Shown here: piece by piece, positions 1 through 64,000 of the stretch
How positions within the stretch are numbered: position 1 is the first letter of the stretch
Layout: each line of letters starts with the position of its first letter
Assembly: GCA_030652315.1 (NCBI GenBank)
Contig: JAUSAX010000122.1
Span: 2,520 to 66,519, forward strand
Direction: 5' to 3'
DNA length: 64,000 nucleotides
Origin: Afipia sp.
GTDB lineage: Bacteria > Pseudomonadota > Alphaproteobacteria > Rhizobiales > Xanthobacteraceae
The notes under the pieces: model-generated
Database searches by the model: none
What the model was told of the DNA's origin: nothing
Seen by the model: only the letters and a program-made list of their open reading frames with translations
Position numbers and translations under genes: made by a program

Positions 1-218
1 AAAAGTCAGTGGCTGAAATCTCGACGTTTTTGAGCGCGACGGCAGCGATAGCCGTTGTCATCGATTTCCGCAGCGAGGGTTCAGGCATGCGAGTGCGGGA
101 GAAGCTTGAAAGGCTCGGTTTCCATATCGAAGCCGGCGTGAGATGCCACGAGCAATTTTTACTGTCGGGGCGGCGGCGAAATTTCAGCCACATGACCAAA
201 GCAGCGTGACGGCATCTC

Positions 219-1187
219 ATGACATATGCGATGAACCATCCCGCCACCTGGCTGACGGGCTACATTCCCGATCTTCCGACACCCTTCGACAGCGCCGGCG
301 AACTCGACCTCGCGGCCTTTCGGCGGCTCTGTGAACGGCAGATCGCAGCTGGCGCGACCGCGCTGGTGGTTGGCGAACTCACAGGCGAGGATTCAACGCT
401 GAGCGATGCGGAGCATTCGGTGCTTACACGCATTGCTGTTCGCACGTCACGAGGCCGCGCGGCGGTGATCGCCGGGGCAGGTTCAAACTCCACAAGTGCC
501 GCCATCGAACTGACCCAGCGGGCCGAAGCGGACGGCGCCGATGCTGTGTTGTCCGTAGCTCCGTATTACAACAAGCCGACGCAAGCGGGGCTCTACGCGC
601 ATTTCTGCGCGATCGCCGAAGCGACACGCTTGCCTATTGTCCTGCATGACGTCCCTTCCCGCACGGTTCGCGAACTGTCCGACGACACGGTTGCGCAACT
701 GTCGCAATCGGCGCAGTTCGTTGGTCTGCGAGATGCAACGGGCGATATTTCCCGTCCGCAACGGTTGCGGCCATTGACCCGGCCGGAGTTTCGACTGCTG
801 TCAGGTGACGACGCGACCGCGCCGGCATTTCTGGTGCACGGTGGAGACGGCTGCATATCGGTTACGTCGAACCTGATCCCGGATCTGTGTCAGTACCTGT
901 ATCGGTGCTGCAAGGACGACGATTTGCAGACCGCCAGAGCTTTGGCGATCGGGATCGGCCGCCTCACCGCGACGTTGCTGCGCGAGCCTCCATCCGCGTC
1001 CATCAAATACGCTCTCAGCCTGTTCGGCCTGATAACGCCGCACGTCCGCCTGCCGCTTCTAGAACTCACGGATTCTGCCAAGGAGGCGGTTACAGAAGCG
1101 ATCCGCACCGCAGACGAAGATCGAGCCCGGCATGCCTTGAAGTGCATCGAAACGTCTGATGCACAGCCCGCCAATGCCGTCCGGTGA
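219..1187 (+). CDS. DapA/DHDPS-NAL family TIM-barrel protein with substituted catalytic residues
   Basis: Family motifs PTPFD, VIAGAGSNST, PYYNKPTQ, VPSRT, SGDD and GCISVTSN are present. The Schiff-base Lys position reads R (GLRDATGD), the Tyr133 position reads H (VLHDVP), and GTTGE reads ELTGE. Confidence 0.85.
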   Translation: MTYAMNHPATWLTGYIPDLPTPFDSAGELDLAAFRRLCERQIAAGATALVVGELTGEDSTLSDAEHSVLTRIAVRTSRGRAAVIAGAGSNSTSAAIELTQRAEADGADAVLSVAPYYNKPTQAGLYAHFCAIAEATRLPIVLHDVPSRTVRELSDDTVAQLSQSAQFVGLRDATGDISRPQRLRPLTRPEFRLLSGDDATAPAFLVHGGDGCISVTSNLIPDLCQYLYRCCKDDDLQTARALAIGIGRLTATLLREPPSASIKYALSLFGLITPHVRLPLLELTDSAKEAVTEAIRTADEDRARHALKCIETSDAQPANAVR

Positions 1188-1618
1188 ACGTCGTGACTGT
1201 TGCGTGTCTTCCTATCGACGATCGTGACGACAGGACAATCAGGGCATGGTTATTGGCGCTGCTGCGGTACGCGATCACGCTGGACGACGAGGATCGGCTT
1301 GTGGCGCTGGCTGCAGCCTCCGAGATCGACAAGTCGGGCACACGGCAATCCGGTGACTTCCGTTTCTTTCATCGTACCAGCGCCAGGCTTTGCGAGGCAG
1401 TAGCAAACCCCAGCGATGGCAATACAGACGTCTTGCGCTGCCATCTGAACCGGATGAGCGACCAGCGCATGAAACGAGCCTTCGCCGCCGTTCTCAATTT
1501 GGATCTGGATCAAACCATCACCGAGCCCGCGGCGCGAGCGCCGCGAGGGCCGGAACGGCACGATTTGTGGAAGGGCTTGAAGCCTAAACCTGTGCACCAA
1601 AGAATTCAAAGAGGATAA
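1184..1618 (+). CDS. hypothetical protein, translationally coupled to the DapA-like gene
   Basis: 144-aa ORF with a GTGA start/stop overlap and helical amphipathic composition; no recognisable motif. Confidence 0.6.
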   Translation: MNVVTVACLPIDDRDDRTIRAWLLALLRYAITLDDEDRLVALAAASEIDKSGTRQSGDFRFFHRTSARLCEAVANPSDGNTDVLRCHLNRMSDQRMKRAFAAVLNLDLDQTITEPAARAPRGPERHDLWKGLKPKPVHQRIQRG

Positions 1619-1862
1619 AATACAATATAATTCAATAGTTTATTGATTTATCTCGAATTTGAACATTAGATAACTAAAGTAATTTGTAAGAAGTTCTCGC
1701 CGCGTCGTTGCAGTATGCGATCTGCGCGCTGCCATTCACCGCAAGCGCGGCCCGGCGCGATCATTGACCGGAAATGTCGCCACTGTAGAACCAGATGCAA
1801 ATGCCCGCCGGCTTTGCGAGTTTGGGAACGGCAAACGGCAGCAGCACCGGGAGGTCCGAACC

Positions 1863-3509
1863 ATGAGCAGCCAAGGCCAGTACAGCATCGGTCTGGAAAA
1901 GAACGCCGCCAACTACGTCCCGCTGTCGCCGCTGAGCTTCCTCGTCCGCAGCGCCAGCGTCTATCCGGATCATACCAGCGCCATCTATGAAGGCCGCAGC
2001 TTCACCTGGGCGCAGACCTATGAGCGCTGCAAGCGCTTCGCGTCGTTTCTCGCCCGGCGCGGTATCCAGCGCGGCGACACCGTCGCAGCCATGCTGCCGA
2101 ACATTCCGGCCATGAACGAGGTCCATTTCGCCGTGCCGATGGCCGGCGGCGTGCTCAACGCGCTCAATATCCGGCTCGATGCAGCCTCGATCGCGTTCCA
2201 GCTCGACCACGGCGGCGCCAAAATCATTCTGGTCGATCCCGAATTTACCGGCGTGATCTCCGACGCGCTTGGTCTCATGAAGGGTCCGAAGCCGTTGGTG
2301 ATCGATGTCGATGACGCAACGTTCCCCGGAGGCAAGCGCATCGGCGAGCTCGAATATGAAGCGGCAGTCGCGTCCGGCGATCCTGAGTTCGTGTGGCTGC
2401 AGCCGCTGGATGAATGGGACGCCATTGCGCTGGGGTATACGTCCGGCACCACGGGCAATCCCAAGGGTGTCGTGACGCATTATCGCGGCGCGTATCTCAA
2501 CGCAGTCAGCAATATCCTTGCGGGCAATCTGGGCACGCACCCGATCTATCTCTGGACGCTGCCGATGTTCCATTGCAACGGCTGGTGTTTCCCGTGGACC
2601 ATCGCGGCATCGGCCGGAATCAACATCTGCCTGCGCAAGGTCGATCCGGCCAGGATCTTCGAGCTGATCAAGGCCCATGGCGTGACCCACATGTGCGGCG
2701 CGCCGATTGTGTTCAATACGCTGATCAACGCGCCCAGTGCACCCAAAGGCAAGCCCACAAAGCCGGTCGTCGGATTGATCGCAGGCGCAGCACCGCCCGT
2801 AGCCGTGCTCGAGGGCGCGGAAAACATCGGGATCAAGCTGACCCACGTCTATGGTCTGACCGAGGTTTACGGCCCCGCCTCCGTGTGCGCCGAACAGCCC
2901 GGCTGGGATGACCTGCCGGCGGACCAGCGCGCGCAACTCAAGCGCCGTCAGGGAGTGCCCTATCCGCTTGAGGAAGCCGTCACGGTGCTCGATCCGGAAA
3001 CGATGCAGCCGGTGCCGCGCGATGGCGAGACCATCGGCGAGGTCATGATCCGCGGCAACATCGTCATGAAGGGCTACCTGAAGAACGAAAAAGCAACCAA
3101 GGAAGCGTTCGAAGGTGGCTGGTTTCACACCGGCGATCTCGGCGTGCTCGATGAGTTCGGTTACGTCATCATCAAGGACCGCTCCAAGGACATTATCATC
3201 TCGGGCGGCGAGAACATCTCGTCGGTCGAGGTTGAAGACGTCCTTTACAAGCACCCGGCAATTCTCTTTGCCGCGGTGGTCGCCAAGCCGGACCCCAAAT
3301 GGGGCGAGGTGCCCTGCGCCTTCGTCGAACTGAAGGAAGGCGCGACCGCGACTGAGGCTGAAATCCTGGCTTACTGCAAAAGCGTATTGCCGGGATTCAA
3401 ATCGCCGAAGTCCGTGGTGTTCGGCGCGATTCCGAAAACATCGACCGGCAAGATCCAGAAGTTCATGCTGCGCGATCAGGCAAATTCCGCGAAGGCGATT
3501 TCGGCGTAA
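1863..3509 (+). CDS. acyl-CoA synthetase (AMP-binding, ANL superfamily)
   Basis: YTSGTTGNPKG, YGLTE, FHTGDL, DRSKDIIISGGEN and PKTSTGKIQK motifs. Start moved to the ATG at 1863 (MSSQGQY), which follows GGAGG. Confidence 0.92.
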   Translation: MSSQGQYSIGLEKNAANYVPLSPLSFLVRSASVYPDHTSAIYEGRSFTWAQTYERCKRFASFLARRGIQRGDTVAAMLPNIPAMNEVHFAVPMAGGVLNALNIRLDAASIAFQLDHGGAKIILVDPEFTGVISDALGLMKGPKPLVIDVDDATFPGGKRIGELEYEAAVASGDPEFVWLQPLDEWDAIALGYTSGTTGNPKGVVTHYRGAYLNAVSNILAGNLGTHPIYLWTLPMFHCNGWCFPWTIAASAGINICLRKVDPARIFELIKAHGVTHMCGAPIVFNTLINAPSAPKGKPTKPVVGLIAGAAPPVAVLEGAENIGIKLTHVYGLTEVYGPASVCAEQPGWDDLPADQRAQLKRRQGVPYPLEEAVTVLDPETMQPVPRDGETIGEVMIRGNIVMKGYLKNEKATKEAFEGGWFHTGDLGVLDEFGYVIIKDRSKDIIISGGENISSVEVEDVLYKHPAILFAAVVAKPDPKWGEVPCAFVELKEGATATEAEILAYCKSVLPGFKSPKSVVFGAIPKTSTGKIQKFMLRDQANSAKAISA

Positions 3510-3540
3510 GCGCTTCGGGTAATCGGTTGCTATCCATCGT

Positions 3541-3630
3541 CGTCATGGCCGGGTCTGTCCCGGCCATCCACGTCTTTGATATGCGTTAGCAAGGAAGGCG
3601 TGGATACCCGGCACAAGGCCGGGCATGACG
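3541..3630. repeat. CGTC-tagged REP-like palindromic doublet, family A (GTCATGGCCGGG...CCCGGCCATCCAC / GTGGAT.CCCGGCACAAGGCCGGGCATGAC)
   Basis: Inverted arms between convergent genes; related copies at 37983, 53919 and 58867. Confidence 0.85.
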
Positions 3631-3644
3631 GTTGCGGATTTAGG

Positions 3645-4445
3645 CTAAGCGTCCACCGTCAGCCGCATGCCGTCGTAGCCCGCCTCGATACCGGGCGGCA
3701 ATTTTGCCTGCAGCACGTCATAGTCGAGGTCGGAATGCAGGTTCGTCAAGACCGCGCGGCGCGGCTTGAACTTCGCGATCCATGAGAGCGCATCGTCGAG
3801 ACTGAAATGACTCGGATGCGGCGCGTAGCGCAGCGCATCGATGATCCACAGATCGAGATTTTCCAGTGCGTGAAAGCTCTCGGGCGGAATGTCGTGAAGA
3901 TCCGGCGTGTAGGCTGCGTCGCCGATGCGATAGCCGAGCGCCGGGATATTGCCGTGCTGAACCAGAAATGCGGTCAGGGCGAGGGAACCACCCTTCCCCT
4001 CGATGCTCTGCGTTTCGCCGGCCTCGATCGATCTCTTCTCGAGGATTGCCGGATAATCGCTGCCCGGCGCCTGCTCGAAGCAGTATGAGAAGCGCAGCAG
4101 GATATCCTTGCCGGTCGACTTGTTGAGATAGACCGGAATCCGCTTGCGCTGATGCAGCACCACGGAGCGCAGATCGTCGATGCCGTGGGTCTGGTCGGCA
4201 TGCTCGTGGGTCAGGAACGTCGCTTCCAGATGATCCACGTTGGCGTCGATCAACTGCTCGCGCAGGTCCGGCGACGTGTCGATCAGCACGCGGGTGATGC
4301 CGTTCACACCCGCTTTCTCGGCCAACAGCGAACAGCGGCGGCGGCGATTTTTCGGATTGTTGGGATCGCAGGCGCCCCACCCCAGCGCGGGACGCGGCAC
4401 GCCGGCGGACGATCCGGAGCCGAGAATGGTCAAGGTGACCGTCAT
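3645..4445 (-). CDS. metallo-beta-lactamase fold hydrolase, PhnP/YcfH-neighbour type
   Basis: LGSGSSAGVP, THEHADQTHG and YTPD motifs; usual position after tatD. Confidence 0.9.
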   Translation of the reverse strand: MTVTLTILGSGSSAGVPRPALGWGACDPNNPKNRRRRCSLLAEKAGVNGITRVLIDTSPDLREQLIDANVDHLEATFLTHEHADQTHGIDDLRSVVLHQRKRIPVYLNKSTGKDILLRFSYCFEQAPGSDYPAILEKRSIEAGETQSIEGKGGSLALTAFLVQHGNIPALGYRIGDAAYTPDLHDIPPESFHALENLDLWIIDALRYAPHPSHFSLDDALSWIAKFKPRRAVLTNLHSDLDYDVLQAKLPPGIEAGYDGMRLTVDA

Positions 4446-5236
4446 GCAGCTTTTGCGTCCGGGCGCGGCACCTTGTCGAACAGCCGGAAGAAGTTTTCCG
4501 TGGTCTGCTGCGTGATCTCGTCGAGCGAGACGCCGCGCGTTTCGGCCAGCACCCTCGCGGTCTCAACTACGAACGACGGCTCGTTGCGCTTGCCGCGGAA
4601 TTTCCCCGGAGCAAGATACGGTGCGTCGGTCTCGACCATGATCCGGTCCGCAGGCAGCTCAGCAGCGATGTCGCGGATCGCCTGCGAATTCTTGAACGTC
4701 AGGATGCCGGTGAAGGAAACCGACAGTCCGAGCGAGACAGCCTTCATCGCCAGTTCGCGGCCGCCGGTGTAGCAATGTAGCACAGCCTTGAACGACCCTT
4801 TCGCAATCTCGTCTTCGAGGATGCGGCCGCAAGCTTCGTCAGCCTCGCGGGTGTGGATTACCAAGGGCAATCCCGTCATTCGCGCCGCCGCGATGTGAGC
4901 GCGAAAGCCCCGCTCCTGCGCCTCCGGCGATCCGTCCTTGTAGAAATTGTCCAGCCCCGCCTCGCCCAGCGCCACCACCTTCGGATGTTTCGTCAGCGCG
5001 ATCAGTTCGTCCGAGGTGATGCCGTCTTCTTCGTCGGCGTTATGCGGATGCGTGCCGACCGAACAATAGACGTTCGGAAACCTCGCTGTAATCGCCAGTA
5101 ACGATTCAATCCGGCGCACGCGCGTCGAGATCGTGACGATGCGCCCGATTCCCGCGGCCTCGGCGCGCGCGACAATAGCGTCGAGATCGTCGGCGAAGTC
5201 GGGGAAATCGAGGTGGCAATGACTATCGACAAGCAT
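4442..5236 (-). CDS. tatD: TatD family hydrolase
   Basis: DSHCHLD, GTHPH, GEAGLD, VIHTR, LHCY and ETDAPYL motifs. True start is MLVDSH at 5236; the longer ORF overlaps metG. Confidence 0.92.
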   Translation of the reverse strand: MLVDSHCHLDFPDFADDLDAIVARAEAAGIGRIVTISTRVRRIESLLAITARFPNVYCSVGTHPHNADEEDGITSDELIALTKHPKVVALGEAGLDNFYKDGSPEAQERGFRAHIAAARMTGLPLVIHTREADEACGRILEDEIAKGSFKAVLHCYTGGRELAMKAVSLGLSVSFTGILTFKNSQAIRDIAAELPADRIMVETDAPYLAPGKFRGKRNEPSFVVETARVLAETRGVSLDEITQQTTENFFRLFDKVPRPDAKAA

Positions 5237-5241
5237 CAGGC

Positions 5242-7206
5242 TTAACCCGGCACATCTTCTTTGGGTTCGACATAACGCGGAAAGATCGGCGCGGGCGGCG
5301 GCAATTGCGTGCCGCCCTTGATCCGCGTGCCGAGTGCCGCGAAGTCCCGCGCGTCCGGCGTGATACCGAGAATATCGAGCAGCTTGGCGCACGCATCCGG
5401 CATCGCGGGCTGTGCGAGGATCGCAATCTGCCGCACAACCTCGGCGGTGACATACAGCACCGTCTGCTGGCGCGCGGGATCGGTCTTGCCGAGTGCCCAT
5501 GGCGCCTCACCCGCGAAATAGCGGTTGGCTTCGGCCACCACGGCCCAGATCGCATTGAGCGCGTGATGAATCTGCTGCGTGCTCATGGCGGTGCGCGCCT
5601 GTTCGAGCATGCCGTCCGCCATCGCGAGGATGGCGTTGTCGTTGTCGCTGAAAGCGCCCGGCTCCGGCAATACGCCCTGATACTGCTTGCCGATCATCGA
5701 CAGCGAACGCTGCGCCAGATTGCCGAGATCGTTGGCGAGGTCCGCATTGGTGCGCGCGACGATGGCTTCGTGGTTGTAGTTGCCATCCTGACCGAACGGC
5801 ACTTCGCGGAGGAAGAAGTAGCGAAGCTGATCGACGCCGTACGCATCCGCCAGACTGAACGGATCGACCACGTTGCCAACCGACTTCGACATTTTCTCGC
5901 CGCGGTTGAACAGGAAGCCGTGTGCGAACACGCGCTTCTGCACAGGAATACCCGCCGACATCAGGAATGCCGGCCAGTACACCGCATGAAAACGGATGAT
6001 GTCCTTGCCGATGATGTGAAGGTCTGCCGGCCAGTAGTGCCAGTTTGCGTCGCTCTCGTCGGGGAAACCCACACCGGTGATGTAGTTGGTCAGCGCATCG
6101 ACCCAGACATACATCACGTGTTCTTCGTCGTCCGGCACCTTCACGCCCCAGTCGAACGTGGTGCGCGAAATCGACAGATCCTTCAGCCCGCCTTTGACGA
6201 AGCTGATGACTTCGTTCTTGCGGGAGTCCGGGCCGATGAAGTCCGGCTGGTTCTCGTAAAGCGCGAGCAGTTTGTCCTGATAGGCGGAAAGTTTGAAGAA
6301 ATAGCTCTTCTCCTCGACCCATTCCACCGGCGTGCCTTGCGGGCCGCGACGAACCTGGTCTTCGCCGACAACGGTTTCGTCCTCGGCGTAATAGGCTTCG
6401 TCGCGCACGGAATACCAGCCGGCGTAGCTGTCGAGGTAGATGTCGTCGTTCGTCGTCATCCGCTTCCAGATTTCCTGCGTCGCCTGATGATGCACGGACT
6501 CTGATGTGCGAATGAAACGGTCGTAGGAAACATTCAGACGCTGATCCATCTCCATGAAACGCGCGGCGTTGCGCGTCGCAAGATCCATCGGCGTCATGTT
6601 TTCCTTCTGCGCTGTCTGGACCATCTTCTGACCGTGCTCGTCGGTGCCGGTGAGGAAGAACACATCCTTGCCGTCGAGACGCTGGAAGCGCGCGAGTGCA
6701 TCGGTCGCAATCGCTTCATAGGCGTGGCCGATGTGCGGAGCACCGTTCGGGTAAGCGATCGCGGTCGTGATGTAGAACGAATTCTTCGAGCGTGCGCTTG
6801 CGACACTCTGCGGAACGGCTGTTACTTTCAGCTTCGCTGGTTTTGCCGGTGCTTTCTTTGTCACCTGCGTTGCAGGTTGCGCCGTTTTCTCGGTGACTTG
6901 CTCAGCAGGCTTCTTTGTAACGGACTTTTTGACGTTGCTCTTCTTGGCTCCGGTCTTTTTGGCTGCAGCCTTCTTGCCGGCACGCTTTGTGGCGGCTTTC
7001 TTCGCAACCTTCTTGGCTGTTTTCTTGACGGCTTTCTTTGCGGTTTTCTTTACGACTTTCTTGGCCGCTTTTTTTGCCGCCTTTTTGGCGTCCGCCTTGC
7101 GTCCCTTTTTATTCGGAGAAACCTTCGCGCGCCGGGACGCTACTTTGCCAGCCGTTTTGACTGCTTTCTTTTTCTTCTTCGCGGCGGTTTTCTTGGCTTT
7201 GGCCAT
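5242..7206 (-). CDS. metG: methionine--tRNA ligase with a 141-aa Lys/Ala-rich N-terminal extension
   Basis: [17 protein letters not shown] (HIGH), FLTGTDEHG and KMSKS motifs; AAGGAAG SD before the ATG at 7206. Confidence 0.96.
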
Positions 7207-7300
7207 TACGCTTCCTTAGAATTTCAAACGGCGCCGACGTGTGCGCGATCACTCAAACGGGGTGCTGCTAAACGCTGCGCAAAATCATTGTGGTGTCCAG

Positions 7301-8362
7301 TTAGCGAGCCTGCGGGCGGGCCGCGGTGGCTTCGGCGAGCATGCCAAATACTGAGAAAACCAACGGTTTCCGCTCCAGATTGAAGCTTTCCGTGTCGCGC
7401 GCGGCACTGTTGATCTTTTCCCATACCTCGGCAAGCCGTGCAAGGCGCGGCAGATTTGCGCCAGCATCCGGCGCATGAAGGTGCCCCGTCAGCCACCGGT
7501 CGATGGTGTCGACAAAGGCCTTCAATCCGACTCGGTCATTGAGCGGAAGCGCGTCACCGAGGGCATGAAGCGCGCGCGGATCGAGTTGCGGCAGGCGGTT
7601 GAGGAGTTCAAGCGTGCGCTGGTGAAGCCCCAGCGATTGCCCGCCGAGCAGCGTCAGCGCGCGCGCCACACTTCCCTCTGCCGCATCGGCCGCCTCGACC
7701 AGTGCCGGATCACGGCGAGTTAACCCGCCTGCCTCAGCCGCAGCATGAATCACGTCGTCCGTCTCCAGCGGCCGCAACGGCAGTTTCCGGCACCGCGACT
7801 GAATGGTGGCGAGCACGCGGGCCGGTGCGTGACTGATCAGCAGGAACAGCGAACGCGCCGGCGGTTCTTCGAGGATCTTCAGCAGTGCGTTGGATGCGTT
7901 GGCGTTGAGTTCATCAACGGTATCGACCACGCAGACGCGCCAGCCCCCGACGGATGCCGCGGTCGAACCGAAAAATCCGATGGTCTCGCGCGACTCGTCC
8001 ACTGTGATGACGGTCCGCATCGTGCCCTTCTCGTTCGCGGTGCGCTCCAGCGTCAGCAAACCGCCGTGACTTCCGTTTGCGACCTGTCGCGCCACCGGAT
8101 GTTCCTGATCGACATAGAGACTGTCGGCGCTCTGAACGGCCTGCGCCGCAGGATCGGAATGGGCGAGCACGAACCGCGCCATGCGATAGGCCAGCGTTGC
8201 CTTGCCGATGCCCTGCGCACCGCCGATCAGCCACGCATGGGGAATACGTCCGCTGCGATAGGCCGTCAGCAACGTCTGCTCGGCGTCACGATGACCGAAC
8301 AGCGCGGTTGTTTCACGCGGCGCGGGAACGGCAGCCTCTGGTTCGGATGACTTCGCGCTCAT
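7301..8362 (-). CDS. holB: DNA polymerase III subunit delta-prime
   Basis: HAWLIGGAQGIGKATLA, NALLKILEEPP and TIQSRC motifs; ATGA overlap with tmk. Confidence 0.92.
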   Translation of the reverse strand: MSAKSSEPEAAVPAPRETTALFGHRDAEQTLLTAYRSGRIPHAWLIGGAQGIGKATLAYRMARFVLAHSDPAAQAVQSADSLYVDQEHPVARQVANGSHGGLLTLERTANEKGTMRTVITVDESRETIGFFGSTAASVGGWRVCVVDTVDELNANASNALLKILEEPPARSLFLLISHAPARVLATIQSRCRKLPLRPLETDDVIHAAAEAGGLTRRDPALVEAADAAEGSVARALTLLGGQSLGLHQRTLELLNRLPQLDPRALHALGDALPLNDRVGLKAFVDTIDRWLTGHLHAPDAGANLPRLARLAEVWEKINSAARDTESFNLERKPLVFSVFGMLAEATAARPQAR

Positions 8363-9051
8363 GCCTTGGTGGTCTCGCGAACAGTGGCCACGGTGAACAG
8401 ATGATCGCGCAATGCTTTCCATATCCGCTCGGCGACGGTCTTGGCATCGGCATTGGCATCCACCAGCGCACAGCGCTGCGGATCGCCTTCGGCGATCTTG
8501 CGATAGGCATCGCGCAGTTTCTCGTGAAAGCTCACGCCCTCGCCCTCGAAACGATCCGGCACCGCCGTCCCGCGCCGCTTGAGCGCTCGCTCCATGCCGA
8601 TCGCAACGGGCACGTCCAGAATGATCGTGAGGTCTGGCTTGAGATCGCCGATGGTGACGCGCTCCATCGCCCGGATCAGTTTCGGATCGACCTTCCCCAA
8701 TTCGCCCTGATAGACGCGCGTGGAATCCGTGAAGCGGTCGCACAGCACCCATGTTCCCTGCGCAAGCGCCGGCTCGATCACCTGACTGACGTGGTCGTCG
8801 CGCGCGGCAGCGAACAGCAGGGATTCCGTCTCGGGGCCGAACGCCTTCGCCATGCCTGAGAGCAACAAGTGCCGGATGATTTCCGCGCCGGCCGAGCCGC
8901 CGGGCTCGCGCGTCGTAATGGTCCGCAGCTTGGCGGCATTCAGCCGATCCGCCAGCAGTTGAATCTGCGTTGATTTGCCGGAGCCCTCACCGCCTTCAAA
9001 GGTGATGAAGCGCCCGCGCGGCGGCTGTTTCGGTTTAACGGCGTCAGACAT
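8359..9051 (-). CDS. tmk: thymidylate kinase
   Basis: FITFEGGEGSGKST, TREPGG and CDRF motifs; start MSDAVK at 9051. Confidence 0.95.
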   Translation of the reverse strand: MSDAVKPKQPPRGRFITFEGGEGSGKSTQIQLLADRLNAAKLRTITTREPGGSAGAEIIRHLLLSGMAKAFGPETESLLFAAARDDHVSQVIEPALAQGTWVLCDRFTDSTRVYQGELGKVDPKLIRAMERVTIGDLKPDLTIILDVPVAIGMERALKRRGTAVPDRFEGEGVSFHEKLRDAYRKIAEGDPQRCALVDANADAKTVAERIWKALRDHLFTVATVRETTKA

Positions 9052-9052
9052 A

Positions 9053-10303
9053 CTACAGTTTCTCCGCGCCGGCGCGGAACAGGCCGATGACCAGTTCGCT
9101 GGCGCCGTCGATCGCGCGGCGGGTCGTCGAACCTGCAGCAATCGGTTCTGCGGCAACCAGCGGAGACTCCATCGCGATGTTGCCGCCGCGCCAGACTTTC
9201 AACACGCCGATCCGCTGGCCGGGCTGGACCGGCGCACGCACCGGGCCGGTGTAAACGATACGCGCCACCAGCTTGTCGGTTCCGTTTCGCTGCACCATGA
9301 CCTTGATGGGTTCGGGACTGGCCAGTTTGACCGAACGGCTCTCGCCGCCGAACACGCGCGCGTAGCCGACCGCCTGATCCGCTGCGAACAGTGTTCGCGC
9401 CTCAAAATTGCGGAAACCCCATTCGAGCAGCTTCTTGGCTTCAGTTGCGCGGTCGTCGGAATCTTCCAGGCCGTTGACAACCACGATCAACCGCAGGCCG
9501 TTCTGCACGGCGGAGCCGACCATGCCGTAGCCGCCCTCCTTGGTATGGCCGGTCTTCATACCATCGGCACCTTCGAGCATCGTGAGCAGCGGGTTGCGGT
9601 TCTGCTGACGGATCTTGTTCCAGGTGAATTCACGCTCGCTGAACAGCTTGTACTGATCCGGATAGGTCAGAACGATGTGGCGCGCGAGCATTGCCAGTTC
9701 GCGCACGGTCATCTTGTTGCCGGGGTCCGGCAAGCCGCTCGAATTTCCAAAGGTTGACTTCGTCAGCCCAAGCTCGCGCGCGCGTTTGGTCATCCGTTCG
9801 GCGAAAGCGGCTTCGGTGTTCGAGAGGCCTTCAGCCAGCGCCATGCAGGAATCGTTGCCGCTCTGGATCACCGCGCCATGCAGAAGATCATTGACGCTGA
9901 CACGGCTGTTGATCGCCGCGAACATGGTCGAACCGCCGGACGGCGCGCCGCCCTTGCGCCAGGTGTTCTCGCTGATCCTGAACTCATCGGTGAGCTTGAT
10001 CTCGCCCTTCTTGAGCGCGTTGAAGACCACCTCGGCGGTCATCAGCTTCATCATGCTGGACGGCGCCCGCAATTCGTCCGCGTTCTTCTCGAACAGAATG
10101 CTGCCGGATTTCGCCTCGATCAGGATCGCGGTCGGCGCATCGACCTCGTATCCATCCTCCTTCTTGGCGCCCTGCACGCTGTTGTTGGCCGCATAGGCCA
10201 TGCCGCCCAGCGCCACGCCGGCCGTCAGCACAACGGCGACGAGCGGCCAGAACCGCACAGTCCGACGTCCGCGAATCCGGGATGCTATGAGAATGGCTGC
10301 CAT
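9053..10303 (-). CDS. dacA: D-alanyl-D-alanine carboxypeptidase (peptidase S11)
   Basis: SxxK (SMMK), SGN and KTG motifs; N-terminal signal/anchor segment. Confidence 0.9.
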   Translation of the reverse strand: MAAILIASRIRGRRTVRFWPLVAVVLTAGVALGGMAYAANNSVQGAKKEDGYEVDAPTAILIEAKSGSILFEKNADELRAPSSMMKLMTAEVVFNALKKGEIKLTDEFRISENTWRKGGAPSGGSTMFAAINSRVSVNDLLHGAVIQSGNDSCMALAEGLSNTEAAFAERMTKRARELGLTKSTFGNSSGLPDPGNKMTVRELAMLARHIVLTYPDQYKLFSEREFTWNKIRQQNRNPLLTMLEGADGMKTGHTKEGGYGMVGSAVQNGLRLIVVVNGLEDSDDRATEAKKLLEWGFRNFEARTLFAADQAVGYARVFGGESRSVKLASPEPIKVMVQRNGTDKLVARIVYTGPVRAPVQPGQRIGVLKVWRGGNIAMESPLVAAEPIAAGSTTRRAIDGASELVIGLFRAGAEKL

Positions 10304-10416
10304 GTCGAGATTCCTGAGGATCGCGTTGTAACAGTTGGGCTGGTACCAAACAACGTGTGGCGGGCCGTCACGGCGTGTCTGCAGCTGTCAAAATCCTGAA
10401 AAGAGGCAGAAAATCG

Positions 10417-11355
10417 ATGTCGTCATCGCGGATGATCTCAGCCAACGGGATTGAAGTTCATGTGACTGAACAAGGCACCGGGCCGCTGGTGCTGCTGTGC
10501 CACGGCTGGCCCGAACTGTCGCATTCGTGGCGGCACCAGCTTCCCGCCATCGCGGCCGCCGGTTTCCATGTTGTCGCTCCCGACATGCGCGGGTTCGGCC
10601 GGACCTCGGCACCGCAGGATATCGAGGCCTACTCAATCTTCGATCTTGTCGGCGACATGGTGGCGCTGGTCGCAGCGCTGGGCGAAACCAAGGCGATCAT
10701 TATTGGCCACGACTGGGGCGCGCCGGTCGCATGGCATGCCGCCCTGTTCAGACCCGATATCTTCACCGCCGTCGGCGGCCTGAGCGTCCCGCCGCCATGG
10801 CGAGGCCGCGAGCGGCCGCTCGAGACCCTGGCGAAAAGCGGGGTCAACAATTTCTACTGGCAGTATTTCCAGAAGCCGGGTGTGGCGGAAGCCGAGTTCG
10901 AACGCGATGTGGGATTCACGATGCGTGCCGTCACTTTCGGTGTCGACTCATCCCTGTTCCTGAAAGACGGACAGGGTTTTCTGGGCGATCCTGCGAAGGC
11001 GCGACCCCGTCCGGCATGGGTCAGCGAGCAGGATCTGGCGCACGTCGTTGAGACCTACACGCGCACCGGATTTCGCGGCGGCCTGAACTGGTATCGCAAC
11101 ATCGACCGGAACTGGGAACTGACCGCTCCGTGGCATGGCGCAAAGATCTATCAGCCGTCGATCTTCATCGCCGGCGCAAACGATTCCGTGGTCACCGGTA
11201 TCATCGGCGGAAAGCGGGTCACCGAGATGGATCGTGTGCTGCCCAACCTGCGGTGTAAGCTGTTGATCGAGGGCGCGGGTCACTGGATTCAGCAGGAGCG
11301 CCCCGACGAGGTCAACGCGGCCCTGGTGGAATTCCTCAACGGCGTGCGGGATTAG
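10417..11355 (+). CDS. alpha/beta hydrolase, epoxide hydrolase-like
   Basis: HGWPE, GHDWGA nucleophile elbow, NWYRN and GHWIQQE motifs. Confidence 0.9.
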   Translation: MSSSRMISANGIEVHVTEQGTGPLVLLCHGWPELSHSWRHQLPAIAAAGFHVVAPDMRGFGRTSAPQDIEAYSIFDLVGDMVALVAALGETKAIIIGHDWGAPVAWHAALFRPDIFTAVGGLSVPPPWRGRERPLETLAKSGVNNFYWQYFQKPGVAEAEFERDVGFTMRAVTFGVDSSLFLKDGQGFLGDPAKARPRPAWVSEQDLAHVVETYTRTGFRGGLNWYRNIDRNWELTAPWHGAKIYQPSIFIAGANDSVVTGIIGGKRVTEMDRVLPNLRCKLLIEGAGHWIQQERPDEVNAALVEFLNGVRD

Positions 11356-11375
11356 CCGGTCGACAGCGACTGGCC

Positions 11376-12314
11376 TCAGTAGAGACCGCGGCCTGACATC
11401 AGGTTGTTGTTGCTGGTGCGCGGAGCCGCCGCAAAGGAAGCGACAGGCTTCGTCGTCGGAGAGGACTCTTCGGCGACTTCCTCAGGCTCTGCCTGAATGT
11501 TGCGTTCGAAGCGCCGTCCGCCCGGCCGCATGGCGCGGGATGCTGAGACTTCCGACGCGCCCGCTGCAGCAAAATCTTCCTTGGTATTGCCGAGCGTATA
11601 GGGGCGCCCCGCCGGCAGCGGAATATCGCCCCGTACGACGCCGCGCGTCGGCGCGACCTCCGGGATAAAGGCATTTGCCGACGCGACCCTGACGCTCGAA
11701 GGCGCCGGGGCCGGCTGCCCTGTCCGCAGCGTCGCCATCAACTGGCGGTCGTCCGATCCCTCCAGCGGCGCGCGCCCGACATATTCGACGCGAACGCGCC
11801 CAACGCCATTCTCACGGAATTCCAAAAGCTTGGCCGCCGTATTTGAGACGTCGATCAAACGATTGCCGTGGTAGGGACCACGGTCGTTGACACGCACGAT
11901 CACCGACTTGCCGTTGGCCATATTGGTCACGCGCGCGTAGCTCGGCAGCGGCAATGTCGGATGGGCTGCGGTGAGCGACGTCATGTCGAACACTTCGCCG
12001 TTGGCCGTCAGGCGGCCGTGGAAGGCATCGCCGTACCAGGAGGCCATGCCCTCGGCACGATAGTTCGGATCTTCTTCCGGCACATAGGTTTTGCCGGCAA
12101 CGACATAGGGTTTGCCGACGCGATAGGTGCCGCCGCCCCTGGGAACGGCTTCGCCGAAATCGACCACCCGGGGGCTACTGGACACGCCGTATTTCGGATC
12201 GACGCGGCTGGAGAGTTTGTTCGACGCGCCGCAATTGGCAACGAGCAGGCACACGGCTCCCGCCGCCGCGACACGCAGGCCCGCCTTGCCCGATTCCCTG
12301 ACGCAAATCCCCAT
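11376..12314 (-). CDS. rlpA: septal ring lytic transglycosylase RlpA family lipoprotein
   Basis: Lipobox-like LVANC; GMASWYG, TANGE, AAHPTLP and VNDRGP...IDVS (DPBB domain). Confidence 0.92.
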   Translation of the reverse strand: MGICVRESGKAGLRVAAAGAVCLLVANCGASNKLSSRVDPKYGVSSSPRVVDFGEAVPRGGGTYRVGKPYVVAGKTYVPEEDPNYRAEGMASWYGDAFHGRLTANGEVFDMTSLTAAHPTLPLPSYARVTNMANGKSVIVRVNDRGPYHGNRLIDVSNTAAKLLEFRENGVGRVRVEYVGRAPLEGSDDRQLMATLRTGQPAPAPSSVRVASANAFIPEVAPTRGVVRGDIPLPAGRPYTLGNTKEDFAAAGASEVSASRAMRPGGRRFERNIQAEPEEVAEESSPTTKPVASFAAAPRTSNNNLMSGRGLY

Positions 12315-12773
12315 AGAACCCCAAATAGCACTTTTTACGCCGTCTTGCCTACCGGGCATCGCCAGGGCCGGACGCTCGCACTTCATACGGCGATTACCTT
12401 AACCCATTGCTTCCATGCCCGGAACGGCGAGATACGTGAGGTGGTAAACCAGAGATTGATTTTCGGCGCTTGCCGCCTCCCGTTATGCAAGCGCTACCCT
12501 GCCAACGCTTCTCTGGTCGGACGACAGCGACGGAAAAGACCAGATTATTTGCGCCAGCATCGCGAGCACATTTCTGCTGCCCCTCGTCGTCTCGGCCCTC
12601 ATCCTGTTGATCGTGAAGTGGATTGTGGCGATCAGCCGTTCCTGACCGGCCCGAGAGGGCTTGTTCGGCAGGCGCACTTTTACCTCCGGTGTTGCCGGGG
12701 CGTGACAGGTGGAGCGGTGATTCTAGGTTACAAACGACGCAATTGAATTGTTTCGAACGCAGGACATTTTGAT

Positions 12774-13529
12774 ATGAAAAAGTTCCTTCTCGCCACGACA
12801 ATTCTCGGCGCAGCCATCGCTTCCGCATCTGCCGCTGACATGAGCCGCCCCTACACGAAGGCTCCTGTCTATGTCGCGCCAGTCTACAACTGGACCGGCT
12901 TCTATGTTGGCGCGCATATCGGCGCAGCCTTCGGCGGAAACGACACGGTCGAACAGGTTCTTCCTGCACCTGCCCTCTTCCCGCTCTCGGCAAGCAACCG
13001 CGACGCCACGTTCCTCGGCGGCGGCCAGATCGGCGCAGATTATCAGTTCGCTCCGAATTGGCTGATCGGTATCGAAGGCCAGATCAGCGGCCTGGCCAGC
13101 AGCGACCGCACCTTCACCAGCACGTTCAGCGGCGGTGTCGTCGTCAACGATCGCTCCAGCGACTGGCTTGCTTCCGTGACGGGCCGCCTCGGTTACGTGT
13201 CCGGCCCGCTCCTGGTCTACGCCAAGGGCGGCGTCGCATTCCGCGATGACAGCGACATCAGTTTCACGGTCGCAAACCTGGCGACTCCGTTCATCATCAC
13301 CCGCGAGACCACTGGCTGGACCGTCGGCGGCGGCCTGGAATACATGTTCGCTCCGAACTGGTCGGCCAAGATCGAGTACCAGTACTATGATTTCGACCGC
13401 ACCAACTTCTCGACAGTGGCGGGATCGACCACGCCGGTGGCCTTCAGCTACAAGGAAGACCTTCACACTGTGAAAGTCGGCGTGAACTATCACTTCAACT
13501 GGGGCGGCCCGGTCGTCGCCAAGTACTGA
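12774..13529 (+). CDS. Omp25/RopB-type outer membrane beta-barrel protein
   Basis: Signal peptide; AADM..PYTKAP, YNWTGFYVG, GWTVGGGLEY and VGVNYHF motifs. Confidence 0.9.
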   Translation: MKKFLLATTILGAAIASASAADMSRPYTKAPVYVAPVYNWTGFYVGAHIGAAFGGNDTVEQVLPAPALFPLSASNRDATFLGGGQIGADYQFAPNWLIGIEGQISGLASSDRTFTSTFSGGVVVNDRSSDWLASVTGRLGYVSGPLLVYAKGGVAFRDDSDISFTVANLATPFIITRETTGWTVGGGLEYMFAPNWSAKIEYQYYDFDRTNFSTVAGSTTPVAFSYKEDLHTVKVGVNYHFNWGGPVVAKY

Positions 13530-13557
13530 TAACTCAAGTACTGAGCTCAAGTACTGA
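13520..13557. repeat. three copies of CAAGTACTGA (the last codons plus stop of the omp gene)
   Basis: Copies at 13520, 13535 and 13548. Confidence 0.85.
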
Positions 13558-13584
13558 TAGTTTCAGTCTCTGCCATTAGAACGT

Positions 13585-13613
13585 AGGCCCGGCTATGCGC
13601 CGGGCCTTTGTTT
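13585..13613 (+). terminator. intrinsic terminator after omp
   Basis: AGGCCCGGC-TATGC-GCCGGGCCT stem followed by TTGTTT. Confidence 0.8.
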
Positions 13614-13729
13614 GATAGGTGTACGGCTGATCAGCGCCAGCGACGAAGGGTCAATCAGATAGCGGGTTCGGGGCAATCGCCTCTTTCGCTACCCCGTCCG
13701 CTTTGCTAAGTGCTGGTTTCCAAAGCGCA

Positions 13730-13819
13730 GGAAGGGTGGCCGAGTGGTTTAAGGCACCGGTCTTGAAAACCGGCGTGCCTGCAAGGGCACCGTGGGTTCG
13801 AATCCCACCCCTTCCGCCA
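13730..13819 (+). tRNA. tRNA-Ser (anticodon TGA)
   Basis: 90-nt cloverleaf: GGAAGGG/CCCTTCC acceptor, CCGGT-CTTGAAA-ACCGG anticodon arm, long variable arm, GGTTCGAATCC, G73, encoded CCA. Confidence 0.97.
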
Positions 13820-13966
13820 TTTGCCGCCGGCTACGCCATATTCCGCGAGATGACTACCCTCACCGTCTAGCCGAACTTCTGCGGGGCTTGACTTGAGCGG
13901 ACACGGCCTCGCTTCTGACTTTCCTAATGCCGAATAGGGCAAAGTCGAGATCTGAGAGCAACCATC

Positions 13967-14602
13967 ATGAGCATAGCCAGCGACGCCCGTTTCTGGGACC
14001 GGACTTCACGGAAGTACGCGATGGGCGCGATCGCGGATCAGGCCGGATACGAGCGTACGCTGGATCGGACCCGCGCCCTGTTGGGATTAGGCGACAGGGT
14101 GTTGGAATTGGGCTGCGGAACAGGAACAACGGCGCTCCGGCTCGCCGGCGATGTTCAAGCCTATCTTGCGACGGATATTTCCGCTGGAATGATCGCGATT
14201 GCCAATGAGAAACACGCAGCTGGCCCCATTCCGGCCCTTGTCTTCCGCACCGCGACCGCAGAAGCGCTTACACCCGACGCGGCACAGTTTAACGCGGTTC
14301 TAGGATTCAACTATCTCCATCTGGTCCGCGACCTGCCTGGCACGCTGCGCCGCATCCACACGTTACTTGCGGCGGAGGGCTTGTTCATCTCCAAGACACC
14401 CTGCGTCGGGGATATGAACCCACTCATCCGGTTTGCGCTGCCCGCGATGCGCGCGATCGGCAAAGCACCCTATGCCGGCGTCTTTCGGGTGGCGGACCTG
14501 AGCCAGCAAATAAATGCCGCAGGCTTCAACATTCTTGCCACTGAAAGCCACGCAACGAAGGGCAACGATAATCGTCCGTACATCGTGGCTCGCAAGAGGT
14601 GA
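13967..14602 (+). CDS. class I SAM-dependent methyltransferase
   Basis: VLELGCGTG motif I, ATDISAGMI, FNAVLGFNYLHLV. Confidence 0.88.
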   Translation: MSIASDARFWDRTSRKYAMGAIADQAGYERTLDRTRALLGLGDRVLELGCGTGTTALRLAGDVQAYLATDISAGMIAIANEKHAAGPIPALVFRTATAEALTPDAAQFNAVLGFNYLHLVRDLPGTLRRIHTLLAAEGLFISKTPCVGDMNPLIRFALPAMRAIGKAPYAGVFRVADLSQQINAAGFNILATESHATKGNDNRPYIVARKR

Positions 14603-14644
14603 CGTGAACGGCCGAGGCTGCGTGAGGCGCCTCGCCACACTGAA

Positions 14645-14836
14645 TCACGATCTCTCGCCGCTGTCCTTCAGCAGTTGCATCGCGTTGATGAGCCTGTAGA
14701 TCTTTGGTGATTTCAGGGGATCCGCGTCGCAACGCGGGCACAGCAACTGCGTCTTCCCGCCCTTGAGAGCGATCGCCATCTTGTTCCCGCAGTGGGGACA
14801 ACGACTATGGATCCATTTTCCCATTCCGGAACTCAA
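14645..14836 (-). CDS. small zinc-ribbon-like protein
   Basis: CPHC...CPRC in 63 aa; start may be the ATG of MGKW. Confidence 0.55.
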   Translation of the reverse strand: MSSGMGKWIHSRCPHCGNKMAIALKGGKTQLLCPRCDADPLKSPKIYRLINAMQLLKDSGERS

Positions 14837-14947
14837 GCACCGGGCTGGGATCTGTGTCTGTGAACTTCCTCACACAAGCTGAAAGTTCGTTGGCGCAAGC
14901 GTCAGGATCGACGTACACGGATGCGCCGCCGAGTTCGGCGCACACGT

Positions 14948-14983
14948 AAAAAGGACGCGCCAGGCAATGCTCGACGCGTCCTT
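14948..14983 (-). terminator. intrinsic terminator of a minus-strand mini transcript
   Basis: AAGGACGCG/CGCGTCCTT 9-bp stem ending in a T run on the minus strand. Confidence 0.7.
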
Positions 14984-15037
14984 CCTATTCTCGCTGAACC
15001 AGGCGGAAAGACCGCCCTGTCCGAAGCTCTTGCGAGC

Positions 15038-15082
15038 TTAGCGGGCGGCCTCAGCGAGGTGACAGCGCTTGGAATGAGACAC
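15038..15082 (-). CDS. 14-codon small ORF (MSHSKRCHLAEAAR), not in ORF track
   Basis: AAAGGAGGTG SD 5 nt before a GTG; TAA stop; flanked by a promoter-like sequence and a terminator. Confidence 0.45.
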   Translation of the reverse strand: MSHSKRCHLAEAAR

Positions 15083-15114
15083 TGGACCACCTCCTTTCAG
15101 TTGACGGAACAAGG

Positions 15115-15143
15115 AATATAGGACGCCGCGCGCGAAAGTGAAG
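15115..15143 (-). promoter_or_regulatory. sigma70-like promoter
   Basis: CTTCAC-N17-TATATT, close to the alphaproteobacterial CTTGAC-N17-CTATAT consensus. Confidence 0.4.
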
Positions 15144-15235
15144 ACGCAGCGTGCGATGTCCCCTGGTTCCACTCAATGCTCCATAGACGAGCTATCGCAG
15201 CGATCGCGCTGGCGATGCAGCGCAATCGGCGAGCA

Positions 15236-15658
15236 TCATGCGCTCATCGTATTCGGGTGTGCCCCGCCGACCTTGTCGAACTTGCGCGCCAGCCACGATG
15301 AAAACGTCGCCGGGATGAATCCCACAAGTCCGTAGAGGAAGTAATGCTTGAGGCCCGTCTCGGTGCCCAGTGTCCCATAGAGAACGGCTGTGGCCGCAAA
15401 CGCCACGAGGCCGGTCAACACCATTCGGACAGCCGGACTGATCCGCCGGACGTGCAGGAAAATATCATCGACCGCGCCGATCATCAGAGCCGGAATAATC
15501 CCGAACAGGTAATTGTAGGGAAGCGTCACGACCAAAACCTTGAACAGCTTCCTTATGACATTGTCTCCGTCCCAGTATCCGTCCGGCGTTCCCAGGACGA
15601 GCAGGAAAAACCCAGCCACCAGCGGTCCTATGGCTGCGAAGATGATGTATCGCTTCAT
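15236..15658 (-). CDS. integral membrane protein (resembles the DUF5413-type family, from memory)
   Basis: MKRYIIFAAIGPL start after GGAG; about 4 hydrophobic segments. Confidence 0.7.
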   Translation of the reverse strand: MKRYIIFAAIGPLVAGFFLLVLGTPDGYWDGDNVIRKLFKVLVVTLPYNYLFGIIPALMIGAVDDIFLHVRRISPAVRMVLTGLVAFAATAVLYGTLGTETGLKHYFLYGLVGFIPATFSSWLARKFDKVGGAHPNTMSA

Positions 15659-15790
15659 TTGCTCCTGCCCTGGTTCGTTTCGCGCGCGCCGCGCCCGGCG
15701 TGTTCCACGTATAAGAAAACGAGAACCGGCCGCGCGCAAGCCGTTAGCCCCTGCCGCCGGTCTCGCCGGCAAAAAAATCTACCTCTGCGG

Positions 15791-15816
15791 GGAACGAAGC
15801 GGAAAGCCGACGCGTT
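15791..15816 (+). promoter_or_regulatory. candidate sigma-EcfG (general stress) promoter
   Basis: GGAAC-N17-CGTT. Confidence 0.35.
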
Positions 15817-15857
15817 ATCGAAACAAGAGCCGTCAGCCCGCGAGGGTTGAAAGCTCG

Positions 15858-15899
15858 AAGAGCCCCGCTCGATGCTCCGGCATAGAGCGGGGCTCTTTC
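15858..15899. terminator. 13-bp GC-rich hairpin, terminator-like
   Basis: AAGAGCCCCGCTC / GAGCGGGGCTCTT with a short T tail. Confidence 0.6.
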
Positions 15900-15909
15900 G
15901 GAGATGACC

Positions 15910-16143
15910 ATGCCCTATGCTCTGTTCTGCCAGGACGCCAAGATCAGTCAAGCCTACCCAACCGAGGCCGACGTCTGGAAACATGCCGCCCGGAGCGGCC
16001 TGGTCGTCGATGTGCCGGACCCGGACGAGCCCACGCAAAAACGGATTCTCGACAACGACTATGCCATTCATCCCTGCGAACCAGACCCGAAGGAAAAGCA
16101 CGACCCCGGAGCGACCGACATCGAATTGCCTGTCAGTTCTTGA
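15910..16143 (+). CDS. small acidic hypothetical protein
   Basis: GGAG 6 nt before the ATG; MPYALFC...VWKHA. Confidence 0.65.
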   Translation: MPYALFCQDAKISQAYPTEADVWKHAARSGLVVDVPDPDEPTQKRILDNDYAIHPCEPDPKEKHDPGATDIELPVSS

Positions 16144-16155
16144 TCTCGTGAAGGC

Positions 16156-16395
16156 CTAGCGCGCGCCCCTGAGCTTGCAAGACGTCGAGCACGTCGTCTT
16201 CACGCCTGCGCTGCAGGCCATGCAAACGGCCATGCATTGCTCGAGATTCTGCCGGTCGTAGGTACTGTAAAGTTTCGTTGCGCACGCAAGCGAAGTTTGA
16301 GGCTGCTCCGTATTGCCGAGTGACCGCACGACAGCGAACGCAACAATCAGCAGGCACACAACCGCGGACATCAACAGGATCACGCCGCGGATCAT
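16156..16395 (-). CDS. small membrane-anchored or secreted Cys-rich protein
   Basis: N-terminal hydrophobic helix, then a domain with 6 Cys (C...C...CxxC...CxxxC); start MIRGV at 16395. Confidence 0.6.
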   Translation of the reverse strand: MIRGVILLMSAVVCLLIVAFAVVRSLGNTEQPQTSLACATKLYSTYDRQNLEQCMAVCMACSAGVKTTCSTSCKLRGAR

Positions 16396-16706
16396 GCCTG
16401 ACCGCCCGTGTTTTCCGCCTTGGCCGTACTGCCAGTATCGCTGCCAGTCACCGGAGGCTCCTCCGGATAACCAACGCGCCGGAGCCGGAATCCGTTCCCG
16501 GTGGTGGCAAGTCTCCCCGTCCGAGGTCCGCGGATCTGAAGAAAAAACCCATGAAATCAGGCGAAACCGGAGCCACCGGTCCGGCGCCCCGCGCCATGCA
16601 GGCCGGTTAACGAAACCTGAATCGACGATCCGGATATCGGCGCTTTGATTCAAATTTTCCGAAACTTTCGCAGGCTATGAATACGCTTCAATTAGGAGCG
16701 CAGTCG

Positions 16707-16973
16707 ATGGCCGTTTTCAGGAAAGAGTCCCGCAAGCCCCGCCACACAACCCGGCGCGATGCGTGGATGCTGCTCGACGGGGGATTTGCAAAACGCAATT
16801 GCACCGTTCTCGATCTGTCGTCCGGCGGCGCGCGCGTCCAACTGGCGGACATCGGGCCGCTCGGAAGCAGGCTCAGTCTTGCGCTCACAGGCGACGTGCG
16901 AAAAGTCACGCATTGCCGCCTGATCTGGCGCAAGGACAACATCATCGGCGTTGAGTTTCTTGAGCGCACCTGA
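16707..16973 (+). CDS. single-domain PilZ protein
   Basis: RxxxR (RKESR) and DxSxxG (DLSSGG); AGGAG SD. Confidence 0.85.
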   Translation: MAVFRKESRKPRHTTRRDAWMLLDGGFAKRNCTVLDLSSGGARVQLADIGPLGSRLSLALTGDVRKVTHCRLIWRKDNIIGVEFLERT

Positions 16974-17007
16974 TGTGCTCGAGCCGCGCCCGCGGCTGAA
17001 CGAATCC

Positions 17008-17091
17008 GGAGAGGTGGCTGAGTGGCTTAAGGCACCGCGTGCGGTACACGGGCAACCGTGTCGGAGGTTCGAATCCTTCCCCTCTCCGCCA
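17008..17091 (+). pseudogene. tRNA-Ser-derived gene lacking the 7-nt anticodon loop
   Basis: GGAGAGG/CCTCTCC acceptor, D arm, ACACGG-GCAA-CCGTGT variable arm, GGAGG-TTCGAAT-CCTTC, G73 and CCA. The anticodon arm is only CCGCGTGCGG (10 nt vs 17), and there is one extra C at the T/acceptor junction. Confidence 0.85.
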
Positions 17092-17132
17092 TCACCAAGC
17101 ACCTGAAACGCCGCGCTCGTTTTTCCGAAACA

Positions 17133-17411
17133 TCAGCGCCGGGAACGTGTGCCTCTCGTCGCGCCCGGCTCGATCGAGTCCGGATATACGCTGCGGTTTT
17201 GCGCAAGTCTCCAATTCGGCGCGCACGTCCCGTTCAGGCCGCCGGTGCTCGCCTGGCACTGCGCCATCGACGTGTAGTCACATTGCTCGATAGAGCCGCC
17301 CCACCCCTGAACGTAGGTCATGCAATAGGGATAGTCGGTGGCCTGCGCCGGAGCCTGACCCAAAAGGAACAGCCCAGCGAGTGCCAGCAAGATGCGGTGC
17401 GGATAGGTCAT
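17133..17411 (-). CDS. DUF3551-type small secreted protein
   Basis: Signal peptide; YPYC...CDYTSMAQCQAS..G..GTC..N pattern. Confidence 0.8.
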   Translation of the reverse strand: MTYPHRILLALAGLFLLGQAPAQATDYPYCMTYVQGWGGSIEQCDYTSMAQCQASTGGLNGTCAPNWRLAQNRSVYPDSIEPGATRGTRSRR

Positions 17412-17771
17412 TCGATCCTCGATTCTTGTTTGGGCGGCATGAGACACCAAGGCGCTTCCTCGCTCAAGACGATAGCCAGTCCCCGCGATCACAGTTCAGC
17501 GAACCGGAAGCCTGATTTCGCATAACTTCCAGATCCCCTGCGCCGCGCGAAAGCCACCCCGATCCGCTTGATATGCCGGGTCCCTGCTGACAGCCCAATG
17601 GAAAACGCCGGGGAAAACACCGGGAAAACGCCATGGCATCGTCATGGAACGCCGTCGCCCTCTGTTTTGTTCTTTGCGGATTGATACCGGTGCCGGGTAC
17701 ACTGCTCGCGTGGTGCTTCCGGCCTGAAACCGGCGGACCATGGTTCTGCCCTGCCAAAGTCAGGAGAAGCC

Positions 17772-17930
17772 GTGAGTGATCCGGAGCAAGACAATCGCAA
17801 ACGCAACCTGAAAATCGCCGAGAACGAGGCGACACGCGAACTCAAAAGCGACGTCCGCCTGACAACCTGGGCGATCGGTGTCGCGGTCGTCATCGGGTTG
17901 ATCGTTCTTGCGCTCTTTCTGAAGCGATGA
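17772..17930 (+). CDS. 52-aa single-pass membrane protein, not in ORF track
   Basis: AGGAGA SD and GTG start; charged N-terminus, then TWAIGVAVVIGLIVLALFL followed by KR. Confidence 0.6.
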   Translation: MSDPEQDNRKRNLKIAENEATRELKSDVRLTTWAIGVAVVIGLIVLALFLKR

Positions 17931-17994
17931 AGTCAGGCACGCCCGCACCCGCGCCTTCGCGCGATGCGAGCGGCGGCCTGAACCAATCCCGAGG

Positions 17995-18492
17995 CTATTT
18001 ATCGAAGGTCATGTCCACGCATTTCATGACATCCGGCCCGACGCCGACGCTGAGGATGATGCATCCCTTCGCGCTGAGCTTGGAGCGGTCGCTGACCCAG
18101 ATCGCGGACCCGCCGGAGCCGAAGAATGCATTCGTGTTCGGCGGCTCGGTTTCGGTCGCGTCGAATGCGTAGTCCGAATCTCCGGGAAATATACGGGCCT
18201 TCAATTTGCAGGAACCGTCGGTATCGACCTTGAGCACTTCCTTGTTGTCGCGGGTCACGCCGACGGTTACCTGGCATCGATAGAATTCGGATGTCCGTGA
18301 GTTGAAAATGTAAGCGAAGGACTTACAGTTGATGTTCTGGAGCTTGCCCGCGGTGAGGCCGCGACCGCAGGCTATCCGCTGGTTGCTGCTCAGCTTGATT
18401 TCGTCGGCCGCGCGGGCGTCCGTGACGCTGGAAAACGTAGTGAGAGCGAGAGCCGGCAAAAGTCCAAAAAAGAATCCGCGAAACTTCTTCAT
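17995..18492 (-). CDS. secreted hypothetical protein with 6 Cys
   Basis: Signal peptide ending ARA; no recognisable domain. Confidence 0.7.
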   Translation of the reverse strand: MKKFRGFFFGLLPALALTTFSSVTDARAADEIKLSSNQRIACGRGLTAGKLQNINCKSFAYIFNSRTSEFYRCQVTVGVTRDNKEVLKVDTDGSCKLKARIFPGDSDYAFDATETEPPNTNAFFGSGGSAIWVSDRSKLSAKGCIILSVGVGPDVMKCVDMTFDK

Positions 18493-18605
18493 CGATTATC
18501 CCCTATTGCGCATGCCGCATCGCGGCGAAATCATGCCGGGCACCGCACGTCCGGCCCCGACTCTAATGCAGTTTGTACAGATAGGCTATCGGCCAGCCGG
18601 TTTCC

Positions 18606-19508
18606 TCAGTGCGCAAGGGCCTGCGCTCTCAAATGCTCCACGGCGCTCAGCAGGCGGCTTTGGCCCTGCTCGCCGATGGCCGCCTCACGCGCTTCCTGGA
18701 TGGCGTCACCGAGCTTCGGAAGCGGGAGGTCCCCGTCGCATGTCGGTTTGACCAGGCGGTCGACAATCACGTTCCACTGCGCAAGACCGCTCTCGTAGGC
18801 GTCGCCGTGCCCCTTGATGAGGTTGGCGGTACGTACGATCGCAATGGTTGCATCGGGCTGTTTCACGAGGCTGCGGTCGACCATATGAAGCCACCGCTCA
18901 ACCCACACGCGCTCCAGCTTGAATCGCTCGGAAAACGGTCGCGTGATCCGCAGGGCAGCAAGCCATCTCAGCTTGCGAAGTGAAAACCGGCTCGCAGAAC
19001 TGAACCGTAGCTTGACCGACCGGTGTGTCAGCCGCGCCAGCCGCAGCCGCTGGAAAATATCCAGTGCGGGGCTCACTACCGCGGATGGAAGCATCCGGAT
19101 CACCTCATCCCAGTGAAACCGCTCCACCCAGTCGGTCGACGATGCGTTGGGCTCGGCATTCACACCGCCGGCGTCGGCCAGCTTGAGCTGCGCCACGCGG
19201 ATCGGATCCTCGAAGTGCATCCGGTCCGACAGGAGTTGCGCCAGTTCGGCAAGATTGGGCACGGTAACCCCGACCGGCCCGATATAACGGCCGATCCGGT
19301 CGAGATAGGCCAGCGCGTAATCGGGATCCTGGTAGTCGATCAGCGATTGAACGGCTTCGCTCACGATGGGAACGACGTCGGGCGGCAGGCGCGCCGACAG
19401 CCGCGCCAGCGCCGCGCGCGCCACTCGCGGATCGCGGGTCTCCTCACCGAAATAGCGTTCCTTGAGCAGCCGGAACGGTGACGGCGGGACTTTGACTCGT
19501 ATTTTCAT
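18606..19508 (-). CDS. stand-alone DUF6537 / indolepyruvate oxidoreductase C-terminal-like helical protein
   Basis: LIDYQDPDYALAYLDR, M.FED.IRVAQLK and L.KGHGD segments; ATGA overlap with the upstream gene. Confidence 0.7.
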   Translation of the reverse strand: MKIRVKVPPSPFRLLKERYFGEETRDPRVARAALARLSARLPPDVVPIVSEAVQSLIDYQDPDYALAYLDRIGRYIGPVGVTVPNLAELAQLLSDRMHFEDPIRVAQLKLADAGGVNAEPNASSTDWVERFHWDEVIRMLPSAVVSPALDIFQRLRLARLTHRSVKLRFSSASRFSLRKLRWLAALRITRPFSERFKLERVWVERWLHMVDRSLVKQPDATIAIVRTANLIKGHGDAYESGLAQWNVIVDRLVKPTCDGDLPLPKLGDAIQEAREAAIGEQGQSRLLSAVEHLRAQALAH

Positions 19509-20149
19509 GACGAGGCCTGAGCACTGCTTTGGGCGAGTTGGGCCTCAAGCTTTCCGACATTCTGAAACAGGCGCGCGCTGACCAGCCGCAGGAAATAGAA
19601 TCCGAACTCCGGATTCTGGACGTAAAGCTCCTGCACCTTTGAATAGGTCACGCTGAGCACCAGCCCGCCCTCGAGACATTCAAGGGTCTGGGTCCGCTTG
19701 TTGGATGGCGACAGCATTCCGAGTTCGCCGACAATGGCGCCAACCGGAAGCTCGATACCGGATTCGACCAGCCGGTAACGGCCGCTGACGATGTAGAACA
19801 TCTCCTCGGCCTGTTCGTGCTTGTAGAACAGCACTTCGCCAGTCGCACACTTTCGCTCTGTCATGAACGGCTTCAGCCACGCCATCGACAGATCGCTGCT
19901 GACCGAGCGCTTGACCTCGCGAACCAGCAGCAGCATTTCCCGCAGCCGGTAGATATTGAGCGGCAGCAGGATCATGTGCAGCACCATCACGGGGTAGTGG
20001 TGGTTACCGATAGAAAACGCGATGAACACGACGTTGGTGAGAATGCCGAAGATGCGGAGCGGGATCATCGTTCGCATCGTGTAGCCCGCGACCACGAACG
20101 CGGACGCGATAAACCCGCCGGCTCCAGAAACGAGACCTGTCATATCCAT
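19505..20149 (-). CDS. membrane-anchored cyclic-nucleotide-binding protein without HTH
   Basis: About 3 N-terminal TM helices (IPLR...LPLNIYRL); CNBD with GELGM...RT phosphate-binding cassette. Confidence 0.85.
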   Translation of the reverse strand: MDMTGLVSGAGGFIASAFVVAGYTMRTMIPLRIFGILTNVVFIAFSIGNHHYPVMVLHMILLPLNIYRLREMLLLVREVKRSVSSDLSMAWLKPFMTERKCATGEVLFYKHEQAEEMFYIVSGRYRLVESGIELPVGAIVGELGMLSPSNKRTQTLECLEGGLVLSVTYSKVQELYVQNPEFGFYFLRLVSARLFQNVGKLEAQLAQSSAQASS

Positions 20150-20311
20150 GGGAATCGACCTGATGCTGAAGGATGTTTGACGCGTATTATGCCGTTCCGC
20201 GCCTTGCGGAACAACGGTTGTCACCTCTGACGCCGTTATTCAGGCGTCAATCTCGATATGACGCCCACCATGACCGGCGGATGATACCGGCAGCGCAGTG
20301 CACTGCGTTGC

Positions 20312-21142
20312 TCAAAGTTCGATGGACAGACCTTCGCTGGCGACGATGGTCCCTGCCCGCGCCTTTGCGGCGGCCGCAGCTATGCGATCCATCTCGTCGT
20401 CGTCATGCTCGGGGTCGTGATGAAACAGGCAGAGCGTCCCGGCGCCCGCCTCATCGGCAAGCTGGACCGCCTGTTGCCAGCTCGAATGCCCCCAGCCGAC
20501 GTGTTCCGGCAATTCCTCGTCCGTGTATGTCGTGTCGATGACGACAAGCGCCGCGTCCTTTGCGAGAGCGAGCAAGGCCGGATCGATCGAGCTCCCGCTC
20601 AGCTCGGTGTCGGTGATGTAGGCAAAGACACGGCCGCCGAACTCCACACGGTAGCCGGTCGCGCCGCCGGGATGATTGAGCGCCGCAGTTTGGACCTTGA
20701 TCCCGGGCCGCGGAGAGAGCGTCTCGCCGGGTACAAAATCGGTAAACTCGATGGCGCCCTGCGCGGTTCCGATCTCGATCGGAAACAGCGGATAGCTCAT
20801 CAGCTTCCGCACCGTTTCCTTGATCCCGCCGGCGGGCTGCAGATTTCCCGCCCACAACCGGAGCCGGCTGCCGCTATCGAAGACCGGCGTAAAAAACGGA
20901 AGGCCAATAATGTGATCGATGTGCGAGTGGCTCAAAAACAAATCGAGGTCCGTCCGCGCGGCCTCTTCGCTCAGCGCGTTGCCGAGCAGACGAAGCCCCG
21001 ATCCGGCATCGAATACAAGGCGATGGTCGCCGCACTTTACCTCAACGCATGACGTATTGCCGCCGTAGCGCACGGTGTTGGGGCCTGGACACGGAATGCT
21101 CCCACGAACACCCCAGAACCGCACAGACATTGTGGTCGACAT
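20312..21142 (-). CDS. metallo-beta-lactamase fold hydrolase, candidate cyclic-nucleotide phosphodiesterase
   Basis: RFWGVRGSIP, YGGNTSC, HSHIDH, HPGG, TDTE, GH and HHDP motifs. Confidence 0.85.
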   Translation of the reverse strand: MSTTMSVRFWGVRGSIPCPGPNTVRYGGNTSCVEVKCGDHRLVFDAGSGLRLLGNALSEEAARTDLDLFLSHSHIDHIIGLPFFTPVFDSGSRLRLWAGNLQPAGGIKETVRKLMSYPLFPIEIGTAQGAIEFTDFVPGETLSPRPGIKVQTAALNHPGGATGYRVEFGGRVFAYITDTELSGSSIDPALLALAKDAALVVIDTTYTDEELPEHVGWGHSSWQQAVQLADEAGAGTLCLFHHDPEHDDDEMDRIAAAAAKARAGTIVASEGLSIEL

Positions 21143-21277
21143 GAAAAAACTCAATGAATCTTTCGCGAGAATTGCACGCGGCGGTCATACTCACCAGCAT
21201 GATACCGTGCAGCGGTCATCAAAAAAATGGCTTGCCAGACGGTCATGTGGACGGTAGCGGCGGCCTTTCGCCTCATT

Positions 21278-23530
21278 CTATTTGGTTGTCAGGGCAACGA
21301 CACCGTTCCAGTCGTCCGGCGGCGGAGTTTTGCGGAATGTTTCGATCCGCTCGGAATAGAGGTCATAGAGCACGCTGAAGCTCCGCGCTTCGTCGGCAGT
21401 GCGGCCCTTCGCGATTGCAGCGAGAGCGCCGTCCCAATCGCGGCTGCGGTAGTGGCCCAGCATCTCGATGTTGAGGTTGCGCAGGCGCTGAAACGGCCCC
21501 GATTTGGCAACATCTTCCCGCCCGACGATCGCATAAATCACCTCGGGCTCCTTCTTGCCCTTCACGGTGATGAAATCGATTTCGAGGATCGCGAACTTGT
21601 CCTTTGCCGCCAGCGCCGTCGCCGATCCCGCGATGATCGGCACCCCGTAGGACTTCGACTGCCCCTCAAGCCGCGAGGCCAGGTTCACGCTGTCACCCAG
21701 CACCGAATAGTCGAATCGCAGGTTGGACCCCATGTTACCGACCACGCAGGTCCCGGTATTCAGACCGATGCCGACACGCATCGGAATGAACGGCTTGCCA
21801 GCCTCATTTGCCTCGCGCTCACGTTCAACATTCAGCGCCTCGATGCGGTCGATCATGTCGAGCGCTGCATTGCACGCGTTGATCTGATGTTGCTGATCGC
21901 TCAACGGCGCGTTCCAGAACGCCCTGGTGGCGTCGCCCATGTACTTGTCGATAGTGCCCTTGCGATCGAGGATCGCATTGGTGAGCGGTGTCAGGAACCG
22001 GTTCATCAGCGATGTCAGGCCTTGCGGATCCCGCTTGAACTGCTCTGAGATGGCAGTGAAGCCGCGCACGTCGCTGAACATGATGGTCATGTCCCGCTCC
22101 TCGCCGCCGAGCACGAGCTTCTCCGGCGACTGCGCCAGCTGTTCAACCAGCGCCGGCGACAGGTACTGTCCGAAGGCCGAACGGATACGGCGGCGCTGCG
22201 CCTGTTCGCGAAAGTAGCTGCTGAACACCAGCACCAGATAGATCGCGGTGCTCGCGATCAGCGGAAACGTGAAATCGATCAGCAGCCGGTGCTCTGCGAA
22301 GAAGTACCAGGACGTCGCCACCATGATGCTGACAATGACGGCGCCGAACACCAGCAGCGAGATGGCGCTGAGGATCGGCGCGAGCCAGATAATCGCGATT
22401 CCGAACAGGATCGCGGCCAGCACCTCCGCGCCGATCGCATAGTTCGGCTGCGACAGCACCGAGCGGGTCAGCGCGCTCTCCAGCACCTGCGCGTGAACCT
22501 CGACGCCCGGCATCACCGGATCAAGCGGTGTGGTCTTCACGTCCAGCAATCCGACAGCCGAGGTGCCGATCAGGATCAACTTGCGCGAAATCTGATCGGG
22601 ACCGACCACACCGTCCAGCACATCGGCTGCCGATACATAACGCGCCGCATCGTGTTTCGCGAAATGCACCCAAAGCTGGCCGTTGCGATCGGTGGGGACT
22701 TCAAATCCGGGCACCGCCACGCTCTTCACGCCAGCCTCGTCCGACTTGATGAGGATGGTGTCGGACTTGGTGACGATACGCAGCATCTCGAACGTCAGCG
22801 AGGGCATCAATTCGCCCTGCGCCAGCATGACCATCGGGACGCGGCGGACGATACCGTCGCGCTCGGTGCGGATCGTGAACAGGCCGCGCCCGGGAGCGGC
22901 CTCCTCAAGCACCGGAATATTCCGCAGCAGCCCCGGGAATTGCAGCAGGAACGGCCGTGGGTCGCCGCCCAGCGTCGCAAGTCCCGTGAGGGGTAACTTC
23001 AGCTCAGGCTGCGGCACAAACCTCGGCAGGCCGGATTCGCCGAGGACCGCAGGTGATTTCCGCAGCACGTCGGCGAGCACCTGATCGTTGCTGGGCAGCG
23101 CCCGCAACTTCGTCCGGCTCTCCTCATCAAGATCGCGAAACGCGTCCGCAGCCACCCCCGGCGAAAGCCGGTCCTGCTCCGCGAAGACGATATCGAAGGC
23201 AATTGCGGCGGCGCCGAGATCGGTCAGCCGCTGAACAAGGTCGGCGACGCGCGTGCGCGGCCACGGCCATTGCCCGAACTTGGCGAGGCTTTTCTCGTCG
23301 ATGTCGATAATGACGACGGGGCGCTGCGTGGTCTCGCGCGGCTTGAGGATTTGATATCCATCGAAGGTGCGGACACGCAACTCTTCGAGCGGGATCGGAT
23401 CGGCAATGCGAACACCGAGCATCGCGATCAGAAGCAAAAGACACAACAGCCGCGCGTAGCCGAACAGCTTCGCATAACGCCTGATACGCGCGAGAAAACG
23501 CACCGCCGATTTCATTACCGCCCGCACCAT
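21278..23530 (-). CDS. CHASE2-domain class III adenylate cyclase
   Basis: Periplasmic CHASE2 (IDIDEKSL...GQWPWPR), 3 TM helices, then FSDVRGFT, IDKYMGD and FDYSVLGDSVNLASRLE (adenine-specifying K/D; catalytic D, D, N, R). Confidence 0.92.
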   Translation of the reverse strand: MVRAVMKSAVRFLARIRRYAKLFGYARLLCLLLLIAMLGVRIADPIPLEELRVRTFDGYQILKPRETTQRPVVIIDIDEKSLAKFGQWPWPRTRVADLVQRLTDLGAAAIAFDIVFAEQDRLSPGVAADAFRDLDEESRTKLRALPSNDQVLADVLRKSPAVLGESGLPRFVPQPELKLPLTGLATLGGDPRPFLLQFPGLLRNIPVLEEAAPGRGLFTIRTERDGIVRRVPMVMLAQGELMPSLTFEMLRIVTKSDTILIKSDEAGVKSVAVPGFEVPTDRNGQLWVHFAKHDAARYVSAADVLDGVVGPDQISRKLILIGTSAVGLLDVKTTPLDPVMPGVEVHAQVLESALTRSVLSQPNYAIGAEVLAAILFGIAIIWLAPILSAISLLVFGAVIVSIMVATSWYFFAEHRLLIDFTFPLIASTAIYLVLVFSSYFREQAQRRRIRSAFGQYLSPALVEQLAQSPEKLVLGGEERDMTIMFSDVRGFTAISEQFKRDPQGLTSLMNRFLTPLTNAILDRKGTIDKYMGDATRAFWNAPLSDQQHQINACNAALDMIDRIEALNVEREREANEAGKPFIPMRVGIGLNTGTCVVGNMGSNLRFDYSVLGDSVNLASRLEGQSKSYGVPIIAGSATALAAKDKFAILEIDFITVKGKKEPEVIYAIVGREDVAKSGPFQRLRNLNIEMLGHYRSRDWDGALAAIAKGRTADEARSFSVLYDLYSERIETFRKTPPPDDWNGVVALTTK

Positions 23531-23548
23531 GCCGCTAGCCGATACCCG

Positions 23549-24946
23549 TCATTTTTCCCGGAATGCACGCATGAGCTGGTCGCTGAACGGCTTCGCGAGA
23601 TAGGATATCATGGTGCGCTCGCCCGTCTGCACAAAAGCCTCGACCGGCATGCCGGGCATCAGCCTGACATCCCCGAGCCGCGCCACTTCTGCCGGCGGCA
23701 GCGAGACGCGGACGGTGTAATAGCTCTGGCCAGTGCGCTGGTCGATCGTAGTGTCCGGCGAAATCCGGCTGATGGTGCCGTTCAGTTCCGGCGTGGTGCG
23801 CTGATTGAAGGCTGACAGCCGGAGCAGCGTCTTCTGGCCGATCCGCAACTGATCGATGTCCTGCGGATTGACCTTGGCCTCGACGGACAGATTGTCGGAG
23901 TCCGGCACGATCAGCATGACCGCATCGCCGGCGGTGATGACACCGCCGACGGTGTGGACCGTCGACTGAAGCACCATGCCGTCCTGCGGGGCGCGAATAT
24001 CGATGCGGCGCAGCTGATCCTCGGCCGTCACCTTGCGTTCGACGAACTCGCCGATCTTGTCGTTGATCTCGCGCATCTCCTTGGAGACCTCGCTGGAGAG
24101 ATCCTTGTCGATCTGGATGATCTGTAGTTCGATCTCCGTGATTTTGCCCTTGGCCTGCGCCTTCTGGGCGACGAATTGCGCACGGTCGCCGTCGAGCCGT
24201 GCTGCGTCCCGCTCAAGAACGGTCAGCCGTGAAATCTGCACAAGGTTCTTGGCGAACAGATCGCGGACGCCAACAAGCTCCTTCTGGATGAGTTCAATCT
24301 CGCGCGACTTGGCGTTCTCCTGCGCCTCAAGGCCGCCGATCTCCTCCTTGAGCTGGGCGATACGCTCCTTGAGCTGGGCCTTCTGGTTGACCCGACCGGA
24401 TGAGCGCACCTGAAACAGCTTGACCTCGTTGCCGATCAGCGACCGAACATCCGGATTGGCGAACGATTCCATCAGCTCTGGCGGAAAAGTAATGCGTTCT
24501 GCGCCATCCTGCTCCGCCAGCAATCGTGCCCGGCGCGCCCACAATCCGTCCAGGCCTTTGGTGACAATGGCAAGACTTGCCTTGGTCACCGTGTCGTCGA
24601 GGCGAACCACGACGTCACCGGCCTTGACGCGGTCGCCGTCGCGCGCCCTCACCTCGCCGACGACACCGCCTGTCGGGTGCTGCACTTTCTTGACGTTGGA
24701 ATCGACCACGATGGAGCCGGGCGCGATCAGCGCGCCGGATATCTGCGCGGTCGAGGCCCAGCCGCCGATGCCGCATGTCAGCAGCGTGACGACGACAAGT
24801 CCCACGATCAAATGAAAACGGATGGACCTGCGCGATCCCGGCTGATCGAGGCTCTTGAAGATCGAGAGGCGTTCGAGCGGTGAAAACAAGGCGGTGAAGA
24901 TGCGGCGCACAATGTTTTCTGTTCTGGCGAGGGGCGGCTTGCTCAT
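23549..24946 (-). CDS. HlyD-family type I secretion membrane fusion protein (PrtE/PrsE-like)
   Basis: VQHPTGG, IRAPQDG and PGMPVEAF..TGERT motifs; long coiled coil. Confidence 0.93.
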   Translation of the reverse strand: MSKPPLARTENIVRRIFTALFSPLERLSIFKSLDQPGSRRSIRFHLIVGLVVVTLLTCGIGGWASTAQISGALIAPGSIVVDSNVKKVQHPTGGVVGEVRARDGDRVKAGDVVVRLDDTVTKASLAIVTKGLDGLWARRARLLAEQDGAERITFPPELMESFANPDVRSLIGNEVKLFQVRSSGRVNQKAQLKERIAQLKEEIGGLEAQENAKSREIELIQKELVGVRDLFAKNLVQISRLTVLERDAARLDGDRAQFVAQKAQAKGKITEIELQIIQIDKDLSSEVSKEMREINDKIGEFVERKVTAEDQLRRIDIRAPQDGMVLQSTVHTVGGVITAGDAVMLIVPDSDNLSVEAKVNPQDIDQLRIGQKTLLRLSAFNQRTTPELNGTISRISPDTTIDQRTGQSYYTVRVSLPPAEVARLGDVRLMPGMPVEAFVQTGERTMISYLAKPFSDQLMRAFREK

Positions 24947-26709
24947 GGTTGGCCTCCTCCTCCCTTGTCCGACACGATCTTGATGGCGGGCGGGGCCGCG
25001 ACAGGGCGCTGCAGCACCTGGCCGAGGACAGCCTCCTTTGGTCCGAATGCCTGAACCCGCCCGTCCTTCAAGACCAGAACGAGATCGACGCTCTCGATGC
25101 CGATCGGGCGATGGGCGACCACGACAACAACGCCGCCCCGCGCGCGGACCGCAAGGATGGCCTTGTTCAGCGCCACATCGCCTTCGCTGTCGAGGTTGGA
25201 ATTCGGCTCATCCAGCACCACGAGAAACGGATTGCCGTAGAGCGCCCGCGCCAGCGCGATCCGCTGGGCCTGTCCGGCCGACAGCACGCTGCCCTGATCG
25301 CCGATCTGGGTATCATAGCCGTCCTTCATGCCGATGATCAGGTCGTGGACGCGGGCTTCCCGGGCAGCCGCAATAATATTATCCGGCGACGCATCGTCCT
25401 CGAAGCGCGAAATGTTCTGGGCGATGGTGCCGGCGAACAGCTCCACGTCCTGCGGCAGGTAGCCGATATGGCGGCCGAGGATTTCCGGCGACCATTGGTC
25501 GAGCGCTGCGCCGTCGAGCCGCACCTTGCCGCGGAGCGGCTGCCAGACGCCGACCAGCGCCCGCACCAGCGAGGATTTGCCCGATCCGCTGGGACCGATG
25601 ATGCCGACGCCCTGCCCCGCCTCAAGTGCGAACGTGATGTCCTGCCCCACCACCTTCTGTTCGCCCGGGGGGGCGATGGTGAGCGCCTCGACGGAGACCT
25701 TGTTGGCCGGGGTTTCAAGCAGGGTCGGAGCGCTTTGTTCCGGCAGCATGCCCAGCAGCCGGTTGAGCCGGTGCCAGCTTTGCCGGGCGGCCACGAAACC
25801 CTTCCAGTGTGCAATCGCGAGATCGACCGGCGCCAGCGCCCGGGCGCTGAGGATCGACCCGGCAATGATGATGCCCGCGGTCGCCTGCTGGTTGATGACC
25901 AGATAGGCGCCGACGCCGAGCACGGCGGATTGCAGCATCATGCGCATCACCTTGGCGATGGCGCCGAGCCCGCCCGCGACGTCGCTGGCCCGCTGGTTGC
26001 TCGCGAGGTAGTCGCGGTTGGACTCCTCCCATTGCCTGCCGACACGGCCCGCCATGCCCATCGCGGCCAGCACCTCGGCATTGCGGCGGCTCGCCAGCGC
26101 AAGGTCCTGCCGGCGCATCGCCAGGCCCGTGGAGCGCTTCATGGGGTCGTTGGTCAGGTATTCGGTCAGGATGGTCAGCGCGATCAGGAGAATGGCGCCG
26201 ACCAGCGCGGTCACGCCGATCAGGGGATGGAAGGCGAAACAGATCGCGAGATAGAGCGGCAGCCACGGCAGATCGAACAGCGCGCCCGGCCCCATGCCCG
26301 AGAGGAACGACCGGACGTTGTCGAGATCGCGCAGCGGCTGAAGGCCCTCGCTGCGGTTACCCACGAGCAGCGGCATCCGCACGACGATGTCATAGACGCG
26401 ACGGCTGAGCATTTCGTCCAGCGTCGATCCGATCCGGATCAGGATACGGCCGCGGATCAGATCGAGGATGCCCTGAACGACGTAGAGACCGCCCGCCAGC
26501 ACGATCAGGCCAACAAGCGTCGGAATGCTGCGGCTCGGCAGCACCCGGTCATAGACCTCGAGCATGAAGAAGGAGCCGGTCAGGTAGAGAATGTTGATGA
26601 CAAAGCTCATCACGCCGACGCCGATGAACGCGCTGCGGCAGGCGCGAAGCGCCACGCCCAGTTCGGAACGGGGCGAATGAGCCTGACCTGATGTCTTAGC
26701 GGACTGCAT
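24943..26709 (-). CDS. type I secretion ABC permease/ATPase (PrtD/PrsD-like)
   Basis: YDRVLPS, GPSGSGKS, LSAGQAQR and LDEPNSNLD motifs. Confidence 0.94.
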   Translation of the reverse strand: MQSAKTSGQAHSPRSELGVALRACRSAFIGVGVMSFVINILYLTGSFFMLEVYDRVLPSRSIPTLVGLIVLAGGLYVVQGILDLIRGRILIRIGSTLDEMLSRRVYDIVVRMPLLVGNRSEGLQPLRDLDNVRSFLSGMGPGALFDLPWLPLYLAICFAFHPLIGVTALVGAILLIALTILTEYLTNDPMKRSTGLAMRRQDLALASRRNAEVLAAMGMAGRVGRQWEESNRDYLASNQRASDVAGGLGAIAKVMRMMLQSAVLGVGAYLVINQQATAGIIIAGSILSARALAPVDLAIAHWKGFVAARQSWHRLNRLLGMLPEQSAPTLLETPANKVSVEALTIAPPGEQKVVGQDITFALEAGQGVGIIGPSGSGKSSLVRALVGVWQPLRGKVRLDGAALDQWSPEILGRHIGYLPQDVELFAGTIAQNISRFEDDASPDNIIAAAREARVHDLIIGMKDGYDTQIGDQGSVLSAGQAQRIALARALYGNPFLVVLDEPNSNLDSEGDVALNKAILAVRARGGVVVVVAHRPIGIESVDLVLVLKDGRVQAFGPKEAVLGQVLQRPVAAPPAIKIVSDKGGGGQP

Positions 26710-26853
26710 CGATACCTGGCTTGCCGGCTGCTGTCAGAACGCCAATCTGCGGTTCTTGAATCGTGCGCGGCGACCGGTCCATCATGCCATGACACGGGTG
26801 GGGATTGCAGCCGGAAACATGATCGAAGTTAACGTTTCCGCCCCTCCCACGCA

Positions 26854-29800
26854 TCAGGCGTGGAGGATGAAATCGCTCGCATTCAGCGCTGTAACACCCT
26901 TCAGGAGCAAGGTGTCCGTGGTGCCGTTGAGATGGAGCAGCGTATTGCCGCCGGTATGATCGGCCTGGGCCAACAGGGCCGTCAGCGCCGAAGCATCAAT
27001 GGATGAGATTGCCTGGAAGTCGATCTTGTCGGTGCCATGCGTGAAGTTCAGGACCGTGTCCTGACCGGAATGCGCAGTGAACACAAACTGGTCCATCCCG
27101 GAGCCGCCAATCAAAACATCCTTTTGATTGGCATTTTCAGCCAGGACCAACGGACTTGATCCGCTTTGCCGGAAAACAAAGTTGACGACGTCGAACGCGC
27201 CCTGATTGTCCGTCACAGTCAGCGTGCCATGGCCGATCGGCGAGTTATCCGTGGGCGTATAGACCATGTCGTTTTGAAGCGCAGAGTTGATCGCTGAAAT
27301 ACTACCCGTTGAGATGTGCGGCGCGATCGACCCGTGATCGGCGGTCGTTGTAAGCGTGAACTGGCCGCTTCCACCGTCGTCCACATCCGACACGGACAGT
27401 CCTGAAACCTTTGTCGCGCCAGATCCTTGCGGCGTCAGGGTGATGTTGGCCGTCGATATGACTGGCGCGTCATTGGTGCCATTGATGGTGATCGTTTCGG
27501 TCTGATTGACCGTCGCGCCCTGCGCATCGGTCACGTCGTAGGACACCTTGATCGTGGTATGCTGGCCGACCGCAAGATGATTGAACGTAGCGTTCGTGGG
27601 ATCGATAGTCAGCGTGTGACCGTCGGCACCCAGCGAGAGCCCTGCCGGTATCGTTGACGAGGTGGCCCCGCTGTCGACCTTGTAGGTGACGTCGGTGACG
27701 TGAAGCGTCGCGGTCTCGCCGTCATCGAGGTCGGATGCACCGAGCAGCAGGTTCTTCGTGAATGCCGCCGCGCCTTCGCTCGCGGTGTCGGTCAACGCGG
27801 CAGCAACAGTCGGGGTATCGTTCGTGCCGTTGATCGTGATGGTCTCGGTCTGGTGAACAGTGAGACCTAGAGCGTCCTTGACGTCGTAGGACACCTCAAT
27901 CGTGGTATGTGCGCCGACAGCAAGATGATTGAACGACGGATCGGCGGGATTCACGCTCAGTGTGTTGCCAGACAACGAAATGCCCGCGGGGGCCGTACCC
28001 GAGGCTATCCCGGCACCGACCTTGTAGCTGACGTTTGCGACGGACAGCATATCGCCCTGATCGGCGTCCGTAGCGTTCAACAGCAGATTATTGGTGAAGG
28101 CTGGGCCGCCTTCGCTCGCCGTATCGGATAGCGCCGCGGATACGGTCGGCGTGTCGTTCGCGCCGGTAATGTTCACTGTAAACGTGGCCGTGCCGCTCGC
28201 GCCATGGGCGTCGGTCGTTTGTACCGTGAAGGTGTCCGTATAGTTGCCGGCGTTCAGCGCGTTGATCGCAGCCGCGTTCGGGACGTAGCTGTACGTGCCG
28301 TCACTGTTGACGGTCAGCGAGCCGTAACTGCCAGCTACAGCCACCGCGCTCACATAGGTCGCGCCGTTCAATACGGCGTATGTCAGCCCGCTCGTCTCGC
28401 CGTGATCGACATCGTTGCCAACGAGCGCGCCGTTCAGGGTGGCGAAGGTATCGGCCGCAGCCGTATCGACAAGCGTTGGCGTAGTAACCGATGCAAGTGT
28501 CGGCGCATCGTTGGTACCGGTGATCGTGATGTCGAAGGTCGCGGGCGTGGTGCCGCCGTCGCCATCGCTAACGGTGACCGTGTAGGTCAGCGTGATGGTT
28601 TCGCCGTAAGCCAGATAATCGAACGCCGTCGAGGGAGCGGAAAATCCGAGATCCACCGATCCATTCGCCGCGCCAGCAGCCTTGGCCGTTGTGATCGGCG
28701 TCACGAGTGCGATCAGCTGCGCCGGTGTCAGCGAAAGTCCCGTCGTCACGCCTGCCGTGGTCACGGCGGTAATCAACGCGGTGTGGCCCACATCGCTGAG
28801 ATCGACATCGCCAAACGTCACATGGATCGGCGACGCCAGCGTGAGTGCGTTGGTGTCCGTCTGTTCATTCAACGACGTGGCGGCAATCGCATCGATGACA
28901 GGCGCGTCATTCGTGCCGGTGATCGTGACGTCGAAGGTCGCGGGCGCGGTGCCGCCGTCGCCATCGCTGACGGTGACCGTGTAGGTCAGCTTGATGGTCT
29001 CCCCGGACGCCAGATAGTTGAAGGCCGTCGAGGGAGCGGAAAATCCGAGATCGACTGAACCGGTCGAAGAGCCGGCCGCCTTGGCCGTCGCAATCGGCGT
29101 CACCAGCGCGATCAGCTGCGCCGGTGTCAGCGAAAGTCCCGTCGTCACGCCTGTCGTGGTCACGGCGGTGATCAACGCGGTGTGGCCCACATCGCTGAGA
29201 TCGACATCGCCGAACGTCACATGGATCGGCGACGCCAGCGTGAGTGCACTGGTGTCAGTCTGTTCATTCAACGACGTGGCGGCAATCGCATCGATAACGG
29301 GCGCGTCGTTGGTGCCTGTGATCGTGATCGTCACCGTCTGAGTGACGAGGGCACCGTGCTCGTCGGTGATCGTGACGGTGTAGACCTGAGTAATGGTCTG
29401 ACCTTCGGCCAGCGACTGCAGGGTTGGATCGTTGTCGTCCAACGTGAAGTGCCAGCCGACAGTTCCGGTATTGATGGTATCCGCTTCGTTCTCCACCACC
29501 GGACCGATAGTGAAAGTACCGATGTGCGCGTTCGGTCCAAAGCCAGGCAAGCTGGGGTTGGAGGTCGGGTTCAGGGTCGAGCCCGAGGTCGATGATGTGA
29601 ACACGACTCCGGCCTGATGGCCGTCGGACAGATCGACGTCCCGGAACGTGATCGTTCCATTCTTTACAATCGCATGGTCAGCGGTGACGAGCGTGTCTTC
29701 TTTGACTGCGCCGACGATGTCCGACAGTGAAAGAACGATCGTCGGCGCGCCATTGTCGTTCGGCACATCGTTGTCGCCCGTGATCGTGATCGGAATGATC

Positions 29801-31299
29801 ACGTTGGCAACGTCCGGCCCCGACCGCGACGTGACCTGAATCATGAAGGTCACACTCTCGCCATCGCCCAGGAAATTGAAACCCAGCCGATCGAACGTGA
29901 TGACGCCTGTATTCTGGTCGATGTGCAGGAATTGCGAGAGAAAACCCGCGCTGAGATTCGGGTTGGTGCTGACGGCGCTCTTGATGATCGCGCTGCCTGC
30001 CACGAACGGAGTCGCGGTGTCGTAGAACGGCGCATTGCCGATGTCGGGATCGTCGATATGAACGAGATCCGAGATCTTGAAAGATTCAACCGTCGAAACG
30101 AACGTCTGCTCTGACAGGATCGACGATGCCGAGAACTGCGCCTTGGTGTTGTAGAAAATCCTGTTCTGGTAGGTCGTGATCCCGGTCAGCGGATCGGTCA
30201 CGGCAAAACGCAATTCGATCTGCGTCAGAAATGTTTGCTTATTGCCGGAGTTGGTCGTGAACAGAATTTCGGCGAGGTTGTTGCCGCTGGTGTTCGATCC
30301 GAACTTGGGCAGCTTCGGATTGGAATCGTCCGGATTGTAGTTCGGAAAATAGAGCTGGAAGACCTGCTGGATGATGGCCTTCTCGGCCTGCTGGTCGGCA
30401 AGCGTCTTGAGCTGCTCGATCGCGGTCGGAGGCTGACCGATGCCGAGGCTCGACACGAAGGTCACCTGCCCGGCCTGTGACACGGTGCCGATCAATTGGC
30501 CGGTGACCTTGTCATAGAGATTGTAGGAGCCGGTGTGCCCGTCCGGCTCGACGAGGACCGAGAATTTTGTAGGGCCGTCGTTCGCGCCAATCTCGACCAG
30601 CACTGCCGTGCCGCGAATGCCCATCGTGGCAACCGGTGTTTCGACGCGCATGTTGCCGTTCTTGGCGGTCTGGCCGGCGACGAAGGTGACGGTGCCCTGA
30701 ACAAGGCTCATCAGCGACGAATTCGACGATCCGTTCGGATCGAAGATCATCTCGTTGAGAACCATGCGTGCGTTCGAGGTCATGCCGAACGCGCTGCCGT
30801 CAACGAAGGTCATGCCGATCGAGGAATTCGATCCGGTCTGGACCACATCGCCCTTCTGCACGGCGGCGCCGATCTGCAGTTCAACGGAGACGCCGTTCCG
30901 GATCACGGATGCGCTGCCGGACATCTTCAAGACGGTACCGATCACCGCGCCTGCAGCAGGTGCTGCTGTTGCCTGAGCGTAGTGAACGTGTCCGGTCAAT
31001 GCATCGACGATATGACCGCCGAGCGTCGCGCCGTCTTTCGTCGACAGGGCGGGTCGCGTTTCACCCTTGAAGTAATTGCCGACGACGAATTTCTGGTTGT
31101 TGCCTGAAATGATCAGGTCGCTGCCGATCCGGGTATAGTCGCCGGAAAACAGCAGATGTGCATCAGGAACGACAACATGGCTGTCGGATGCGTGGTGCTG
31201 GACGAAGCCTGGCTTTGAATCGAATGCAAAGCGCTCGCCACCCAGTGATACCGGGGAGTCGTGCGAAAATTCGGAATCAAATGGTCCGGCGAAATTCAA
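26854..31299 (-). CDS. 1481-aa type I-secreted VCBS/cadherin-like repeat protein with an N-terminal FecR-like domain (candidate adhesin)
   Basis: FecR/retention-module-like segment (VIGTV...GDVVQTG...TPVATMGIRGT); repeated T.TITG.ND.P units; C-terminal GGSGMD...QFVF...DKIDF...ASDFI secretion signal; no signal peptide. Confidence 0.88.
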   Translation of the reverse strand: MNFAGPFDSEFSHDSPVSLGGERFAFDSKPGFVQHHASDSHVVVPDAHLLFSGDYTRIGSDLIISGNNQKFVVGNYFKGETRPALSTKDGATLGGHIVDALTGHVHYAQATAAPAAGAVIGTVLKMSGSASVIRNGVSVELQIGAAVQKGDVVQTGSNSSIGMTFVDGSAFGMTSNARMVLNEMIFDPNGSSNSSLMSLVQGTVTFVAGQTAKNGNMRVETPVATMGIRGTAVLVEIGANDGPTKFSVLVEPDGHTGSYNLYDKVTGQLIGTVSQAGQVTFVSSLGIGQPPTAIEQLKTLADQQAEKAIIQQVFQLYFPNYNPDDSNPKLPKFGSNTSGNNLAEILFTTNSGNKQTFLTQIELRFAVTDPLTGITTYQNRIFYNTKAQFSASSILSEQTFVSTVESFKISDLVHIDDPDIGNAPFYDTATPFVAGSAIIKSAVSTNPNLSAGFLSQFLHIDQNTGVITFDRLGFNFLGDGESVTFMIQVTSRSGPDVANVIIPITITGDNDVPNDNGAPTIVLSLSDIVGAVKEDTLVTADHAIVKNGTITFRDVDLSDGHQAGVVFTSSTSGSTLNPTSNPSLPGFGPNAHIGTFTIGPVVENEADTINTGTVGWHFTLDDNDPTLQSLAEGQTITQVYTVTITDEHGALVTQTVTITITGTNDAPVIDAIAATSLNEQTDTSALTLASPIHVTFGDVDLSDVGHTALITAVTTTGVTTGLSLTPAQLIALVTPIATAKAAGSSTGSVDLGFSAPSTAFNYLASGETIKLTYTVTVSDGDGGTAPATFDVTITGTNDAPVIDAIAATSLNEQTDTNALTLASPIHVTFGDVDLSDVGHTALITAVTTAGVTTGLSLTPAQLIALVTPITTAKAAGAANGSVDLGFSAPSTAFDYLAYGETITLTYTVTVSDGDGGTTPATFDITITGTNDAPTLASVTTPTLVDTAAADTFATLNGALVGNDVDHGETSGLTYAVLNGATYVSAVAVAGSYGSLTVNSDGTYSYVPNAAAINALNAGNYTDTFTVQTTDAHGASGTATFTVNITGANDTPTVSAALSDTASEGGPAFTNNLLLNATDADQGDMLSVANVSYKVGAGIASGTAPAGISLSGNTLSVNPADPSFNHLAVGAHTTIEVSYDVKDALGLTVHQTETITINGTNDTPTVAAALTDTASEGAAAFTKNLLLGASDLDDGETATLHVTDVTYKVDSGATSSTIPAGLSLGADGHTLTIDPTNATFNHLAVGQHTTIKVSYDVTDAQGATVNQTETITINGTNDAPVISTANITLTPQGSGATKVSGLSVSDVDDGGSGQFTLTTTADHGSIAPHISTGSISAINSALQNDMVYTPTDNSPIGHGTLTVTDNQGAFDVVNFVFRQSGSSPLVLAENANQKDVLIGGSGMDQFVFTAHSGQDTVLNFTHGTDKIDFQAISSIDASALTALLAQADHTGGNTLLHLNGTTDTLLLKGVTALNASDFILHA
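28528..29325 (-). repeat. two near-identical 399-bp (133-aa) tandem intragenic repeats
   Basis: TITGTND anchors at 29311, 28912 and 28513, an exact 399-bp period. Confidence 0.9.
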
Positions 31300-31867
31300 A
31301 CCCTGCCCGCCCGTATCAAAAATTTTATTGTTAAGAAATTGAGAATTCGCAATTCATAGCATCAAAGGCCGCAACCCCATAGAGGATTGAACTAAACGGC
31401 TTGGTTTTACATGCCTCCGTTAAGTACAATGACGGGATCATGACGTGGTCGTTCAGGCGTTACTTTCTAAGTCTATGAAATAGAACTGATATTCTATGCT
31501 GTCCCGCACCATCAAACTCAATTAACAGGGCATATTCAAGCCTAGAGACCAAACGGCCGGCTGAAGAATGATTTGCCGAAACTCAATCTATACTTCAAAT
31601 CTCGCGCGATAAACTCAAGCATCTAATCAGCCGCACACCCAATTACCTTGGATATGCGATGTTTAGCATCCGGAGGCTTGCGCGTTAGCCCTATCTACAA
31701 TTTTAGACAATGTCGTCAACATTAGTTCCGCATATTTGAATCCAGTTGGCGGATTTGTCCCGCGTTTAAGCCGCCGAAAAGGGGACCCGCCCTACTCCTT
31801 GTGACGAAATGATCTGGCCACGAGCACGCATACCTTTGCGGGCCGATGTCCGGACAAGGGGCGTCAC

Positions 31868-32725
31868 ATGTCGGCTTTCAGTGCAGCGCGCGCGGGCGCG
31901 ATAGCGTTTATCTGTATTTTCAGCATGTTGGGCGCCCCCGCGCATGCGGCAGCGTATGCCTTGCGCGAGAGTCCGATCGGTGCCGAGGCAGCCCCCGCAC
32001 CCGCCCCTGCAGAGCCTTTCGGGCTTTCGACCTCCGCCCTGACCGAAGGCCCCCTTCGCGCCAAATGGCTGGCAGTCGAGCGCGCCATAGCGGCCGAGGC
32101 GGATGTCATCGCCGGCTGTACCAGCGATCCCGGACATTGCACCTCCCAGCCAGCGCATCGATTCCTCGAAATCGTCAACGCCGCCGCTGGCCGCGAGGGG
32201 CTCGCGCGTCTGGGCGAAATCAACCGCGCGATCAATCTCGCCATCCGGCCGGTCAGTGACCGCGCGCAGTACGGTGTGGAGGACCACTGGTCCTCACCGC
32301 TGGCCACTCTGGCGGCGGGAGCCGGCGACTGCGAGGACTACGCAATCGCAAAGCTGGTTGCGCTGCGCGCTGCCGGCGTCGCGGCGGAGGACCTCCGCCT
32401 CGTTATCATTCGCGAGAACGCGACCGGCGATGACCATGCCGTGGTCGCGGCGCGGTCCGGCGGTCATTGGCGCGTGCTGGACAACCGCACGTTCCTGATG
32501 ATCGAGGACAACGGATTCGGCAAATACCGGCCGCTGTTTGCAATCGACGCGGACGGCGCAAAACGCTTTGAACAGCCGATGTATGCGAATGCTGCACCGA
32601 TCACGCAGTCCCGCCCCGCCGAGATCGAGACGCGCAATCCCGTCGTCGATGTCGGCGCAACGGCGGTCGGATCGAACACGGCGACTGTAGCGTTCGACGA
32701 GTTCTGTATGACGCTTGCACTGTAA
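31868..32725 (+). CDS. transglutaminase-like cysteine protease (BTLCP, LapG-like)
   Basis: Signal peptide; GDCEDYAIAK (Cys), DHAV (His) and VLDN (Asp) triad. Confidence 0.9.
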   Translation: MSAFSAARAGAIAFICIFSMLGAPAHAAAYALRESPIGAEAAPAPAPAEPFGLSTSALTEGPLRAKWLAVERAIAAEADVIAGCTSDPGHCTSQPAHRFLEIVNAAAGREGLARLGEINRAINLAIRPVSDRAQYGVEDHWSSPLATLAAGAGDCEDYAIAKLVALRAAGVAAEDLRLVIIRENATGDDHAVVAARSGGHWRVLDNRTFLMIEDNGFGKYRPLFAIDADGAKRFEQPMYANAAPITQSRPAEIETRNPVVDVGATAVGSNTATVAFDEFCMTLAL

Positions 32726-32788
32726 GGCAACGCACAAGGTTCGGCCGGATTGACTCTCGGTCCGATCGATTCACCTGACGTCGATCGC

Positions 32789-32986
32789 TCAGGTTTTGGC
32801 GATGCTCTGGATGGTCGCGACAAACAGCAACGCCGCGAGGGTGACGAGCACCCATCCCGGGTTGTCGCACAGGACCGCTCCTTGAACACAGACCTGGTCG
32901 GCTAATGGCCAGCCGCGGTTCCGTGTTGCACCTGCGAGCAGGAAAATACCGCCCGCGCCGGAAATTGCGAGAATGAGCTGACGCAT
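32789..32986 (-). CDS. small two-helix membrane protein with a Cys pair
   Basis: AAAGGAG SD 7 nt before the ATG; two hydrophobic segments. Confidence 0.6.
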   Translation of the reverse strand: MRQLILAISGAGGIFLLAGATRNRGWPLADQVCVQGAVLCDNPGWVLVTLAALLFVATIQSIAKT

Positions 32987-33077
32987 GGATAAACTCCTTT
33001 CCGCCGCCCATGTTCGGCGCGAAGGAGTGAATCAATGCTTGTTCCGACCGATGAAACATCGGTCCTTCACGTAAAAT

Positions 33078-33923
33078 TCAGCCGGGTTTGCCGACCGCCG
33101 CTTGGTCAAACGCCGCTGTAATGGCGGCAAACCGTCCCTCAACCTCGCTGCGCATGTCGGGATGCGTAAAGACGTAAAGCTCATTCGCGCGGATCGCGGC
33201 GACCACGCGCGCCGCGACGTCCGACGGATCAATCCCGGACTGAATGAGTTCCGCAATCTGGGCGACCAGCGCAGCGGTCGGGCTTGCGGGATCGAGCGTT
33301 TGCGTCGGGCCGTACTGTTCGGGCCGATTTCGTCCGCTCTCGCCGATACGGGTGCGGACAAATCCTGGGCACAGCACGCTGACGCCGATTCCGAACGGTG
33401 CCAGTTGCGGCGCGAGCCCTTCCGACATACCGACCACAGCGAACTTGCTCGCGGTGTAAGGACTGAAACCGAGCGCGCTCTGCATCCCGGCCATCGATGC
33501 GGTGTTGACGATGTGGCCGCCTTCGCCGTGCGCGCGCATGTGCGGAAGAAACGCCCGGATGCCGTGGACGACGCCCATCAGGTTGACGTCGAGCACCCAT
33601 CGCCAGCTATCGAGCGCGATGTCCTCGATGCCGCCGCCCGCGGCAACGCCGGCGTTGTTGCAAATCACATGGATGTTTCCGAATGCATCGAACGATGCCT
33701 TGGCCGCGCGCTCGACGCTGGCCGCATCGGTCACATCGCAGTCAATGCCACGGACATCCGGACCGACGTTGTGCAGGCTTTTGACCGCGGCTTCCAATGC
33801 CTCGGTCTCGATATCCGCAAGCATGACTTTCATGCCCGCCTCCGCAAAGGCCCGCCCGAGCGCGAATCCGATGCCGCTCGCTCCGCCCGTGACGAATGCA
33901 GTCTTGCCGGCAAGATCGCGCAT
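33078..33923 (-). CDS. short-chain dehydrogenase/reductase
   Basis: TGGASGIG, NNAG and YTASK motifs. Confidence 0.92.
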   Translation of the reverse strand: MRDLAGKTAFVTGGASGIGFALGRAFAEAGMKVMLADIETEALEAAVKSLHNVGPDVRGIDCDVTDAASVERAAKASFDAFGNIHVICNNAGVAAGGGIEDIALDSWRWVLDVNLMGVVHGIRAFLPHMRAHGEGGHIVNTASMAGMQSALGFSPYTASKFAVVGMSEGLAPQLAPFGIGVSVLCPGFVRTRIGESGRNRPEQYGPTQTLDPASPTAALVAQIAELIQSGIDPSDVAARVVAAIRANELYVFTHPDMRSEVEGRFAAITAAFDQAAVGKPG

Positions 33924-34147
33924 ATTTCCCCCGCGATTTTTCTATCGAAGCCGATCATGTCATAATCGGGTGAGCTAAAACCAGCGTGATCACCGAAGCC
34001 GGATCGCAAGTGATCGCCACCCGCAAATATCGCCGCTCGTGCGGCGTCTTAAAATGGACACGCGCGCGCGTCTTAATTTGTTTTTACGCCTTCGTGCCGG
34101 TGGAACTGCCAACACACCGGCCGATTTATCGCGGAAGGGATTTGCCG

Positions 34148-34357
34148 ATGGCGACACGCATACAGCGACTCGCGGAATTTGACGGCAATGGTGAACCGTC
34201 ACCTGAAGAGGCGGTTCAGGTTCTTTGTGAAGACAAGAGTGGAACCTATCAGTTGCCATTCGCTTGCCGCCGCATCAACGGCGAATGGCGTAACAGCGAA
34301 TCCGGAAGCCTCGTTGAAGCAATGGTCGTTGGGTGGCGGCGGCCCAGAGCGACATGA
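34148..34357 (+). CDS. small hypothetical protein
   Basis: 69 aa, MATR...LCED..GTY.LPF.C...W...GW; purine-rich SD. Confidence 0.65.
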   Translation: MATRIQRLAEFDGNGEPSPEEAVQVLCEDKSGTYQLPFACRRINGEWRNSESGSLVEAMVVGWRRPRAT

Positions 34358-34389
34358 TCCGAAAGATCATGTCCCCGGAAATCTGACGA

Positions 34390-35094
34390 TTACTTTTTCG
34401 CCTTTGAGGCGGCGTACCGCGCCTTGGTCTCGGCATTCATCGGATAGAGGCCCGGCAGTTCTGCGCCGTTGTTGACCTCGTTGACGATCCAGCCCTCCAT
34501 CGCCTCCTGCTCCGGACCTTCGGTCAGGATCAGTTCGAGGAAGGCCTGCGGGATCAGCACCGCTCCGTCCTGATCGGCCACAATGACGTCATCGGGGAAC
34601 ACGGCAACCCCGCCGCATCCGATCGGCTCGCCCCAATTGACGAACGTCAATCCAGCAACCGACGGCGGTGCAGAAGCGCCATCGCACCACACCGGCAGGC
34701 CCGTGCCGAGCACGCCTTCGAGATCGCGCACCACGCCATCCGTCACCAGAGCGGTGACGCCGCGCTTGGCCATCCGCGCGCACAGGATGTCGCCGAAAAT
34801 TCCGGCGTCGGTAATTCCCATCGCATCGACCACGGCAATGCAGCCCGCCGGCATCGCTTCGATGGCGGTACGGGTCGAAATCGGCTTCGACCACGATTCC
34901 GGCGTCGCGAGATCTTCACGCGCCGGGACAAACCGCAGGGTGAAAGCCGGACCGACCAGACGCTCCTGCCCCGGACGCAGCGGACGCGACCCGCGCAGCC
35001 AGACATTGCGAAGCCCCTTCTTGAGAAGAATGGTCGTGATGGTGGCGGTCGTGATCTTCTTGAGCGTTGCGACGGCTTCGGGCGAGAGCGACAT
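34390..35094 (-). CDS. RraA-family protein (HMG aldolase-like)
   Basis: GPAFTLRF, GDIL, DGVVRD and GDVIVADQDG-like motifs. Confidence 0.85.
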   Translation of the reverse strand: MSLSPEAVATLKKITTATITTILLKKGLRNVWLRGSRPLRPGQERLVGPAFTLRFVPAREDLATPESWSKPISTRTAIEAMPAGCIAVVDAMGITDAGIFGDILCARMAKRGVTALVTDGVVRDLEGVLGTGLPVWCDGASAPPSVAGLTFVNWGEPIGCGGVAVFPDDVIVADQDGAVLIPQAFLELILTEGPEQEAMEGWIVNEVNNGAELPGLYPMNAETKARYAASKAKK

Positions 35095-35270
35095 GAGGCG
35101 GACTCCGATGAGGTGGCCACGCCTTGTTGCGAAAGCCAGGCAGCGCGTCAAGGCGACAATCGCGTGAGCGGTAATCCCCGCTTATGCGCTGCGATAACGC
35201 CAACTTATTTGCCATTTGGACGCCAGTGTCGGACAAATGGCGACCGATCCTTCAGATTTCCGGCCCGTCA

Positions 35271-35993
35271 ATGACCGCCTCGCCCCGCATCCTCCCGTCC
35301 GGAGATACTGCCCTGACGGTCGAGTTCGGGCGCAGCATCGATCCGGCAATCAACCGGCAGGTTCTGGCGCTTGACCGCAGCGTCGCGAGCGAGGCTGTGA
35401 CCGGCGTGCTGGAGACGGTTCCGACCTACCGTTCGCTTCTGGTCCACTACGATCCGCTGCTGGTCGGTTACGCAGCATTGTCGGAAAAGCTGCTCGCGCT
35501 GGCGCAGCGACCTGTTCCCGCCGAAACCGGCGTGCGGCGCTGGCGCGTTCCTGTGGTCTATGGCGGCGACTACGGCATCGATCTCGACGATGTCGCGCGC
35601 GCGCACAACATCTCGACATCCGACGTGATCGCGAAGCATACCGGCAGCGAGTACCGCGTGGCGATGATCGGTTTCACGCCCGGCTTCGCCTATCTGAGCG
35701 GCCTCGATCCCGCCATTGCAACGCCGCGCCGCGAAAGTCCGAGGACGCATACGCCGCCCGGCACCATATCCATCGGCGGCGTGCAGGCCTGCGTGCAATG
35801 CCTGGCCGCGCCGAGCGGTTGGCATCTCTTGGGACGAACGCCGGTCCGCACCTTTCATCCGCAACGCGATCCGGTGTTCCTGATGGAGCCCGGCGATGCC
35901 GTGATCTTCCATGCCATCGCGGCCAGCGAATTCGCCGCGCTCGATCGCGCGGCTGAGCGCGGCGAGACCGTCGCCGAATTGATCGCGTCATGA
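35271..35993 (+). CDS. pxpB: 5-oxoprolinase subunit B
   Basis: GD.ALTVEF, VPTYRSLLV, GFTPGFAYL and GWHLLGRT motifs. Confidence 0.9.
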   Translation: MTASPRILPSGDTALTVEFGRSIDPAINRQVLALDRSVASEAVTGVLETVPTYRSLLVHYDPLLVGYAALSEKLLALAQRPVPAETGVRRWRVPVVYGGDYGIDLDDVARAHNISTSDVIAKHTGSEYRVAMIGFTPGFAYLSGLDPAIATPRRESPRTHTPPGTISIGGVQACVQCLAAPSGWHLLGRTPVRTFHPQRDPVFLMEPGDAVIFHAIAASEFAALDRAAERGETVAELIAS

Positions 35994-37003
35994 GCAAGCT
36001 CGTCGTCGTCACAACAGGACCCGCGACGTCGGTTCAGGATGCCGGGCGCTTCGGCGCGCAACGCTATGGCCTCACCACCAGCGGCGCGATGGATCGCGTG
36101 TCGCTGGCAATGGCCAATTGCCTTGCGGGGAATGCGCCGTTCGCCGCAGCGATTGAAATCGGACCATTCGGCGCGTCGTTCACGGCACGCAACGGCGCGG
36201 TCCGTGTGGCTCTCTCAGGTGCGGCGCGTGTTGCGGACATCGCAGGATCGCCGCTGCTGTTGAATGAAACCGCACTGATCGCGGAAGGCGAAACGCTCAA
36301 GCTCGGCGCCGCGCGCAACAGCATGTTCAGCTATCTCGCGATCGAGGGCGGCATCGCGGGCGAACCCGTGTTCGGGAGTTTGTCGGTGAACGCGCGTGCC
36401 GATCTAGGCAGCCCCTTCCCGCGGCCGCTACAGGACGGCGATGCACTGGACGTCGGGACCGCACAGGTCGCTCCCTATGAGCGCGCGCTGGACACGTTCG
36501 ATACGCCGCAGTCGCCGATCCGCGTCGTCATGGGGCCACAGGATGACGAGTTCGGCGCGGCGTGCGATGTGTTTCTCAACAGCGAATGGCGCATCTCCGC
36601 CACCAGCGACCGCATGGGCTATCGGCTCGAAGGTCCGAAAGTGGTTCATCCTGGCGGGCACAACATCGTCTCCGACGGCGCGGTACACGGCAGCATCCAG
36701 GTGCCCGGCAACGGCCAGCCCATCGTTTTGATGGCGGATCACGGCACGACCGGCGGCTATCCCAAGATCGCGACGGTGATCAGCGCCGACCTCGGACGGT
36801 TTGCGCAGATGCCGTCAGGCGCGATCATCCGCTTCAAGGCGATCAGCGTCGAGGACGCGCAGACCGAAGCGCGCAACCTGGCTGAGTTCATGCACGCTCT
36901 GCCCGGCCGCATTCACGCGGCTGGCGGATCGAGCCTCAATCTTGTCGAACTGCAGAAGGCGAATGTTGCAGGCGTCGCCGTGAATGCTATCGACGAGCCA
37001 TAG
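35990..37003 (+). CDS. pxpC: 5-oxoprolinase subunit C
   Basis: QDAGRFG, SGAMD, SDRMGYRL, GSIQVP..GQPI and TTGGYPKI motifs. Confidence 0.9.
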   Translation: MSKLVVVTTGPATSVQDAGRFGAQRYGLTTSGAMDRVSLAMANCLAGNAPFAAAIEIGPFGASFTARNGAVRVALSGAARVADIAGSPLLLNETALIAEGETLKLGAARNSMFSYLAIEGGIAGEPVFGSLSVNARADLGSPFPRPLQDGDALDVGTAQVAPYERALDTFDTPQSPIRVVMGPQDDEFGAACDVFLNSEWRISATSDRMGYRLEGPKVVHPGGHNIVSDGAVHGSIQVPGNGQPIVLMADHGTTGGYPKIATVISADLGRFAQMPSGAIIRFKAISVEDAQTEARNLAEFMHALPGRIHAAGGSSLNLVELQKANVAGVAVNAIDEP

Positions 37004-37093
37004 CGTTTTCAAGCGAAGCATGCCCTCGGGTTTGACCCGGGGGTGGGAACCGGTTCGCGTCAAGAAAACGCGTCAAAGTAAAACGAACCTTAG
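37001..37093. repeat. TAG-bounded small palindromic element (rhizobial RS/MITE-like)
   Basis: AGCGTTTTC...GAAAACGCG inverted arms with an inner hairpin. It begins at the pxpC stop codon and ends at another TAG. Confidence 0.55.
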
Positions 37094-37105
37094 CGAGGCG
37101 TATCC

Positions 37106-37870
37106 ATGACCATCGACCTCAACAGTGATCTCGGCGAAGGTTTCGGCACATGGGACATGGGCAACGACGACGCGATGCTGGGCCTCGCCAGCAGCGTCAA
37201 CGTCGCCTGCGGATTCCATGCCGGCGATTCCGACATCATGCTCAAGACCGCAAAGCTTGCGAAGGAGCGTGGCGTCAGCATCGGCGCGCATCCCGGTTAC
37301 CGCGACCTGCACGGCTTCGGACGCCGGCCGGTCCCCGGACTAAAATCATCAGAGATCGAAACCATGGTCGCCTACCAGATCGGCGCGTTGCAGGCGGTCG
37401 CCGCGCTGGCCGGTCACAAGGTCACCCACGTCAAGGCGCATGGCGCGCTCTCCAATGTCGGGTGTGTCGACGACATGACGGCGCGCGCCATCGCCGCTGC
37501 GATCAAGGCCGTCGATCCGAATTTGTATTTCGTGGTGCTGCCGAACACCGCGCTGGTCCGCGCCGGCGAAGCCGCCGGGCTGAAACTGATCTATGAGGTG
37601 TTCGCCGACCGCGCCTACGAGGACGACGCGCAGCTCGTGGCGCGCAGCAAGCCCGGATCGGTGCTGCACGATCCGGCGCAGATCGCGCAGCGCGTGGTGC
37701 GCATGGTGCAGGACAACGCCATTACCGCAGCATCTGGCAAAATCATCCCGGTGAAGATCGATACCGTCTGCATCCACGGCGACACGCCGGGCGCGGTCGA
37801 CATCGCGCGCAAGGTGCGTGCGGATTTGGAAAGTAACGGCATCGCCGTCGCGCCGTTCAGTAAACGATAG
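37106..37870 (+). CDS. pxpA: 5-oxoprolinase subunit A (LamB/YcsF)
   Basis: [25 protein letters not shown] and CIHGD motifs. Confidence 0.92.
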
Positions 37871-37879
37871 ATCTCCACC

Positions 37880-37941
37880 CGTCATTGCGAGCGAAGCGAA
37901 GCAATCCAGAGCCACAAGAAAGAACTGGATTGCTTCGTCGT
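37880..37941. repeat. REP-like family B copy, right end truncated
   Basis: CGTCATTGCGAGCGAAGCGAAGCAATCCAG...CTGGATTGCTTCG; related copies at 52752 and 57011. Confidence 0.85.
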
Positions 37942-37982
37942 TAAGCTTGAACGAATTCGCCCCCCCCCTCAACATTTTCAAT

Positions 37983-38069
37983 GTCATGCCCGGGCGTGTC
38001 CCGGGCATCCCGATCATCATGGCGCAGTGTCCAATCAATCGAGATCACCGGCACAAGGCCGGTGATGAC
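37983..38069. repeat. REP-like family A copy
   Basis: GTCATGCCCGGG...CCCGGGCATC / CCGGCACAAGGCCGGTGATGAC. Confidence 0.8.
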
Positions 38070-38088
38070 AAACTAAGACTTCAACAGG

Positions 38089-40794
38089 TTAGCTCGCGGC
38101 GCTAGCTTCCATCGGCTGCTGCACGTCGGTCTGTGCGATCAGGCGCTTCAGTTCGGGGATACACGAGCCGCAATTGGTGCCGGCCTTCAGCTTCGCGCCG
38201 ATCTCGGCAGCGGTGCGTGAGCCTTCCGCGATCACGCCGCAGATCGCGTTGCGTCCGACGCCGAAACACGCACACACCACGGGGCCATTACTCGCGACGC
38301 CATCCGCGGACTTCCCCGACAATAGCAACCGCCGCTGGTCGTCGCTGATCGTCTCCGCTGCGAACGCCGCCTTCACCGCGTCCCAGTTGGGTGCAGCTTC
38401 CGCCGGGCCGATGAACAGACAAGCCTCCAGCGTGTCGCCAGAGAACTGCGCCGCACGATAGACACCGTGTGCGGCGTCTTCATATTCGGCGATCTGTCCG
38501 GCTTCACCCAGCGGTGTGAGAAAAGTTCTCCAGCTCACTGCATCGAGATTGCTGGCAAGCAGATAACCATAGCCGCCGGACACCGCCACGCGCGACCACC
38601 ACACGCCTTTCGGAAACGACATCGGCTTGCGCGACAGCGCGAAACCGCGCTGGGCAAACGTCACAGCCTCGATCGCAACCGGCGTCGCCTTGTTCTCCGG
38701 CTGCCCGGAGAACGGATCGGTGAAGGGTGCTACCAGCGCGCCGATCCGCCCCGATGCGGAATTTTCGTCGCTCCAGTGGATCGGCGCGAACAGCATGCCG
38801 CGCTGCTGCCGTTCGGAGACCACCACCTTTAGAATGCACTGGCCGAGATCGGTCGCAAGCCGCGCGAAACCGCCGTCGATGATGTCCGCCTGCGCGGCAT
38901 CCGCCGGATGAATCTCGACGTAAGGCTCGGGTAAGTGTTGTCCAAGGCGTGGGCTGAGACCGGTGCGCGTCATGGTGTGCCACTGGTCGCGGATGCGTCC
39001 GGTGTTCAGACGCAGCGGCCGCGCCGCCGAGGTCGCGCCGCGCAGCACTGGAATGTCTGGCGCAATGAAGTGTCCCTTGCGGTCGGATGTGTAGTACCTG
39101 CCCTCGGCGAAGAAACGCGGCTGCGGTTCAGTCGCCCCATCCGGCATCGGCCACATCATCGGCGGCATGTCATCAAAGCCGTCATCTTCGATCGATGCGA
39201 GCGCACCGATATCGAAATCGCGGCTACCGCGATTTTCAAACGCGGACAGCGCGGCATGTTCGCGAAAGATATCGGCGGCGGAGTTGTAGGCGAACGCCGC
39301 GCCGTAACCGAGACGCTTCGCCACCTCGCTCATGATCCACCAGTCCGACTTCGTCTGTCCCGGCGGCGGAAGGAATGCGCGCTGGCGTGAGATCCGGCGC
39401 TCGGAATTCGTCACCGTGCCGGACTTCTCGCCCCAGGCGTGCGCGGGCAGCAACACATGCGCGCCGGAATTGATGCTGTCGTTGGATTGCACGTTCTCCG
39501 AGATCACCAGCAGATCGAGCTTGCGCATCGCCGCGCGAACCGCGTCCGCGTTCGGCAGCGACACCGCCGGGTTGGTGCCCATCACCCACAGCGCCTTGAT
39601 CTCCCCGCGCCCGATTGCCTGGAACATCTGAACGGCCTTGAGGCCCTCATGGGTGGCGATGCGCGGCGCTTTCCAGAACCGGCGCACGCGGTCGATGTCC
39701 GGCGGCGTGAAGCCCATATGGGCCGCGAGCTGATTGGCAAGACCGCCAACCTCGCGCCCGCCCATGGCATTCGGCTGGCCAGTCAGAGAGAACGGCGATG
39801 CACCGGGCTTGCCTATGCGTCCGGTCGCGAGATGACAGTTGATGATCGCGTTGACCTTGTCGGTGCCCTGCGCCGACTGATTGACGCCCTGCGAATACAG
39901 CGTCACTACGCGCGGCGTTTTCGCGAACATCTGGAAGAACGCCGCGACGTCGGATTCTGACAGTCCTGTCGCCAGGGCGGTCGCGGTCACGCTACCGGCG
40001 ATGATGCGCGCCTTCGCCAACCCTTCAGCGAAACCAGCGGTGTGCTCTTCGATATAGGTGTGATCGAGCGCGCCATTGTCCGCGAGGTACGACAACAATC
40101 CGCTGAACAGCGCCGTGTCGGTGCCGGGCTTGAGCCCGAGAAACAGATCGGCGTCGCCGGAGGTCTCGGTCTGCCGCGGATCGATCACGACGATGCGTGC
40201 GCCGCGCGTCTGCTTGTTGGCGATCATGCGCTGAAACAGGATCGGATGACACCAGGCCGCGTTCGATCCGACCAGCACCAGCAGGTCTGCCTCGTCGAGA
40301 TCCTCGTAACAGCCCGGCACGGTGTCGGAGCCGAACGCGCGGCGGTGACCCGCGACCGACGAGGACATGCAGAGCCGCGAATTGGTGTCGACATTCGCCG
40401 TGCCGATGAATCCCTTCATCAGCTTGTTGGCAACGTAGTAGTCTTCCGTCAGCAACTGACCCGACAGATAGAATCCGACCGAACCCGGCCCATGCTTTGC
40501 GATGATGTGCTGAAGCCGGCTGGCGACGTGATCGAGCGCGTCGGTCCACGCCACCTGTTCGAACTTTCCGTTCGAACAGCGGATCATCGGATTCAGTAGT
40601 CGTTCGCTCAGGCCAAGCGTTTCGCCGAGCGCCGAACCTTTGGAGCATAGCCGTCCGAAATTGGCCGGATGCGCCGGGTCGCCGGCAATCGTCGCACCGC
40701 CCTTGCCGTCAGGCGTGGCGATCACGCCGCAGCCGACGCCGCAATAGGGGCACGTGGTTTTTGTGGGAGCGAGGGACGGATCCACGTTCGTCAT
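38089..40794 (-). CDS. nasA: assimilatory nitrate reductase catalytic subunit
   Basis: TTCPYCGVGC, GRLCSKG, NSRLCMSS, GQPNAMGGRE and NTGRIRDQWHTM motifs; C-terminal BFD-like C.C...CGSC. Confidence 0.95.
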   Translation of the reverse strand: MTNVDPSLAPTKTTCPYCGVGCGVIATPDGKGGATIAGDPAHPANFGRLCSKGSALGETLGLSERLLNPMIRCSNGKFEQVAWTDALDHVASRLQHIIAKHGPGSVGFYLSGQLLTEDYYVANKLMKGFIGTANVDTNSRLCMSSSVAGHRRAFGSDTVPGCYEDLDEADLLVLVGSNAAWCHPILFQRMIANKQTRGARIVVIDPRQTETSGDADLFLGLKPGTDTALFSGLLSYLADNGALDHTYIEEHTAGFAEGLAKARIIAGSVTATALATGLSESDVAAFFQMFAKTPRVVTLYSQGVNQSAQGTDKVNAIINCHLATGRIGKPGASPFSLTGQPNAMGGREVGGLANQLAAHMGFTPPDIDRVRRFWKAPRIATHEGLKAVQMFQAIGRGEIKALWVMGTNPAVSLPNADAVRAAMRKLDLLVISENVQSNDSINSGAHVLLPAHAWGEKSGTVTNSERRISRQRAFLPPPGQTKSDWWIMSEVAKRLGYGAAFAYNSAADIFREHAALSAFENRGSRDFDIGALASIEDDGFDDMPPMMWPMPDGATEPQPRFFAEGRYYTSDRKGHFIAPDIPVLRGATSAARPLRLNTGRIRDQWHTMTRTGLSPRLGQHLPEPYVEIHPADAAQADIIDGGFARLATDLGQCILKVVVSERQQRGMLFAPIHWSDENSASGRIGALVAPFTDPFSGQPENKATPVAIEAVTFAQRGFALSRKPMSFPKGVWWSRVAVSGGYGYLLASNLDAVSWRTFLTPLGEAGQIAEYEDAAHGVYRAAQFSGDTLEACLFIGPAEAAPNWDAVKAAFAAETISDDQRRLLLSGKSADGVASNGPVVCACFGVGRNAICGVIAEGSRTAAEIGAKLKAGTNCGSCIPELKRLIAQTDVQQPMEASAAS

Positions 40795-40825
40795 GCGGTT
40801 CCCCGCATGGCTAACGGATCAAAGG

Positions 40826-40978
40826 TCAGAACGGATGATAGGACAGCGTGCCGAACACGATGGCTGCGATCAGTGCGAACGAACCGTACACCGCGAACAT
40901 ATGCATGCGGTTGTCCGGCTCCGCTTGAGCGGAGGCCGCCCGGGCATGGGCTTCTATTCCAGACACAACATCGCGCAT
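40826..40978 (-). CDS. 50-aa single-pass membrane protein inside the nas cluster, not in ORF track
   Basis: GGAG 7 nt before the ATG; MRDVVSGIEAHARAASAQAEPDNRMHMFAVYGSFALIAAIVFGTLSYHPF. Confidence 0.55.
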   Translation of the reverse strand: MRDVVSGIEAHARAASAQAEPDNRMHMFAVYGSFALIAAIVFGTLSYHPF

Positions 40979-41161
40979 CGCCGATCTCCAATCGATCACG
41001 TGATGCGATATTGAATTGCTTTGTCAGTGACTTACAAGGAGCGGCGGAAAAAGACGATAAAGTTGCCTTCGCCTGCGCCGGGAGAGAGAAAATTCCTCCC
41101 GTTGCAGCCTGCGGAGAACAAACTGTCTCCGGCGGAACCGGTGATTTGCCCCTGCCCGCCA

Positions 41162-42775
41162 TCAATAGACGTCCTGCTGGTAGCGGCCCTTTTTCTTCAG
41201 ATCGGCCACAAAGGCGATTGCTTCGTCGGTGGATCGCGCGCCGAACTGGGATGTGATGTCCACCAGCGCGCGCTCGACGTCCTTCGCCATCCGCTTGGCG
41301 TCGCCGCAAACGTAAACGTGTGCGCCGTCCGCGAGCCAGTTCCACAACTCGCGGCCGACCTCGCGCATGCGGTCCTGCACGTAGAACTTTTCCGCGCCGT
41401 CACGCGACCATGCCAGCGACAATCGCGTCAGCACGCCGGACGCCTTCATCGCGTTCAACTCGTCGGAATAGAAGAAATCGTATTCGCTGCGCTGATGGCC
41501 GAAGAACAGCCAGTTGCGGCCCGGCGCCTTGGTGGCCTGACGGTCGTGCAGGAACGCGCGGAACGGCGCGATGCCGGTGCCGGGGCCGATCATGATGATC
41601 GGCGTATTCGGGTCCTGCGGGAGCCCGAAGCCGTGAGCCTTCTGCACATAAACGCCAAGCTGTTCGCCGGGATTAATCCGCTCCGCGAGGAACGTCGACG
41701 CAAGGCCGAGCCGCTTGCGCTTGCCGATCACATAACGCACCGCATCGACGGTGAGCGACAGCTTGCCCGGCGTGGCATTGTGCGACGACGATATCGAATA
41801 GAGACGCGGCTGCAACGGTTCGAGCGCTTCGACGAAGGCTTCCGGGTGCGGTCGCACGCCGGAAAACTTCTGCAACGCCGCCAACACATCGAGATTGGCG
41901 GCGTCGCCATCCGGATCGTCGCCGGACGCCAGCGCCCGCGCCTTCTCCCGCTGCGCGCCGCCGGTCACGAACGAGATCAGTTCGAACAGCGTATCCGGTG
42001 CAGGAGCAAGCGACACATCATTAAGCAGCACCTCGCGCAGTGGCTTGCCGTTGACCTCAACCATGTGCGACGCGCCGAGCATGGCGATAATCTGATCGAC
42101 AAGGCCGAGTTCATTGGCCGCGAACACGCCGAATGAGTCGCCCACCACATAATCGAGGCCCGCCTGCGCGAGATCGAACTCGATATGCCAGGTCTCCTTC
42201 TCGGAGCCCGGTTTGTTGACAGGACGGCGCGACAGAAACGAGGCCTTCACGGGATTGTCGCGCGACCGTCCCGGCTCTGCTGGTGCAGCAGCGACAGGTG
42301 CGATGGCTGGTGGGGTTGCGGGAGACGATGCCGCAGCCGGTTCCTTTTCAAATTCCTCATAAAGCGACTTGAGCATCCGCGCGGTTTCCTTGCCGCCCGG
42401 AACGCAGAGATTGAGGCGCGCCTCGGACTTGTTGGCAATCACCTCGGAATAGTCGTGGCAGTTGTAGCCGCATTGGCCACAATCCTGCTGCGCCATCGCC
42501 GCCATCATCTTGCGCCGGACGGGACGGCCCTCCGCGAGTTTCATGCGGTCAGCGATCGGCATGGTCTGGTCGTGCCACGGCGCTTCGCCGTCATCGCCGT
42601 CGCCGGCGGCTCCCTTCATGACGGCCGCGCCCTGCTCCGCCGACAACGGCGTCACGGCGTTATCTAGCGAAACCAGACCGGCGAAGAAGCCGTTCAGCCA
42701 CGAGCGCTGTTCCTGCGAGAACGGCGCTGTTTCGGGAATGATCTCGAAGTTCGGTGTTGGAGAAAGCTGATTCAT
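41162..42775 (-). CDS. CysJ-like FAD/NADPH reductase with an N-terminal Fe-S domain (NirA partner)
   Basis: DCGQCGYNC...LC; RLYSISS, GPGTGIAPF, YVCGD and YQQDVY motifs. Confidence 0.88.
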   Translation of the reverse strand: MNQLSPTPNFEIIPETAPFSQEQRSWLNGFFAGLVSLDNAVTPLSAEQGAAVMKGAAGDGDDGEAPWHDQTMPIADRMKLAEGRPVRRKMMAAMAQQDCGQCGYNCHDYSEVIANKSEARLNLCVPGGKETARMLKSLYEEFEKEPAAASSPATPPAIAPVAAAPAEPGRSRDNPVKASFLSRRPVNKPGSEKETWHIEFDLAQAGLDYVVGDSFGVFAANELGLVDQIIAMLGASHMVEVNGKPLREVLLNDVSLAPAPDTLFELISFVTGGAQREKARALASGDDPDGDAANLDVLAALQKFSGVRPHPEAFVEALEPLQPRLYSISSSHNATPGKLSLTVDAVRYVIGKRKRLGLASTFLAERINPGEQLGVYVQKAHGFGLPQDPNTPIIMIGPGTGIAPFRAFLHDRQATKAPGRNWLFFGHQRSEYDFFYSDELNAMKASGVLTRLSLAWSRDGAEKFYVQDRMREVGRELWNWLADGAHVYVCGDAKRMAKDVERALVDITSQFGARSTDEAIAFVADLKKKGRYQQDVY

Positions 42776-44529
42776 GCTGCCACTCCCTCGCCGATCAACT
42801 GGCGCAGCGCATCAACATCGTGGCGGCTGGCGAAGCTGATGAAGGTTTCCTCATCGGAGGCGCGATTGGCGACATAGGCTCTCAGCACGCGCTCGACAGT
42901 GCGCGGCGCATCCTCGGCTTTCACGTTCTGGAACAGCTCGCGCCCCATGGTCGCCTCGGTGCCGAACCCGCCGCCGACCAGCAGGTGATAACCGTCGACG
43001 GTGTCGCCATCGTCGTTGATCGGAACACGTGCTCCGATCAGGCCGATGTCACCGATGTAATGCTGCGCGCAGGAATGATGACATCCGGTGAGATGAATAT
43101 TCACCGGCGTCTCCAGCGGCACGCGCTCCTCGCACCACGCGGCGATTTCGTCGGCATTCTCCTTGGTGTGGGCAGCCGCGAAGCGGCAACCGGTCGCTCC
43201 GGTGCAGGCGATCAGACCCGCGCGGAGAGCCGAGGTCTCGGTTGCGAGGCCTAACGCCTCAGTGGCGGCGGTCACCGTCGCGACGTTTGCGTCGGCTACC
43301 CCGGAGATCAGCAGGTTCTGCCAGACCGTGAGACGGATATCGCCATCGCCGAAATCGGCAGCGAGTTTGGCAAGCCCGCGGATCTGCTCGGGAGACAACC
43401 GGCCGAGTTTCAGCGCAACGCCGATCCAGTTCAGGCCGGCCTGCTTCTGCGGATGCACGCCGATATGCGCGAAGCGGTCATAGGCCGGGCGCGGCGCAAG
43501 GGCTTCAGCCGGGACACGCGCCAGCTTGCGGCCCAGCTTCTCCTCGACAGCAGCGAGAAACTTGTCGAAACCCCACGCGTCGAGCACGTACTTCAGCCGC
43601 GCCTTGTTGCGGTTGGTCCGGTCGCCGTGCTCGATGAAGACGCGCACGATCTTGTCGGCAAGGTCGGTCGCTTCCTGCGGCTTCAGAATGACGCCGGTGT
43701 CGCGGGCAAAATCCTTGTGGCCGGTAATGCCGCCCAGCGCCAGCCGGAAGTAAATTCCCGGATCGACGCCAAAGCCTTCAAGCACCTCGACCGCTTGAAA
43801 GGCAATGTCGTTGGTTTCCTCAAGCGTGGCGATGCGCCCTGCTCCGTCGAACGCCACGTTAAACTTGCGCGGCAGGCCGTACAGCGCGCGCTCGTTGAGA
43901 ATGTGAAAATGCCAGTCGCGGGCGTAGCGCCTTGTATCGAGAATTTCCTGCGGATCGATGCCAGCGGTCGACGTGCCGGTGACGTTGCGGATGTTGTCCG
44001 CGCCTGAACCGCGCGAGCACAGCCCGAGATCCTGAAGTCCCTCGATGACGTTGACAGCATTCTTCGGTTCGATTTCGCGAAGCTGAAGATTGGCGCGCGT
44101 CGTCACATGGGCATAGGGACCGCCGAAATTTTCCGCGAGGTCCGCGACGCCCGCGAACTGCCAGTGCTTGAGGATGCCGTTTGGAATACGAAGACGGCAC
44201 ATATAGGACGCCTGTGTCGGCGCGACGTAGAAGATGCCGTAATAGCGCCAGCGGAAATTGTCCTGCGGCTTCGGCGCTTCGTTGATCTTCGCCTGCTTGA
44301 CCAGCCGTGGATAGGCATCGAACGGATGCTCGTCGCGCTTGAATTTTTCCTGATCGTTGAGCTTGCCGCCTGCCGCAACGGTGCGATCCTGCGCCTTGAA
44401 ATGAATGGCGTCAGGCCCGACTGGTTCCGACCTCGCCGGAGCGCTGGTGCGCGCGACGCGCGAGGCAGAGAGTCCCGATACGAATCCTTCGAGATAGCGC
44501 TTCTGATCCGGAGAAAAATCGCTGGACAT
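42772..44529 (-). CDS. nirA: ferredoxin-type nitrite reductase (siroheme/4Fe-4S)
   Basis: FRWRYYG, TTRANLQ, LPRKFNVA, ACTGATGC and TGCHHSC motifs. Confidence 0.92.
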   Translation of the reverse strand: MSSDFSPDQKRYLEGFVSGLSASRVARTSAPARSEPVGPDAIHFKAQDRTVAAGGKLNDQEKFKRDEHPFDAYPRLVKQAKINEAPKPQDNFRWRYYGIFYVAPTQASYMCRLRIPNGILKHWQFAGVADLAENFGGPYAHVTTRANLQLREIEPKNAVNVIEGLQDLGLCSRGSGADNIRNVTGTSTAGIDPQEILDTRRYARDWHFHILNERALYGLPRKFNVAFDGAGRIATLEETNDIAFQAVEVLEGFGVDPGIYFRLALGGITGHKDFARDTGVILKPQEATDLADKIVRVFIEHGDRTNRNKARLKYVLDAWGFDKFLAAVEEKLGRKLARVPAEALAPRPAYDRFAHIGVHPQKQAGLNWIGVALKLGRLSPEQIRGLAKLAADFGDGDIRLTVWQNLLISGVADANVATVTAATEALGLATETSALRAGLIACTGATGCRFAAAHTKENADEIAAWCEERVPLETPVNIHLTGCHHSCAQHYIGDIGLIGARVPINDDGDTVDGYHLLVGGGFGTEATMGRELFQNVKAEDAPRTVERVLRAYVANRASDEETFISFASRHDVDALRQLIGEGVAA

Positions 44530-44532
44530 GTC

Positions 44533-45762
44533 TCATGCGGCCTTTGATCGGGACGGGTCGGGTTGTGCGAGCGCGCGGCCGAACATCATGTCGCCGCGGA
44601 TCGCTTCGATGGACGCCGTTGTCCTGATCAGTTCAAGGTACCAGAGCGCATCCTGCGTATCGCCGACCAGGACCGCTCCCGTGAGGCGGCCGTCGGCCAC
44701 CACCAGCTTCTTGTAAGTGCCACGCCGTTCGTCATTGAACACGAGCGTGTCGGCGCCGGACTCGCCGAGAAAATCGCCAGCCGAAAACACGCTGACGCCG
44801 GAGACTTTGAGATTCGTGGAAACAACGCTGCCGTCGTACTGCGCCGGACGCCCTGCAAGATGACCTGCCAGCTCGCGGGCCTGTTCGTAGGCGGGTTCGA
44901 CGAGCCCGTAACACGTTCCCCGATGTTCGGCGCATTCGCCGAGCGCAAACACGTCGGCGCTGCCCGTCCGCAACTGATCGTCGACGACGATACCCCGATT
45001 GACCGGCACGCCTGCGTCTTTCGCCAGCGCAACATTCGGCCGGATGCCCGCGGCAAAGACCACGGCATCGGCGGCGATGATCCGTCCGTCGGCAAGTTCA
45101 ATGCCCTGCGTCGTCTCTTCGCCGATGATCTGTTTGGTATTGGCGCCAAGTAGAACCTCGATGCCCTTCCCTTCAACGAGTCGTTTCAGAAGCGCTGCGG
45201 CCGGCGCATCGAGCTGCCGCTCCATCAGGCGGTCCATCAAATGTAGCAGCGTCACTCTGGAGCCGGCCTTGGCGAGTCCATAAGCCGCCTCCAAGCCGAG
45301 CAACCCGCCGCCGACCACGACGACGCGCTTTTTCTCGTGCGCGAGTTTCAGCAACAGATCGACGTCACGGCTGTCACGGAACGTATGGACCCCCGGCAGG
45401 TCAGCGCCGGGGACGTTCAGCCGGATCGCCGTCGAACCGGTGGCGATGACCACCTTGGAGTACGGAACGGCTGCGCCGTTCGCGAGATGGATCGTGCGCG
45501 CGTTCAGGTCGATCGAACTGGCGGCGCAGCCGTAGGTCAGTGTCACGCCCCGGTCGCGCCACCATGATGCCGATCGCAGCTCGATCTCCTGCGACGTCGC
45601 TTCACCCGCCAGCACCGATGACAGCAGCACGCGGTTGTACGCGAGCCTCGGCTCGTCACCGATCACGGCAATGGCGTAGCGGCCGAGCGCGCGCTTCGCC
45701 ATCTCCTCGACAAAGCGAGCGGCGGCCATTCCGTTGCCGATGATGACAAGAGGTTCGCTCAT
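44533..45762 (-). CDS. FAD-dependent NAD(P)H oxidoreductase (NirB N-terminal / Flp-like electron donor)
   Basis: IGNGMAA, YNRVLLS, GGGLLGLEAA, ALGECAEH and TNLKVSG motifs. Confidence 0.9.
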   Translation of the reverse strand: MSEPLVIIGNGMAAARFVEEMAKRALGRYAIAVIGDEPRLAYNRVLLSSVLAGEATSQEIELRSASWWRDRGVTLTYGCAASSIDLNARTIHLANGAAVPYSKVVIATGSTAIRLNVPGADLPGVHTFRDSRDVDLLLKLAHEKKRVVVVGGGLLGLEAAYGLAKAGSRVTLLHLMDRLMERQLDAPAAALLKRLVEGKGIEVLLGANTKQIIGEETTQGIELADGRIIAADAVVFAAGIRPNVALAKDAGVPVNRGIVVDDQLRTGSADVFALGECAEHRGTCYGLVEPAYEQARELAGHLAGRPAQYDGSVVSTNLKVSGVSVFSAGDFLGESGADTLVFNDERRGTYKKLVVADGRLTGAVLVGDTQDALWYLELIRTTASIEAIRGDMMFGRALAQPDPSRSKAA

Positions 45763-45771
45763 GCCGCGCTC

Positions 45772-46563
45772 CTATGCCGCCTCGACGAACCGATGACGCT
45801 CATAGAGGAACTCAAGCACGCGCTGGCGGCACTTGAGGTAGATCGGGTTGGCGGCCAGTTCGAGCCGCTTGCGTGGATGCGGAAGCGGCACGTCAAGGAC
45901 TTCGCCGATCCGTGCGCTCGGGCCGTTGGTCATCATCACAATGCGATTGGACAGCAGCACGGCTTCATCGACGTCGTGCGTGATCATCATCACCGTGTTG
46001 TTGAGCTTCTGGTGCAGCGCCATCACCGAGTCCTGAAGATGGGCGCGGGTCAGGGCATCGAGCGCACCGAACGGCTCGTCCAGCAGCAGCACCTTCGGCT
46101 CCATCGCCAGCGCGCGGGCGATGCCGACGCGCTGCTTCATGCCGCCGGAAATTTCCGACGGGCGCTTGTCCTTCGCGTGGGTCATCTGCACGAGGTTGAG
46201 GTTGTGCATCACCCATTCGTCGCGCTCGGCCCGGGTTTTGGTCCTGCCGAACACCTTGTCGACGCCGAGACGGACGTTGTCGTAGACCGTCAGCCACGGC
46301 AGCAGGCTGTGGTTCTGGAACACCACGGCGCGATCAGGTCCCGGCGAGTTCACCTCGCGGCCCTCGAGCAGCACGCCGCCTTGTGTGGCGTTGGTCAGCC
46401 CGGCGACGATATTGAGCAGCGTGGACTTGCCGCAGCCGGAGTGACCGATGATCGAGACGTAATCACCCTTCTCCACGGTCAGGTTGATGTCCTTGAGAAC
46501 CTCGCTCTGCGTCGAGCCGCGGGTGAAGACCTTATCGACGTGGTCGATCTTGAGATAAGCCAT
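45772..46563 (-). CDS. nitrate ABC transporter ATP-binding protein
   Basis: [16 protein letters not shown] and LDEPFGALD motifs; GGAG 7 nt before the ATG at 46563. Confidence 0.92.
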
Positions 46564-46575
46564 TGTCATTCTCCC

Positions 46576-46740
46576 CTAGTGTCCCGTATCCGACGTTCGC
46601 TTCAGTCTGCAGCGCCTTCCGAGCGAACGTCGGATACGAAAGGACACTAGCAAGTAATAATTCTAGTGATCCTTTGGTTCTGACATTCGTAAAAGTGCCT
46701 GCGGAAGATCACGATACGAATGTCAGAACCGGATCACTAG
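46576..46740. repeat. inverted pair of CTAG-bounded hairpin elements (75 and 78 bp)
   Basis: 46576-46650 and 46663-46740. Each has long inverted arms and a 3-nt bulge, on opposite sides in the two copies. Confidence 0.8.
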
Positions 46741-47645
46741 CTTGCCTGGGCGCCGCGCGTTGCGATGTTCGCAACAAAGGCGACGATGCGGTCGAGAACA
46801 AATCCGACGACGCCGATGTAGGCGAGCGCCACGAAGATGTCGGACAGCCGCGATGAATTCCACGCATCCCAGATGAAGAACCCGATCCCAACGCCACCCG
46901 TGAGCATTTCAGCGGCGACGATGGCGAGCCACGACAGGCCGATGCCGATGCGCAGGCCGGTGAAGATGTACGGCGCGGCCGACGGGATCATGATCTTCCA
47001 GAAGAACTCGAGCTGGTTGAGCCGGACCACGGCGGCGACGTTGCGGTAGTCCTGCGGAATGTTGCGGATACCGACGGCGGTGTTGATGATGATCGGCCAG
47101 ATCGAGGTGATGAAGATCACGAAGATCGCCGAGGGATTGCTGTCGCGGAAGGCAGCGAGCGAAATCGGCAGCCATGCCAGCGGTGGCACGGTGCGCATCA
47201 CCTGAAAGATCGGATCGAGACCGCGCATCGCCCAGATCGACTGGCCGATGATCGCGCCGACGAGAACGCCGACAATGCTCGCAAGGCCGAAACCAACAGC
47301 CACGCGCTGAAGCGACGTGAGAACGCGCCAGCCGAGACCGATGTCCTGCGGGCCGTTGACGAAGAACGGATCGACGATCAGATCCTTGGCGTCGGCCCAG
47401 ATCCGCGACGGCGACGGCAGCGTCGCGCCCGGCTTCATGCAGAGAATCTGCCAGACGCCGAAGATCAGCACGAGCATGATGAACGGCGGAACGACGCGGG
47501 CCGCCAGCGCTCGCAAATTGGGAGCCAGCGTATCCGTCAGAAAATTGCGGGATGATTTCGGCAGCGAAACCACAGCGGCAGTCGTGGCCGGTGACGCTGC
47601 GGCGACTGACACGGCGCTGGTGGTTTTGGCGAGGGGCATGTTCAT
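46737..47645 (-). CDS. nitrate ABC transporter permease
   Basis: LTSLQRV, PLAWLP, GLRIGIGLSWLAIVAAEM and IWDAWN motifs. Confidence 0.92.
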   Translation of the reverse strand: MNMPLAKTTSAVSVAAASPATTAAVVSLPKSSRNFLTDTLAPNLRALAARVVPPFIMLVLIFGVWQILCMKPGATLPSPSRIWADAKDLIVDPFFVNGPQDIGLGWRVLTSLQRVAVGFGLASIVGVLVGAIIGQSIWAMRGLDPIFQVMRTVPPLAWLPISLAAFRDSNPSAIFVIFITSIWPIIINTAVGIRNIPQDYRNVAAVVRLNQLEFFWKIMIPSAAPYIFTGLRIGIGLSWLAIVAAEMLTGGVGIGFFIWDAWNSSRLSDIFVALAYIGVVGFVLDRIVAFVANIATRGAQAS

Positions 47646-47705
47646 GAGATTGCCTCGGTTATGTTAGGTGCGAGGCCGCCCCTGCATGGGGCGGCCCGCA
47701 GGATC

Positions 47706-49034
47706 TCAGGCTTCGATACGCTTGATCGACAAGCTCTTGAGGTACGCCGACGGATTCTCGGGATCGAAGACCTTGCCGTCGAAGAAGGTTTCCTTGCCGC
47801 GCGACGTGCCGGCCGGAATGTCGGCTGCGGCAACGCCGAGCGCCTTCGCCGCCGACCGCCAGATGTCTTCGCGGTTGACCTTGTCCACCAGCGCCTTGAC
47901 GTCCGTCGTAGGCTCGAATTTGCCCCAGCGGATGTCTTCGGTGACGAACCAGGCGTCATGACTCTTGAACGGGTAGGACGCATGGTCCTGCCAGAACTTC
48001 ATGAACTGCTTGGTGCCCTTCTCGACGCGGCCGTTGCCATAGTTGATGTCGCCGTTGGCGCGGCCGATGATGTCGGCGACCGGCACGTTGAACCACTGAC
48101 GGCGTCCGACGATCTCGGACATCTCGGCGCGGTTCGCGGGCTTGTCGCACCACTGCTGCGCTTCCATCACCGCCATCAGGATGGCCTGCGTCGCCTTCGG
48201 ATACTTGTCGGCATATTCAGCGCGGATGCTCAGCGCTTTTTCAGGGTGCTTCGCCCACACTTCACCCGTGGAGCAGGCGGTAAAGCCGATGCCCTGATTG
48301 ACGAGCTGTTCGTTCCACGGCTCACCGACGCAGAAGGCGTCCATGTTGCCGACCTTCATGTTCGCCACCATCTGCGGCGGCGGAACGACGATGGTCGAGA
48401 CGTCCTTGTCGGGGTCGATGCCGCCGGCGGCGAGCCAGTAGCGGATCCACAGATCATGCGTGCCGCCGGGGAAGGTCATGGCGATCTTCACTTCCTTGCC
48501 CTCAGCCCGCTTCTTCGCGAAGGCCGCCTTGAGCGGAGATGCGTCGCTGGTGACTTTCAGGTCCTTGTATTCGTTGGAAACGGAGATCGCCTGCGCATCG
48601 AGATTGAGCCGCGCCAGGATGTACATCGGCGTCGGCACGTTGTTTTGCGTCACCTTGCCGGCCGAGATCAGGTACGGCATCGGCGTCAGGATGTGCGCGC
48701 CATCGATGCCGTTCTTCTCGCCGCCGAGCACAAGGTTGTCGCGCGTGGCGCCCCACGAGGCCTGCTTGTTGACTTCGACATCCGGCACGCCGTGCTTGGC
48801 AAACAGTCCCTTCTCTTTCGCGATCACCAGCGCCGACGCATCCATCAGCGCGATGTAACCGAAGATCGCCTTGGTCACTTCCGGTCCGGCGGTCTGCGCG
48901 AACGCACCGCCGGGGAAATTCAAGCGCGCGGCGGCCAGCAGCGCCGCCGTTCCCGCACCAGCCTTGAGCAATGCGCGGCGGCTCATCTTGCGGTCCGCGA
49001 TTCCCTTTTCGCCCTGTTTGGTGGTCTTGGTCAT
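47706..49034 (-). CDS. nitrate ABC transporter substrate-binding protein (NrtA/CmpA type), Tat signal
   Basis: SRRALLK Tat motif; SWGATRD, TFPGGTH, VPPPQMV and GEPWN motifs. Confidence 0.92.
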   Translation of the reverse strand: MTKTTKQGEKGIADRKMSRRALLKAGAGTAALLAAARLNFPGGAFAQTAGPEVTKAIFGYIALMDASALVIAKEKGLFAKHGVPDVEVNKQASWGATRDNLVLGGEKNGIDGAHILTPMPYLISAGKVTQNNVPTPMYILARLNLDAQAISVSNEYKDLKVTSDASPLKAAFAKKRAEGKEVKIAMTFPGGTHDLWIRYWLAAGGIDPDKDVSTIVVPPPQMVANMKVGNMDAFCVGEPWNEQLVNQGIGFTACSTGEVWAKHPEKALSIRAEYADKYPKATQAILMAVMEAQQWCDKPANRAEMSEIVGRRQWFNVPVADIIGRANGDINYGNGRVEKGTKQFMKFWQDHASYPFKSHDAWFVTEDIRWGKFEPTTDVKALVDKVNREDIWRSAAKALGVAAADIPAGTSRGKETFFDGKVFDPENPSAYLKSLSIKRIEA

Positions 49035-49111
49035 CGTGTCTGTCGTCCTTTCGACCGTGTCGCTGTTTGACTGCCGTTCAATCGTCCTGCGCAGAGGTCT
49101 CCTCGCCGCCC

Positions 49112-49193
49112 AAAACAAAAAGCCGCCACCTCGAGACGCGCCCACGGAGGCTCCTCGAGACAGCGGCATTGCTGTTTGGGTCATCGCGGACCC
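49112..49193 (-). promoter_or_regulatory. ANTAR (NasT) dual-hairpin motif overlapping an intrinsic terminator
   Basis: GGGTC-CGCGAT-GACCC and ACAGC-AATGCC-GCTGT hexaloops. The second overlaps the 5' arm of a GCCGC...GCGGC stem followed by a U tract. Confidence 0.7.
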
Positions 49194-49223
49194 GGCAGGC
49201 CTTCGTCTCGGCCTACCCCAGCT

Positions 49224-49241
49224 ATTCAAGGATCGTGCCAG
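49224..49241 (-). promoter_or_regulatory. sigma54-like -24/-12 promoter
   Basis: TGGCACGATCCTTGAA (the -12 element reads TTGA, not TTGC). Confidence 0.5.
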
Positions 49242-49335
49242 CCGCGTGCGGCGCAGCAAATCCATATTTTCCAGTAGTTTATGATGATGCCTTCATATGA
49301 AGCAGGCCGCCTGCGCGGCCTCTCCAAATGGCAAG

Positions 49336-49370
49336 TGCCCACATTTTGCGCGTCGCACAACAATTGGGCA
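49336..49370. promoter_or_regulatory. tandem NtrC-like boxes
   Basis: TGCCCA-N5-TGCGCG and CGCACA-N5-TGGGCA, about 100 bp upstream of the sigma54-like site. Confidence 0.4.
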
Positions 49371-49395
49371 GTCGGTATTGAACCGGGAATCGTTG

Positions 49396-50568
49396 TTAGG
49401 GAAGCCGGCGCTTGATCGCGACCGAGCCGAGGTGCGCGACGATGTCATTGGCGTCGAACGGCGCGCCGTCGAAGGCTCCCACGCCGTCCTCTACACCATG
49501 CGAAGGCCTCGCTGACGCTCCGAGCGCAGCGTCATAAAGATCAGGCCGAAACACCTTCTTGGCTCGCTCCAAAGCCTCCGGCGAATAAGCCGCCTGTCCC
49601 CAGCGCACCATCTGGGCATAAAGCCAGGCCGCCTGCGCGGGATCGGGCCGGGCCGCCCCCTCGCGTCCGACCAGCAGGTAGCGGTCGCTTTGCCGCATCG
49701 TTCCGTCCGGGGAGATTTTCAGGCGGCCGTCGAGCGTGCGCCGGATCACCTCCGGATCGACATCGATCCGGTCGGGCATTGCGAGGATGCCCGCCACCTC
49801 GGCCCGGTTGTCCGGGTTCTCGATGAAATCCGCGGCCTTCCCGTGCGCGCGCGTGAGTTTTGCGACGATCTCTGGATTTTCCAGCGCCCACGTCTCGCGG
49901 ACCGCCAGCACCTTTTCCGCCGCACGCTCCAGAATGTCCGACACGAAATGCAGGATGTGTCCGACGCCGAGATCGACCGCGACCGAATTCCACGGCGCGC
50001 CGACGCAAAAAGCATCGACATGGCCGTTGGCGAGGCTGTTCACCATGTAGGGCGGCGGCAGCACCACCAGCCGCACGTCCTCATCCGGATCGACGCCGCC
50101 GGCAGCCATCCAGAACCGGAGCTGGTAGTTATGGGTCGAGAACGGAAACGTCATGCCGAAGGTCAGCGGTTCGCCGCCGTCCTTCCGGCGCGCGGCAACC
50201 ACCCGCGCCAGCGCTTTCGCTGTCACCATCGGGTTGATCGGATCGCCGTCGGCCTCGCCCAAGATCGCCGCATACAGCGCAGGTGATACCGTGATCGCGT
50301 TGCCGTTCAGGCCGAGATTAAAAGGCGCAACGATCGGCACCTTGACCTGCGCGAGTCCGAGGCTCGATGCGATGGCGACCGGCGCCAGCAGATGCGCCGC
50401 ATCGAACAGGCCGATATTGAGCTTGTCGCGGACGTTCGACCACGACACCTCGCGCACCAGCGCGACATTGAGACCCTCAGCGGCGGTGAAGCCCTTGTCG
50501 ACGGCAACAATCAGCGCAGCGGCATCGACCAGCGGGATGAAACCGATTGTGAGCGGTGTACCGGTCAT
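49396..50568 (-). CDS. nasS: NasS nitrate/nitrite sensor (cytoplasmic NrtA-like)
   Basis: GFIPLVD, SWSNVRD, TFPFSTHNY and GAPWN motifs; no signal peptide; ATGA overlap with nasT. Confidence 0.85.
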   Translation of the reverse strand: MTGTPLTIGFIPLVDAAALIVAVDKGFTAAEGLNVALVREVSWSNVRDKLNIGLFDAAHLLAPVAIASSLGLAQVKVPIVAPFNLGLNGNAITVSPALYAAILGEADGDPINPMVTAKALARVVAARRKDGGEPLTFGMTFPFSTHNYQLRFWMAAGGVDPDEDVRLVVLPPPYMVNSLANGHVDAFCVGAPWNSVAVDLGVGHILHFVSDILERAAEKVLAVRETWALENPEIVAKLTRAHGKAADFIENPDNRAEVAGILAMPDRIDVDPEVIRRTLDGRLKISPDGTMRQSDRYLLVGREGAARPDPAQAAWLYAQMVRWGQAAYSPEALERAKKVFRPDLYDAALGASARPSHGVEDGVGAFDGAPFDANDIVAHLGSVAIKRRLP

Positions 50569-51155
50569 TTCAACAACTCCGCCGCGGTAACGATGGATTG
50601 GGCGATCTCGCCGATCTTCTTTTTCTCGCGCATGGCGGTCGAGCGGATCAGCACGTAGGCCTCTTCTTCCGTCAGGCCCTTCGCCTTCATCAGAAGACCC
50701 TTGGCGCGGTCGAGGATCTTGCGGTCCTCCAGCGCTGATTTTGTGCGGTCCAGTTCGTCCTGCAGCTTGGCGAAGGCGTTGAAGCGCGAAATGCACAGGT
50801 CGAGGATCGGCTTGATCCGCTCCTTCTTCAGGCCGTCGACGATGTAGGCCGAAACCCCCGCCTCGACGGACTGCTGGATCGATGCAGCGTCGCTCTGGTC
50901 CACGAACATTGCGATTGGCCGCCGCACGGCACGGCTGACCTGGAACATCTGTTCCAGGACGTCGCGGCTGGGGTTCTCGAGATCGATCAGGATGACGTCG
51001 GGATCGAGCGCATAGATTCGCGCCAGGAGGTTGTGCATCTCCGGAATGTGCTCGACGCTGGTAAAGCCCGCGTCCCGCAACCCTTCCTTCAGGATCGCCG
51101 CGCGGATCGGGCTTTCGTCGACAATGACGATCTTAAACGACGAATCCGCAACCAT
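50565..51155 (-). CDS. nasT: NasT ANTAR-domain antitermination regulator
   Basis: REC-like N-terminus (DLENPSRD); RK.LDRAKGLLM...EEEAY..IR..AM ANTAR motif. Confidence 0.9.
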   Translation of the reverse strand: MVADSSFKIVIVDESPIRAAILKEGLRDAGFTSVEHIPEMHNLLARIYALDPDVILIDLENPSRDVLEQMFQVSRAVRRPIAMFVDQSDAASIQQSVEAGVSAYIVDGLKKERIKPILDLCISRFNAFAKLQDELDRTKSALEDRKILDRAKGLLMKAKGLTEEEAYVLIRSTAMREKKKIGEIAQSIVTAAELLK

Positions 51156-51268
51156 TCGCACCCACATTCCGGCAAAACAACCCTAGCACGCGTCAGCGAT
51201 TGGCTTAAAGCCTTGTATTTACGGGTAATCAGGGCTAGCTCCTGCGTTCTCCCAACAGGTTGAATGGT

Positions 51269-52594
51269 ATGGAACAGGGCGTCGCCCCAAAAGTCAGTTT
51301 TGTGTCGCTTGGATGCCCCAAAGCGTTGGTGGACTCCGAGCGGATCATCACGCGCCTGCGCGCCGAAGGCTATGAGCTGGCGCGCAAGCATGACGGCGCG
51401 GATCTGGTCATCGTCAACACCTGCGGCTTCCTCGACAGCGCCAAGCAGGAGTCGCTCGGCGCCATCGGCGAAGCCATGGCCCAGAATGGCAAGGTCATCG
51501 TCACCGGCTGCATGGGCGCGGAACCCGAGCAGATCGAGAAGGCATACCCGAACGTCCTGTCGATCACCGGACCGCAGCAATATGAAAGCGTGATGGACGC
51601 CGTGCACAGCGCGCTGCCGCCGCTGCACAATCCACATCTCGATCTCGTGCCGCCGCAAGGCATCAAGCTGACGCCGCGCCACTATGCGTATCTGAAAATT
51701 TCCGAAGGCTGCAACAACCGCTGCACCTTCTGCATCATCCCGAAGCTGCGCGGCGACCTCGTCTCGCGCCCGGCCAAGGACGTGCTGCTCGAAGCCGAGA
51801 AGCTGGTCACCGCCGGCGTCAAGGAATTGCTGGTGGTGTCGCAGGACACCTCCGCCTACGGCGTCGATATCAAGTACGCGACCAGCATGTGGAAAGACCG
51901 CGAGGTCCGCGCGAAGTTCTTCGATCTGTCACGCGAACTCGGCGAACTCGGCGCGTGGGTGCGTCTGCAATACGTCTACCCCTACCCGCATGTCGATGAA
52001 GTCATCAGCCTGATGAGCGAAGGCAAGGTGCTGCCCTATCTCGACATCCCGTTCCAGCACGCATCGCCTGATGTGCTGAAGCAGATGCGCCGCCCCGCCG
52101 CGCAGGACAAGACGCTCGCCCGCATCAAGAAGTGGCGCGAGGAATGTCCGGACCTCACGCTGCGCTCGACCTTCATCGTCGGATTCCCCGGTGAAACCGA
52201 TTCCGATTTCCAGTATCTGCTCGACTGGCTCGATGAAGCGCAGATCGACCGCGTCGGCTGCTTCAAGTATGAGCCGGTCGCGGGTGCGACATCGAACACC
52301 ATCGAGAACCCGGTGCCGGAAGAGATCAAGACCGCACGCTGGAACGCGCTGATGGCACGGCAGCAGAAGATTTCCGCACAGCGCCTGAAGCGAAAAGTCG
52401 GCACGCGCCAGCAGGTCATCATCGACGAGGTCGGCCCGACGGTGTCAAAGGGCCGCTCGAAGGCCGACGCGCCGCAGATCGATGGCAATGTTTACGTGTC
52501 GAGCCGCCGTCCGCTCAAGGTGGGCGACATCGTCACCGCCAAGATCGACCGCGCGGATCAGTACGACCTGCATGGGACTGTGGCGGGGTTTTAA
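51269..52594 (+). CDS. rimO: ribosomal protein S12 methylthiotransferase
   Basis: [17 protein letters not shown] and [10 protein letters not shown] motifs; TRAM domain. Confidence 0.96.
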
Positions 52595-52614
52595 GAAAGC
52601 CGACCATTCAACTG

Positions 52615-52729
52615 GTCGTCCCGGCGAAGGCCGGGACCCATAACCACCAGCTTATCGGCAGAAAAAGTGCCCGCCCCTGCATTAGACCTGAATGCAGGGA
52701 GTATGGGTCCCGGCCTTCGCCGGGACGAC
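52615..52729. repeat. REP-like family C doublet with 28-bp perfect inverted arms
   Basis: GTCGTCCCGGCGAAGGCCGGGACCCATA / TATGGGTCCCGGCCTTCGCCGGGACGAC. Confidence 0.88.
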
Positions 52730-52751
52730 GCCGAGTATGTAGCCACCTTCC

Positions 52752-52833
52752 CGTCATTGCGAGCGAAGCGAAGCAATCCAGAGCAACAAGCACAAGACTG
52801 GATTGCTTCGTCGCTGCGCTCATCGCAATGACG
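52752..52833. repeat. REP-like family B copy (complete)
   Basis: CGTCATTGCGA...TCGCAATGACG. Confidence 0.88.
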
Positions 52834-52842
52834 AATGGAAAA

Positions 52843-53817
52843 CTACGGCTTCAAAATTCCCGATCCCGTCGTCATCCGGCTCTCGAGTTCGCGGTGCGCC
52901 TTCTGCGCATCCTTCAGCGCATAGGCGTGGTTGATCGGCACATGCAGCGTGCCGCTGATGACGGCGGCGAACAGCGTATCCGCGCCCTCGATCAATTCCT
53001 TGCGCGTCCCGACATAGTCGTTGAGCTTCGGGCGCGTCGCGAACAGCGAACCGTGATTGTTCAACTCCGCAATCGAGAACGGCGGCACCGGCCCCGAGGC
53101 GTTGCCGAACGACACGAACAGTCCGCGCGGCCTGAGCGACTTCAGCGATCCCGCGAACGTATCCTTGCCGACGCCGTCATAGACCACGTCGCACAACTCA
53201 CCGCGGCTGATCTGCTTCACACGCTCGGCGAAATCTTCCTGCTTGTAGAGAATGACGTGATCGCATCCGTTGGATAACGCCAGTTTCGCCTTCTCCTCGG
53301 TGCCGACGGTACCGATGACGTTCGCCCCCAGCGCCTTGGCCCACTGACACGCAAGCAAACCGATGCCGCCGGCTGCCGCATGGATCAGCACACGATGGCC
53401 GGGCTCAACCTTGAAGGTCTTGTGCAGCAGATAATAGACCGTCAGTCCCTTGAGCATCAGCACCGCCGCCTGCTCGTGGGAGATATGGTCGGGCAGCTTC
53501 ACCAGCTTGTCGGCGGGAATGTTTCGCTCGGTCGCGTAGCCGCCGAGATTGAAGTAGTAAGCGACGCGGTCGCCGGGATGGAAATTGGTCACGCCCGGTC
53601 CGACCGACACCACCTCGCCGGATGCCTCATTGCCGACGATGAACGGCAGGCTTGGTGCCTTGTACAGACCGGTGCGATAGTACGTGTCGATGAAGTTCAG
53701 ACCGATGGCGTGCTGGCGGATGCGGACCTCGCCGTTGCCGGGCGCGGGCACATCGACATCCTCATAGATCATCACTTCCGGACCGCCCACCTGATGGACG
53801 CGCACAGCCTTGCTCAT
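52843..53817 (-). CDS. qor: NADPH:quinone oxidoreductase (zeta-crystallin family)
   Basis: GLNFID.Y.R.G.Y, HAAAGGIG, VYDGVG and SFGNASG motifs. Confidence 0.9.
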   Translation of the reverse strand: MSKAVRVHQVGGPEVMIYEDVDVPAPGNGEVRIRQHAIGLNFIDTYYRTGLYKAPSLPFIVGNEASGEVVSVGPGVTNFHPGDRVAYYFNLGGYATERNIPADKLVKLPDHISHEQAAVLMLKGLTVYYLLHKTFKVEPGHRVLIHAAAGGIGLLACQWAKALGANVIGTVGTEEKAKLALSNGCDHVILYKQEDFAERVKQISRGELCDVVYDGVGKDTFAGSLKSLRPRGLFVSFGNASGPVPPFSIAELNNHGSLFATRPKLNDYVGTRKELIEGADTLFAAVISGTLHVPINHAYALKDAQKAHRELESRMTTGSGILKP

Positions 53818-53918
53818 GGTTTCTCCCGACCTTTTTCTCAAGCAATCTCAACCGGGAGCGAAGTCCATCGGCAGCAAATTGTCAACGCGGACCAAAGCTA
53901 CGTCTTAAAGGCATCAGA

Positions 53919-54008
53919 CGTCATGGCCGGGCTTGTCCCGGCCATCCACGTCTTACTCTATATGCTTTCAAAAAGACGTGGATGCCCGGCACAAGGCCGG
54001 GCATGACG
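53919..54008. repeat. REP-like family A copy
   Basis: CGTCATGGCCGGGCTTGTCCCGGCCATCCACGTC...GACGTGGATGCCCGGCACAAGGCCGGGCATGACG. Confidence 0.88.
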
Positions 54009-54055
54009 GGATAGATTTGCGCCAAACAGCCACTAACCTCCCTGCGCGTTCACGC

Positions 54056-54787
54056 TTACGCGCTTTTCACCCGCTTCTTGCGATTGCGCTTGGCCAGGAT
54101 GTTGAAGAACTCGACCGCCGCCGAGAAGCAGATCGCGACGTAGATGAACGCGCGCGGAATGTGGAAGTGGAAACCGTCCGCGACCAGCGCCGCGCCAATC
54201 AGCACCAGAAACGCCAGTGCCAGCATCTTGGTGGTGGGGTGCTCGGCGACGAACGCTGCGACCGGTCCCGATGACAGGTACATCACGCCGACGGCGATAA
54301 TGACCGCGGCGACCATGATTTCGATATCCTGCACCATGCCGATGGCGGTGATGATGGAGTCGACCGAGAACACGAGGTCGATCACAATGATCTGCATGAT
54401 TACCCAGAAGAACGCACTCGGAGTCGCCTTGGCTTCTTCGTCGTGATCCCGCGCCTCGACCTCGGCATGAATCTCATGGGTCGCCTTGGCGATCAGAAAC
54501 AGACCGCCGACGATGAGGATGATGTCGCGCCATGACAGCGCGAACTTGGCGATGGTGATGACAGGCTCCGTCAGGCCGATCAGCCAGACCAGAATGCTCA
54601 GCAGCGCAATCCGGAAAACAAGCGCCAGCGCGAGGCCGATCTTGCGCGCCTTCTCGGCTTGCGCGGGCGGAATGCGCGACACGATCACCGACAGGAAGAT
54701 CACGTTGTCGATGCCCAGCACGACTTCGAGCGCCGTCAGTGTCAGCAGCGCGACCCAGGCTTCCGGACTCGTCAGTAATTCCATCAT
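54056..54787 (-). CDS. TerC family membrane protein
   Basis: LEVVLGIDN, DLVFSVDSIITAIG and HPTTKMLAL motifs. Confidence 0.92.
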   Translation of the reverse strand: MMELLTSPEAWVALLTLTALEVVLGIDNVIFLSVIVSRIPPAQAEKARKIGLALALVFRIALLSILVWLIGLTEPVITIAKFALSWRDIILIVGGLFLIAKATHEIHAEVEARDHDEEAKATPSAFFWVIMQIIVIDLVFSVDSIITAIGMVQDIEIMVAAVIIAVGVMYLSSGPVAAFVAEHPTTKMLALAFLVLIGAALVADGFHFHIPRAFIYVAICFSAAVEFFNILAKRNRKKRVKSA

Positions 54788-55518
54788 GCGCGTTTCCCGC
54801 TTATCAATCGGATCAGGACGTCACTCAGAAGAATGTACACGCCGATGGCGCAGAGCCCGGCAGTGACCCACATCGGCGCCTCGAAATTGGTGGCAACCGC
54901 GATCATTGCCAGGATCGCCCAGACCACCAGCAGCGCGATATTCAGCATACGGAACCGTGTGGTGCGCAGCGGATGCATCACATTGAACGGCACGAAGGTG
55001 AGAACGACGAGAACAGCAAGCGCGATGCTCCCGACCGCCGCCGGCGGCTTCAGCAGGAACAGATAGAACGCCGCTCCGTTCCACAGCGCCGGAAAGCCGC
55101 GAAAATGATTGTCATCGGTTTTCATGCGCCGGTCCGAGAAGTACAGCGCGCCTGAGATGACAATCGCGCCGCCGAGCAATGGCGTGGCCAGCGGGATCAG
55201 CAGGCTGCTGGCGGTAATCGCATAGGCCGGCACGAACACATAGGTCAGGAAGTCGACCACCAGATCGAGCGTGTCGCCGGACCAGTTCGGCAGCACATCG
55301 CCGACCTTGAGCCGCCGCGCCAGCGGACCGTCGAGAGCGTCGATCAGAAGCGCCAGCCCGAGCCAGCCGAACATCGCGGCCCAGTGTTCCCTCACCGCCT
55401 CCAGCATGGCGATCAGCGCAATCGCGCCGCCGAGTGCCGTGAAGATGTGGACGCCAAACGCGCGCACGCGCGCTCTGGCGGGAAACGGGGGCTGGTCCTG
55501 CGGGCCGGGCTCACTCAT
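54784..55518 (-). CDS. pcs: phosphatidylcholine synthase
   Basis: VHIFTALG, DALDGPLARR...LD.VVDFLTY and FRGFPALWN motifs. Confidence 0.88.
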   Translation of the reverse strand: MSEPGPQDQPPFPARARVRAFGVHIFTALGGAIALIAMLEAVREHWAAMFGWLGLALLIDALDGPLARRLKVGDVLPNWSGDTLDLVVDFLTYVFVPAYAITASSLLIPLATPLLGGAIVISGALYFSDRRMKTDDNHFRGFPALWNGAAFYLFLLKPPAAVGSIALAVLVVLTFVPFNVMHPLRTTRFRMLNIALLVVWAILAMIAVATNFEAPMWVTAGLCAIGVYILLSDVLIRLISGKRA

Positions 55519-55676
55519 ATGCAGCCGTCACTAACAGGATTCCCTTGGTTTTGCATATCCGTGCTTTGCCACCGTCCATTGTGACGGAGCGCGAAGCGGA
55601 TTTGCCTCAAATGCGGGTCAGAACGACAACCGGAAATCCATTGTGACGCCGGAAAATTCCGACCATAGGTATAGCC

Positions 55677-56873
55677 ATGACCGAGCCTCGATCCGCTTCA
55701 CATCTCCATCAGGCCGCCGTGGTGGGCGGCGGGCCCGCCGGGCTCGCCACGGCCATCGCGCTGGCCCAGGCGGGCGTCGACACCGTCCTGATCGCCCGCC
55801 GTTCGCCCTATGCCGATAACCGGACAACGGCGCTGCTCGGCGGCTCGGTGGACTTCCTCCAATCGCTCGATGTCTGGCAGCGCTGCAGCGCCGACGCGGC
55901 CGCGCTGCGCACGATGCGGCTGGTGGACGACACCCGCCGCCTGATCCGCTCGCCCGAAGTCAAATTCTCGTCCGACGAAATCGGCATGGAAGCGTTCGGC
56001 TACAACATCGAGAACCGCCTCCTGATGATCGCGATGGAAGCGCGCGCCGCCGAATTGCAAAACCTCGTGCGCGTCGATGACGAAGCGGAGTCGGTCGTCA
56101 CCGGCGAGTCATCGGTCGCGATCACCGCGAAGCAAGGCCAGTCGTTTTCAGTTGCCCTCGTCGTCGGCGCCGACGGGCGGCATTCGCTGTGCCGCGAAGC
56201 CGCAGGCATCGGCGTCAAGCGCCGCGACCTCGGCCAGTCGGCGTTGACGCTGAACGTGACGCACACGCGTCCGCACGGAAACTGCTCGACGGAGTTTCAC
56301 ACCGAGTCCGGTCCGTGTGTGTTCGTGCCCCTGCCCGGCGAGCGTTCGAGTATCGTCTGGGTGGTGAAGCCGGATGAGGCAGCACGCTTGAAGGGCCTCG
56401 ACGACGAGGCGCTCGCCCTCGCCGCAGAGCGGCAATCGCATTCGATCCTCGGCAAGCTGACCATCGCACCCGGCCGTCATGTGTTCCCGCTGGCGATTGA
56501 AAACCCCGATCATCTTGCCGCTAAACGCATCGCGCTGGTTGGTGAAGCCGCGCACGTGCTGCCGCCGATCGGCGCGCAGGGTCTCAACATGGGCCTGCGC
56601 GATGCCGCCGATCTGGCGGAGATCGTGCGAGATACATTGCTGATGGGCACCGATCCCGGCGACGACGCCGTTCTGCAACGCTATGCGCGCGCGCGGCGCG
56701 CCGATGTGTTCAGCCGCACCTTCGCGGTGGACATGGCGAACCGCACGCTGCTGAGCGATTTCCTGCCCGCGCAATCGCTCCGCGCCGCCGGCATGCACGT
56801 GCTGAACACCTTCGGCCCGATCCGCCGCCTTGCGATGCGCGAAGGCTTGTCGCCGTCATGGCGCGGCCGATAG
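55677..56873 (+). CDS. UbiH/UbiF/UbiL-family FAD-dependent hydroxylase
   Basis: GGGPAG, GADGRHS and GEAAH...GAQGLNMG motifs. Confidence 0.9.
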   Translation: MTEPRSASHLHQAAVVGGGPAGLATAIALAQAGVDTVLIARRSPYADNRTTALLGGSVDFLQSLDVWQRCSADAAALRTMRLVDDTRRLIRSPEVKFSSDEIGMEAFGYNIENRLLMIAMEARAAELQNLVRVDDEAESVVTGESSVAITAKQGQSFSVALVVGADGRHSLCREAAGIGVKRRDLGQSALTLNVTHTRPHGNCSTEFHTESGPCVFVPLPGERSSIVWVVKPDEAARLKGLDDEALALAAERQSHSILGKLTIAPGRHVFPLAIENPDHLAAKRIALVGEAAHVLPPIGAQGLNMGLRDAADLAEIVRDTLLMGTDPGDDAVLQRYARARRADVFSRTFAVDMANRTLLSDFLPAQSLRAAGMHVLNTFGPIRRLAMREGLSPSWRGR

Positions 56874-56909
56874 AATCTGATCCATGTCCTTTGAAGCACG
56901 ATCCGTCCC

Positions 56910-56978
56910 CGTTCATCCCCGCGAACGCGGGGGTCCACATTTTTGAAGGCTGGATTCCCGCTTTCGCGGGAATGAGCG
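56910..56978. repeat. REP-like family C-related doublet
   Basis: CCCCGCGAACGCGGGG / CTGGATTCCCGCTTTCGCGGGAATGA; the latter 26 nt are identical at 63909. Confidence 0.85.
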
Positions 56979-57010
56979 GGGTCAATTCAGACAAGCCGGG
57001 CTCTCGCTTT

Positions 57011-57085
57011 GTCATTGCGAGGAGCACTTGCGACGAAGCAATCCAGTCCCTGCTGTTCCCAAGACTGGATTGCTTCGCTTCGCTC
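57011..57085. repeat. REP-like family B copy, opposite orientation, truncated
   Basis: GTCATTGCGAG...GAAGCAATCCAG...CTGGATTGCTTCGCTTCGCTCG. Confidence 0.82.
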
Positions 57086-57104
57086 GGGACCGCGGTTACC
57101 GTCC

Positions 57105-57326
57105 CTATCGAACCGGAACCAGATGAACGCGATCAATCGTTCCGCCACTGGCGGCAAAACTTTTCGTAGCTGCGTCAATCAAGGCATCGACCTTGGCGAC
57201 ATTGAAGGCGGGATCGGCAGCATTCAATTCAAGATCGGTTTCGACAACCAGCACTGTCTCCACGCCATCCTTGTCGATTTCAATCGTGGTCCAGATATTC
57301 TTGGCATTGGGATGAGTAATCGTCAT
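57105..57326 (-). CDS. small hypothetical protein
   Basis: 73 aa, GGAG SD, MTITHPNAK. Confidence 0.6.
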   Translation of the reverse strand: MTITHPNAKNIWTTIEIDKDGVETVLVVETDLELNAADPAFNVAKVDALIDAATKSFAASGGTIDRVHLVPVR

Positions 57327-57429
57327 CGGAGTACTCCCTGCGGTCCGCTGGAGCATACCACAACCGCGGCCTGAACACGCCCGGCATCAGCGGGACGCGG
57401 GCCGCCGATGACCCGGGAGGGCTGTCCCC

Positions 57430-58383
57430 TCACGGAAACACGATCACCCCGGTCTTGATCATCCACATCACGCTGGTCAGCGTCACCACCGACACGAACG
57501 TACCGACCAGCACCAGCGTCGATGCCGGTTCGATCCAGGTGTCATACTGGCGCGCGATCACGAACACGTTGAGCGCGGGCGGCAATGACGCCAGCAGCAA
57601 CGCGGTCGCTGCCCATACCGGCGGAAACGGTCCGAGCAGCAGCAGCAGACCGACCACGATCAGCGGGTGCAGGATCAGCTTGACCAGGATGACGCCCGGC
57701 ACCTCCCATGGCACCCGCTCGAACGGGCGCAGCGCCACGGTGACGCCGAGCGCGAACAGCGCGACGGGTGCTGCGGCGCTTTGCAAAAACTGGAACATGT
57801 TGTCCAGCGCAACCGGCACCGGCACATGGAAGGCTGCAACCAGCACACCGAAGTAGGACGCGACGATCAGCGGGTGCAGCAGGATCTGTTTCGCAACGAG
57901 CAAGATCGTCGGCAGCAACGGACGGCGCTCGCCATCGGTCAGCACCATCAACAGCGGCGCGATCGTGAACAGGAAGATGGTGTCGAAACAGAAAATCAGC
58001 GCGACCGGCGCGGTCGCCTTCGCACCCAGCGTCGCCAGCGCAAGCCCCGGCCCCATGTAACCGATGTTGCCGTAGCCGCCGCCGAGGCCCGCCATCGCGG
58101 ACTCTCGGGTCGACAGTTTCGCGATGAACTTCACGCCGAACATCGACAGGAAGAACGCGCTCGCGGTCGCGAGCGTCGTGGCGATCACGAAAGGCGGATT
58201 GTTCAATTCCTCGAGCGGTGTTTTTGCAAGCGTTCTAAAGAACAGCGCCGGCAGCGAGACGTAGAGCAGGAAGAAATTCATCCACTCCAGCCCGGCTTCC
58301 GGCAGCTTTTTGTACTTGCCGCAGGCATAGCCGATGAAGATCAGCCCGAAATACGGCAAAGCAAGATTCAGAATATCGATCAT
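57430..58383 (-). CDS. AEC family (auxin efflux carrier) transporter
   Basis: SLPALFF, GNIGYMG and LPPALNVFV.A..Y motifs; about 10 TM helices. Confidence 0.9.
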   Translation of the reverse strand: MIDILNLALPYFGLIFIGYACGKYKKLPEAGLEWMNFFLLYVSLPALFFRTLAKTPLEELNNPPFVIATTLATASAFFLSMFGVKFIAKLSTRESAMAGLGGGYGNIGYMGPGLALATLGAKATAPVALIFCFDTIFLFTIAPLLMVLTDGERRPLLPTILLVAKQILLHPLIVASYFGVLVAAFHVPVPVALDNMFQFLQSAAAPVALFALGVTVALRPFERVPWEVPGVILVKLILHPLIVVGLLLLLGPFPPVWAATALLLASLPPALNVFVIARQYDTWIEPASTLVLVGTFVSVVTLTSVMWMIKTGVIVFP

Positions 58384-58507
58384 TGGGATACGCTTATTAT
58401 GCCGCGCGGCACCAGAGAACCGACTGCGGCGCAGAGGAGCCTCCCGCATCGCGGATTCATGGCCTAACCCCTAGCATCGGCCACAATCATGGTCTATTCG
58501 ACGGAGG

Positions 58508-58840
58508 ATGATAAAAGCGCGCACCGCCAAATTTCAGATCGGCCAGATCGTCCGCCACCGGATTTTTTCCTTCCGTGGCGTGATCTACGATATTGATCCG
58601 GAATTCAACAACACCGAGGAATGGTGGTTGTCGATTCCTGAGGAAATGCGGCCTCACAAGGATCAACCGTTTTATCACCTGCTGGCCGAGAATTCCGAAT
58701 CCGAATACGTCGCGTACGTTTCGGAACAGAACCTGCTGCCTGATGACTCCGGTGAGCCGATCCGCCACTCGCAGGTCGCCGAGATTTTCGTCAAGGATAA
58801 ATCCGGCAGCTATCGCCCGCGCAATCCGTCGCTGAACTAG
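58508..58840 (+). CDS. hspQ: heat shock protein HspQ
   Basis: AKFQIGQIVRHR, RGVI.D.DPEF and DQPFYHLLAEN motifs. Confidence 0.93.
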   Translation: MIKARTAKFQIGQIVRHRIFSFRGVIYDIDPEFNNTEEWWLSIPEEMRPHKDQPFYHLLAENSESEYVAYVSEQNLLPDDSGEPIRHSQVAEIFVKDKSGSYRPRNPSLN

Positions 58841-58866
58841 CATCCCTAAGTGCGTGATCTCTCGTT

Positions 58867-58954
58867 CGTCATGCCCGGACCTGTTCCGGGCATCCACGCT
58901 GTCTGGATCAACCTAAACAAGACGTGGATGGCCTGGACGAGCCCGGCCATGACG
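58867..58954. repeat. REP-like family A copy
   Basis: CGTCATGCCCGG...CCGGGCATCCAC / GTGGATG...CCCGGCCATGACG. Confidence 0.82.
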
Positions 58955-59011
58955 GTGCTTGAACGAGACGGACTTGCTTCGACCCCGTTCGAGCAAAACG
59001 CGGGCCGCTCT

Positions 59012-59212
59012 CTAGCCCCGCTTGCGCCCGTCCCGCTCCTTCACCAGCGCTTCGAGTTCTTCAGTCTGCTGCGCGATGCGGTCGGCATTGCGCTCCTCGT
59101 TCTGGCCGCCGGACACCGCCGCGGCCTGCTCGATCAGTTGCCGGATGTTGTCCCGCAGGATTGCGATACGGTCTTCGATTTCAGGAAGCGAGAGCGAGCT
59201 GTAGTCGGGCAT
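59012..59212 (-). CDS. small coiled-coil hypothetical protein
   Basis: 66 aa with heptad pattern (IEDRIAILRDNIRQLIEQAA); AGGAG upstream. Confidence 0.7.
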   Translation of the reverse strand: MPDYSSLSLPEIEDRIAILRDNIRQLIEQAAAVSGGQNEERNADRIAQQTEELEALVKERDGRKRG

Positions 59213-59307
59213 GCCATGGTCTCCTGTGACGTGCATCATCTCCGGGCGGTTGATGCTGCCTTACATAGATAAGACCGGCGGTTGATTTATGCTCCCCTCA
59301 ACGCAAA

Positions 59308-59341
59308 CAAAAAGGGCGCGCATTGCTGCGCGCCCTTTTGT
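59308..59341. terminator. bidirectional intrinsic terminator
   Basis: AAAAGGGCGCGCA-TTGC-TGCGCGCCCTTTT. Confidence 0.8.
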
Positions 59342-59360
59342 TTCTCTGCGGAGACCCGCG

Positions 59361-60152
59361 TTACTTCGCGGCGGGATTGGCGGTCGGTGCCGCGTTTTCC
59401 AGCTTCTGGCGGGCTTCCGCCGCGCGCTTCTGAAGCTCTTCCTGCAGTTTCTTCTGCGACTCTTCGAAAACCTTCGGATCGGTCGGCGGACCGTCATAGG
59501 CCTTGGCAAATTCGGCGAGCGGAAGCGCCAGCGTCAGCGGCGCACCGTTGGCATTGATCGCCTGCACGACGAGGTTCTGGCCCTTCTTCATCTGGCCCAG
59601 CATGTCGGGGGTCACTTCGTAGTCCGACATACAGCCGTTGGCGAAGCAGATCACGTAAGGGCTCTGCAGCGGCGCGTTGGCGTCGACGATGATGCGGGTG
59701 CCGTGAACGAGCTGCATGCCGAGCGGCAGGGTGACGCGAAGAAGCTTCTTCGGCTCGCCTTCCGGTTCGATGATAACGGCGGCGACGACGGGCTGGCCGG
59801 ATTCAATGCGGCCGTCCTTGCCGGTGAAGCAGACCTGCTTGGCGTTGGCGTCCTGGCCCTTCATACAGAACTTGGTCCAGGGCTGATAGATCAGCTGGAC
59901 CTGCTGGTCGGCCGGAGCCTGCTGCGGAGCGCCTGCGGCCGGAGCCTGGGCGGCAGCCGGCGCTTTCGGCGCAGCCTTCGGAGCAGCCTTGGGAGCGGGA
60001 GCAGCCTTCGGCGCCGGAGCGCCAGGAGCTGGTGCGGGGGCCTGCGCATGTGCGCCGGAAACGGCCGCTGCAGCCAAAAAAGCGCCAGCGGTCAAAGCGG
60101 CGACCATCCGGCCGCGCGGCGAGGCCTGCGCGGCCAAGACACGGAAATTCAT
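59361..60152 (-). CDS. ialB: invasion-associated locus B (IalB) family protein
   Basis: Signal peptide and Pro/Ala-rich linker; W.K.C, LPLG..L..G and C..NGC motifs. Confidence 0.85.
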   Translation of the reverse strand: MNFRVLAAQASPRGRMVAALTAGAFLAAAAVSGAHAQAPAPAPGAPAPKAAPAPKAAPKAAPKAPAAAQAPAAGAPQQAPADQQVQLIYQPWTKFCMKGQDANAKQVCFTGKDGRIESGQPVVAAVIIEPEGEPKKLLRVTLPLGMQLVHGTRIIVDANAPLQSPYVICFANGCMSDYEVTPDMLGQMKKGQNLVVQAINANGAPLTLALPLAEFAKAYDGPPTDPKVFEESQKKLQEELQKRAAEARQKLENAAPTANPAAK

Positions 60153-60364
60153 TGTGGAAAACCCTTTCTGAACCTTAACGCCCGCTCCCGCTTGGGGGCG
60201 CGGATGCCTGTTTGTTCGGCGGCTGTCTCTGAGCCAATTGAGGCGGATACGTGACAGTCCGCGCAGCCTTCCTCGAATAGCCCGCCTTCAATACAACGGC
60301 AGATGAAAAGATCAATGCCAACAGTGATATTTGCGGGTCGCAACCCGCAATATCGGGTCTCAAC

Positions 60365-62275
60365 GTGGTAAATTTTGGCGTGAAGTCCGCCGAATCAAAC
60401 GCCGTACCACGCTCGTTGCGCCACAACGGCAGAACCGTTGTGTGGAAACTTTGTTGCGCGGGTCTGGTCTGGTCCGGCCTCGGAGCATTGCCCGCCGCGG
60501 CTCAGCCGTCGCCCGTTCCAACCCCCGTCCAATCTCATGGCATCGCCATGCACGGCGCACCGGCGCTCCCTGCGGGGTTCGCCCATATGCCGTACGTCAA
60601 TCCTGACGCGCCCAAGGGCGGCCGGATCATCTTTGGGCTGCTGGGGACCTTCGACAGCCTCAATCCCTTCATCGTCAGGGGCCTCGCGGTCCAGCACATC
60701 CGCGGCTACGTGGTCGAGAGCCTGCTGGCGCGCGGCAACGACGAGCCGTTCTCGCTCTACGGCCTGCTGGCGCAAACCGTCGAAACCGACAGCGCCCGAA
60801 CCTATGTGACGTTCCGGCTCAATCCGCTGGCGACATTCTCCGACGGTAAGCCGGTGTTGGCGGAAGACGTTCTGTTTTCATGGCAGCTGATGCGCGACAG
60901 GGGCCGGCCCAATCACCGGCTGTATTACGCCAAGGTCGAAAAAGCCGAGGCGCTGGACGACCGCACGGTGCGGTTCGATTTCAGCGGGGCCAATGACCGC
61001 GAACTGCCGCTCATCCTCGGCCTGATGCCGATCTTCCCGAAACACGCGGTTGATGTCGCGACCTTCGAGGATACCTCCCTCACCGGCCCCATCGGCTCCG
61101 GCCCCTACCGGGTCACCGGCGTGCGCGCGGGCCAGAGCGTGACACTGACGCGCAATCCCGACTACTGGGGCCGCGACCTGCCGGTGAACCGCGGCCAGTG
61201 GAACTTCGATGAGGTGCGGCTGGACTACTATCGCGAAGCCAACGGCGCGTTCGAAGCGTTCAAACGCGGCCTCTACGACTTCCGCGCCGAGAACGAACCG
61301 CTACGCTGGCACGAGGGTTACGACTTCGCGGCCGCACGCAGCGGCGAGGTGATCCGCGACGAAATCAAACCCGGCACGCCGCAGCCGTCGGAGTATCTGG
61401 TGTTCAACACGCGCCGCCCTGTGTTCGCGGATATCCGCGTGCGGCAGGCGCTAACGCTGTTGTTCGACTTCGAATGGATCAACCGCAATTACTTCTTTGA
61501 CCTGTACGGGCGATCGGCGGGTTTCTTCGCAGGTTCCGATCTGTCCGCCTACACCCGCCCGGCCGATGCGCGCGAAAAGACGCTGCTCGCCCCCTACACG
61601 GCGAGCATCCGTCCCGACATCGTGGACGGCAGCTATCGCCTGCCGGTCACCGATGCGTCGGGCCGCGACCGCGTCTCGCTGCGCGCCGCCCTCGCGCTGC
61701 TGGAACAGGCCGGATACCAGCTCGACGGTGTGGCGCTGCGGCAGAAAGCCACCCGGGCGCCGCTGGCTTTTGAGATTCTGGTCACCACGCGCGATCAGGA
61801 ACGCATCGCGCTGGCCTATCAGCGTGATCTCAAGCGCGCCGGAATCACCGCAACGGTGCGCGCGGTGGATGGGGTGCAGTTCGACCAGCGCAGGCTCTCC
61901 TTCGAGTTCGATATGATCCAGAATCGCTGGGACCAGTCGCTGTCGCCGGGCAACGAACAGGCCTTCTATTGGGGCAGCGCCGCCGCCGACAACCAAGGCA
62001 CCCGCAACTACATGGGTGCAAAGTCCCCGGCCGTTGACGCGATGATCGCCGCACTTCTCGAGGCAAAAGAGCGGACCGACTTTGTTCCCGCCGTGCGTGC
62101 GCTCGACCGGGCGCTGATGGCGGGCTTCTACGCAATCCCGATTTATAATGCGCGGCAGCAATGGATCGCACGATGGAATCGGATAGAACGGCCTAAGGCC
62201 ACCGCGCTCACCGGCTACCTGCCGGAAACGTGGTGGCACAAGCCAGGCGCGAAACCGCCATCAGCGAAGCCGTGA
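60365..62275 (+). CDS. ABC oligopeptide-type substrate-binding protein (family 5, YejA-like)
   Basis: HGIAMHG.P, YVNPDAPKGG, FDSLNPFI and FSDG.PV.AEDV.FS motifs. Start uncertain; the GTG at 60440 is plausible. Confidence 0.88.
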   Translation: MVNFGVKSAESNAVPRSLRHNGRTVVWKLCCAGLVWSGLGALPAAAQPSPVPTPVQSHGIAMHGAPALPAGFAHMPYVNPDAPKGGRIIFGLLGTFDSLNPFIVRGLAVQHIRGYVVESLLARGNDEPFSLYGLLAQTVETDSARTYVTFRLNPLATFSDGKPVLAEDVLFSWQLMRDRGRPNHRLYYAKVEKAEALDDRTVRFDFSGANDRELPLILGLMPIFPKHAVDVATFEDTSLTGPIGSGPYRVTGVRAGQSVTLTRNPDYWGRDLPVNRGQWNFDEVRLDYYREANGAFEAFKRGLYDFRAENEPLRWHEGYDFAAARSGEVIRDEIKPGTPQPSEYLVFNTRRPVFADIRVRQALTLLFDFEWINRNYFFDLYGRSAGFFAGSDLSAYTRPADAREKTLLAPYTASIRPDIVDGSYRLPVTDASGRDRVSLRAALALLEQAGYQLDGVALRQKATRAPLAFEILVTTRDQERIALAYQRDLKRAGITATVRAVDGVQFDQRRLSFEFDMIQNRWDQSLSPGNEQAFYWGSAAADNQGTRNYMGAKSPAVDAMIAALLEAKERTDFVPAVRALDRALMAGFYAIPIYNARQQWIARWNRIERPKATALTGYLPETWWHKPGAKPPSAKP

Positions 62276-62296
62276 TGACAGTAACGCCGTGACCAT

Positions 62297-63832
62297 GTGA
62301 GCGAGACCTTGCAGACCGCGCCATCCTCAGCAGCGACATCATCCGGCACGGCGCTGACGCTCGACGATCTGTTTCGCCGCACCGTGTTGCGCCAGCCCGA
62401 TGCCGTCGCGCTGATCGATCCACCGAACAAGCAGCGCATCACCGGCGATGCGCCCCGGCAACTGACCTTCGCGCAGGCCGACCACGCCATCTCAGGCGTT
62501 GCCGCGCGTTTCGTCGAAGCCGGACTGCCGTCGGGCTCGATCATCGCCGTGCAGATGCCGAACACCATCGAGTTCGTGGTGACGGTGATGGCTGCGCTGC
62601 GCGCCGGTCTGGTGGTGGCGCTGCTGCCGCAACTCTGGCGGCAATCCGAATTGACCATTGCGCTCAACCGCATCGGCGCGCGAGCGATTGCCGGCGTCAG
62701 CCGCATCGAGATCGTCGATCACGGCGAGCTCGCGCTCCACGCGGCGGCGGAAGCGTTTTCCATCAGGCAGGTTTTCGGGTTCGGCAACGATCTGCCCGAA
62801 GGCATGACGCCGCTGGAAATCACCACAAGCGGCATGAACGGCTGGCTGTCGCCCACTCTGCCGGATGCGCGCAGACCCGCGATCATTTCATTCGACGTCA
62901 CGCCGGACGGTTTCCGCGCGATCCCGCGCAACCATCTTCAGCTGATCTCGGGCGGCCTTGCGGTTTTTCTTGAAGCCGGACTGCCGCAGGGTGCACGCCT
63001 GCTGTCGTCAATTGCACCGGCCTCGTTCGCGGGTTTCGCATCGACGGTGGTGACATGGCTGCTGAGCGGTGGATCGCTGGCGCTGCATCATCCGGCCGAC
63101 CTGCAGATTCTTGAGCAGCAGATCGTCGATGACCGTCACGACACGCTGATCGTGCCCGGTCCGCTGGCGATCCGGCTGGCCGAGAGCGGCACGCTCGCGC
63201 GCCCGCAAGTTGCGATCCGGCACGTCATCGGGCTGTGGCGCACGCCGGATCGCGTCACCGCGAGCAACGACTGGCAGGACACCGGCACGACGCTGACCGA
63301 CATCTATCTGTTCGGCGAGATCGGACTGTTCGGCGCGCGGCGCCTCGCGGACGGCTCCGCCGCACCAATTACGCCGGGCGCATTCGGTGCACCGCGCGGT
63401 GCGGCAAGCTCGAAGACCATCGGCGAGATCATCGTGACGCCGAAAGCCACGCTCGCGCTGCGCGGCGCGATGGTGCCGGTCGCGGCCTATCGCATCTCGT
63501 CCGAGGACTCTCTCACCGAAACACCCGTTTTCGATTACGTCGATACGGGTTACGCCGCGCATGTCGATCGCGCCACGGGCGCCATCGGCATCACCGCGCC
63601 GCCTGTCGGGATCGTCGGCGTCGGCGGCTATCGTTTCCTGTCGCAGGATCTCGATGCATGGGCGAAACGGCTGACCGCCGGCGCCATGCTGACCGCGTTG
63701 CCGGATCAACTCAACGGCTTCCGCCTCGCCGGACGCACCGGCGACAACAGCCGCGCCCGCGAAGCGTTGGGCGAGTTGGGACTTAATCCATTGATGGTCG
63801 AAGCGTTTCGCGACCGATCCAGCGGAACCTGA
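62297..63832 (+). CDS. class I adenylate-forming enzyme-like protein, degenerate active site
   Basis: ANL N-terminal fold cues (LTFAQAD, IAVQMPNTIEF). The P-loop, TGD and terminal Lys motifs are missing. Confidence 0.7.
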   Translation: MSETLQTAPSSAATSSGTALTLDDLFRRTVLRQPDAVALIDPPNKQRITGDAPRQLTFAQADHAISGVAARFVEAGLPSGSIIAVQMPNTIEFVVTVMAALRAGLVVALLPQLWRQSELTIALNRIGARAIAGVSRIEIVDHGELALHAAAEAFSIRQVFGFGNDLPEGMTPLEITTSGMNGWLSPTLPDARRPAIISFDVTPDGFRAIPRNHLQLISGGLAVFLEAGLPQGARLLSSIAPASFAGFASTVVTWLLSGGSLALHHPADLQILEQQIVDDRHDTLIVPGPLAIRLAESGTLARPQVAIRHVIGLWRTPDRVTASNDWQDTGTTLTDIYLFGEIGLFGARRLADGSAAPITPGAFGAPRGAASSKTIGEIIVTPKATLALRGAMVPVAAYRISSEDSLTETPVFDYVDTGYAAHVDRATGAIGITAPPVGIVGVGGYRFLSQDLDAWAKRLTAGAMLTALPDQLNGFRLAGRTGDNSRAREALGELGLNPLMVEAFRDRSSGT

Positions 63833-63879
63833 GGAGATACGAATCCGATCCGTGTGTATTGGATCAGATTCCATCGCCG

Positions 63880-63934
63880 CTCGTCCCCGCGAACGCGGGG
63901 ACCCAGCGCTGGATTCCCGCTTTCGCGGGAATGA
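63880..63934. repeat. REP-like family C-related doublet
   Basis: CGTCCCCGCGAACGCGGGGACCCAG / CTGGATTCCCGCTTTCGCGGGAATGA. Confidence 0.85.
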
Positions 63935-64000
63935 ATGGAGAGAACGTGTTTCAATTCAGCGGAACCTGAACCCCGTCATTTCATCGATTGCATTGACCTG

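What the first reader, a model, noticed from the sequence alone, without database searches (positions are those of the whole stretch)
17008..17091. Anticodon-less tRNA-Ser that keeps the SerRS identity elements
Seen: an 84-nt tRNA-Ser body whose anticodon arm is 10 nt (CCGCG/TGCGG), exactly the 7-nt loop short. It retains G1-C72, G2-C71, A3-U70, C11-G24, G73, encoded CCA and a perfect 6-bp GNRA-capped variable arm. It has one extra C at the T/acceptor junction and lies 34 bp after a PilZ gene on the same strand. Established: bacterial SerRS ignores the anticodon and reads the variable arm and acceptor stem, and some tyrosine integrases use the 7-bp anticodon loop as their crossover segment. 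Inference: (a) a chargeable non-decoding seryl donor or a decoy resistant to anticodon nucleases, or (b) a scar of faulty element excision. The stem resembles tRNA-Ser(CGA) from memory.
Basis: partly seen in the sequence, partly recalled or inferred. Interest (0 to 1): 0.68.

Follow-up and report, generated by a model that had tools for sequence, protein, structure and literature searches.

The report
Conserved serine tRNA gene lacking anticodon
This is a real gene, strongly conserved across the genus Afipia, for a serine-tRNA look-alike that has no anticodon loop and so cannot read codons; its relatives in many soil bacteria sit next to an enzyme of the kind that takes amino acids from charged tRNAs, so it may carry an amino acid for chemistry outside protein synthesis.

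Summary
Window 17008-17091 (+) is an 84-nt class-II tRNA-Ser body whose anticodon arm is only 10 nt (CCGCG/TGCGG).

It is not an assembly error, a plain pseudogene or an excision scar.
- The same gene lies after the same PilZ gene in 13 Afipia species-level genomes.
- It is 97% identical there, while the flanking intergenic DNA is 36-45% identical.
- All substitutions fall in loops or keep a base pair.
- An Afipia isolate assembly also holds an intact tRNA-Ser(CGA), so this is an extra copy.
- The same genomes hold a second anticodon-less paralog after tRNA-Cys.

The "extra C" is not a lesion. Some canonical tRNA-Ser genes have it too.

The element belongs to a broad family that is not in Rfam. 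I found 74 distinct sequences in Acidobacteria, Verrucomicrobia, Chloroflexi, Alphaproteobacteria and others. In all of them a tetraloop-type hairpin replaces the anticodon loop.

In 48 of 64 long-arm members, a 290-aa gene lies alongside on the same strand. Its predicted fold matches aminoacyl-tRNA-dependent transferases (Sbb17/Sba18, FemX, MprF).

Best reading: a non-decoding, probably serylated, aminoacyl-carrier tRNA. Expression, charging and the Afipia consumer enzyme are untested.

The parts
17008..17091 (+). Anticodon-less tRNA-Ser(CGA)-derived tRNA-like gene (84 nt, CCA encoded)
   Evidence: Sequence. ARAGORN hit with an alternative fold. Sub-threshold tRNA-Sec match. Identical or near-identical in 13 Afipia genomes.
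17008..17014 (+). Acceptor stem, 5' strand (GGAGAGG). It pairs with 17081-17087 (CCTCTCC). G73 is at 17088 and CCA at 17089-17091.
   Evidence: Read from the sequence. The only variant in Afipia is A5->G, which keeps a G.U pair (L032).
17017..17033 (+). D arm of bacterial tRNA-Ser type (G10-C25, C11-G24, U12.G23; loop AGUGGCUUAA with G18 G19)
   Evidence: Read from the sequence. The variants are U16->C and A22->U only. The same 27-nt 5' half occurs in members from other phyla.
17035..17044 (+). Vestigial anticodon arm: CCG-CGUG-CGG mini-hairpin (A26-U44 can add a fourth pair); no anticodon
   Evidence: The loop varies (CGUG, CAUG, CACG), and A. clevelandensis has a 4-nt insertion here.
17046..17061 (+). 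Long variable arm: 6 bp (ACACGG/CCGUGU) capped by GCAA
   Evidence: Only the loop varies in Afipia: GCAA, GAAA, UAAA.
17063..17080 (+). T arm (GGAGG UUCGAAU CCUUC) plus one extra C. The extra C reads equally well as a junction bulge or as part of an 8-nt T loop.
   Evidence: Canonical tRNA-Ser genes elsewhere have the same extra nucleotide.
16707..16973 (+). PilZ-domain gene (88 aa from the conserved start; a longer ORF starts at 16677). It ends 34 nt before the element on the same strand and may be co-transcribed with it.
   Evidence: PF07238. The gene is called on an independent contig. Synteny holds in all Afipia loci and in L066.
17133..17411 (-). DUF3551 secreted-protein gene, the conserved downstream neighbour
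   Evidence: PF12071. Syntenic in Afipia and L066.
13730..13819 (+). Canonical tRNA-Ser(UGA), for comparison. It has a normal 7-nt anticodon loop and no extra nucleotide.

Best explanation
The element is a functional, vertically inherited gene for a tRNA-Ser(CGA)-derived RNA that has left decoding.

What it keeps and what it lacks:
- It keeps the parts used by RNase P, the 3'-end/CCA machinery and SerRS: acceptor stem, G73, CCA, D arm, long variable arm and T arm.
- Its anticodon arm is a stub (3-4 bp plus a tetraloop), so it cannot pair with a codon.

Inferred steps:
1. It is transcribed, possibly as the 3' end of the PilZ transcript.
2. It is matured like a tRNA.
3. It is serylated by the housekeeping SerRS.
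4. The seryl ester is used outside the ribosome by an aminoacyl-tRNA-dependent transferase. This is what I infer for its long-arm relatives, which are encoded next to a Fem/MprF-fold enzyme.

Shown: the sequence, selection on it, co-existence with an intact tRNA-Ser(CGA), family membership by sequence, and the gene linkage and enzyme fold in relatives.
Inferred: transcription, processing, serylation, and the existence of a consumer in Afipia.
For: 1. Purifying selection. Across 14 Afipia loci the element has 97.4% mean pairwise identity and 77 invariant columns. The 30 nt upstream are 36% identical and the 110 nt downstream 45%. The neighbouring coding sequences are 65-74% identical.
2. Every substitution is in a loop or conserves a pair: A5->G gives G.U, and A22->U gives G13.U22. 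The stub tolerates loop changes and a 4-nt insertion. So selection acts on the acceptor, D, variable and T parts and not on the stub.
3. It is an extra gene, not a lost one. Isolate-like run X16 carries PilZ plus the loop-less gene. A contig of similar depth in the same run carries a tRNA-Ser with an intact CCGCA-CTCGAAA-TGCGG arm.
4. A second anticodon-less paralog (CCGC-UAAC-GCGG, U73) is in the same genomes, always just after tRNA-Cys and before a terminator-like hairpin.
5. A syntenic relative (L066) has PilZ, then the element with CCGCA-GCGA-UGCGG, then DUF3551. Other alphaproteobacterial members are 93-95% identical outside the cap.
6. The family is broad. There are 74 distinct non-canonical sequences. 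68 fold as two clean hairpins between the D and T arms, 45 have tetraloops, and none has a 7-nt loop. The stems covary.
7. Linkage in relatives. 48 of 64 long-arm members have a ~290-aa gene within the 8-kb locus or less. All 48 are on the same strand and most directly abut the element. None of 16 canonical tRNA-Ser genes with the same 3' pattern has this neighbour.
8. That protein has no Pfam domain. Its AlphaFold model (pLDDT 89.8) best matches aminoacyl-tRNA-dependent peptide synthases Sbb17/Sba18 (E 1e-11, TM 0.6), then FemX, MprF, A-PGS/L-PGS and FemA.
9. Established knowledge. [quoted passage not shown] Cyclodipeptide synthases, another class of aminoacyl-tRNA-dependent enzymes, need only the acceptor arm of their tRNA substrates (title of PMC7672478, seen).
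Against: - No Fem-like or AsnB-like gene is in the 64-kb window or in any Afipia locus fetched. The consumer in Afipia is hypothetical.
- Transcription as a discrete RNA is not shown. Contigs in 'RNA?' runs contain the element but also its flanks and other parts of the region.
- No promoter or terminator was predicted around it.
- Charging is untested. The extra nucleotide in the T arm and the stub could lower SerRS or EF-Tu affinity.
- The Cys-adjacent paralog has U73 instead of G73, so not every member need be serylated.
- The tie between the Afipia short-arm form and the Fem-linked long-arm forms rests on sequence similarity (90% outside gaps, identical 27-nt 5' half). This could partly reflect common tRNA-Ser ancestry rather than shared function.
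Confidence: 0.45

Rival explanations
1. It is a functional tRNA-shaped regulatory or titrating RNA. It binds SerRS, a tRNA-modifying enzyme, EF-Tu, RNase P or a tRNA-targeting toxin as a non-decoding mimic or decoy. The charged amino acid is never transferred to a product.
For: The conservation pattern is the same one that supports the best explanation. No consumer enzyme lies near the Afipia gene. Two differently placed paralogs exist, one with U73, which suits binding roles that do not need serine. Known precedents recalled from my own knowledge are B. cereus tRNA-Other and the tRNA-like domain of bacterial Y RNAs (the latter also seen).
Against: Relatives are linked to a transferase-fold enzyme and not to a regulator. 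A decoy for anticodon nucleases would need the loop those enzymes bind. There is no toxin-antitoxin or defence gene in the neighbourhood.
Confidence: 0.25
2. It is a cis-acting tRNA-like processing or stability element for the PilZ mRNA. RNase P cleavage at its 5' end defines the mRNA 3' end, and the released RNA has no role of its own.
For: It lies 29-45 nt after PilZ on the same strand in all Afipia genomes and in L066. No promoter was predicted between them.
Against: Such a signal would not need G73, CCA, a perfect variable arm and a tRNA-Ser D arm kept at 97% identity. Close relatives L092, L103 and L010 have no PilZ neighbour. The paralog follows tRNA-Cys, not an mRNA.
Confidence: 0.1
3. 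It is a dead tRNA-Ser(CGA) gene: a pseudogene or a scar left by imprecise excision of an element that used the anticodon loop as its crossover site.
For: The gap corresponds to the 7-nt loop of alphaproteobacterial Ser(CGA), and the stem is retained. Tyrosine integrases with anticodon-loop crossover sites are known (own knowledge).
Against: It is 97% identical across 13 species while neutral flanks are 36-45% identical. No stem-breaking change occurs. Relatives carry 4-6-nt caps instead of a clean deletion. There is no integrase or island at the locus. A second anticodon-less paralog exists.
Confidence: 0.03
4. It is a decoding tRNA after all, in the alternative cloverleaf that ARAGORN proposes: tRNA-Pro(CGG), with stem CCGCG/CACGG and loop UGCGGUA.
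For: ARAGORN's call.
Against: That fold has a C.A mismatch, G33 instead of U33 and U37 instead of a purine, and it destroys the perfect variable arm. The common Afipia variants CAUG and CACG add mismatches to it, and ARAGORN then finds nothing. Length variants (88 nt in A. clevelandensis; L066, L092, L103) do not fit it.
Confidence: 0.01

Closest known systems
Non-proteinogenic tRNA-Gly isoacceptors of Staphylococcus aureus that feed FemXAB (own knowledge; review context PMC9976931, PMC4052509)
   Same: These are extra tRNA genes kept beside the translational ones. They are charged by the ordinary synthetase and are thought to be reserved for an aminoacyl-tRNA-dependent (Fem-type) transferase rather than the ribosome.
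   Different: The staphylococcal tRNAs keep a normal anticodon loop and can still decode. They escape translation only through weak EF-Tu binding. Here the anticodon loop is gone altogether. In Afipia no Fem-type gene is adjacent.
Canonical bacterial tRNA-Ser(CGA), especially the alphaproteobacterial form with the extra T-arm nucleotide (L041, L054, L063, L108, L133, L136)
   Same: Same acceptor stem, G73, CCA, anticodon-stem sequence CCGCA/UGCGG and GCAA-capped variable arm. Same extra nucleotide on the 3' side of the T/acceptor branch. Identity is 81-83% outside the gap.
   Different: The loop CUCGAAA is missing, and the D and T arms differ. Rfam's tRNA model does not reach its threshold.
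tRNA-like domain of tmRNA
   Same: An aminoacylatable tRNA mimic with acceptor and T arms and no anticodon.
   Different: tmRNA has a G3.U70 alanine identity, no true D stem, no long variable arm, and a large mRNA/pseudoknot domain. ARAGORN finds no tmRNA here.
allo-tRNAs and selC* tRNAs (Mukai et al. 2017, PMC5389517)
   Same: Unusual serine-identity, tRNA-Sec-like class-II tRNAs from Acidobacteria and other soil bacteria. Some are suspected to be non-translational or regulatory.
   Different: allo-tRNAs are defined by 8/4 or 9/3 acceptor/T branches and a long D stem with a tetraloop, and they keep anticodon loops with diverse anticodons. This element has a 7-bp acceptor, a 5-bp T stem plus one extra nucleotide, a normal tRNA-Ser D arm and no anticodon loop.
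Bacterial tRNA-Sec (Rfam RF01852)
   Same: A long variable arm, serylation by SerRS, and a 13-nt 3' strand of the acceptor/T branch. It is the best Rfam match.
   Different: The score is 30.9 bits against a cutoff of 47. The element has no UCA anticodon, no 8-bp acceptor (position 8 is U opposite C) and no 6-bp D stem.
Bacillus cereus tRNA-Other and tRNA-like modules of bacterial Y RNAs (YrlA)
   Same: tRNA-shaped RNAs with roles outside decoding.
   Different: tRNA-Other keeps an anticodon loop. YrlA's tRNA-like module is part of a larger Ro60-binding RNA (PMC4201824, listed). Neither has serine-type class-II architecture.

Membership tests
Canonical decoding tRNA-Ser | 7-nt anticodon loop with U33, a purine at 37 and a serine anticodon on a 5-bp stem | tested here: not met
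   The arm is 10 nt and has no loop. My scan found no canonical arm in any Afipia copy. Rfam's tRNA model scores below its gathering score.
Canonical decoding tRNA-Ser | Class-II body: 7-bp acceptor with G1-C72 and G2-C71, G73, a 3-bp D stem with C11-G24, G18 G19, a long base-paired variable arm and a T loop UUCGAAU | tested here: met
   Read from the sequence. All of these columns are invariant, or change while keeping the pair, in 14 Afipia loci.
Canonical decoding tRNA-Ser | Aminoacylation by SerRS | not testable with these tools
   This needs in-vitro serylation or an in-vivo charging assay. Literature says serine identity is anticodon-independent (PMC9976931).
Anticodon-less tRNA-Ser-like family delineated here (not in Rfam) | tRNA-Ser acceptor/D/variable/T body with one extra nucleotide on the 3' side of the T/acceptor branch | tested here: met
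   The 27-nt 5' half and the ~30-nt 3' end are identical to members from Verrucomicrobia, Acidobacteria and Chloroflexi.
Anticodon-less tRNA-Ser-like family delineated here (not in Rfam) | Anticodon loop replaced by a closed hairpin cap (mostly a tetraloop) | tested here: met
   The Afipia cap is CGUG, CAUG or CACG. In the family, 45 of 68 parsed members have 4-nt loops and none has a 7-nt loop.
Anticodon-less tRNA-Ser-like family delineated here (not in Rfam) | Adjacent same-strand gene for the ~290-aa Fem/MprF-fold protein, often with AsnB-like amidotransferases | tested here: not met
   48 of 64 long-arm members have this gene. tblastn finds none in the window, the Afipia loci, L010, L066, L092 or L103.
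Bacterial tRNA-Sec | 8-bp acceptor + 5-bp T stem, 6-bp D stem, UCA anticodon; Rfam RF01852 at 47 bits or more | tested here: not met
   The score is 30.9 bits. U8 lies opposite C, the D arm is a normal tRNA-Ser one, and there is no anticodon.
allo-tRNA (8/4 or 9/3) | 12-bp acceptor branch split 8/4 or 9/3, long D stem with tetraloop, anticodon loop present | tested here: not met
   The definition comes from PMC5389517. The element has a 7 + 5 branch plus one unpaired nucleotide and a 10-nt D loop.
tmRNA | tRNA-like domain with G3.U70, tag-peptide reading frame, pseudoknots | tested here: not met
   ARAGORN reports no tmRNA. Position 3:70 is A-U, and the RNA is only 84 nt.
tRNA pseudogene / integration scar | Neutral decay: substitutions at the rate of the flanking intergenic DNA, including stem-breaking ones; different lesions in different relatives | tested here: not met
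   The element is 97.4% identical against 36-45% in the flanks, and no stem-breaking change occurs in 14 loci.

The most novel reading that the evidence does not exclude
Bacteria from at least six phyla encode 'aminoacyl-carrier tRNAs'. These are tRNA-Ser derivatives that have lost the anticodon loop and left translation. They are charged by the housekeeping SerRS and serve only as amino-acid donors for Fem/MprF-type transferases. The Afipia gene in this window, and its Cys-adjacent paralog, would be stand-alone chromosomal members of this class whose consumer enzyme is encoded elsewhere.
Probability: 0.4. Interest if true: 0.9.

Novelty: new variant of a known kind. Interest (0 to 1): 0.78.

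Why it matters
tRNAs are known to be borrowed for non-ribosomal chemistry: cell-wall cross-bridges, lipid aminoacylation and natural products. In every studied case the donor is still an ordinary decoding tRNA, or at most an isoacceptor that binds EF-Tu weakly.

A conserved gene for a tRNA that cannot decode at all would show that cells can dedicate a tRNA scaffold purely as an amino-acid cofactor. Relatives encoded beside a Fem/MprF-fold enzyme strengthen that case.

Practical consequences:
- It marks an unannotated RNA family. ARAGORN mislabels members as Pro, Stop, Ala, Leu or 'undetermined' tRNAs, and Rfam's tRNA model does not reach its gathering score on the Afipia form.
- It marks an uncharacterised protein family of more than 400 clusters, all named 'hypothetical'.
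- It offers a natural SerRS substrate that should be orthogonal to the ribosome.
- It gives a testable entry point into what the AsnB-like/Fem-like cassettes of Acidobacteria and Verrucomicrobia make.

Tried and rejected
- Assembly artefact: rejected. An independent contig and 13 or more genomes agree.
- ARAGORN's tRNA-Pro(CGG) fold: rejected by comparative variants.
- tRNA-Sec, allo-tRNA and tmRNA membership: tested and not met.
- Deciding whether the extra nucleotide is a junction bulge or part of an 8-nt T loop: 71 against 72 of 90 sequences fully paired, so undecidable.
- Looking for a consumer enzyme near the Afipia gene:
  - Pfam annotation of 39 large ORFs plus the small neighbours across the window found only ordinary chromosomal genes. 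These include MetRS, a PBP5-type carboxypeptidase, an adenylate cyclase, a type I secretion system with an adhesin and a transglutaminase-like protease, nitrate assimilation and 5-oxoprolinase.
  - tblastn with the Fem-like and AsnB-like proteins found nothing in the window or the Afipia loci.
- Expression evidence from public runs: contigs of 'RNA?' runs hold the element together with its flanks and patchy coverage of the whole region. No conclusion.
- Promoter/terminator scan: nothing useful.
- PilZ synteny outside Afipia: one Bradyrhizobium hit with no element (L039) and one mis-binned contig with a GCGA-capped element (L066).
- PDB sequence search with the 290-aa profile: only spurious cyclophilin hits. 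The fold search was needed.
- Viral contigs: only canonical tRNA-Ser genes and fragments, no anticodon-less member.
- Not done: a whole-genome search of Afipia for the Fem-like gene.
Full report
**1. The observation**

Window 17008-17091 (+) reads:

GGAGAGG TG GCTGAGTGGCTTAAGGC A CCGCG TGCGG T ACACGG-GCAA-CCGTGT C GGAGG-TTCGAAT-CCTTC C CCTCTCC G CCA.

- The acceptor stem has 7 bp, with G1-C72, G2-C71 and A3-U70.
- The D arm is of tRNA-Ser type, with C11-G24 and G18 G19.
- The variable arm is a perfect 6-bp stem capped by GCAA.
- The T arm, G73 and an encoded CCA are present.
- Between A26 and U44 there are only 10 nt, so there is no anticodon loop.
- As RNA this stretch can form only CCG-CGUG-CGG, with A26-U44 as a possible fourth pair.

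A PilZ gene (PF07238) ends 34 nt upstream on the same strand.

The tools treat the element inconsistently.
- ARAGORN reports it as 'tRNA-Pro(cgg)' through a different fold.
- Rfam's tRNA model does not reach its threshold.
- The best sub-threshold Rfam match is tRNA-Sec, 30.9 bits against a cutoff of 47.

A normal tRNA-Ser(UGA) lies at 13730-13819.

**2. It is not an artefact and not decaying**

A pattern that allowed 0-9 nt between the two stem halves found four Afipia genomes, all with zero nt between them. Searches with the 5' half and with the PilZ protein raised this to 13 species-level Afipia genomes. In each, the gene follows PilZ and precedes a DUF3551 gene.

A Logan contig of metagenome run X1 matches 16650-17350 without a single difference. 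Three isolate-like runs (X16, X8, X20) carry PilZ plus the element with no indel in the element.

Mean pairwise identity across 14 loci (13 species; A. birgiae was fetched twice):

| Region | Mean pairwise identity |
|---|---|
| Element (77 invariant columns) | 97.4% |
| 30 nt upstream | 36% |
| 110 nt downstream | 45% |
| PilZ region | 74% |
| DUF3551 region | 65% |

The changes that occur are few.
- A5->G keeps a G.U pair.
- U16->C lies in the D loop.
- A22->U turns G13.A22 into G13.U22.
- The stub loop is CGUG, CAUG or CACG.
- The variable-arm loop is GCAA, GAAA or UAAA.
- A. clevelandensis has a 4-nt insertion inside the stub.

No stem is ever broken. This is the signature of a functional structured RNA whose acceptor, D, variable and T parts matter and whose stub does not.

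**3. Origin, and the 'extra C'**

Among the hits are canonical tRNA-Ser genes with the same extra nucleotide. The extra C is therefore an inherited trait of a tRNA-Ser lineage and not damage.
- tRNA-Ser(CGA) genes of uncultured Alphaproteobacteria: L041, L054, L063, L108, L133 and L136.
- Ser(GCU), Ser(UGA) and Ser(GGA) genes elsewhere.

Whether the extra nucleotide bulges at the junction or enlarges the T loop to 8 nt cannot be decided. 71 against 72 of 90 sequences are fully paired under the two models.

The alphaproteobacterial Ser(CGA) genes have the anticodon arm CCGCA-CUCGAAA-UGCGG. This is the Afipia stem plus the missing loop. Identity outside the gap is 81-83%.

Afipia has not lost Ser(CGA). 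In the 5.4-Mb isolate-like run X16, a 55-kb contig carries a tRNA-Ser that shows no listed difference from L041 across the whole anticodon arm. Its depth (244) is similar to that of the contig carrying the loop-less gene (194). The loop-less gene is an additional copy.

**4. Relatives with other caps, and a second paralog**

Close relatives carry the same stem closed by short caps.

| Locus | Anticodon-arm cap | Element length |
|---|---|---|
| L066 | CCGCA-GCGA-UGCGG | 88 nt |
| L092 | CCGC-AGAU-GCGG | 87 nt |
| L103 | CCGCG-CAAA-UGCGG | 88 nt |
| L010 | ACCGC-GCAAU-GCGGU | 91 nt |

These are 93-95% identical to the Afipia gene outside the cap.

L066 is a 2.5-kb contig binned as Pirellulales. 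It has the PilZ-element-DUF3551 synteny, with proteins 66% and 61% identical. It is therefore an orthologous locus in a more distant relative. A single clean loss of seven bases by an integrase does not explain this series.

The same runs (X16, X8, X20, X1) also contain a second contig. It matches the first 31 nt of the element with one mismatch and then diverges.

A metagenome scan recovered this paralog in nine contigs. One representative sequence (L153) reads:

GGAAAGGTGGCTGAGTGGCTTAAGGCA-CCGC-UAAC-GCGG-C-ACACGG-GAAA-CCGUGU-C-GAAGG-UUCGAAU-CCUGU-C-CCUUUCC-U-CCA

The contigs differ at three positions: idx 12 (T or C), the variable-arm loop (GAAA, GAGA or GCAA) and the T stem (CCUGU or CCUCU).
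- It is 86 nt long, has U73 and carries the extra nucleotide too.
- It lies 15-45 nt downstream of tRNA-Cys(GCA).
- It is followed by a GC-rich hairpin with a T run.
- ARAGORN and Rfam do not call it.

Afipia genomes thus hold two anticodon-less class-II tRNA-like genes.

**5. A broad family**

The exact 27-nt 5' half and the ~30-nt 3' end of the Afipia gene also occur in other groups:
- Verrucomicrobia
- Spartobacteria
- Acidobacteria
- Chloroflexi-related groups (Limnocylindrales and Anaerolineaceae)
- Methylomirabilota
- uncultured Alphaproteobacteria

A large Acidobacteria group has a shorter D loop.

In these members the anticodon arm is a long closed hairpin, typically 8 bp plus a tetraloop.

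I analysed 74 distinct non-canonical sequences.
- 68 fold as two clean hairpins between the D and T arms.
- Arm loop sizes are 3, 4, 5, 6, 8 or 10 nt, and never 7.
- 45 are tetraloops. CUUG occurs 14 times and GCAA 12 times.
- The 8 stem positions show 3-6 different pair types each, which is covariation.

ARAGORN labels these members as Stop(tta), Ala, Leu, Val, Phe, Cys or '???', or misses them.

**6. What the relatives are linked to**

Next to the long-arm members lies a ~290-aa ORF, usually with one or two AsnB-like amidotransferase genes and sometimes a sulfotransferase.
- One AsnB-like gene has the MCGICG N-terminus. It scores 471 bits on TIGR03108 and 451 bits on TIGR01536.
- The other AsnB-like gene lacks the N-terminal Cys.

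The linkage is strong.
- 48 of 64 long-arm loci contain the 290-aa gene within the 8 kb or less that was fetched.
- All 48 are on the same strand as the RNA.
- In most the gene either ends 2-100 nt before the RNA (Verrucomicrobia type) or starts just after it (Acidobacteria type).
- Several of the 16 without it are cut off by a contig end.
- None of the 16 canonical tRNA-Ser genes caught by the same pattern has this neighbour.

The protein is uncharacterised.
- It has no Pfam domain.
- It has one weak NCBIfam hit: TIGR03019, FemAB family PEP-CTERM-associated, E 0.003.
- Its 421 database clusters are all 'hypothetical'.

An AlphaFold2 model from 34 homologs is confident (pLDDT 89.8, pTM 0.83). 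Its best PDB matches are all tandem-GNAT enzymes that take an aminoacyl group from aminoacyl-tRNA:
- aminoacyl-tRNA-dependent peptide synthases Sbb17 and Sba18 (E 1e-11, TM 0.6)
- Weissella FemX
- MprF and the A-PGS/L-PGS domains
- S. aureus FemA

An anticodon-less but otherwise complete tRNA-Ser gene beside such an enzyme is most simply its dedicated aminoacyl donor. This is an inference from linkage and fold, not a demonstrated activity.

**7. Mechanism proposed for the Afipia gene**

Established knowledge supports the idea that the stub should not prevent serylation.
- From my own knowledge of the T. thermophilus SerRS-tRNA complex, SerRS does not contact the anticodon arm.
- Cyclodipeptide synthases, another class of aminoacyl-tRNA-dependent enzymes, need only the acceptor arm (title of PMC7672478).

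I therefore propose the following, all inferred.
1. The RNA is transcribed, perhaps with PilZ.
2. It is matured by RNase P and 3' processing.
3. It is serylated.
4. It cannot be selected on any codon.
5. It hands its serine to a non-ribosomal transferase.

My estimates are about 0.85 that it is a functional non-decoding RNA and about 0.45 for the full seryl-donor chain.

Weak points:
- The 64-kb window is ordinary chromosome with no Fem-like, MprF-like or AsnB-like gene. It holds MetRS, a PBP5-type carboxypeptidase, an RlpA-like protein, an outer-membrane protein, a CHASE2 cyclase, a type I secretion system with a cadherin-like adhesin and a transglutaminase-like protease, nitrate assimilation and 5-oxoprolinase.
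- I could not scan whole Afipia genomes for a consumer.
- Expression is unproven.
- The paralog's U73 suggests that not all members need be serylated.

**8. Rivals**

| Rival | Confidence | Main point |
|---|---|---|
| tRNA-shaped binder or titrator (SerRS, modification enzymes, toxins) | 0.25 | Fits the conservation equally well and needs no nearby consumer |
| RNase P-type processing signal for PilZ mRNA | 0.10 | Fits the position, but not the retention of G73/CCA/variable arm, nor relatives without PilZ |
| Pseudogene or excision scar | 0.03 | Contradicted by the conservation |
| ARAGORN's Pro(CGG) fold | 0.01 | Contradicted by natural variants |

**9. Comparison with known systems, and novelty**

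The element works most like the non-proteinogenic tRNA-Gly species that serve FemXAB in staphylococci, but those keep their anticodons.

It is not a member of several families:
- tRNA-Sec: score below threshold, and no 8/5 branch, 6-bp D stem or UCA anticodon.
- allo-tRNA: no 8/4 or 9/3 branch and no long D stem.
- tmRNA: not found.

No Rfam family reaches its gathering score here. Seven full-text literature searches found no description. I rate it a new variant of a known kind: tRNAs and tRNA-like RNAs used outside decoding. If charging and transfer are confirmed, the family-level picture would be close to a new category.

Noticed in passing
Not in the window. L153:9135-9220 (+) and L146, L147, L149-L152, L154, L155; also contigs of runs X16, X8, X20 and X1: A second anticodon-less class-II tRNA-like gene of 86 nt (representative, L153): GGAAAGGTGGCTGAGTGGCTTAAGGCA-CCGC-TAAC-GCGG-C-ACACGGGAAACCGTGT-C-GAAGGTTCGAATCCTGT-C-CCTTTCC-T-CCA. 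It has discriminator U73. It always lies 15-45 nt after tRNA-Cys(GCA) and before a terminator-like hairpin, between a cyclopropane-fatty-acid-synthase-like gene and dnaB. ARAGORN and Rfam miss it.
   Followed up: partly
L008, L012, L014-L018, L021-L023, L025, L040, L046 and about 35 further loci: A conserved cassette around long-arm anticodon-less tRNA-Ser-like genes. It holds an AsnB-like amidotransferase (MCGICG N-terminus), a ~290-aa protein with no Pfam domain whose predicted fold matches aminoacyl-tRNA-dependent transferases, the RNA, and a second AsnB-like protein that lacks the N-terminal catalytic Cys (MPGIAG...). Some cassettes also have sulfotransferases.
   Followed up: partly
L041:4862-4952, L054:2855-2945, L063, L108, L133, L136, L126, L064, L044, L045, L070, L091, L114, L067, L129; viral L158, L159: Canonical-anticodon tRNA-Ser genes (CGA, GCU, UGA, GGA) in several phyla and two viral contigs have one extra nucleotide on the 3' side of the T arm/acceptor branch (13 nt instead of 12 between the T loop and position 73). 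Some fit a junction bulge and others an 8-nt T loop.
   Followed up: partly
L066 (JADLBW010000261.1, 2563 nt, labelled Pirellulales MAG): This contig carries PilZ (66% identical), a GCGA-capped element and DUF3551 (61% identical) in Afipia order. It is probably an alphaproteobacterial contig mis-binned into a Planctomycetes MAG.
   Followed up: no
window 21278-32725: A cluster on the minus strand holds a CHASE2 adenylate/guanylate cyclase, an HlyD-type and an ABC-type type I secretion pair, and a 1481-aa cadherin/Big_9-repeat protein. A divergent transglutaminase-like cysteine protease (Peptidase_C93/BTLCP) follows. The arrangement resembles Lap-type adhesin systems, which are c-di-GMP controlled. 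A single-domain PilZ gene sits 4 kb away.
   Followed up: no
window 38089-50796: An assimilatory nitrate/nitrite reduction and transport cluster: molybdopterin nitrate reductase, NIR_SIR nitrite reductase, a flavoprotein reductase, and NMT1_2/ABC transporter genes. 5-oxoprolinase genes (CT_C_D, CT_A_B, LamB_YcsF) lie at 35184-37870. This is ordinary chromosomal content.
   Followed up: no
runs X22-X41: About twenty small 'RNA?' runs from unrelated coded organisms contain the exact 84-nt element with A. broomeae-like flanks. This fits Afipia being a common contaminant of reagents or water in sequencing libraries (the contaminant status is my own knowledge).
   Followed up: partly
L039 (Bradyrhizobium sp. 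U87765), 1501-2040: The closest PilZ homolog outside Afipia (61% identical) has no tRNA-like element downstream. The PilZ-linked gene therefore looks restricted to Afipia and a few close relatives.
   Followed up: no

Follow-up and report, generated by a model that had tools for sequence, protein, structure and literature searches.

A gene cluster in an Afipia-like (Nitrobacteraceae) genome from a groundwater metagenome raised the question of what an adenylate cyclase does beside the genes for a giant adhesin, its exporter, and a candidate adhesin-processing protease. The Lap system of Pseudomonas fluorescens consists of the adhesin LapA, the type I secretion system (T1SS) LapBCE, the protease LapG, and the c-di-GMP receptor LapD. 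For the locus studied here, the initial annotation had offered two readings: either cAMP takes the place of c-di-GMP in switching between attachment and detachment, or the cyclase receives a signal from the tethered adhesin through its CHASE2 domain. The features within the window, i.e., the whole 64-kb stretch of DNA analyzed, were as follows.

31868-32725, + strand: periplasmic BTLCP (Peptidase_C93) cysteine protease (PF06035, 69 bits), divergent from the adhesin gene
31300-31867, no strand: BTLCP/adhesin intergenic region, 568 bp, AT-richer, with conserved blocks; presumably promoter and regulatory region
26854-31299, - strand: giant adhesin, T1SS substrate, 1481 aa, with a conserved head and VCBS/cadherin-like repeats
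30988-31197, - strand: adhesin N-domain, residues 35-104, conserved over 48 loci
30949-30987, - strand: adhesin Ala-rich disordered linker, residues 105-117, candidate BTLCP cleavage region
30430-30948, - strand: adhesin FecR-type beta-rich domain (Pfam FecR), residues 118-290, proposed CHASE2 partner
24943-26709, - strand: T1SS ABC permease/ATPase, PrtD type (TIGR01842)
23549-24946, - strand: HlyD-family T1SS periplasmic adaptor (MFP; TIGR01843)
21278-23530, - strand: receptor adenylate cyclase (CHASE2 and Guanylate_cyc)
22400-23434, - strand: periplasmic CHASE2 domain, cyclase residues 33-377 (domain search)
21542-22093, - strand: class III cyclase domain, residues 480-663 (domain search)
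20312-21154, - strand: MBL-fold hydrolase, candidate cyclic-nucleotide phosphodiesterase (PDE; Lactamase_B_2)
19505-20224, - strand: small membrane CNBD protein (PF00027), probable start M26 (nt 20149)
18606-19508, - strand: stand-alone DUF6537 protein (PF20169)
17995-18492, - strand: secreted Cys-containing protein, 165 aa, with signal peptide; ninth co-retained gene

The ORF calls bore out the positions of the eight genes initially annotated, as well as their spacing: 144 bp separate the adhesin and ABC genes and 18 bp the MFP and cyclase genes, and overlaps of 4 bp join the ABC to the MFP gene and the CNBD to the DUF6537 gene. Domain searches recovered the predicted domains of all eight, and a ninth co-directional gene (17995-18492) formed part of the downstream block. 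The window contained 41 ORFs, called by length and codon-position GC, of which all were covered by a motif scan and 38 by Pfam, a coverage that extends to everything but short genes in the remaining stretches. Among the 41 ORFs, this screening detected no GGDEF, EAL, LapD, or TolC gene, in line with the initial annotation, and no Crp-like gene.

The ABC protein belongs to the PrtD subfamily (TIGR01842, 734 bits, cut-off 510) and lacks a C39-like N-terminal region; the LssB and HlyB models scored below cut-off, with alignments beginning at profile positions ~140. The MFP matched TIGR01843 with 380 bits. The BTLCP carries a signal peptide (AHA/AA near residue 27) and the annotated Cys-His-Asp triad (C155/H190/D205). 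Its best PDB match was LapG (4u65, E 1.7e-11), but it scored just 65 bits against the LapG equivalog of NCBIfam (cut-off 320), and its nearest plasmid homologs (Ensifer canadensis pT173d and Bosea plasmid clusters) were 33-37% identical. Within the BTLCP-adhesin intergenic region (local GC 0.55), an alignment of eight Afipia-clade loci revealed blocks of conserved sequence, and the TTG/GTG start of the adhesin, accompanied by a GGGCGGGCAGGG-like Shine-Dalgarno region, was conserved as well; no regulator site, such as a Clr- or CRP-type palindrome, was recognized in this alignment.

Domain searches of the adhesin (Pfam/NCBIfam) recovered FecR (residues 151-249), Cadherin_4, Big_9, and VCBS_repeat (163 bits). 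It has a single GGxGxD motif and a C-terminal tail (...LKGV...DFILHA), of the form L.GV....L..SDF(I/H) common to its relatives. No Sec signal peptide was found on it, which is consistent with an entry into the periplasm through stalling in the T1SS. The first ~330 residues form a head that is conserved atop very diverse bodies, occurring on proteins of 600-4971 aa in 998 clusters at 50% identity (E<=1e-30). Among relatives the heads were 45-93% identical while the bodies were unalignable, a pattern expected if conserved machinery uses the head.

Within the head, the N-domain was highly conserved in 48 loci (motif DAHLLFSGDYxRxGxDL...DYFKGE...ALTGH, with a short helix at its end) and matched no family. 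The AF2 model of the adhesin was poor as a whole (mean pLDDT 57), and its confidence peaked in this domain (pLDDT 64-90). The first ~70 residues (~118-190) of the FecR-type domain (Pfam FecR, E 1.9e-9) resemble the periplasmic plug (RIN/retention module) of LapA/MpIBP adhesins, as indicated by a profile match of the region to the RIN of MpIBP (PDB 5ix9, E 2.7e-5), a Foldseek match to the same structure (E 4.9e-4, probability 1.0, TM 0.79, rmsd 1.2 Å), and a sub-threshold match of the same residues to NF033682 (retention_LapA, 20 bits). RIN is periplasmic and exceeds the size that can pass TolC (PMC5550230). The FecR match in Pfam might only reflect homology of the retention module to FecR-like folds. 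The linker between the two domains (YAQA-TAAPAAG) was modeled as disordered (pLDDT <50), and its PAAG (residues 114-117) fits the LapG cleavage consensus [T/A/P]AAG (PMC13090378). However, only 29/48 relatives have a di-Ala in the linker and 8/48 the strict motif. The sole di-Ala is N-terminal to the plug-like domain, whereas that of LapA is C-terminal to the plug; it is not obvious that a BTLCP cut at this position would set the adhesin free.

The cyclase (CHASE2, E 7e-57; Guanylate_cyc, E 3e-20) is arranged as a TM segment, the periplasmic CHASE2 domain, about three TM helices, and the class III domain. In agreement with the intact catalytic residues annotated initially, its catalytic-domain residues D487, K529, D533, N616, and R620 align with those of the class III cyclases CyaB (3r5g) and 6fht. 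At least 574 relatives were present in the species-representative genome collection. Removal of CHASE2 from CyaD1 results in constitutive cAMP production (PMC5498481), so CHASE2 is a gate, one that might be operated by a periplasmic partner.

Synteny was compared around 80 cyclase orthologs (67-94% identity), 68 of which were informative, having >=3 kb of upstream sequence. A homologous co-directional adhesin gene lay upstream of the cyclase in 46 of the 68 loci, another giant co-directional ORF in seven more, and a divergent FecR-headed giant gene in a further two. The ABC/MFP pair lay upstream in 25 loci and downstream in 11, and for 32 it was out of range; the adhesin-cyclase linkage is thus independent of that to the T1SS. 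The gaps between adhesin and cyclase genes were tens to a few hundred bp in several genera. Where the adhesin start was in range, a BTLCP homolog was found upstream and divergent in 29/35 loci and was missing in the other six, which kept adhesin and cyclase. Adhesin-centered look-ups in Bradyrhizobium LM2.7 and USDA 4369 both returned a BTLCP gene divergent from a FecR head plus body, followed by a CHASE2 cyclase.

On this comparative evidence, the cluster splits into two modules with the cyclase common to both. The first module, a BTLCP divergent from the FecR-headed giant adhesin, (T1SS), and the CHASE2 adenylate cyclase, persists in four genera (Afipia, Tardiphaga, Rhodopseudomonas, Bradyrhizobium), also at loci from which ABC/MFP has moved away; Bradyrhizobium exporter genes usually show no linkage to the cyclase. 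The second module (cyclase, MBL, TM-CNBD, DUF6537, and the secreted 165-aa protein) is confined to the Afipia clade. MBL adjoined the cyclase in 15/68 informative loci, and MBL, CNBD, and DUF6537 were lacking in most loci with BTLCP, adhesin, and cyclase (Tardiphaga, Rhodopseudomonas, Bradyrhizobium). This second module stayed with the cyclase in two loci (L015, L016) in which adhesin, T1SS, and BTLCP were absent. With these two and probably a third (L012) keeping the cyclase without any adhesin, a cyclase function exists that needs no such adhesin. In four loci (L053, L059, L045, L051) the BTLCP gene adjoined the cyclase gene with no adhesin gene between. Membrane cNMP receptors at the locus varied by lineage, being either the TM-CNBD protein or a cNMP-gated K+-channel-like gene product.

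The MBL protein (Lactamase_B_2, E 5e-21) has the annotated HxHxDH motif as HSHIDH at residue 76 and, judged from its sequence, is a candidate cyclic-nucleotide PDE; its full-length match to NF041851 (cyclic nucleotide-degrading phosphodiesterase) was weak (49 bits, cut-off 400). The cyclase-MBL pairing recurs on an Ensifer plasmid, where the gene of a 47%-identical MBL homolog overlaps that of a 44%-identical CHASE2 cyclase. The CNBD protein (PF00027, E 6e-9) has GEL...RT in its phosphate-binding cassette, two to three N-terminal hydrophobic helices (segments at residues 28-46 and 52-73), and a weak match to TIGR03896 (bacteriocin-type transport-associated CNBD protein; 25 bits, cut-off 161); its relatives are called at 214 aa, which makes M26 the probable start. 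Having just short loops outside the membrane and no periplasmic domain, it has no way to hold a protease as LapD does, and its homologs were found in unrelated gene contexts. The DUF6537 domain (PF20169, E 8e-33) stands alone here but otherwise occurs only at the C-terminus of IorB-family proteins, and the overlap of its gene with the CNBD gene suggests translational coupling. The 165-aa protein had no Pfam match. Sixteen loci carry its gene, and in 15 of these, L015 and L016 included, it comes directly after DUF6537; in L014, another carrier, neither CNBD nor DUF6537 was detected.

The FecR region of the adhesin is of a subtype associated with CHASE2: all seven of its PLSDB matches, from Ruegeria, Ensifer, Shinella, Paraburkholderia, and Caballeronia, lay within ~1.3 kb of a CHASE2 gene. 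In translation, the stand-alone FecR partners with a clear start (Ensifer, Paraburkholderia, Shinella; n=3) had a signal-peptide-like hydrophobic N-terminus, and the annotated Ruegeria FecR protein had none. Similar pairings have been reported: the BiofilmReg operon of Burkholderia pairs a LysM-FecR protein with a CHASE2 kinase (PMC5192318), the FecR gene smc02177 of S. meliloti adjoins cyaD1 (cyaD1-smc02177-smc02178; PMC5498481), and clusters of CHASE2 adenylate cyclase, cAMP PDE, FecR, and TPR genes were noted in Campylobacterota (PMC9239204). In the literature, we found no demonstration of FecR-CHASE2 contact in any system.

Of the two initial readings, signaling from the tethered adhesin to CHASE2 is favored by the adhesin-cyclase adjacency in four genera and the CHASE2 partnership of all seven FecR matches. 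We therefore tentatively prefer, at somewhat below an even chance, a model in which a T1SS-retained adhesin signals through its periplasmic FecR head to CHASE2, with cAMP as output and BTLCP processing the head. The adhesin would be exported C-terminus first through the PrtD-type ABC/HlyD T1SS, with TolC encoded elsewhere, until the folded N-terminal head proved too big for the outer-membrane channel, which would leave it tethered as LapA and MpIBP are. The tethering head would comprise the N-domain, the Ala-rich linker, and the FecR/RIN-like domain (about 290 residues). Its periplasmic FecR-type domain would touch the CHASE2 domain of the adjacent receptor cyclase, so that the presence, load, or proteolytic state of the adhesin would set cAMP synthesis (outside-in signaling). 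The periplasmic BTLCP would process the head, most likely at the exposed linker, causing either adhesin release or signal conversion. The Afipia clade would add a cAMP-handling set: the MBL candidate PDE, the membrane CNBD protein coupled to DUF6537, and the small secreted protein. The extracytoplasmic sensor of the linked adenylate cyclase points to outside-in cAMP rather than inside-out c-di-GMP signaling.

A less probable but credible explanation is that the genes are merely co-regulated. The cyclase would then sense an unrelated envelope or environmental cue, and cAMP would switch transcription of adhesin and BTLCP through a Crp/Clr-type regulator encoded elsewhere, the FecR-like head being a mere LapA-type retention plug with no signaling role. 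Retention of the cyclase without adhesin in L015 and L016, the overlap of the FecR region with the plug-like fold, and the conserved intergenic blocks, which could be regulator sites, all suit this explanation, as does the use of the transcription factor Clr by the CHASE2 cyclases of S. meliloti (PMC5498481). However, the nearest relatives of the adhesin FecR are stand-alone FecR proteins, every one encoded next to a CHASE2 gene (7/7), the close adhesin-cyclase spacing in several genera suggests more than shared regulation, and neither a Crp-like gene in the window nor a palindrome of the Clr or CRP type between the BTLCP and adhesin genes was recognized.

It is improbable that the cyclase-FecR pair instead monitors the output of ABC/HlyD export, i.e., released adhesin or a head fragment, as an autocrine signal. 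Such sensing may extend to Ensifer PDNC004 and Shinella H4-D48, where CHASE2 cyclase and FecR genes occur with NHLP HlyD and ABC(C39) genes inside bacteriocin exporter clusters (in PDNC004 together with MBL, TPR, and CNBD genes), and the TIGR03896 match of the window CNBD, albeit weak, agrees with it. Against it, exporter and cyclase genes are usually unlinked in Bradyrhizobium, and the window FecR domain sits inside the exported protein rather than in a separate periplasmic receptor. Quite improbable, in turn, is a role of the cyclase as a LapD analog, with CHASE2 binding, sequestering, or being cut by BTLCP and thereby coupling protease availability to cyclase activity. BTLCP and cyclase co-occur in most loci and are directly divergent in four, but those four look like secondary adhesin deletions, and BTLCP is missing in 6/35 loci with adhesin and cyclase. 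Moreover, CHASE2-BTLCP binding has no known precedent, and a cyclase domain is an output, unlike the degenerate EAL nucleotide receiver of LapD. The initially proposed inside-out switch, with cAMP made by the cyclase, removed by MBL, and read by TM-CNBD (with or without DUF6537) for LapD-like control of BTLCP and adhesin release, is very improbable despite the co-directional, closely spaced genes, the intact phosphate-binding cassette, the absence of LapD from the window, and the recurrence of membrane cNMP receptors at the locus, since MBL, CNBD, and DUF6537 are Afipia-clade genes lacking in most loci with BTLCP, adhesin, and cyclase and persisting in L015 and L016 without BTLCP or adhesin, and since TM-CNBD has no LapD-like periplasmic domain and has homologs in unrelated contexts.

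Several known systems come close to the locus. Like Lap and MpIBP (Marinomonas primoryensis), it has a giant repeat adhesin with an adjacent ABC/MFP T1SS, a Cys-His-Asp BTLCP encoded beside it, an N-terminal domain similar to the RIN/retention plug in sequence and fold, and an Ala-rich candidate cleavage region (PAAG). Unlike Lap, it has no LapD in the window, a BTLCP far under the LapG equivalog cut-off, a PrtD-type ABC protein without a C39-like domain, and, as second-messenger enzyme, a receptor adenylate cyclase whose sensor domain is extracytoplasmic. A full FecR domain, with an extra conserved domain ahead, encloses the plug-like region, and the di-Ala preceding the plug is not conserved. 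With the FecR-CHASE2 modules (PMC9239204, PMC5498481, PMC5192318) the locus has in common that a FecR-domain partner lies next to a CHASE2 receptor, that the output comes from a class III adenylate cyclase, and that a hydrolase possibly degrading cAMP adjoins the cyclase. It differs in the nature of the partner, which is no small periplasmic or outer-membrane protein exported by Sec but forms the head of a T1SS substrate of 1481 aa without a signal peptide, in lacking a TPR gene, and in adding the BTLCP.

Other clusters share parts of this arrangement. The Ensifer canadensis pT173d and Bosea plasmid clusters also have a BTLCP divergent from a giant VCBS protein near HlyD/ABC genes, without LapD, but carry TolC, a ribbon-helix-helix protein, and a small GGDEF protein where the window has the CHASE2 cyclase, and their adhesin N-termini lack a FecR domain. 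Some Bradyrhizobium T1SS clusters were reported with LapD-like genes (PMC7730722). LapD-less BTLCPs are known in alphaproteobacteria, e.g., HvyA of Caulobacter, which targets the capsule and not an adhesin (PMC4241560). In NHLP/Nif11 bacteriocin export clusters (TIGR03896), an ABC/HlyD exporter is likewise linked to a CNBD protein, but the exporter is of the C39-peptidase type and the cargo consists of small peptides. In Ensifer PDNC004, a homologous CHASE2 cyclase, an MBL, and a FecR protein accompany the NHLP cluster as well; in Shinella H4-D48, cyclase and FecR lie beside the same kind of exporter, and neither MBL nor CNBD is annotated in the stretch read.

The initial annotation knew of no description of this gene combination. 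Its parts are already described, as FecR-CHASE2-cyclase-PDE clusters (PMC9239204), as a FecR gene beside cyaD1 (PMC5498481), and as LapD-less alphaproteobacterial BTLCPs (PMC4241560), but for the combination we likewise found no paper in the literature that joins them. Under the preferred model, the state of the adhesin would be reported to the cell as cAMP, rather than cAMP replacing c-di-GMP as the release switch.

The eight open reading frames at 18606–32725 were recovered with the coordinates and spacings of the initial annotation, and their domain assignments agreed by Pfam and NCBIfam. They encode the protease BTLCP, a giant adhesin, an ABC protein and a HlyD-type adaptor (MFP) together forming a type I secretion system (T1SS), a CHASE2 cyclase, an MBL hydrolase, a TM-CNBD protein and a DUF6537 protein. 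The window features discussed here are as follows.

31868–32725 (+): BTLCP, a LapG-like periplasmic cysteine protease
31300–31867: BTLCP–adhesin intergenic region
26854–31299 (−): adhesin of 1481 aa
17995–18492 (−): secreted Cys-containing protein of 165 aa, no family match
16677–16973 (+): stand-alone PilZ-domain ORF of 98 aa, ~1.6 kb past the cluster and kept in Afipia relatives; the only c-di-GMP-related signature of the window
13730–13816 (+): tRNA gene, the single Rfam match in the window
3645–4445 (−): second Lactamase_B_2 MBL hydrolase, unrelated to that of the cluster

As initially annotated, no GGDEF, EAL, LapD or TolC signature was detected in the 64-kb window by a motif scan of the 41 called ORFs, and Pfam searches of 38 of them concurred. 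The source genome is an Afipia-like Nitrobacteraceae from a groundwater metagenome, in which the cluster is flanked by genes of housekeeping functions, among them nitrate assimilation, the subunits of 5-oxoprolinase and MetRS. The cyclase of Afipia birgiae is 94% identical to that of the window; an exact-sequence look-up of the cyclase gave no match, and megablast of the locus against plasmids retrieved distant T1SS ABC genes only. The adhesin has a dedicated T1SS encoded nearby, as in Lap-type systems, here directly downstream. Its ABC component belongs to the PrtD subfamily of type I secretion proteins (TIGR01842, 734 bits, above cut-off) and, compared with the HlyB and LssB models, is missing ~140 residues at the N-terminus; its MFP is a HlyD-type T1SS adaptor (TIGR01843, above cut-off).

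Mapping of the window proteins onto 80 genome loci around cyclase orthologs (67–94% identity) resolved the cluster into two modules sharing the cyclase. Module A, found in Afipia, Tardiphaga, Rhodopseudomonas, and Bradyrhizobium, consists of BTLCP divergent from a giant adhesin with the same N-terminal head (residues 1 to ~330 in the window protein), followed by the CHASE2 cyclase. An adhesin homolog was located upstream of the cyclase and co-directional with it in 46 of the 68 loci having at least 3 kb upstream. Seven more had another giant ORF in the upstream position, its head lying outside the 10-kb flank because the body was excessively long or dissimilar, and a divergent FecR-headed giant gene was present in two. 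In 25 loci the ABC/MFP pair lay upstream of the cyclase; it was downstream in another 11, and in 32 it fell outside the range covered. Because its position varies, the adhesin–cyclase link is independent of T1SS linkage. BTLCP was divergent upstream in 29 of the 35 loci with enough flank at the adhesin start, and look-ups based on the adhesin head returned the same gene order in Bradyrhizobium sp. LM2.7 and USDA 4369.

Module B, comprising cyclase, MBL, TM-CNBD, DUF6537, and the secreted 165-aa protein, was restricted to an Afipia-like clade (MBL in 15 loci, 165-aa gene in 16). The 165-aa gene directly followed DUF6537 in 15/16 carrier loci of this clade, adhesin-less loci included, and is probably a ninth member of the block. 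Two loci (L015 and L016) kept module B while missing the whole SDR-BTLCP-adhesin-T1SS block, the cyclase there abutting the RraA-like and carboxyltransferase genes found on the far side of BTLCP in the window. The proposal that cAMP synthesis, breakdown and a receptor are packaged with adhesin export is thus true of the window, but as a lineage-specific juxtaposition of two modules sharing the cyclase; of the co-retention anticipated for the eight genes, module A bore it out across four genera, whereas MBL, CNBD and DUF6537 were retained in the Afipia-like clade only. Individual loci departed from these arrangements. In two Bradyrhizobium MAGs (L053, 8938–9765; L059, 8970–9773) BTLCP and the cyclase were immediate, divergent neighbors lacking an intervening adhesin, which may reflect either secondary adhesin deletion or a BTLCP–cyclase relationship. 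In a Rhodopseudomonas locus (L018, 12507–13688) a DUF3095 protein (E 8e-145) was encoded directly downstream of the cyclase in place of MBL.

The cyclase has the layout of a CHASE2 receptor, with a predicted periplasmic CHASE2 domain (E 7e-57) between hydrophobic segments at residues 19–49 and 362–440 and a cytoplasmic class III cyclase domain at residues 480–663 (PF00211, E 3e-20). The catalytic residues were intact, as first reported: the metal-binding Asp pair (D487, D533), the substrate Lys (K529) and the transition-state Asn and Arg (N616, R620). The domain aligned over its length with P. aeruginosa CyaB (3r5g, E 4e-29) and with 6fht (E 2e-31), and catalytic-domain homology identifies the protein as a putative class III adenylate cyclase.

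The adhesin lacks a Sec signal peptide, carries a FecR domain (residues 151–249 by Pfam) and VCBS/cadherin-like repeats, and ends in a C-terminal tail common to its relatives. It is not an RTX adhesin, since its only GGxGxD motif is GGSGMD at residue 1398, with no tandem nonapeptides and no HemolysinCabind match; nor does it correspond to the Bradyrhizobium DDxP proteins described together with LapD-like genes, as these adhesins have no DDxP repeats. A 399-bp tandem repeat inside the gene (28502–29332; 2.1 copies, 90% identity) corresponds to a 133-aa VCBS-type repeat, which fits with relatives differing in length and with gene calls being broken in assemblies.

Adhesin bodies and lengths differ enormously among relatives. 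An alignment of 48 heads from related loci showed a strongly conserved N-domain (residues ~35–104), a short, variable, Ala-rich linker (YAQA-TAAPAAG at window residues 105–117) and a conserved FecR-type domain (residues ~118–290) followed by a helix. Searching a representative library with the head yielded 998 clusters at 50% identity (E ≤ 1e-30), and nearly all of the best 150 matches were proteins of 600–4971 aa that matched at residues 1–330. A profile of the heads matched the PDB entry 5ix9 at E 2.7e-5. The AlphaFold2 model of the head was confident for the N-domain only, with linker pLDDT below 50; Foldseek of this low-confidence model returned 5ix9 as the sole significant match (probability 1.0, TM 0.79, rmsd 1.2 Å over 66 columns), and, as the model was only partly confident, other fold matches were disregarded. 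The NCBIfam model of the LapA retention module (NF033682) gave a sub-threshold match at residues 120–189 (20 bits, E 5e-4; cut-off 50). The entry 5ix9 represents RIN, a periplasmic domain at the N-terminus of MpIBP, the RTX adhesin of Marinomonas; RIN is too large for TolC passage and is conserved in LapA-like adhesins (PMC5550230). The missing signal peptide, the shared C-terminal tail and the plug-like head together give the anatomy of a T1SS substrate predicted to be held back by a folded N-terminal head of new composition.

The FecR-type domain of this head belongs to a CHASE2-associated subtype, since all its nearest relatives in PLSDB are encoded beside CHASE2 genes: when 72,556 plasmid and chromid records were queried with the head by tblastn, seven matches came up, every one with a CHASE2 gene within ~1.3 kb. 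Their arrangements were as follows.

Ruegeria, two records: FecR, then CHASE2 cyclase
Paraburkholderia: FecR-OmpA-CHASE2
Caballeronia, two records: the match, then a CHASE2 gene
Shinella: 850-aa FecR protein, then CHASE2 cyclase, then NHLP HlyD and ABC
Ensifer sp. PDNC004: MBL overlapping a CHASE2 cyclase (47% and 44% identical to the window counterparts), divergent from TPR-FecR-NHLP HlyD-ABC-ABC-CNBD

Similar neighborhoods have been described elsewhere: Burkholderia has a LysM-FecR protein adjoining a CHASE2 kinase (PMC5192318), in S. meliloti SMc02177, a FecR protein, neighbors cyaD1 (PMC5498481), and a Campylobacterota cluster combines a CHASE2-cyclase, a cAMP phosphodiesterase (PDE), a FecR protein of the outer membrane and a TPR protein (PMC9239204). 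CyaD1 that lacks CHASE2 produces cAMP constitutively (PMC5498481), so that the domain acts as a gate. In FecR–CHASE2 modules the partner is expected to be small and to be exported by Sec to the periplasm or outer membrane, often in company with a TPR protein; a signal-peptide-like N-terminus was found in three of four translated stand-alone FecR partners (Ensifer, Paraburkholderia, and Shinella) and was missing from the annotated Ruegeria protein. In the window, by contrast, FecR heads a 1481-aa protein without signal peptide, and no TPR gene is present. The literature surveyed contained no demonstration of physical FecR–CHASE2 contact. In two of the plasmid loci these genes lie within exporter clusters for NHLP/Nif11 bacteriocins, alongside HlyD and C39-ABC genes: a homologous CHASE2 cyclase, FecR, MBL, TPR, and CNBD in the Ensifer plasmid (L085, NZ_CP070354), and a homologous CHASE2 cyclase with FecR in the plasmid of Shinella sp. 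H4-D48 (L087). These two clusters hint that the cAMP module is more widely coupled to ABC/HlyD export systems.

The divergent BTLCP was confirmed as a Peptidase_C93 protein with a signal peptide and the triad C155/H190/D205. It scored 65 bits against the LapG equivalog model (cut-off 320) and is by this curated threshold a BTLCP but not a LapG ortholog. LapG substrates present, in order, a retention module, a targeting helix, a DP motif and [T/A/P]AAG (PMC13090378). In the window adhesin the only di-Ala of the head (TAAP and PAAG within residues 111–117, PAAG at 114–117) comes after a short N-domain helix and precedes the plug-like domain; there is no DP motif next to it and no AA within residues 185–340. 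A conserved di-alanine LapG site as a family feature was rejected, as any di-Ala occurred in 29/48 relatives and the strict motif in 8/48; the YAQA just upstream is nearly invariant. Cutting at the di-Ala would drop the N-domain without obviously freeing the adhesin, and might serve signal conversion rather than release.

The analysis establishes which genes are present, that their linkages are conserved, that the head matches a plug-like fold and that this FecR subtype is associated with CHASE2. The best-supported reading is outside-in signaling from adhesin to CHASE2, for which we infer the retention, the contact, the direction of signaling and the site of cleavage. The adhesin would be exported by the T1SS and stall with its head in the periplasm, which the FecR-type domain would reach as the last-emerging end of the substrate. 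There the domain would engage CHASE2, so that cAMP output would report adhesin presence, load or processing, and BTLCP would clip the head. The cleavage site is the weakest point of this reading. The stronger proposition, that the retained head is the physiological ligand or partner of CHASE2, an antenna whose occupancy, tension or clipping by BTLCP directly gates the adenylate cyclase, we consider tentative and somewhat improbable.

The intergenic region between BTLCP and the adhesin is AT-richer (GC 0.55), contains blocks conserved across Afipia-clade loci and carries, close to where BTLCP begins, the inverted repeat GTGAC-N11-GTCAC. No CRP/Clr-type palindrome or known regulator motif was recognized in it, and no riboswitch was found by Rfam. 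Promoter and terminator scanning was not above chance (14 terminator-like sites vs. 11.4 expected), and a look-up of RNA-seq runs containing the sequence retrieved none.

The first alternative put forward initially, that cAMP replaces c-di-GMP as the attach/detach switch, here taken to act through a LapD-like CNBD receptor, is poorly supported in view of module B. TM-CNBD has N-terminal hydrophobic helices and an intact phosphate-binding cassette but no periplasmic domain, and its homologs occur in unrelated contexts, once beside a different cyclase; on topology and distribution, including the confinement of module B to the Afipia-like clade, it was rejected as a LapD analogue. The cluster MBL (Lactamase_B_2, HSHIDH at residue 76) scored 49 bits against the curated cNMP-PDE model NF041851 (cut-off 400), with RNase Z models scoring similarly, and its weak PDB matches were RNase Z and 6kns. 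It is a candidate phosphodiesterase mainly from its conserved adjacency to the cyclase; in Ensifer, too, an MBL is paired with a homologous CHASE2 cyclase, and Campylobacterota have PDE genes alongside such cyclases (PMC9239204). DUF6537 here makes up a stand-alone protein; a search for its function retrieved IorB-family C-termini only, and a Variovorax gene beside a CNBD homolog proved unrelated.

In other lineages the same locus contains a cNMP-gated K+-channel-like gene (Ion_trans and cNMP_binding, TSTGYGD filter) at these positions.

L095, 7387–8523: adjoining BTLCP
L012, 9841–10884, and L032, 8338–9390: between MBL and TM-CNBD
L014, 5663–6691: after MBL

In a Bradyrhizobium-labeled genome (L003), an integrase-bearing island at 14320–18796 separates MBL and TM-CNBD and encodes a second MBL hydrolase, with a faint anti-Pycsar Apyc1-like match, and a small CNBD protein. 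These recruitments indicate that the locus attracts membrane cNMP effectors, which argues for a genuine cyclic-nucleotide product of the cyclase but not for control of the protease by the effectors.

The locus shares a T1SS adhesin, predicted to be tethered, and a BTLCP with the Lap system (LapA/LapG/LapD). It differs in that the window has no LapD, TAAG is not conserved behind the plug-like domain and BTLCP scores under the LapG threshold. LapD-like genes are reported with DDxP proteins in some other Bradyrhizobium T1SS clusters (PMC7730722), so that a LapD may be encoded elsewhere in the genome. An alphaproteobacterial BTLCP without LapD is known in HvyA (PMC4241560). The nearest plasmid relatives of the window BTLCP likewise belong to LapD-less Rhizobiales clusters, which encode a giant VCBS protein, T1SS, TolC, a ribbon-helix-helix protein and a small GGDEF protein; unlike the window adhesin, their adhesins have no FecR heads. 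Full-text literature on CHASE2 with FecR, LapG/LapD, T1SS or adhesin contained no description of the combination, in agreement with the novelty originally claimed.

Proteins headed by CHASE2 occur in many phyla as cyclases, kinases, and diguanylate cyclases, among them the rhizobial cyclases controlling legume infection. The CHASE2 input has been described as unknown (PMC5192318), and FecR-domain neighbors have repeatedly been noticed without their role being shown (PMC5192318, PMC5498481, PMC9239204). The locus studied here places a FecR domain on the predicted retained end of an adhesin, beside a protease whose family cuts ends of this kind, and thereby provides a concrete, testable model for the input of a CHASE2 cyclase. 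It is conserved and widespread and offers a possible answer, deduced from sequence, to what CHASE2 senses. The family is large: at least 574 relatives of the cyclase occur in representative genomes, and the heads form about 1000 clusters at 50% identity. If the head is indeed the partner that gates CHASE2, this would be a surface-sensing pathway running outside-in through a T1SS-stalled protein, and the CHASE2 sensors would gain an input defined for the first time. The locus also indicates that alphaproteobacterial Lap-like tethered adhesins are wired differently from the c-di-GMP/LapD paradigm. As the locus is common in soil- and plant-associated Bradyrhizobium and relatives, a role in attachment signaling would be ecologically relevant.
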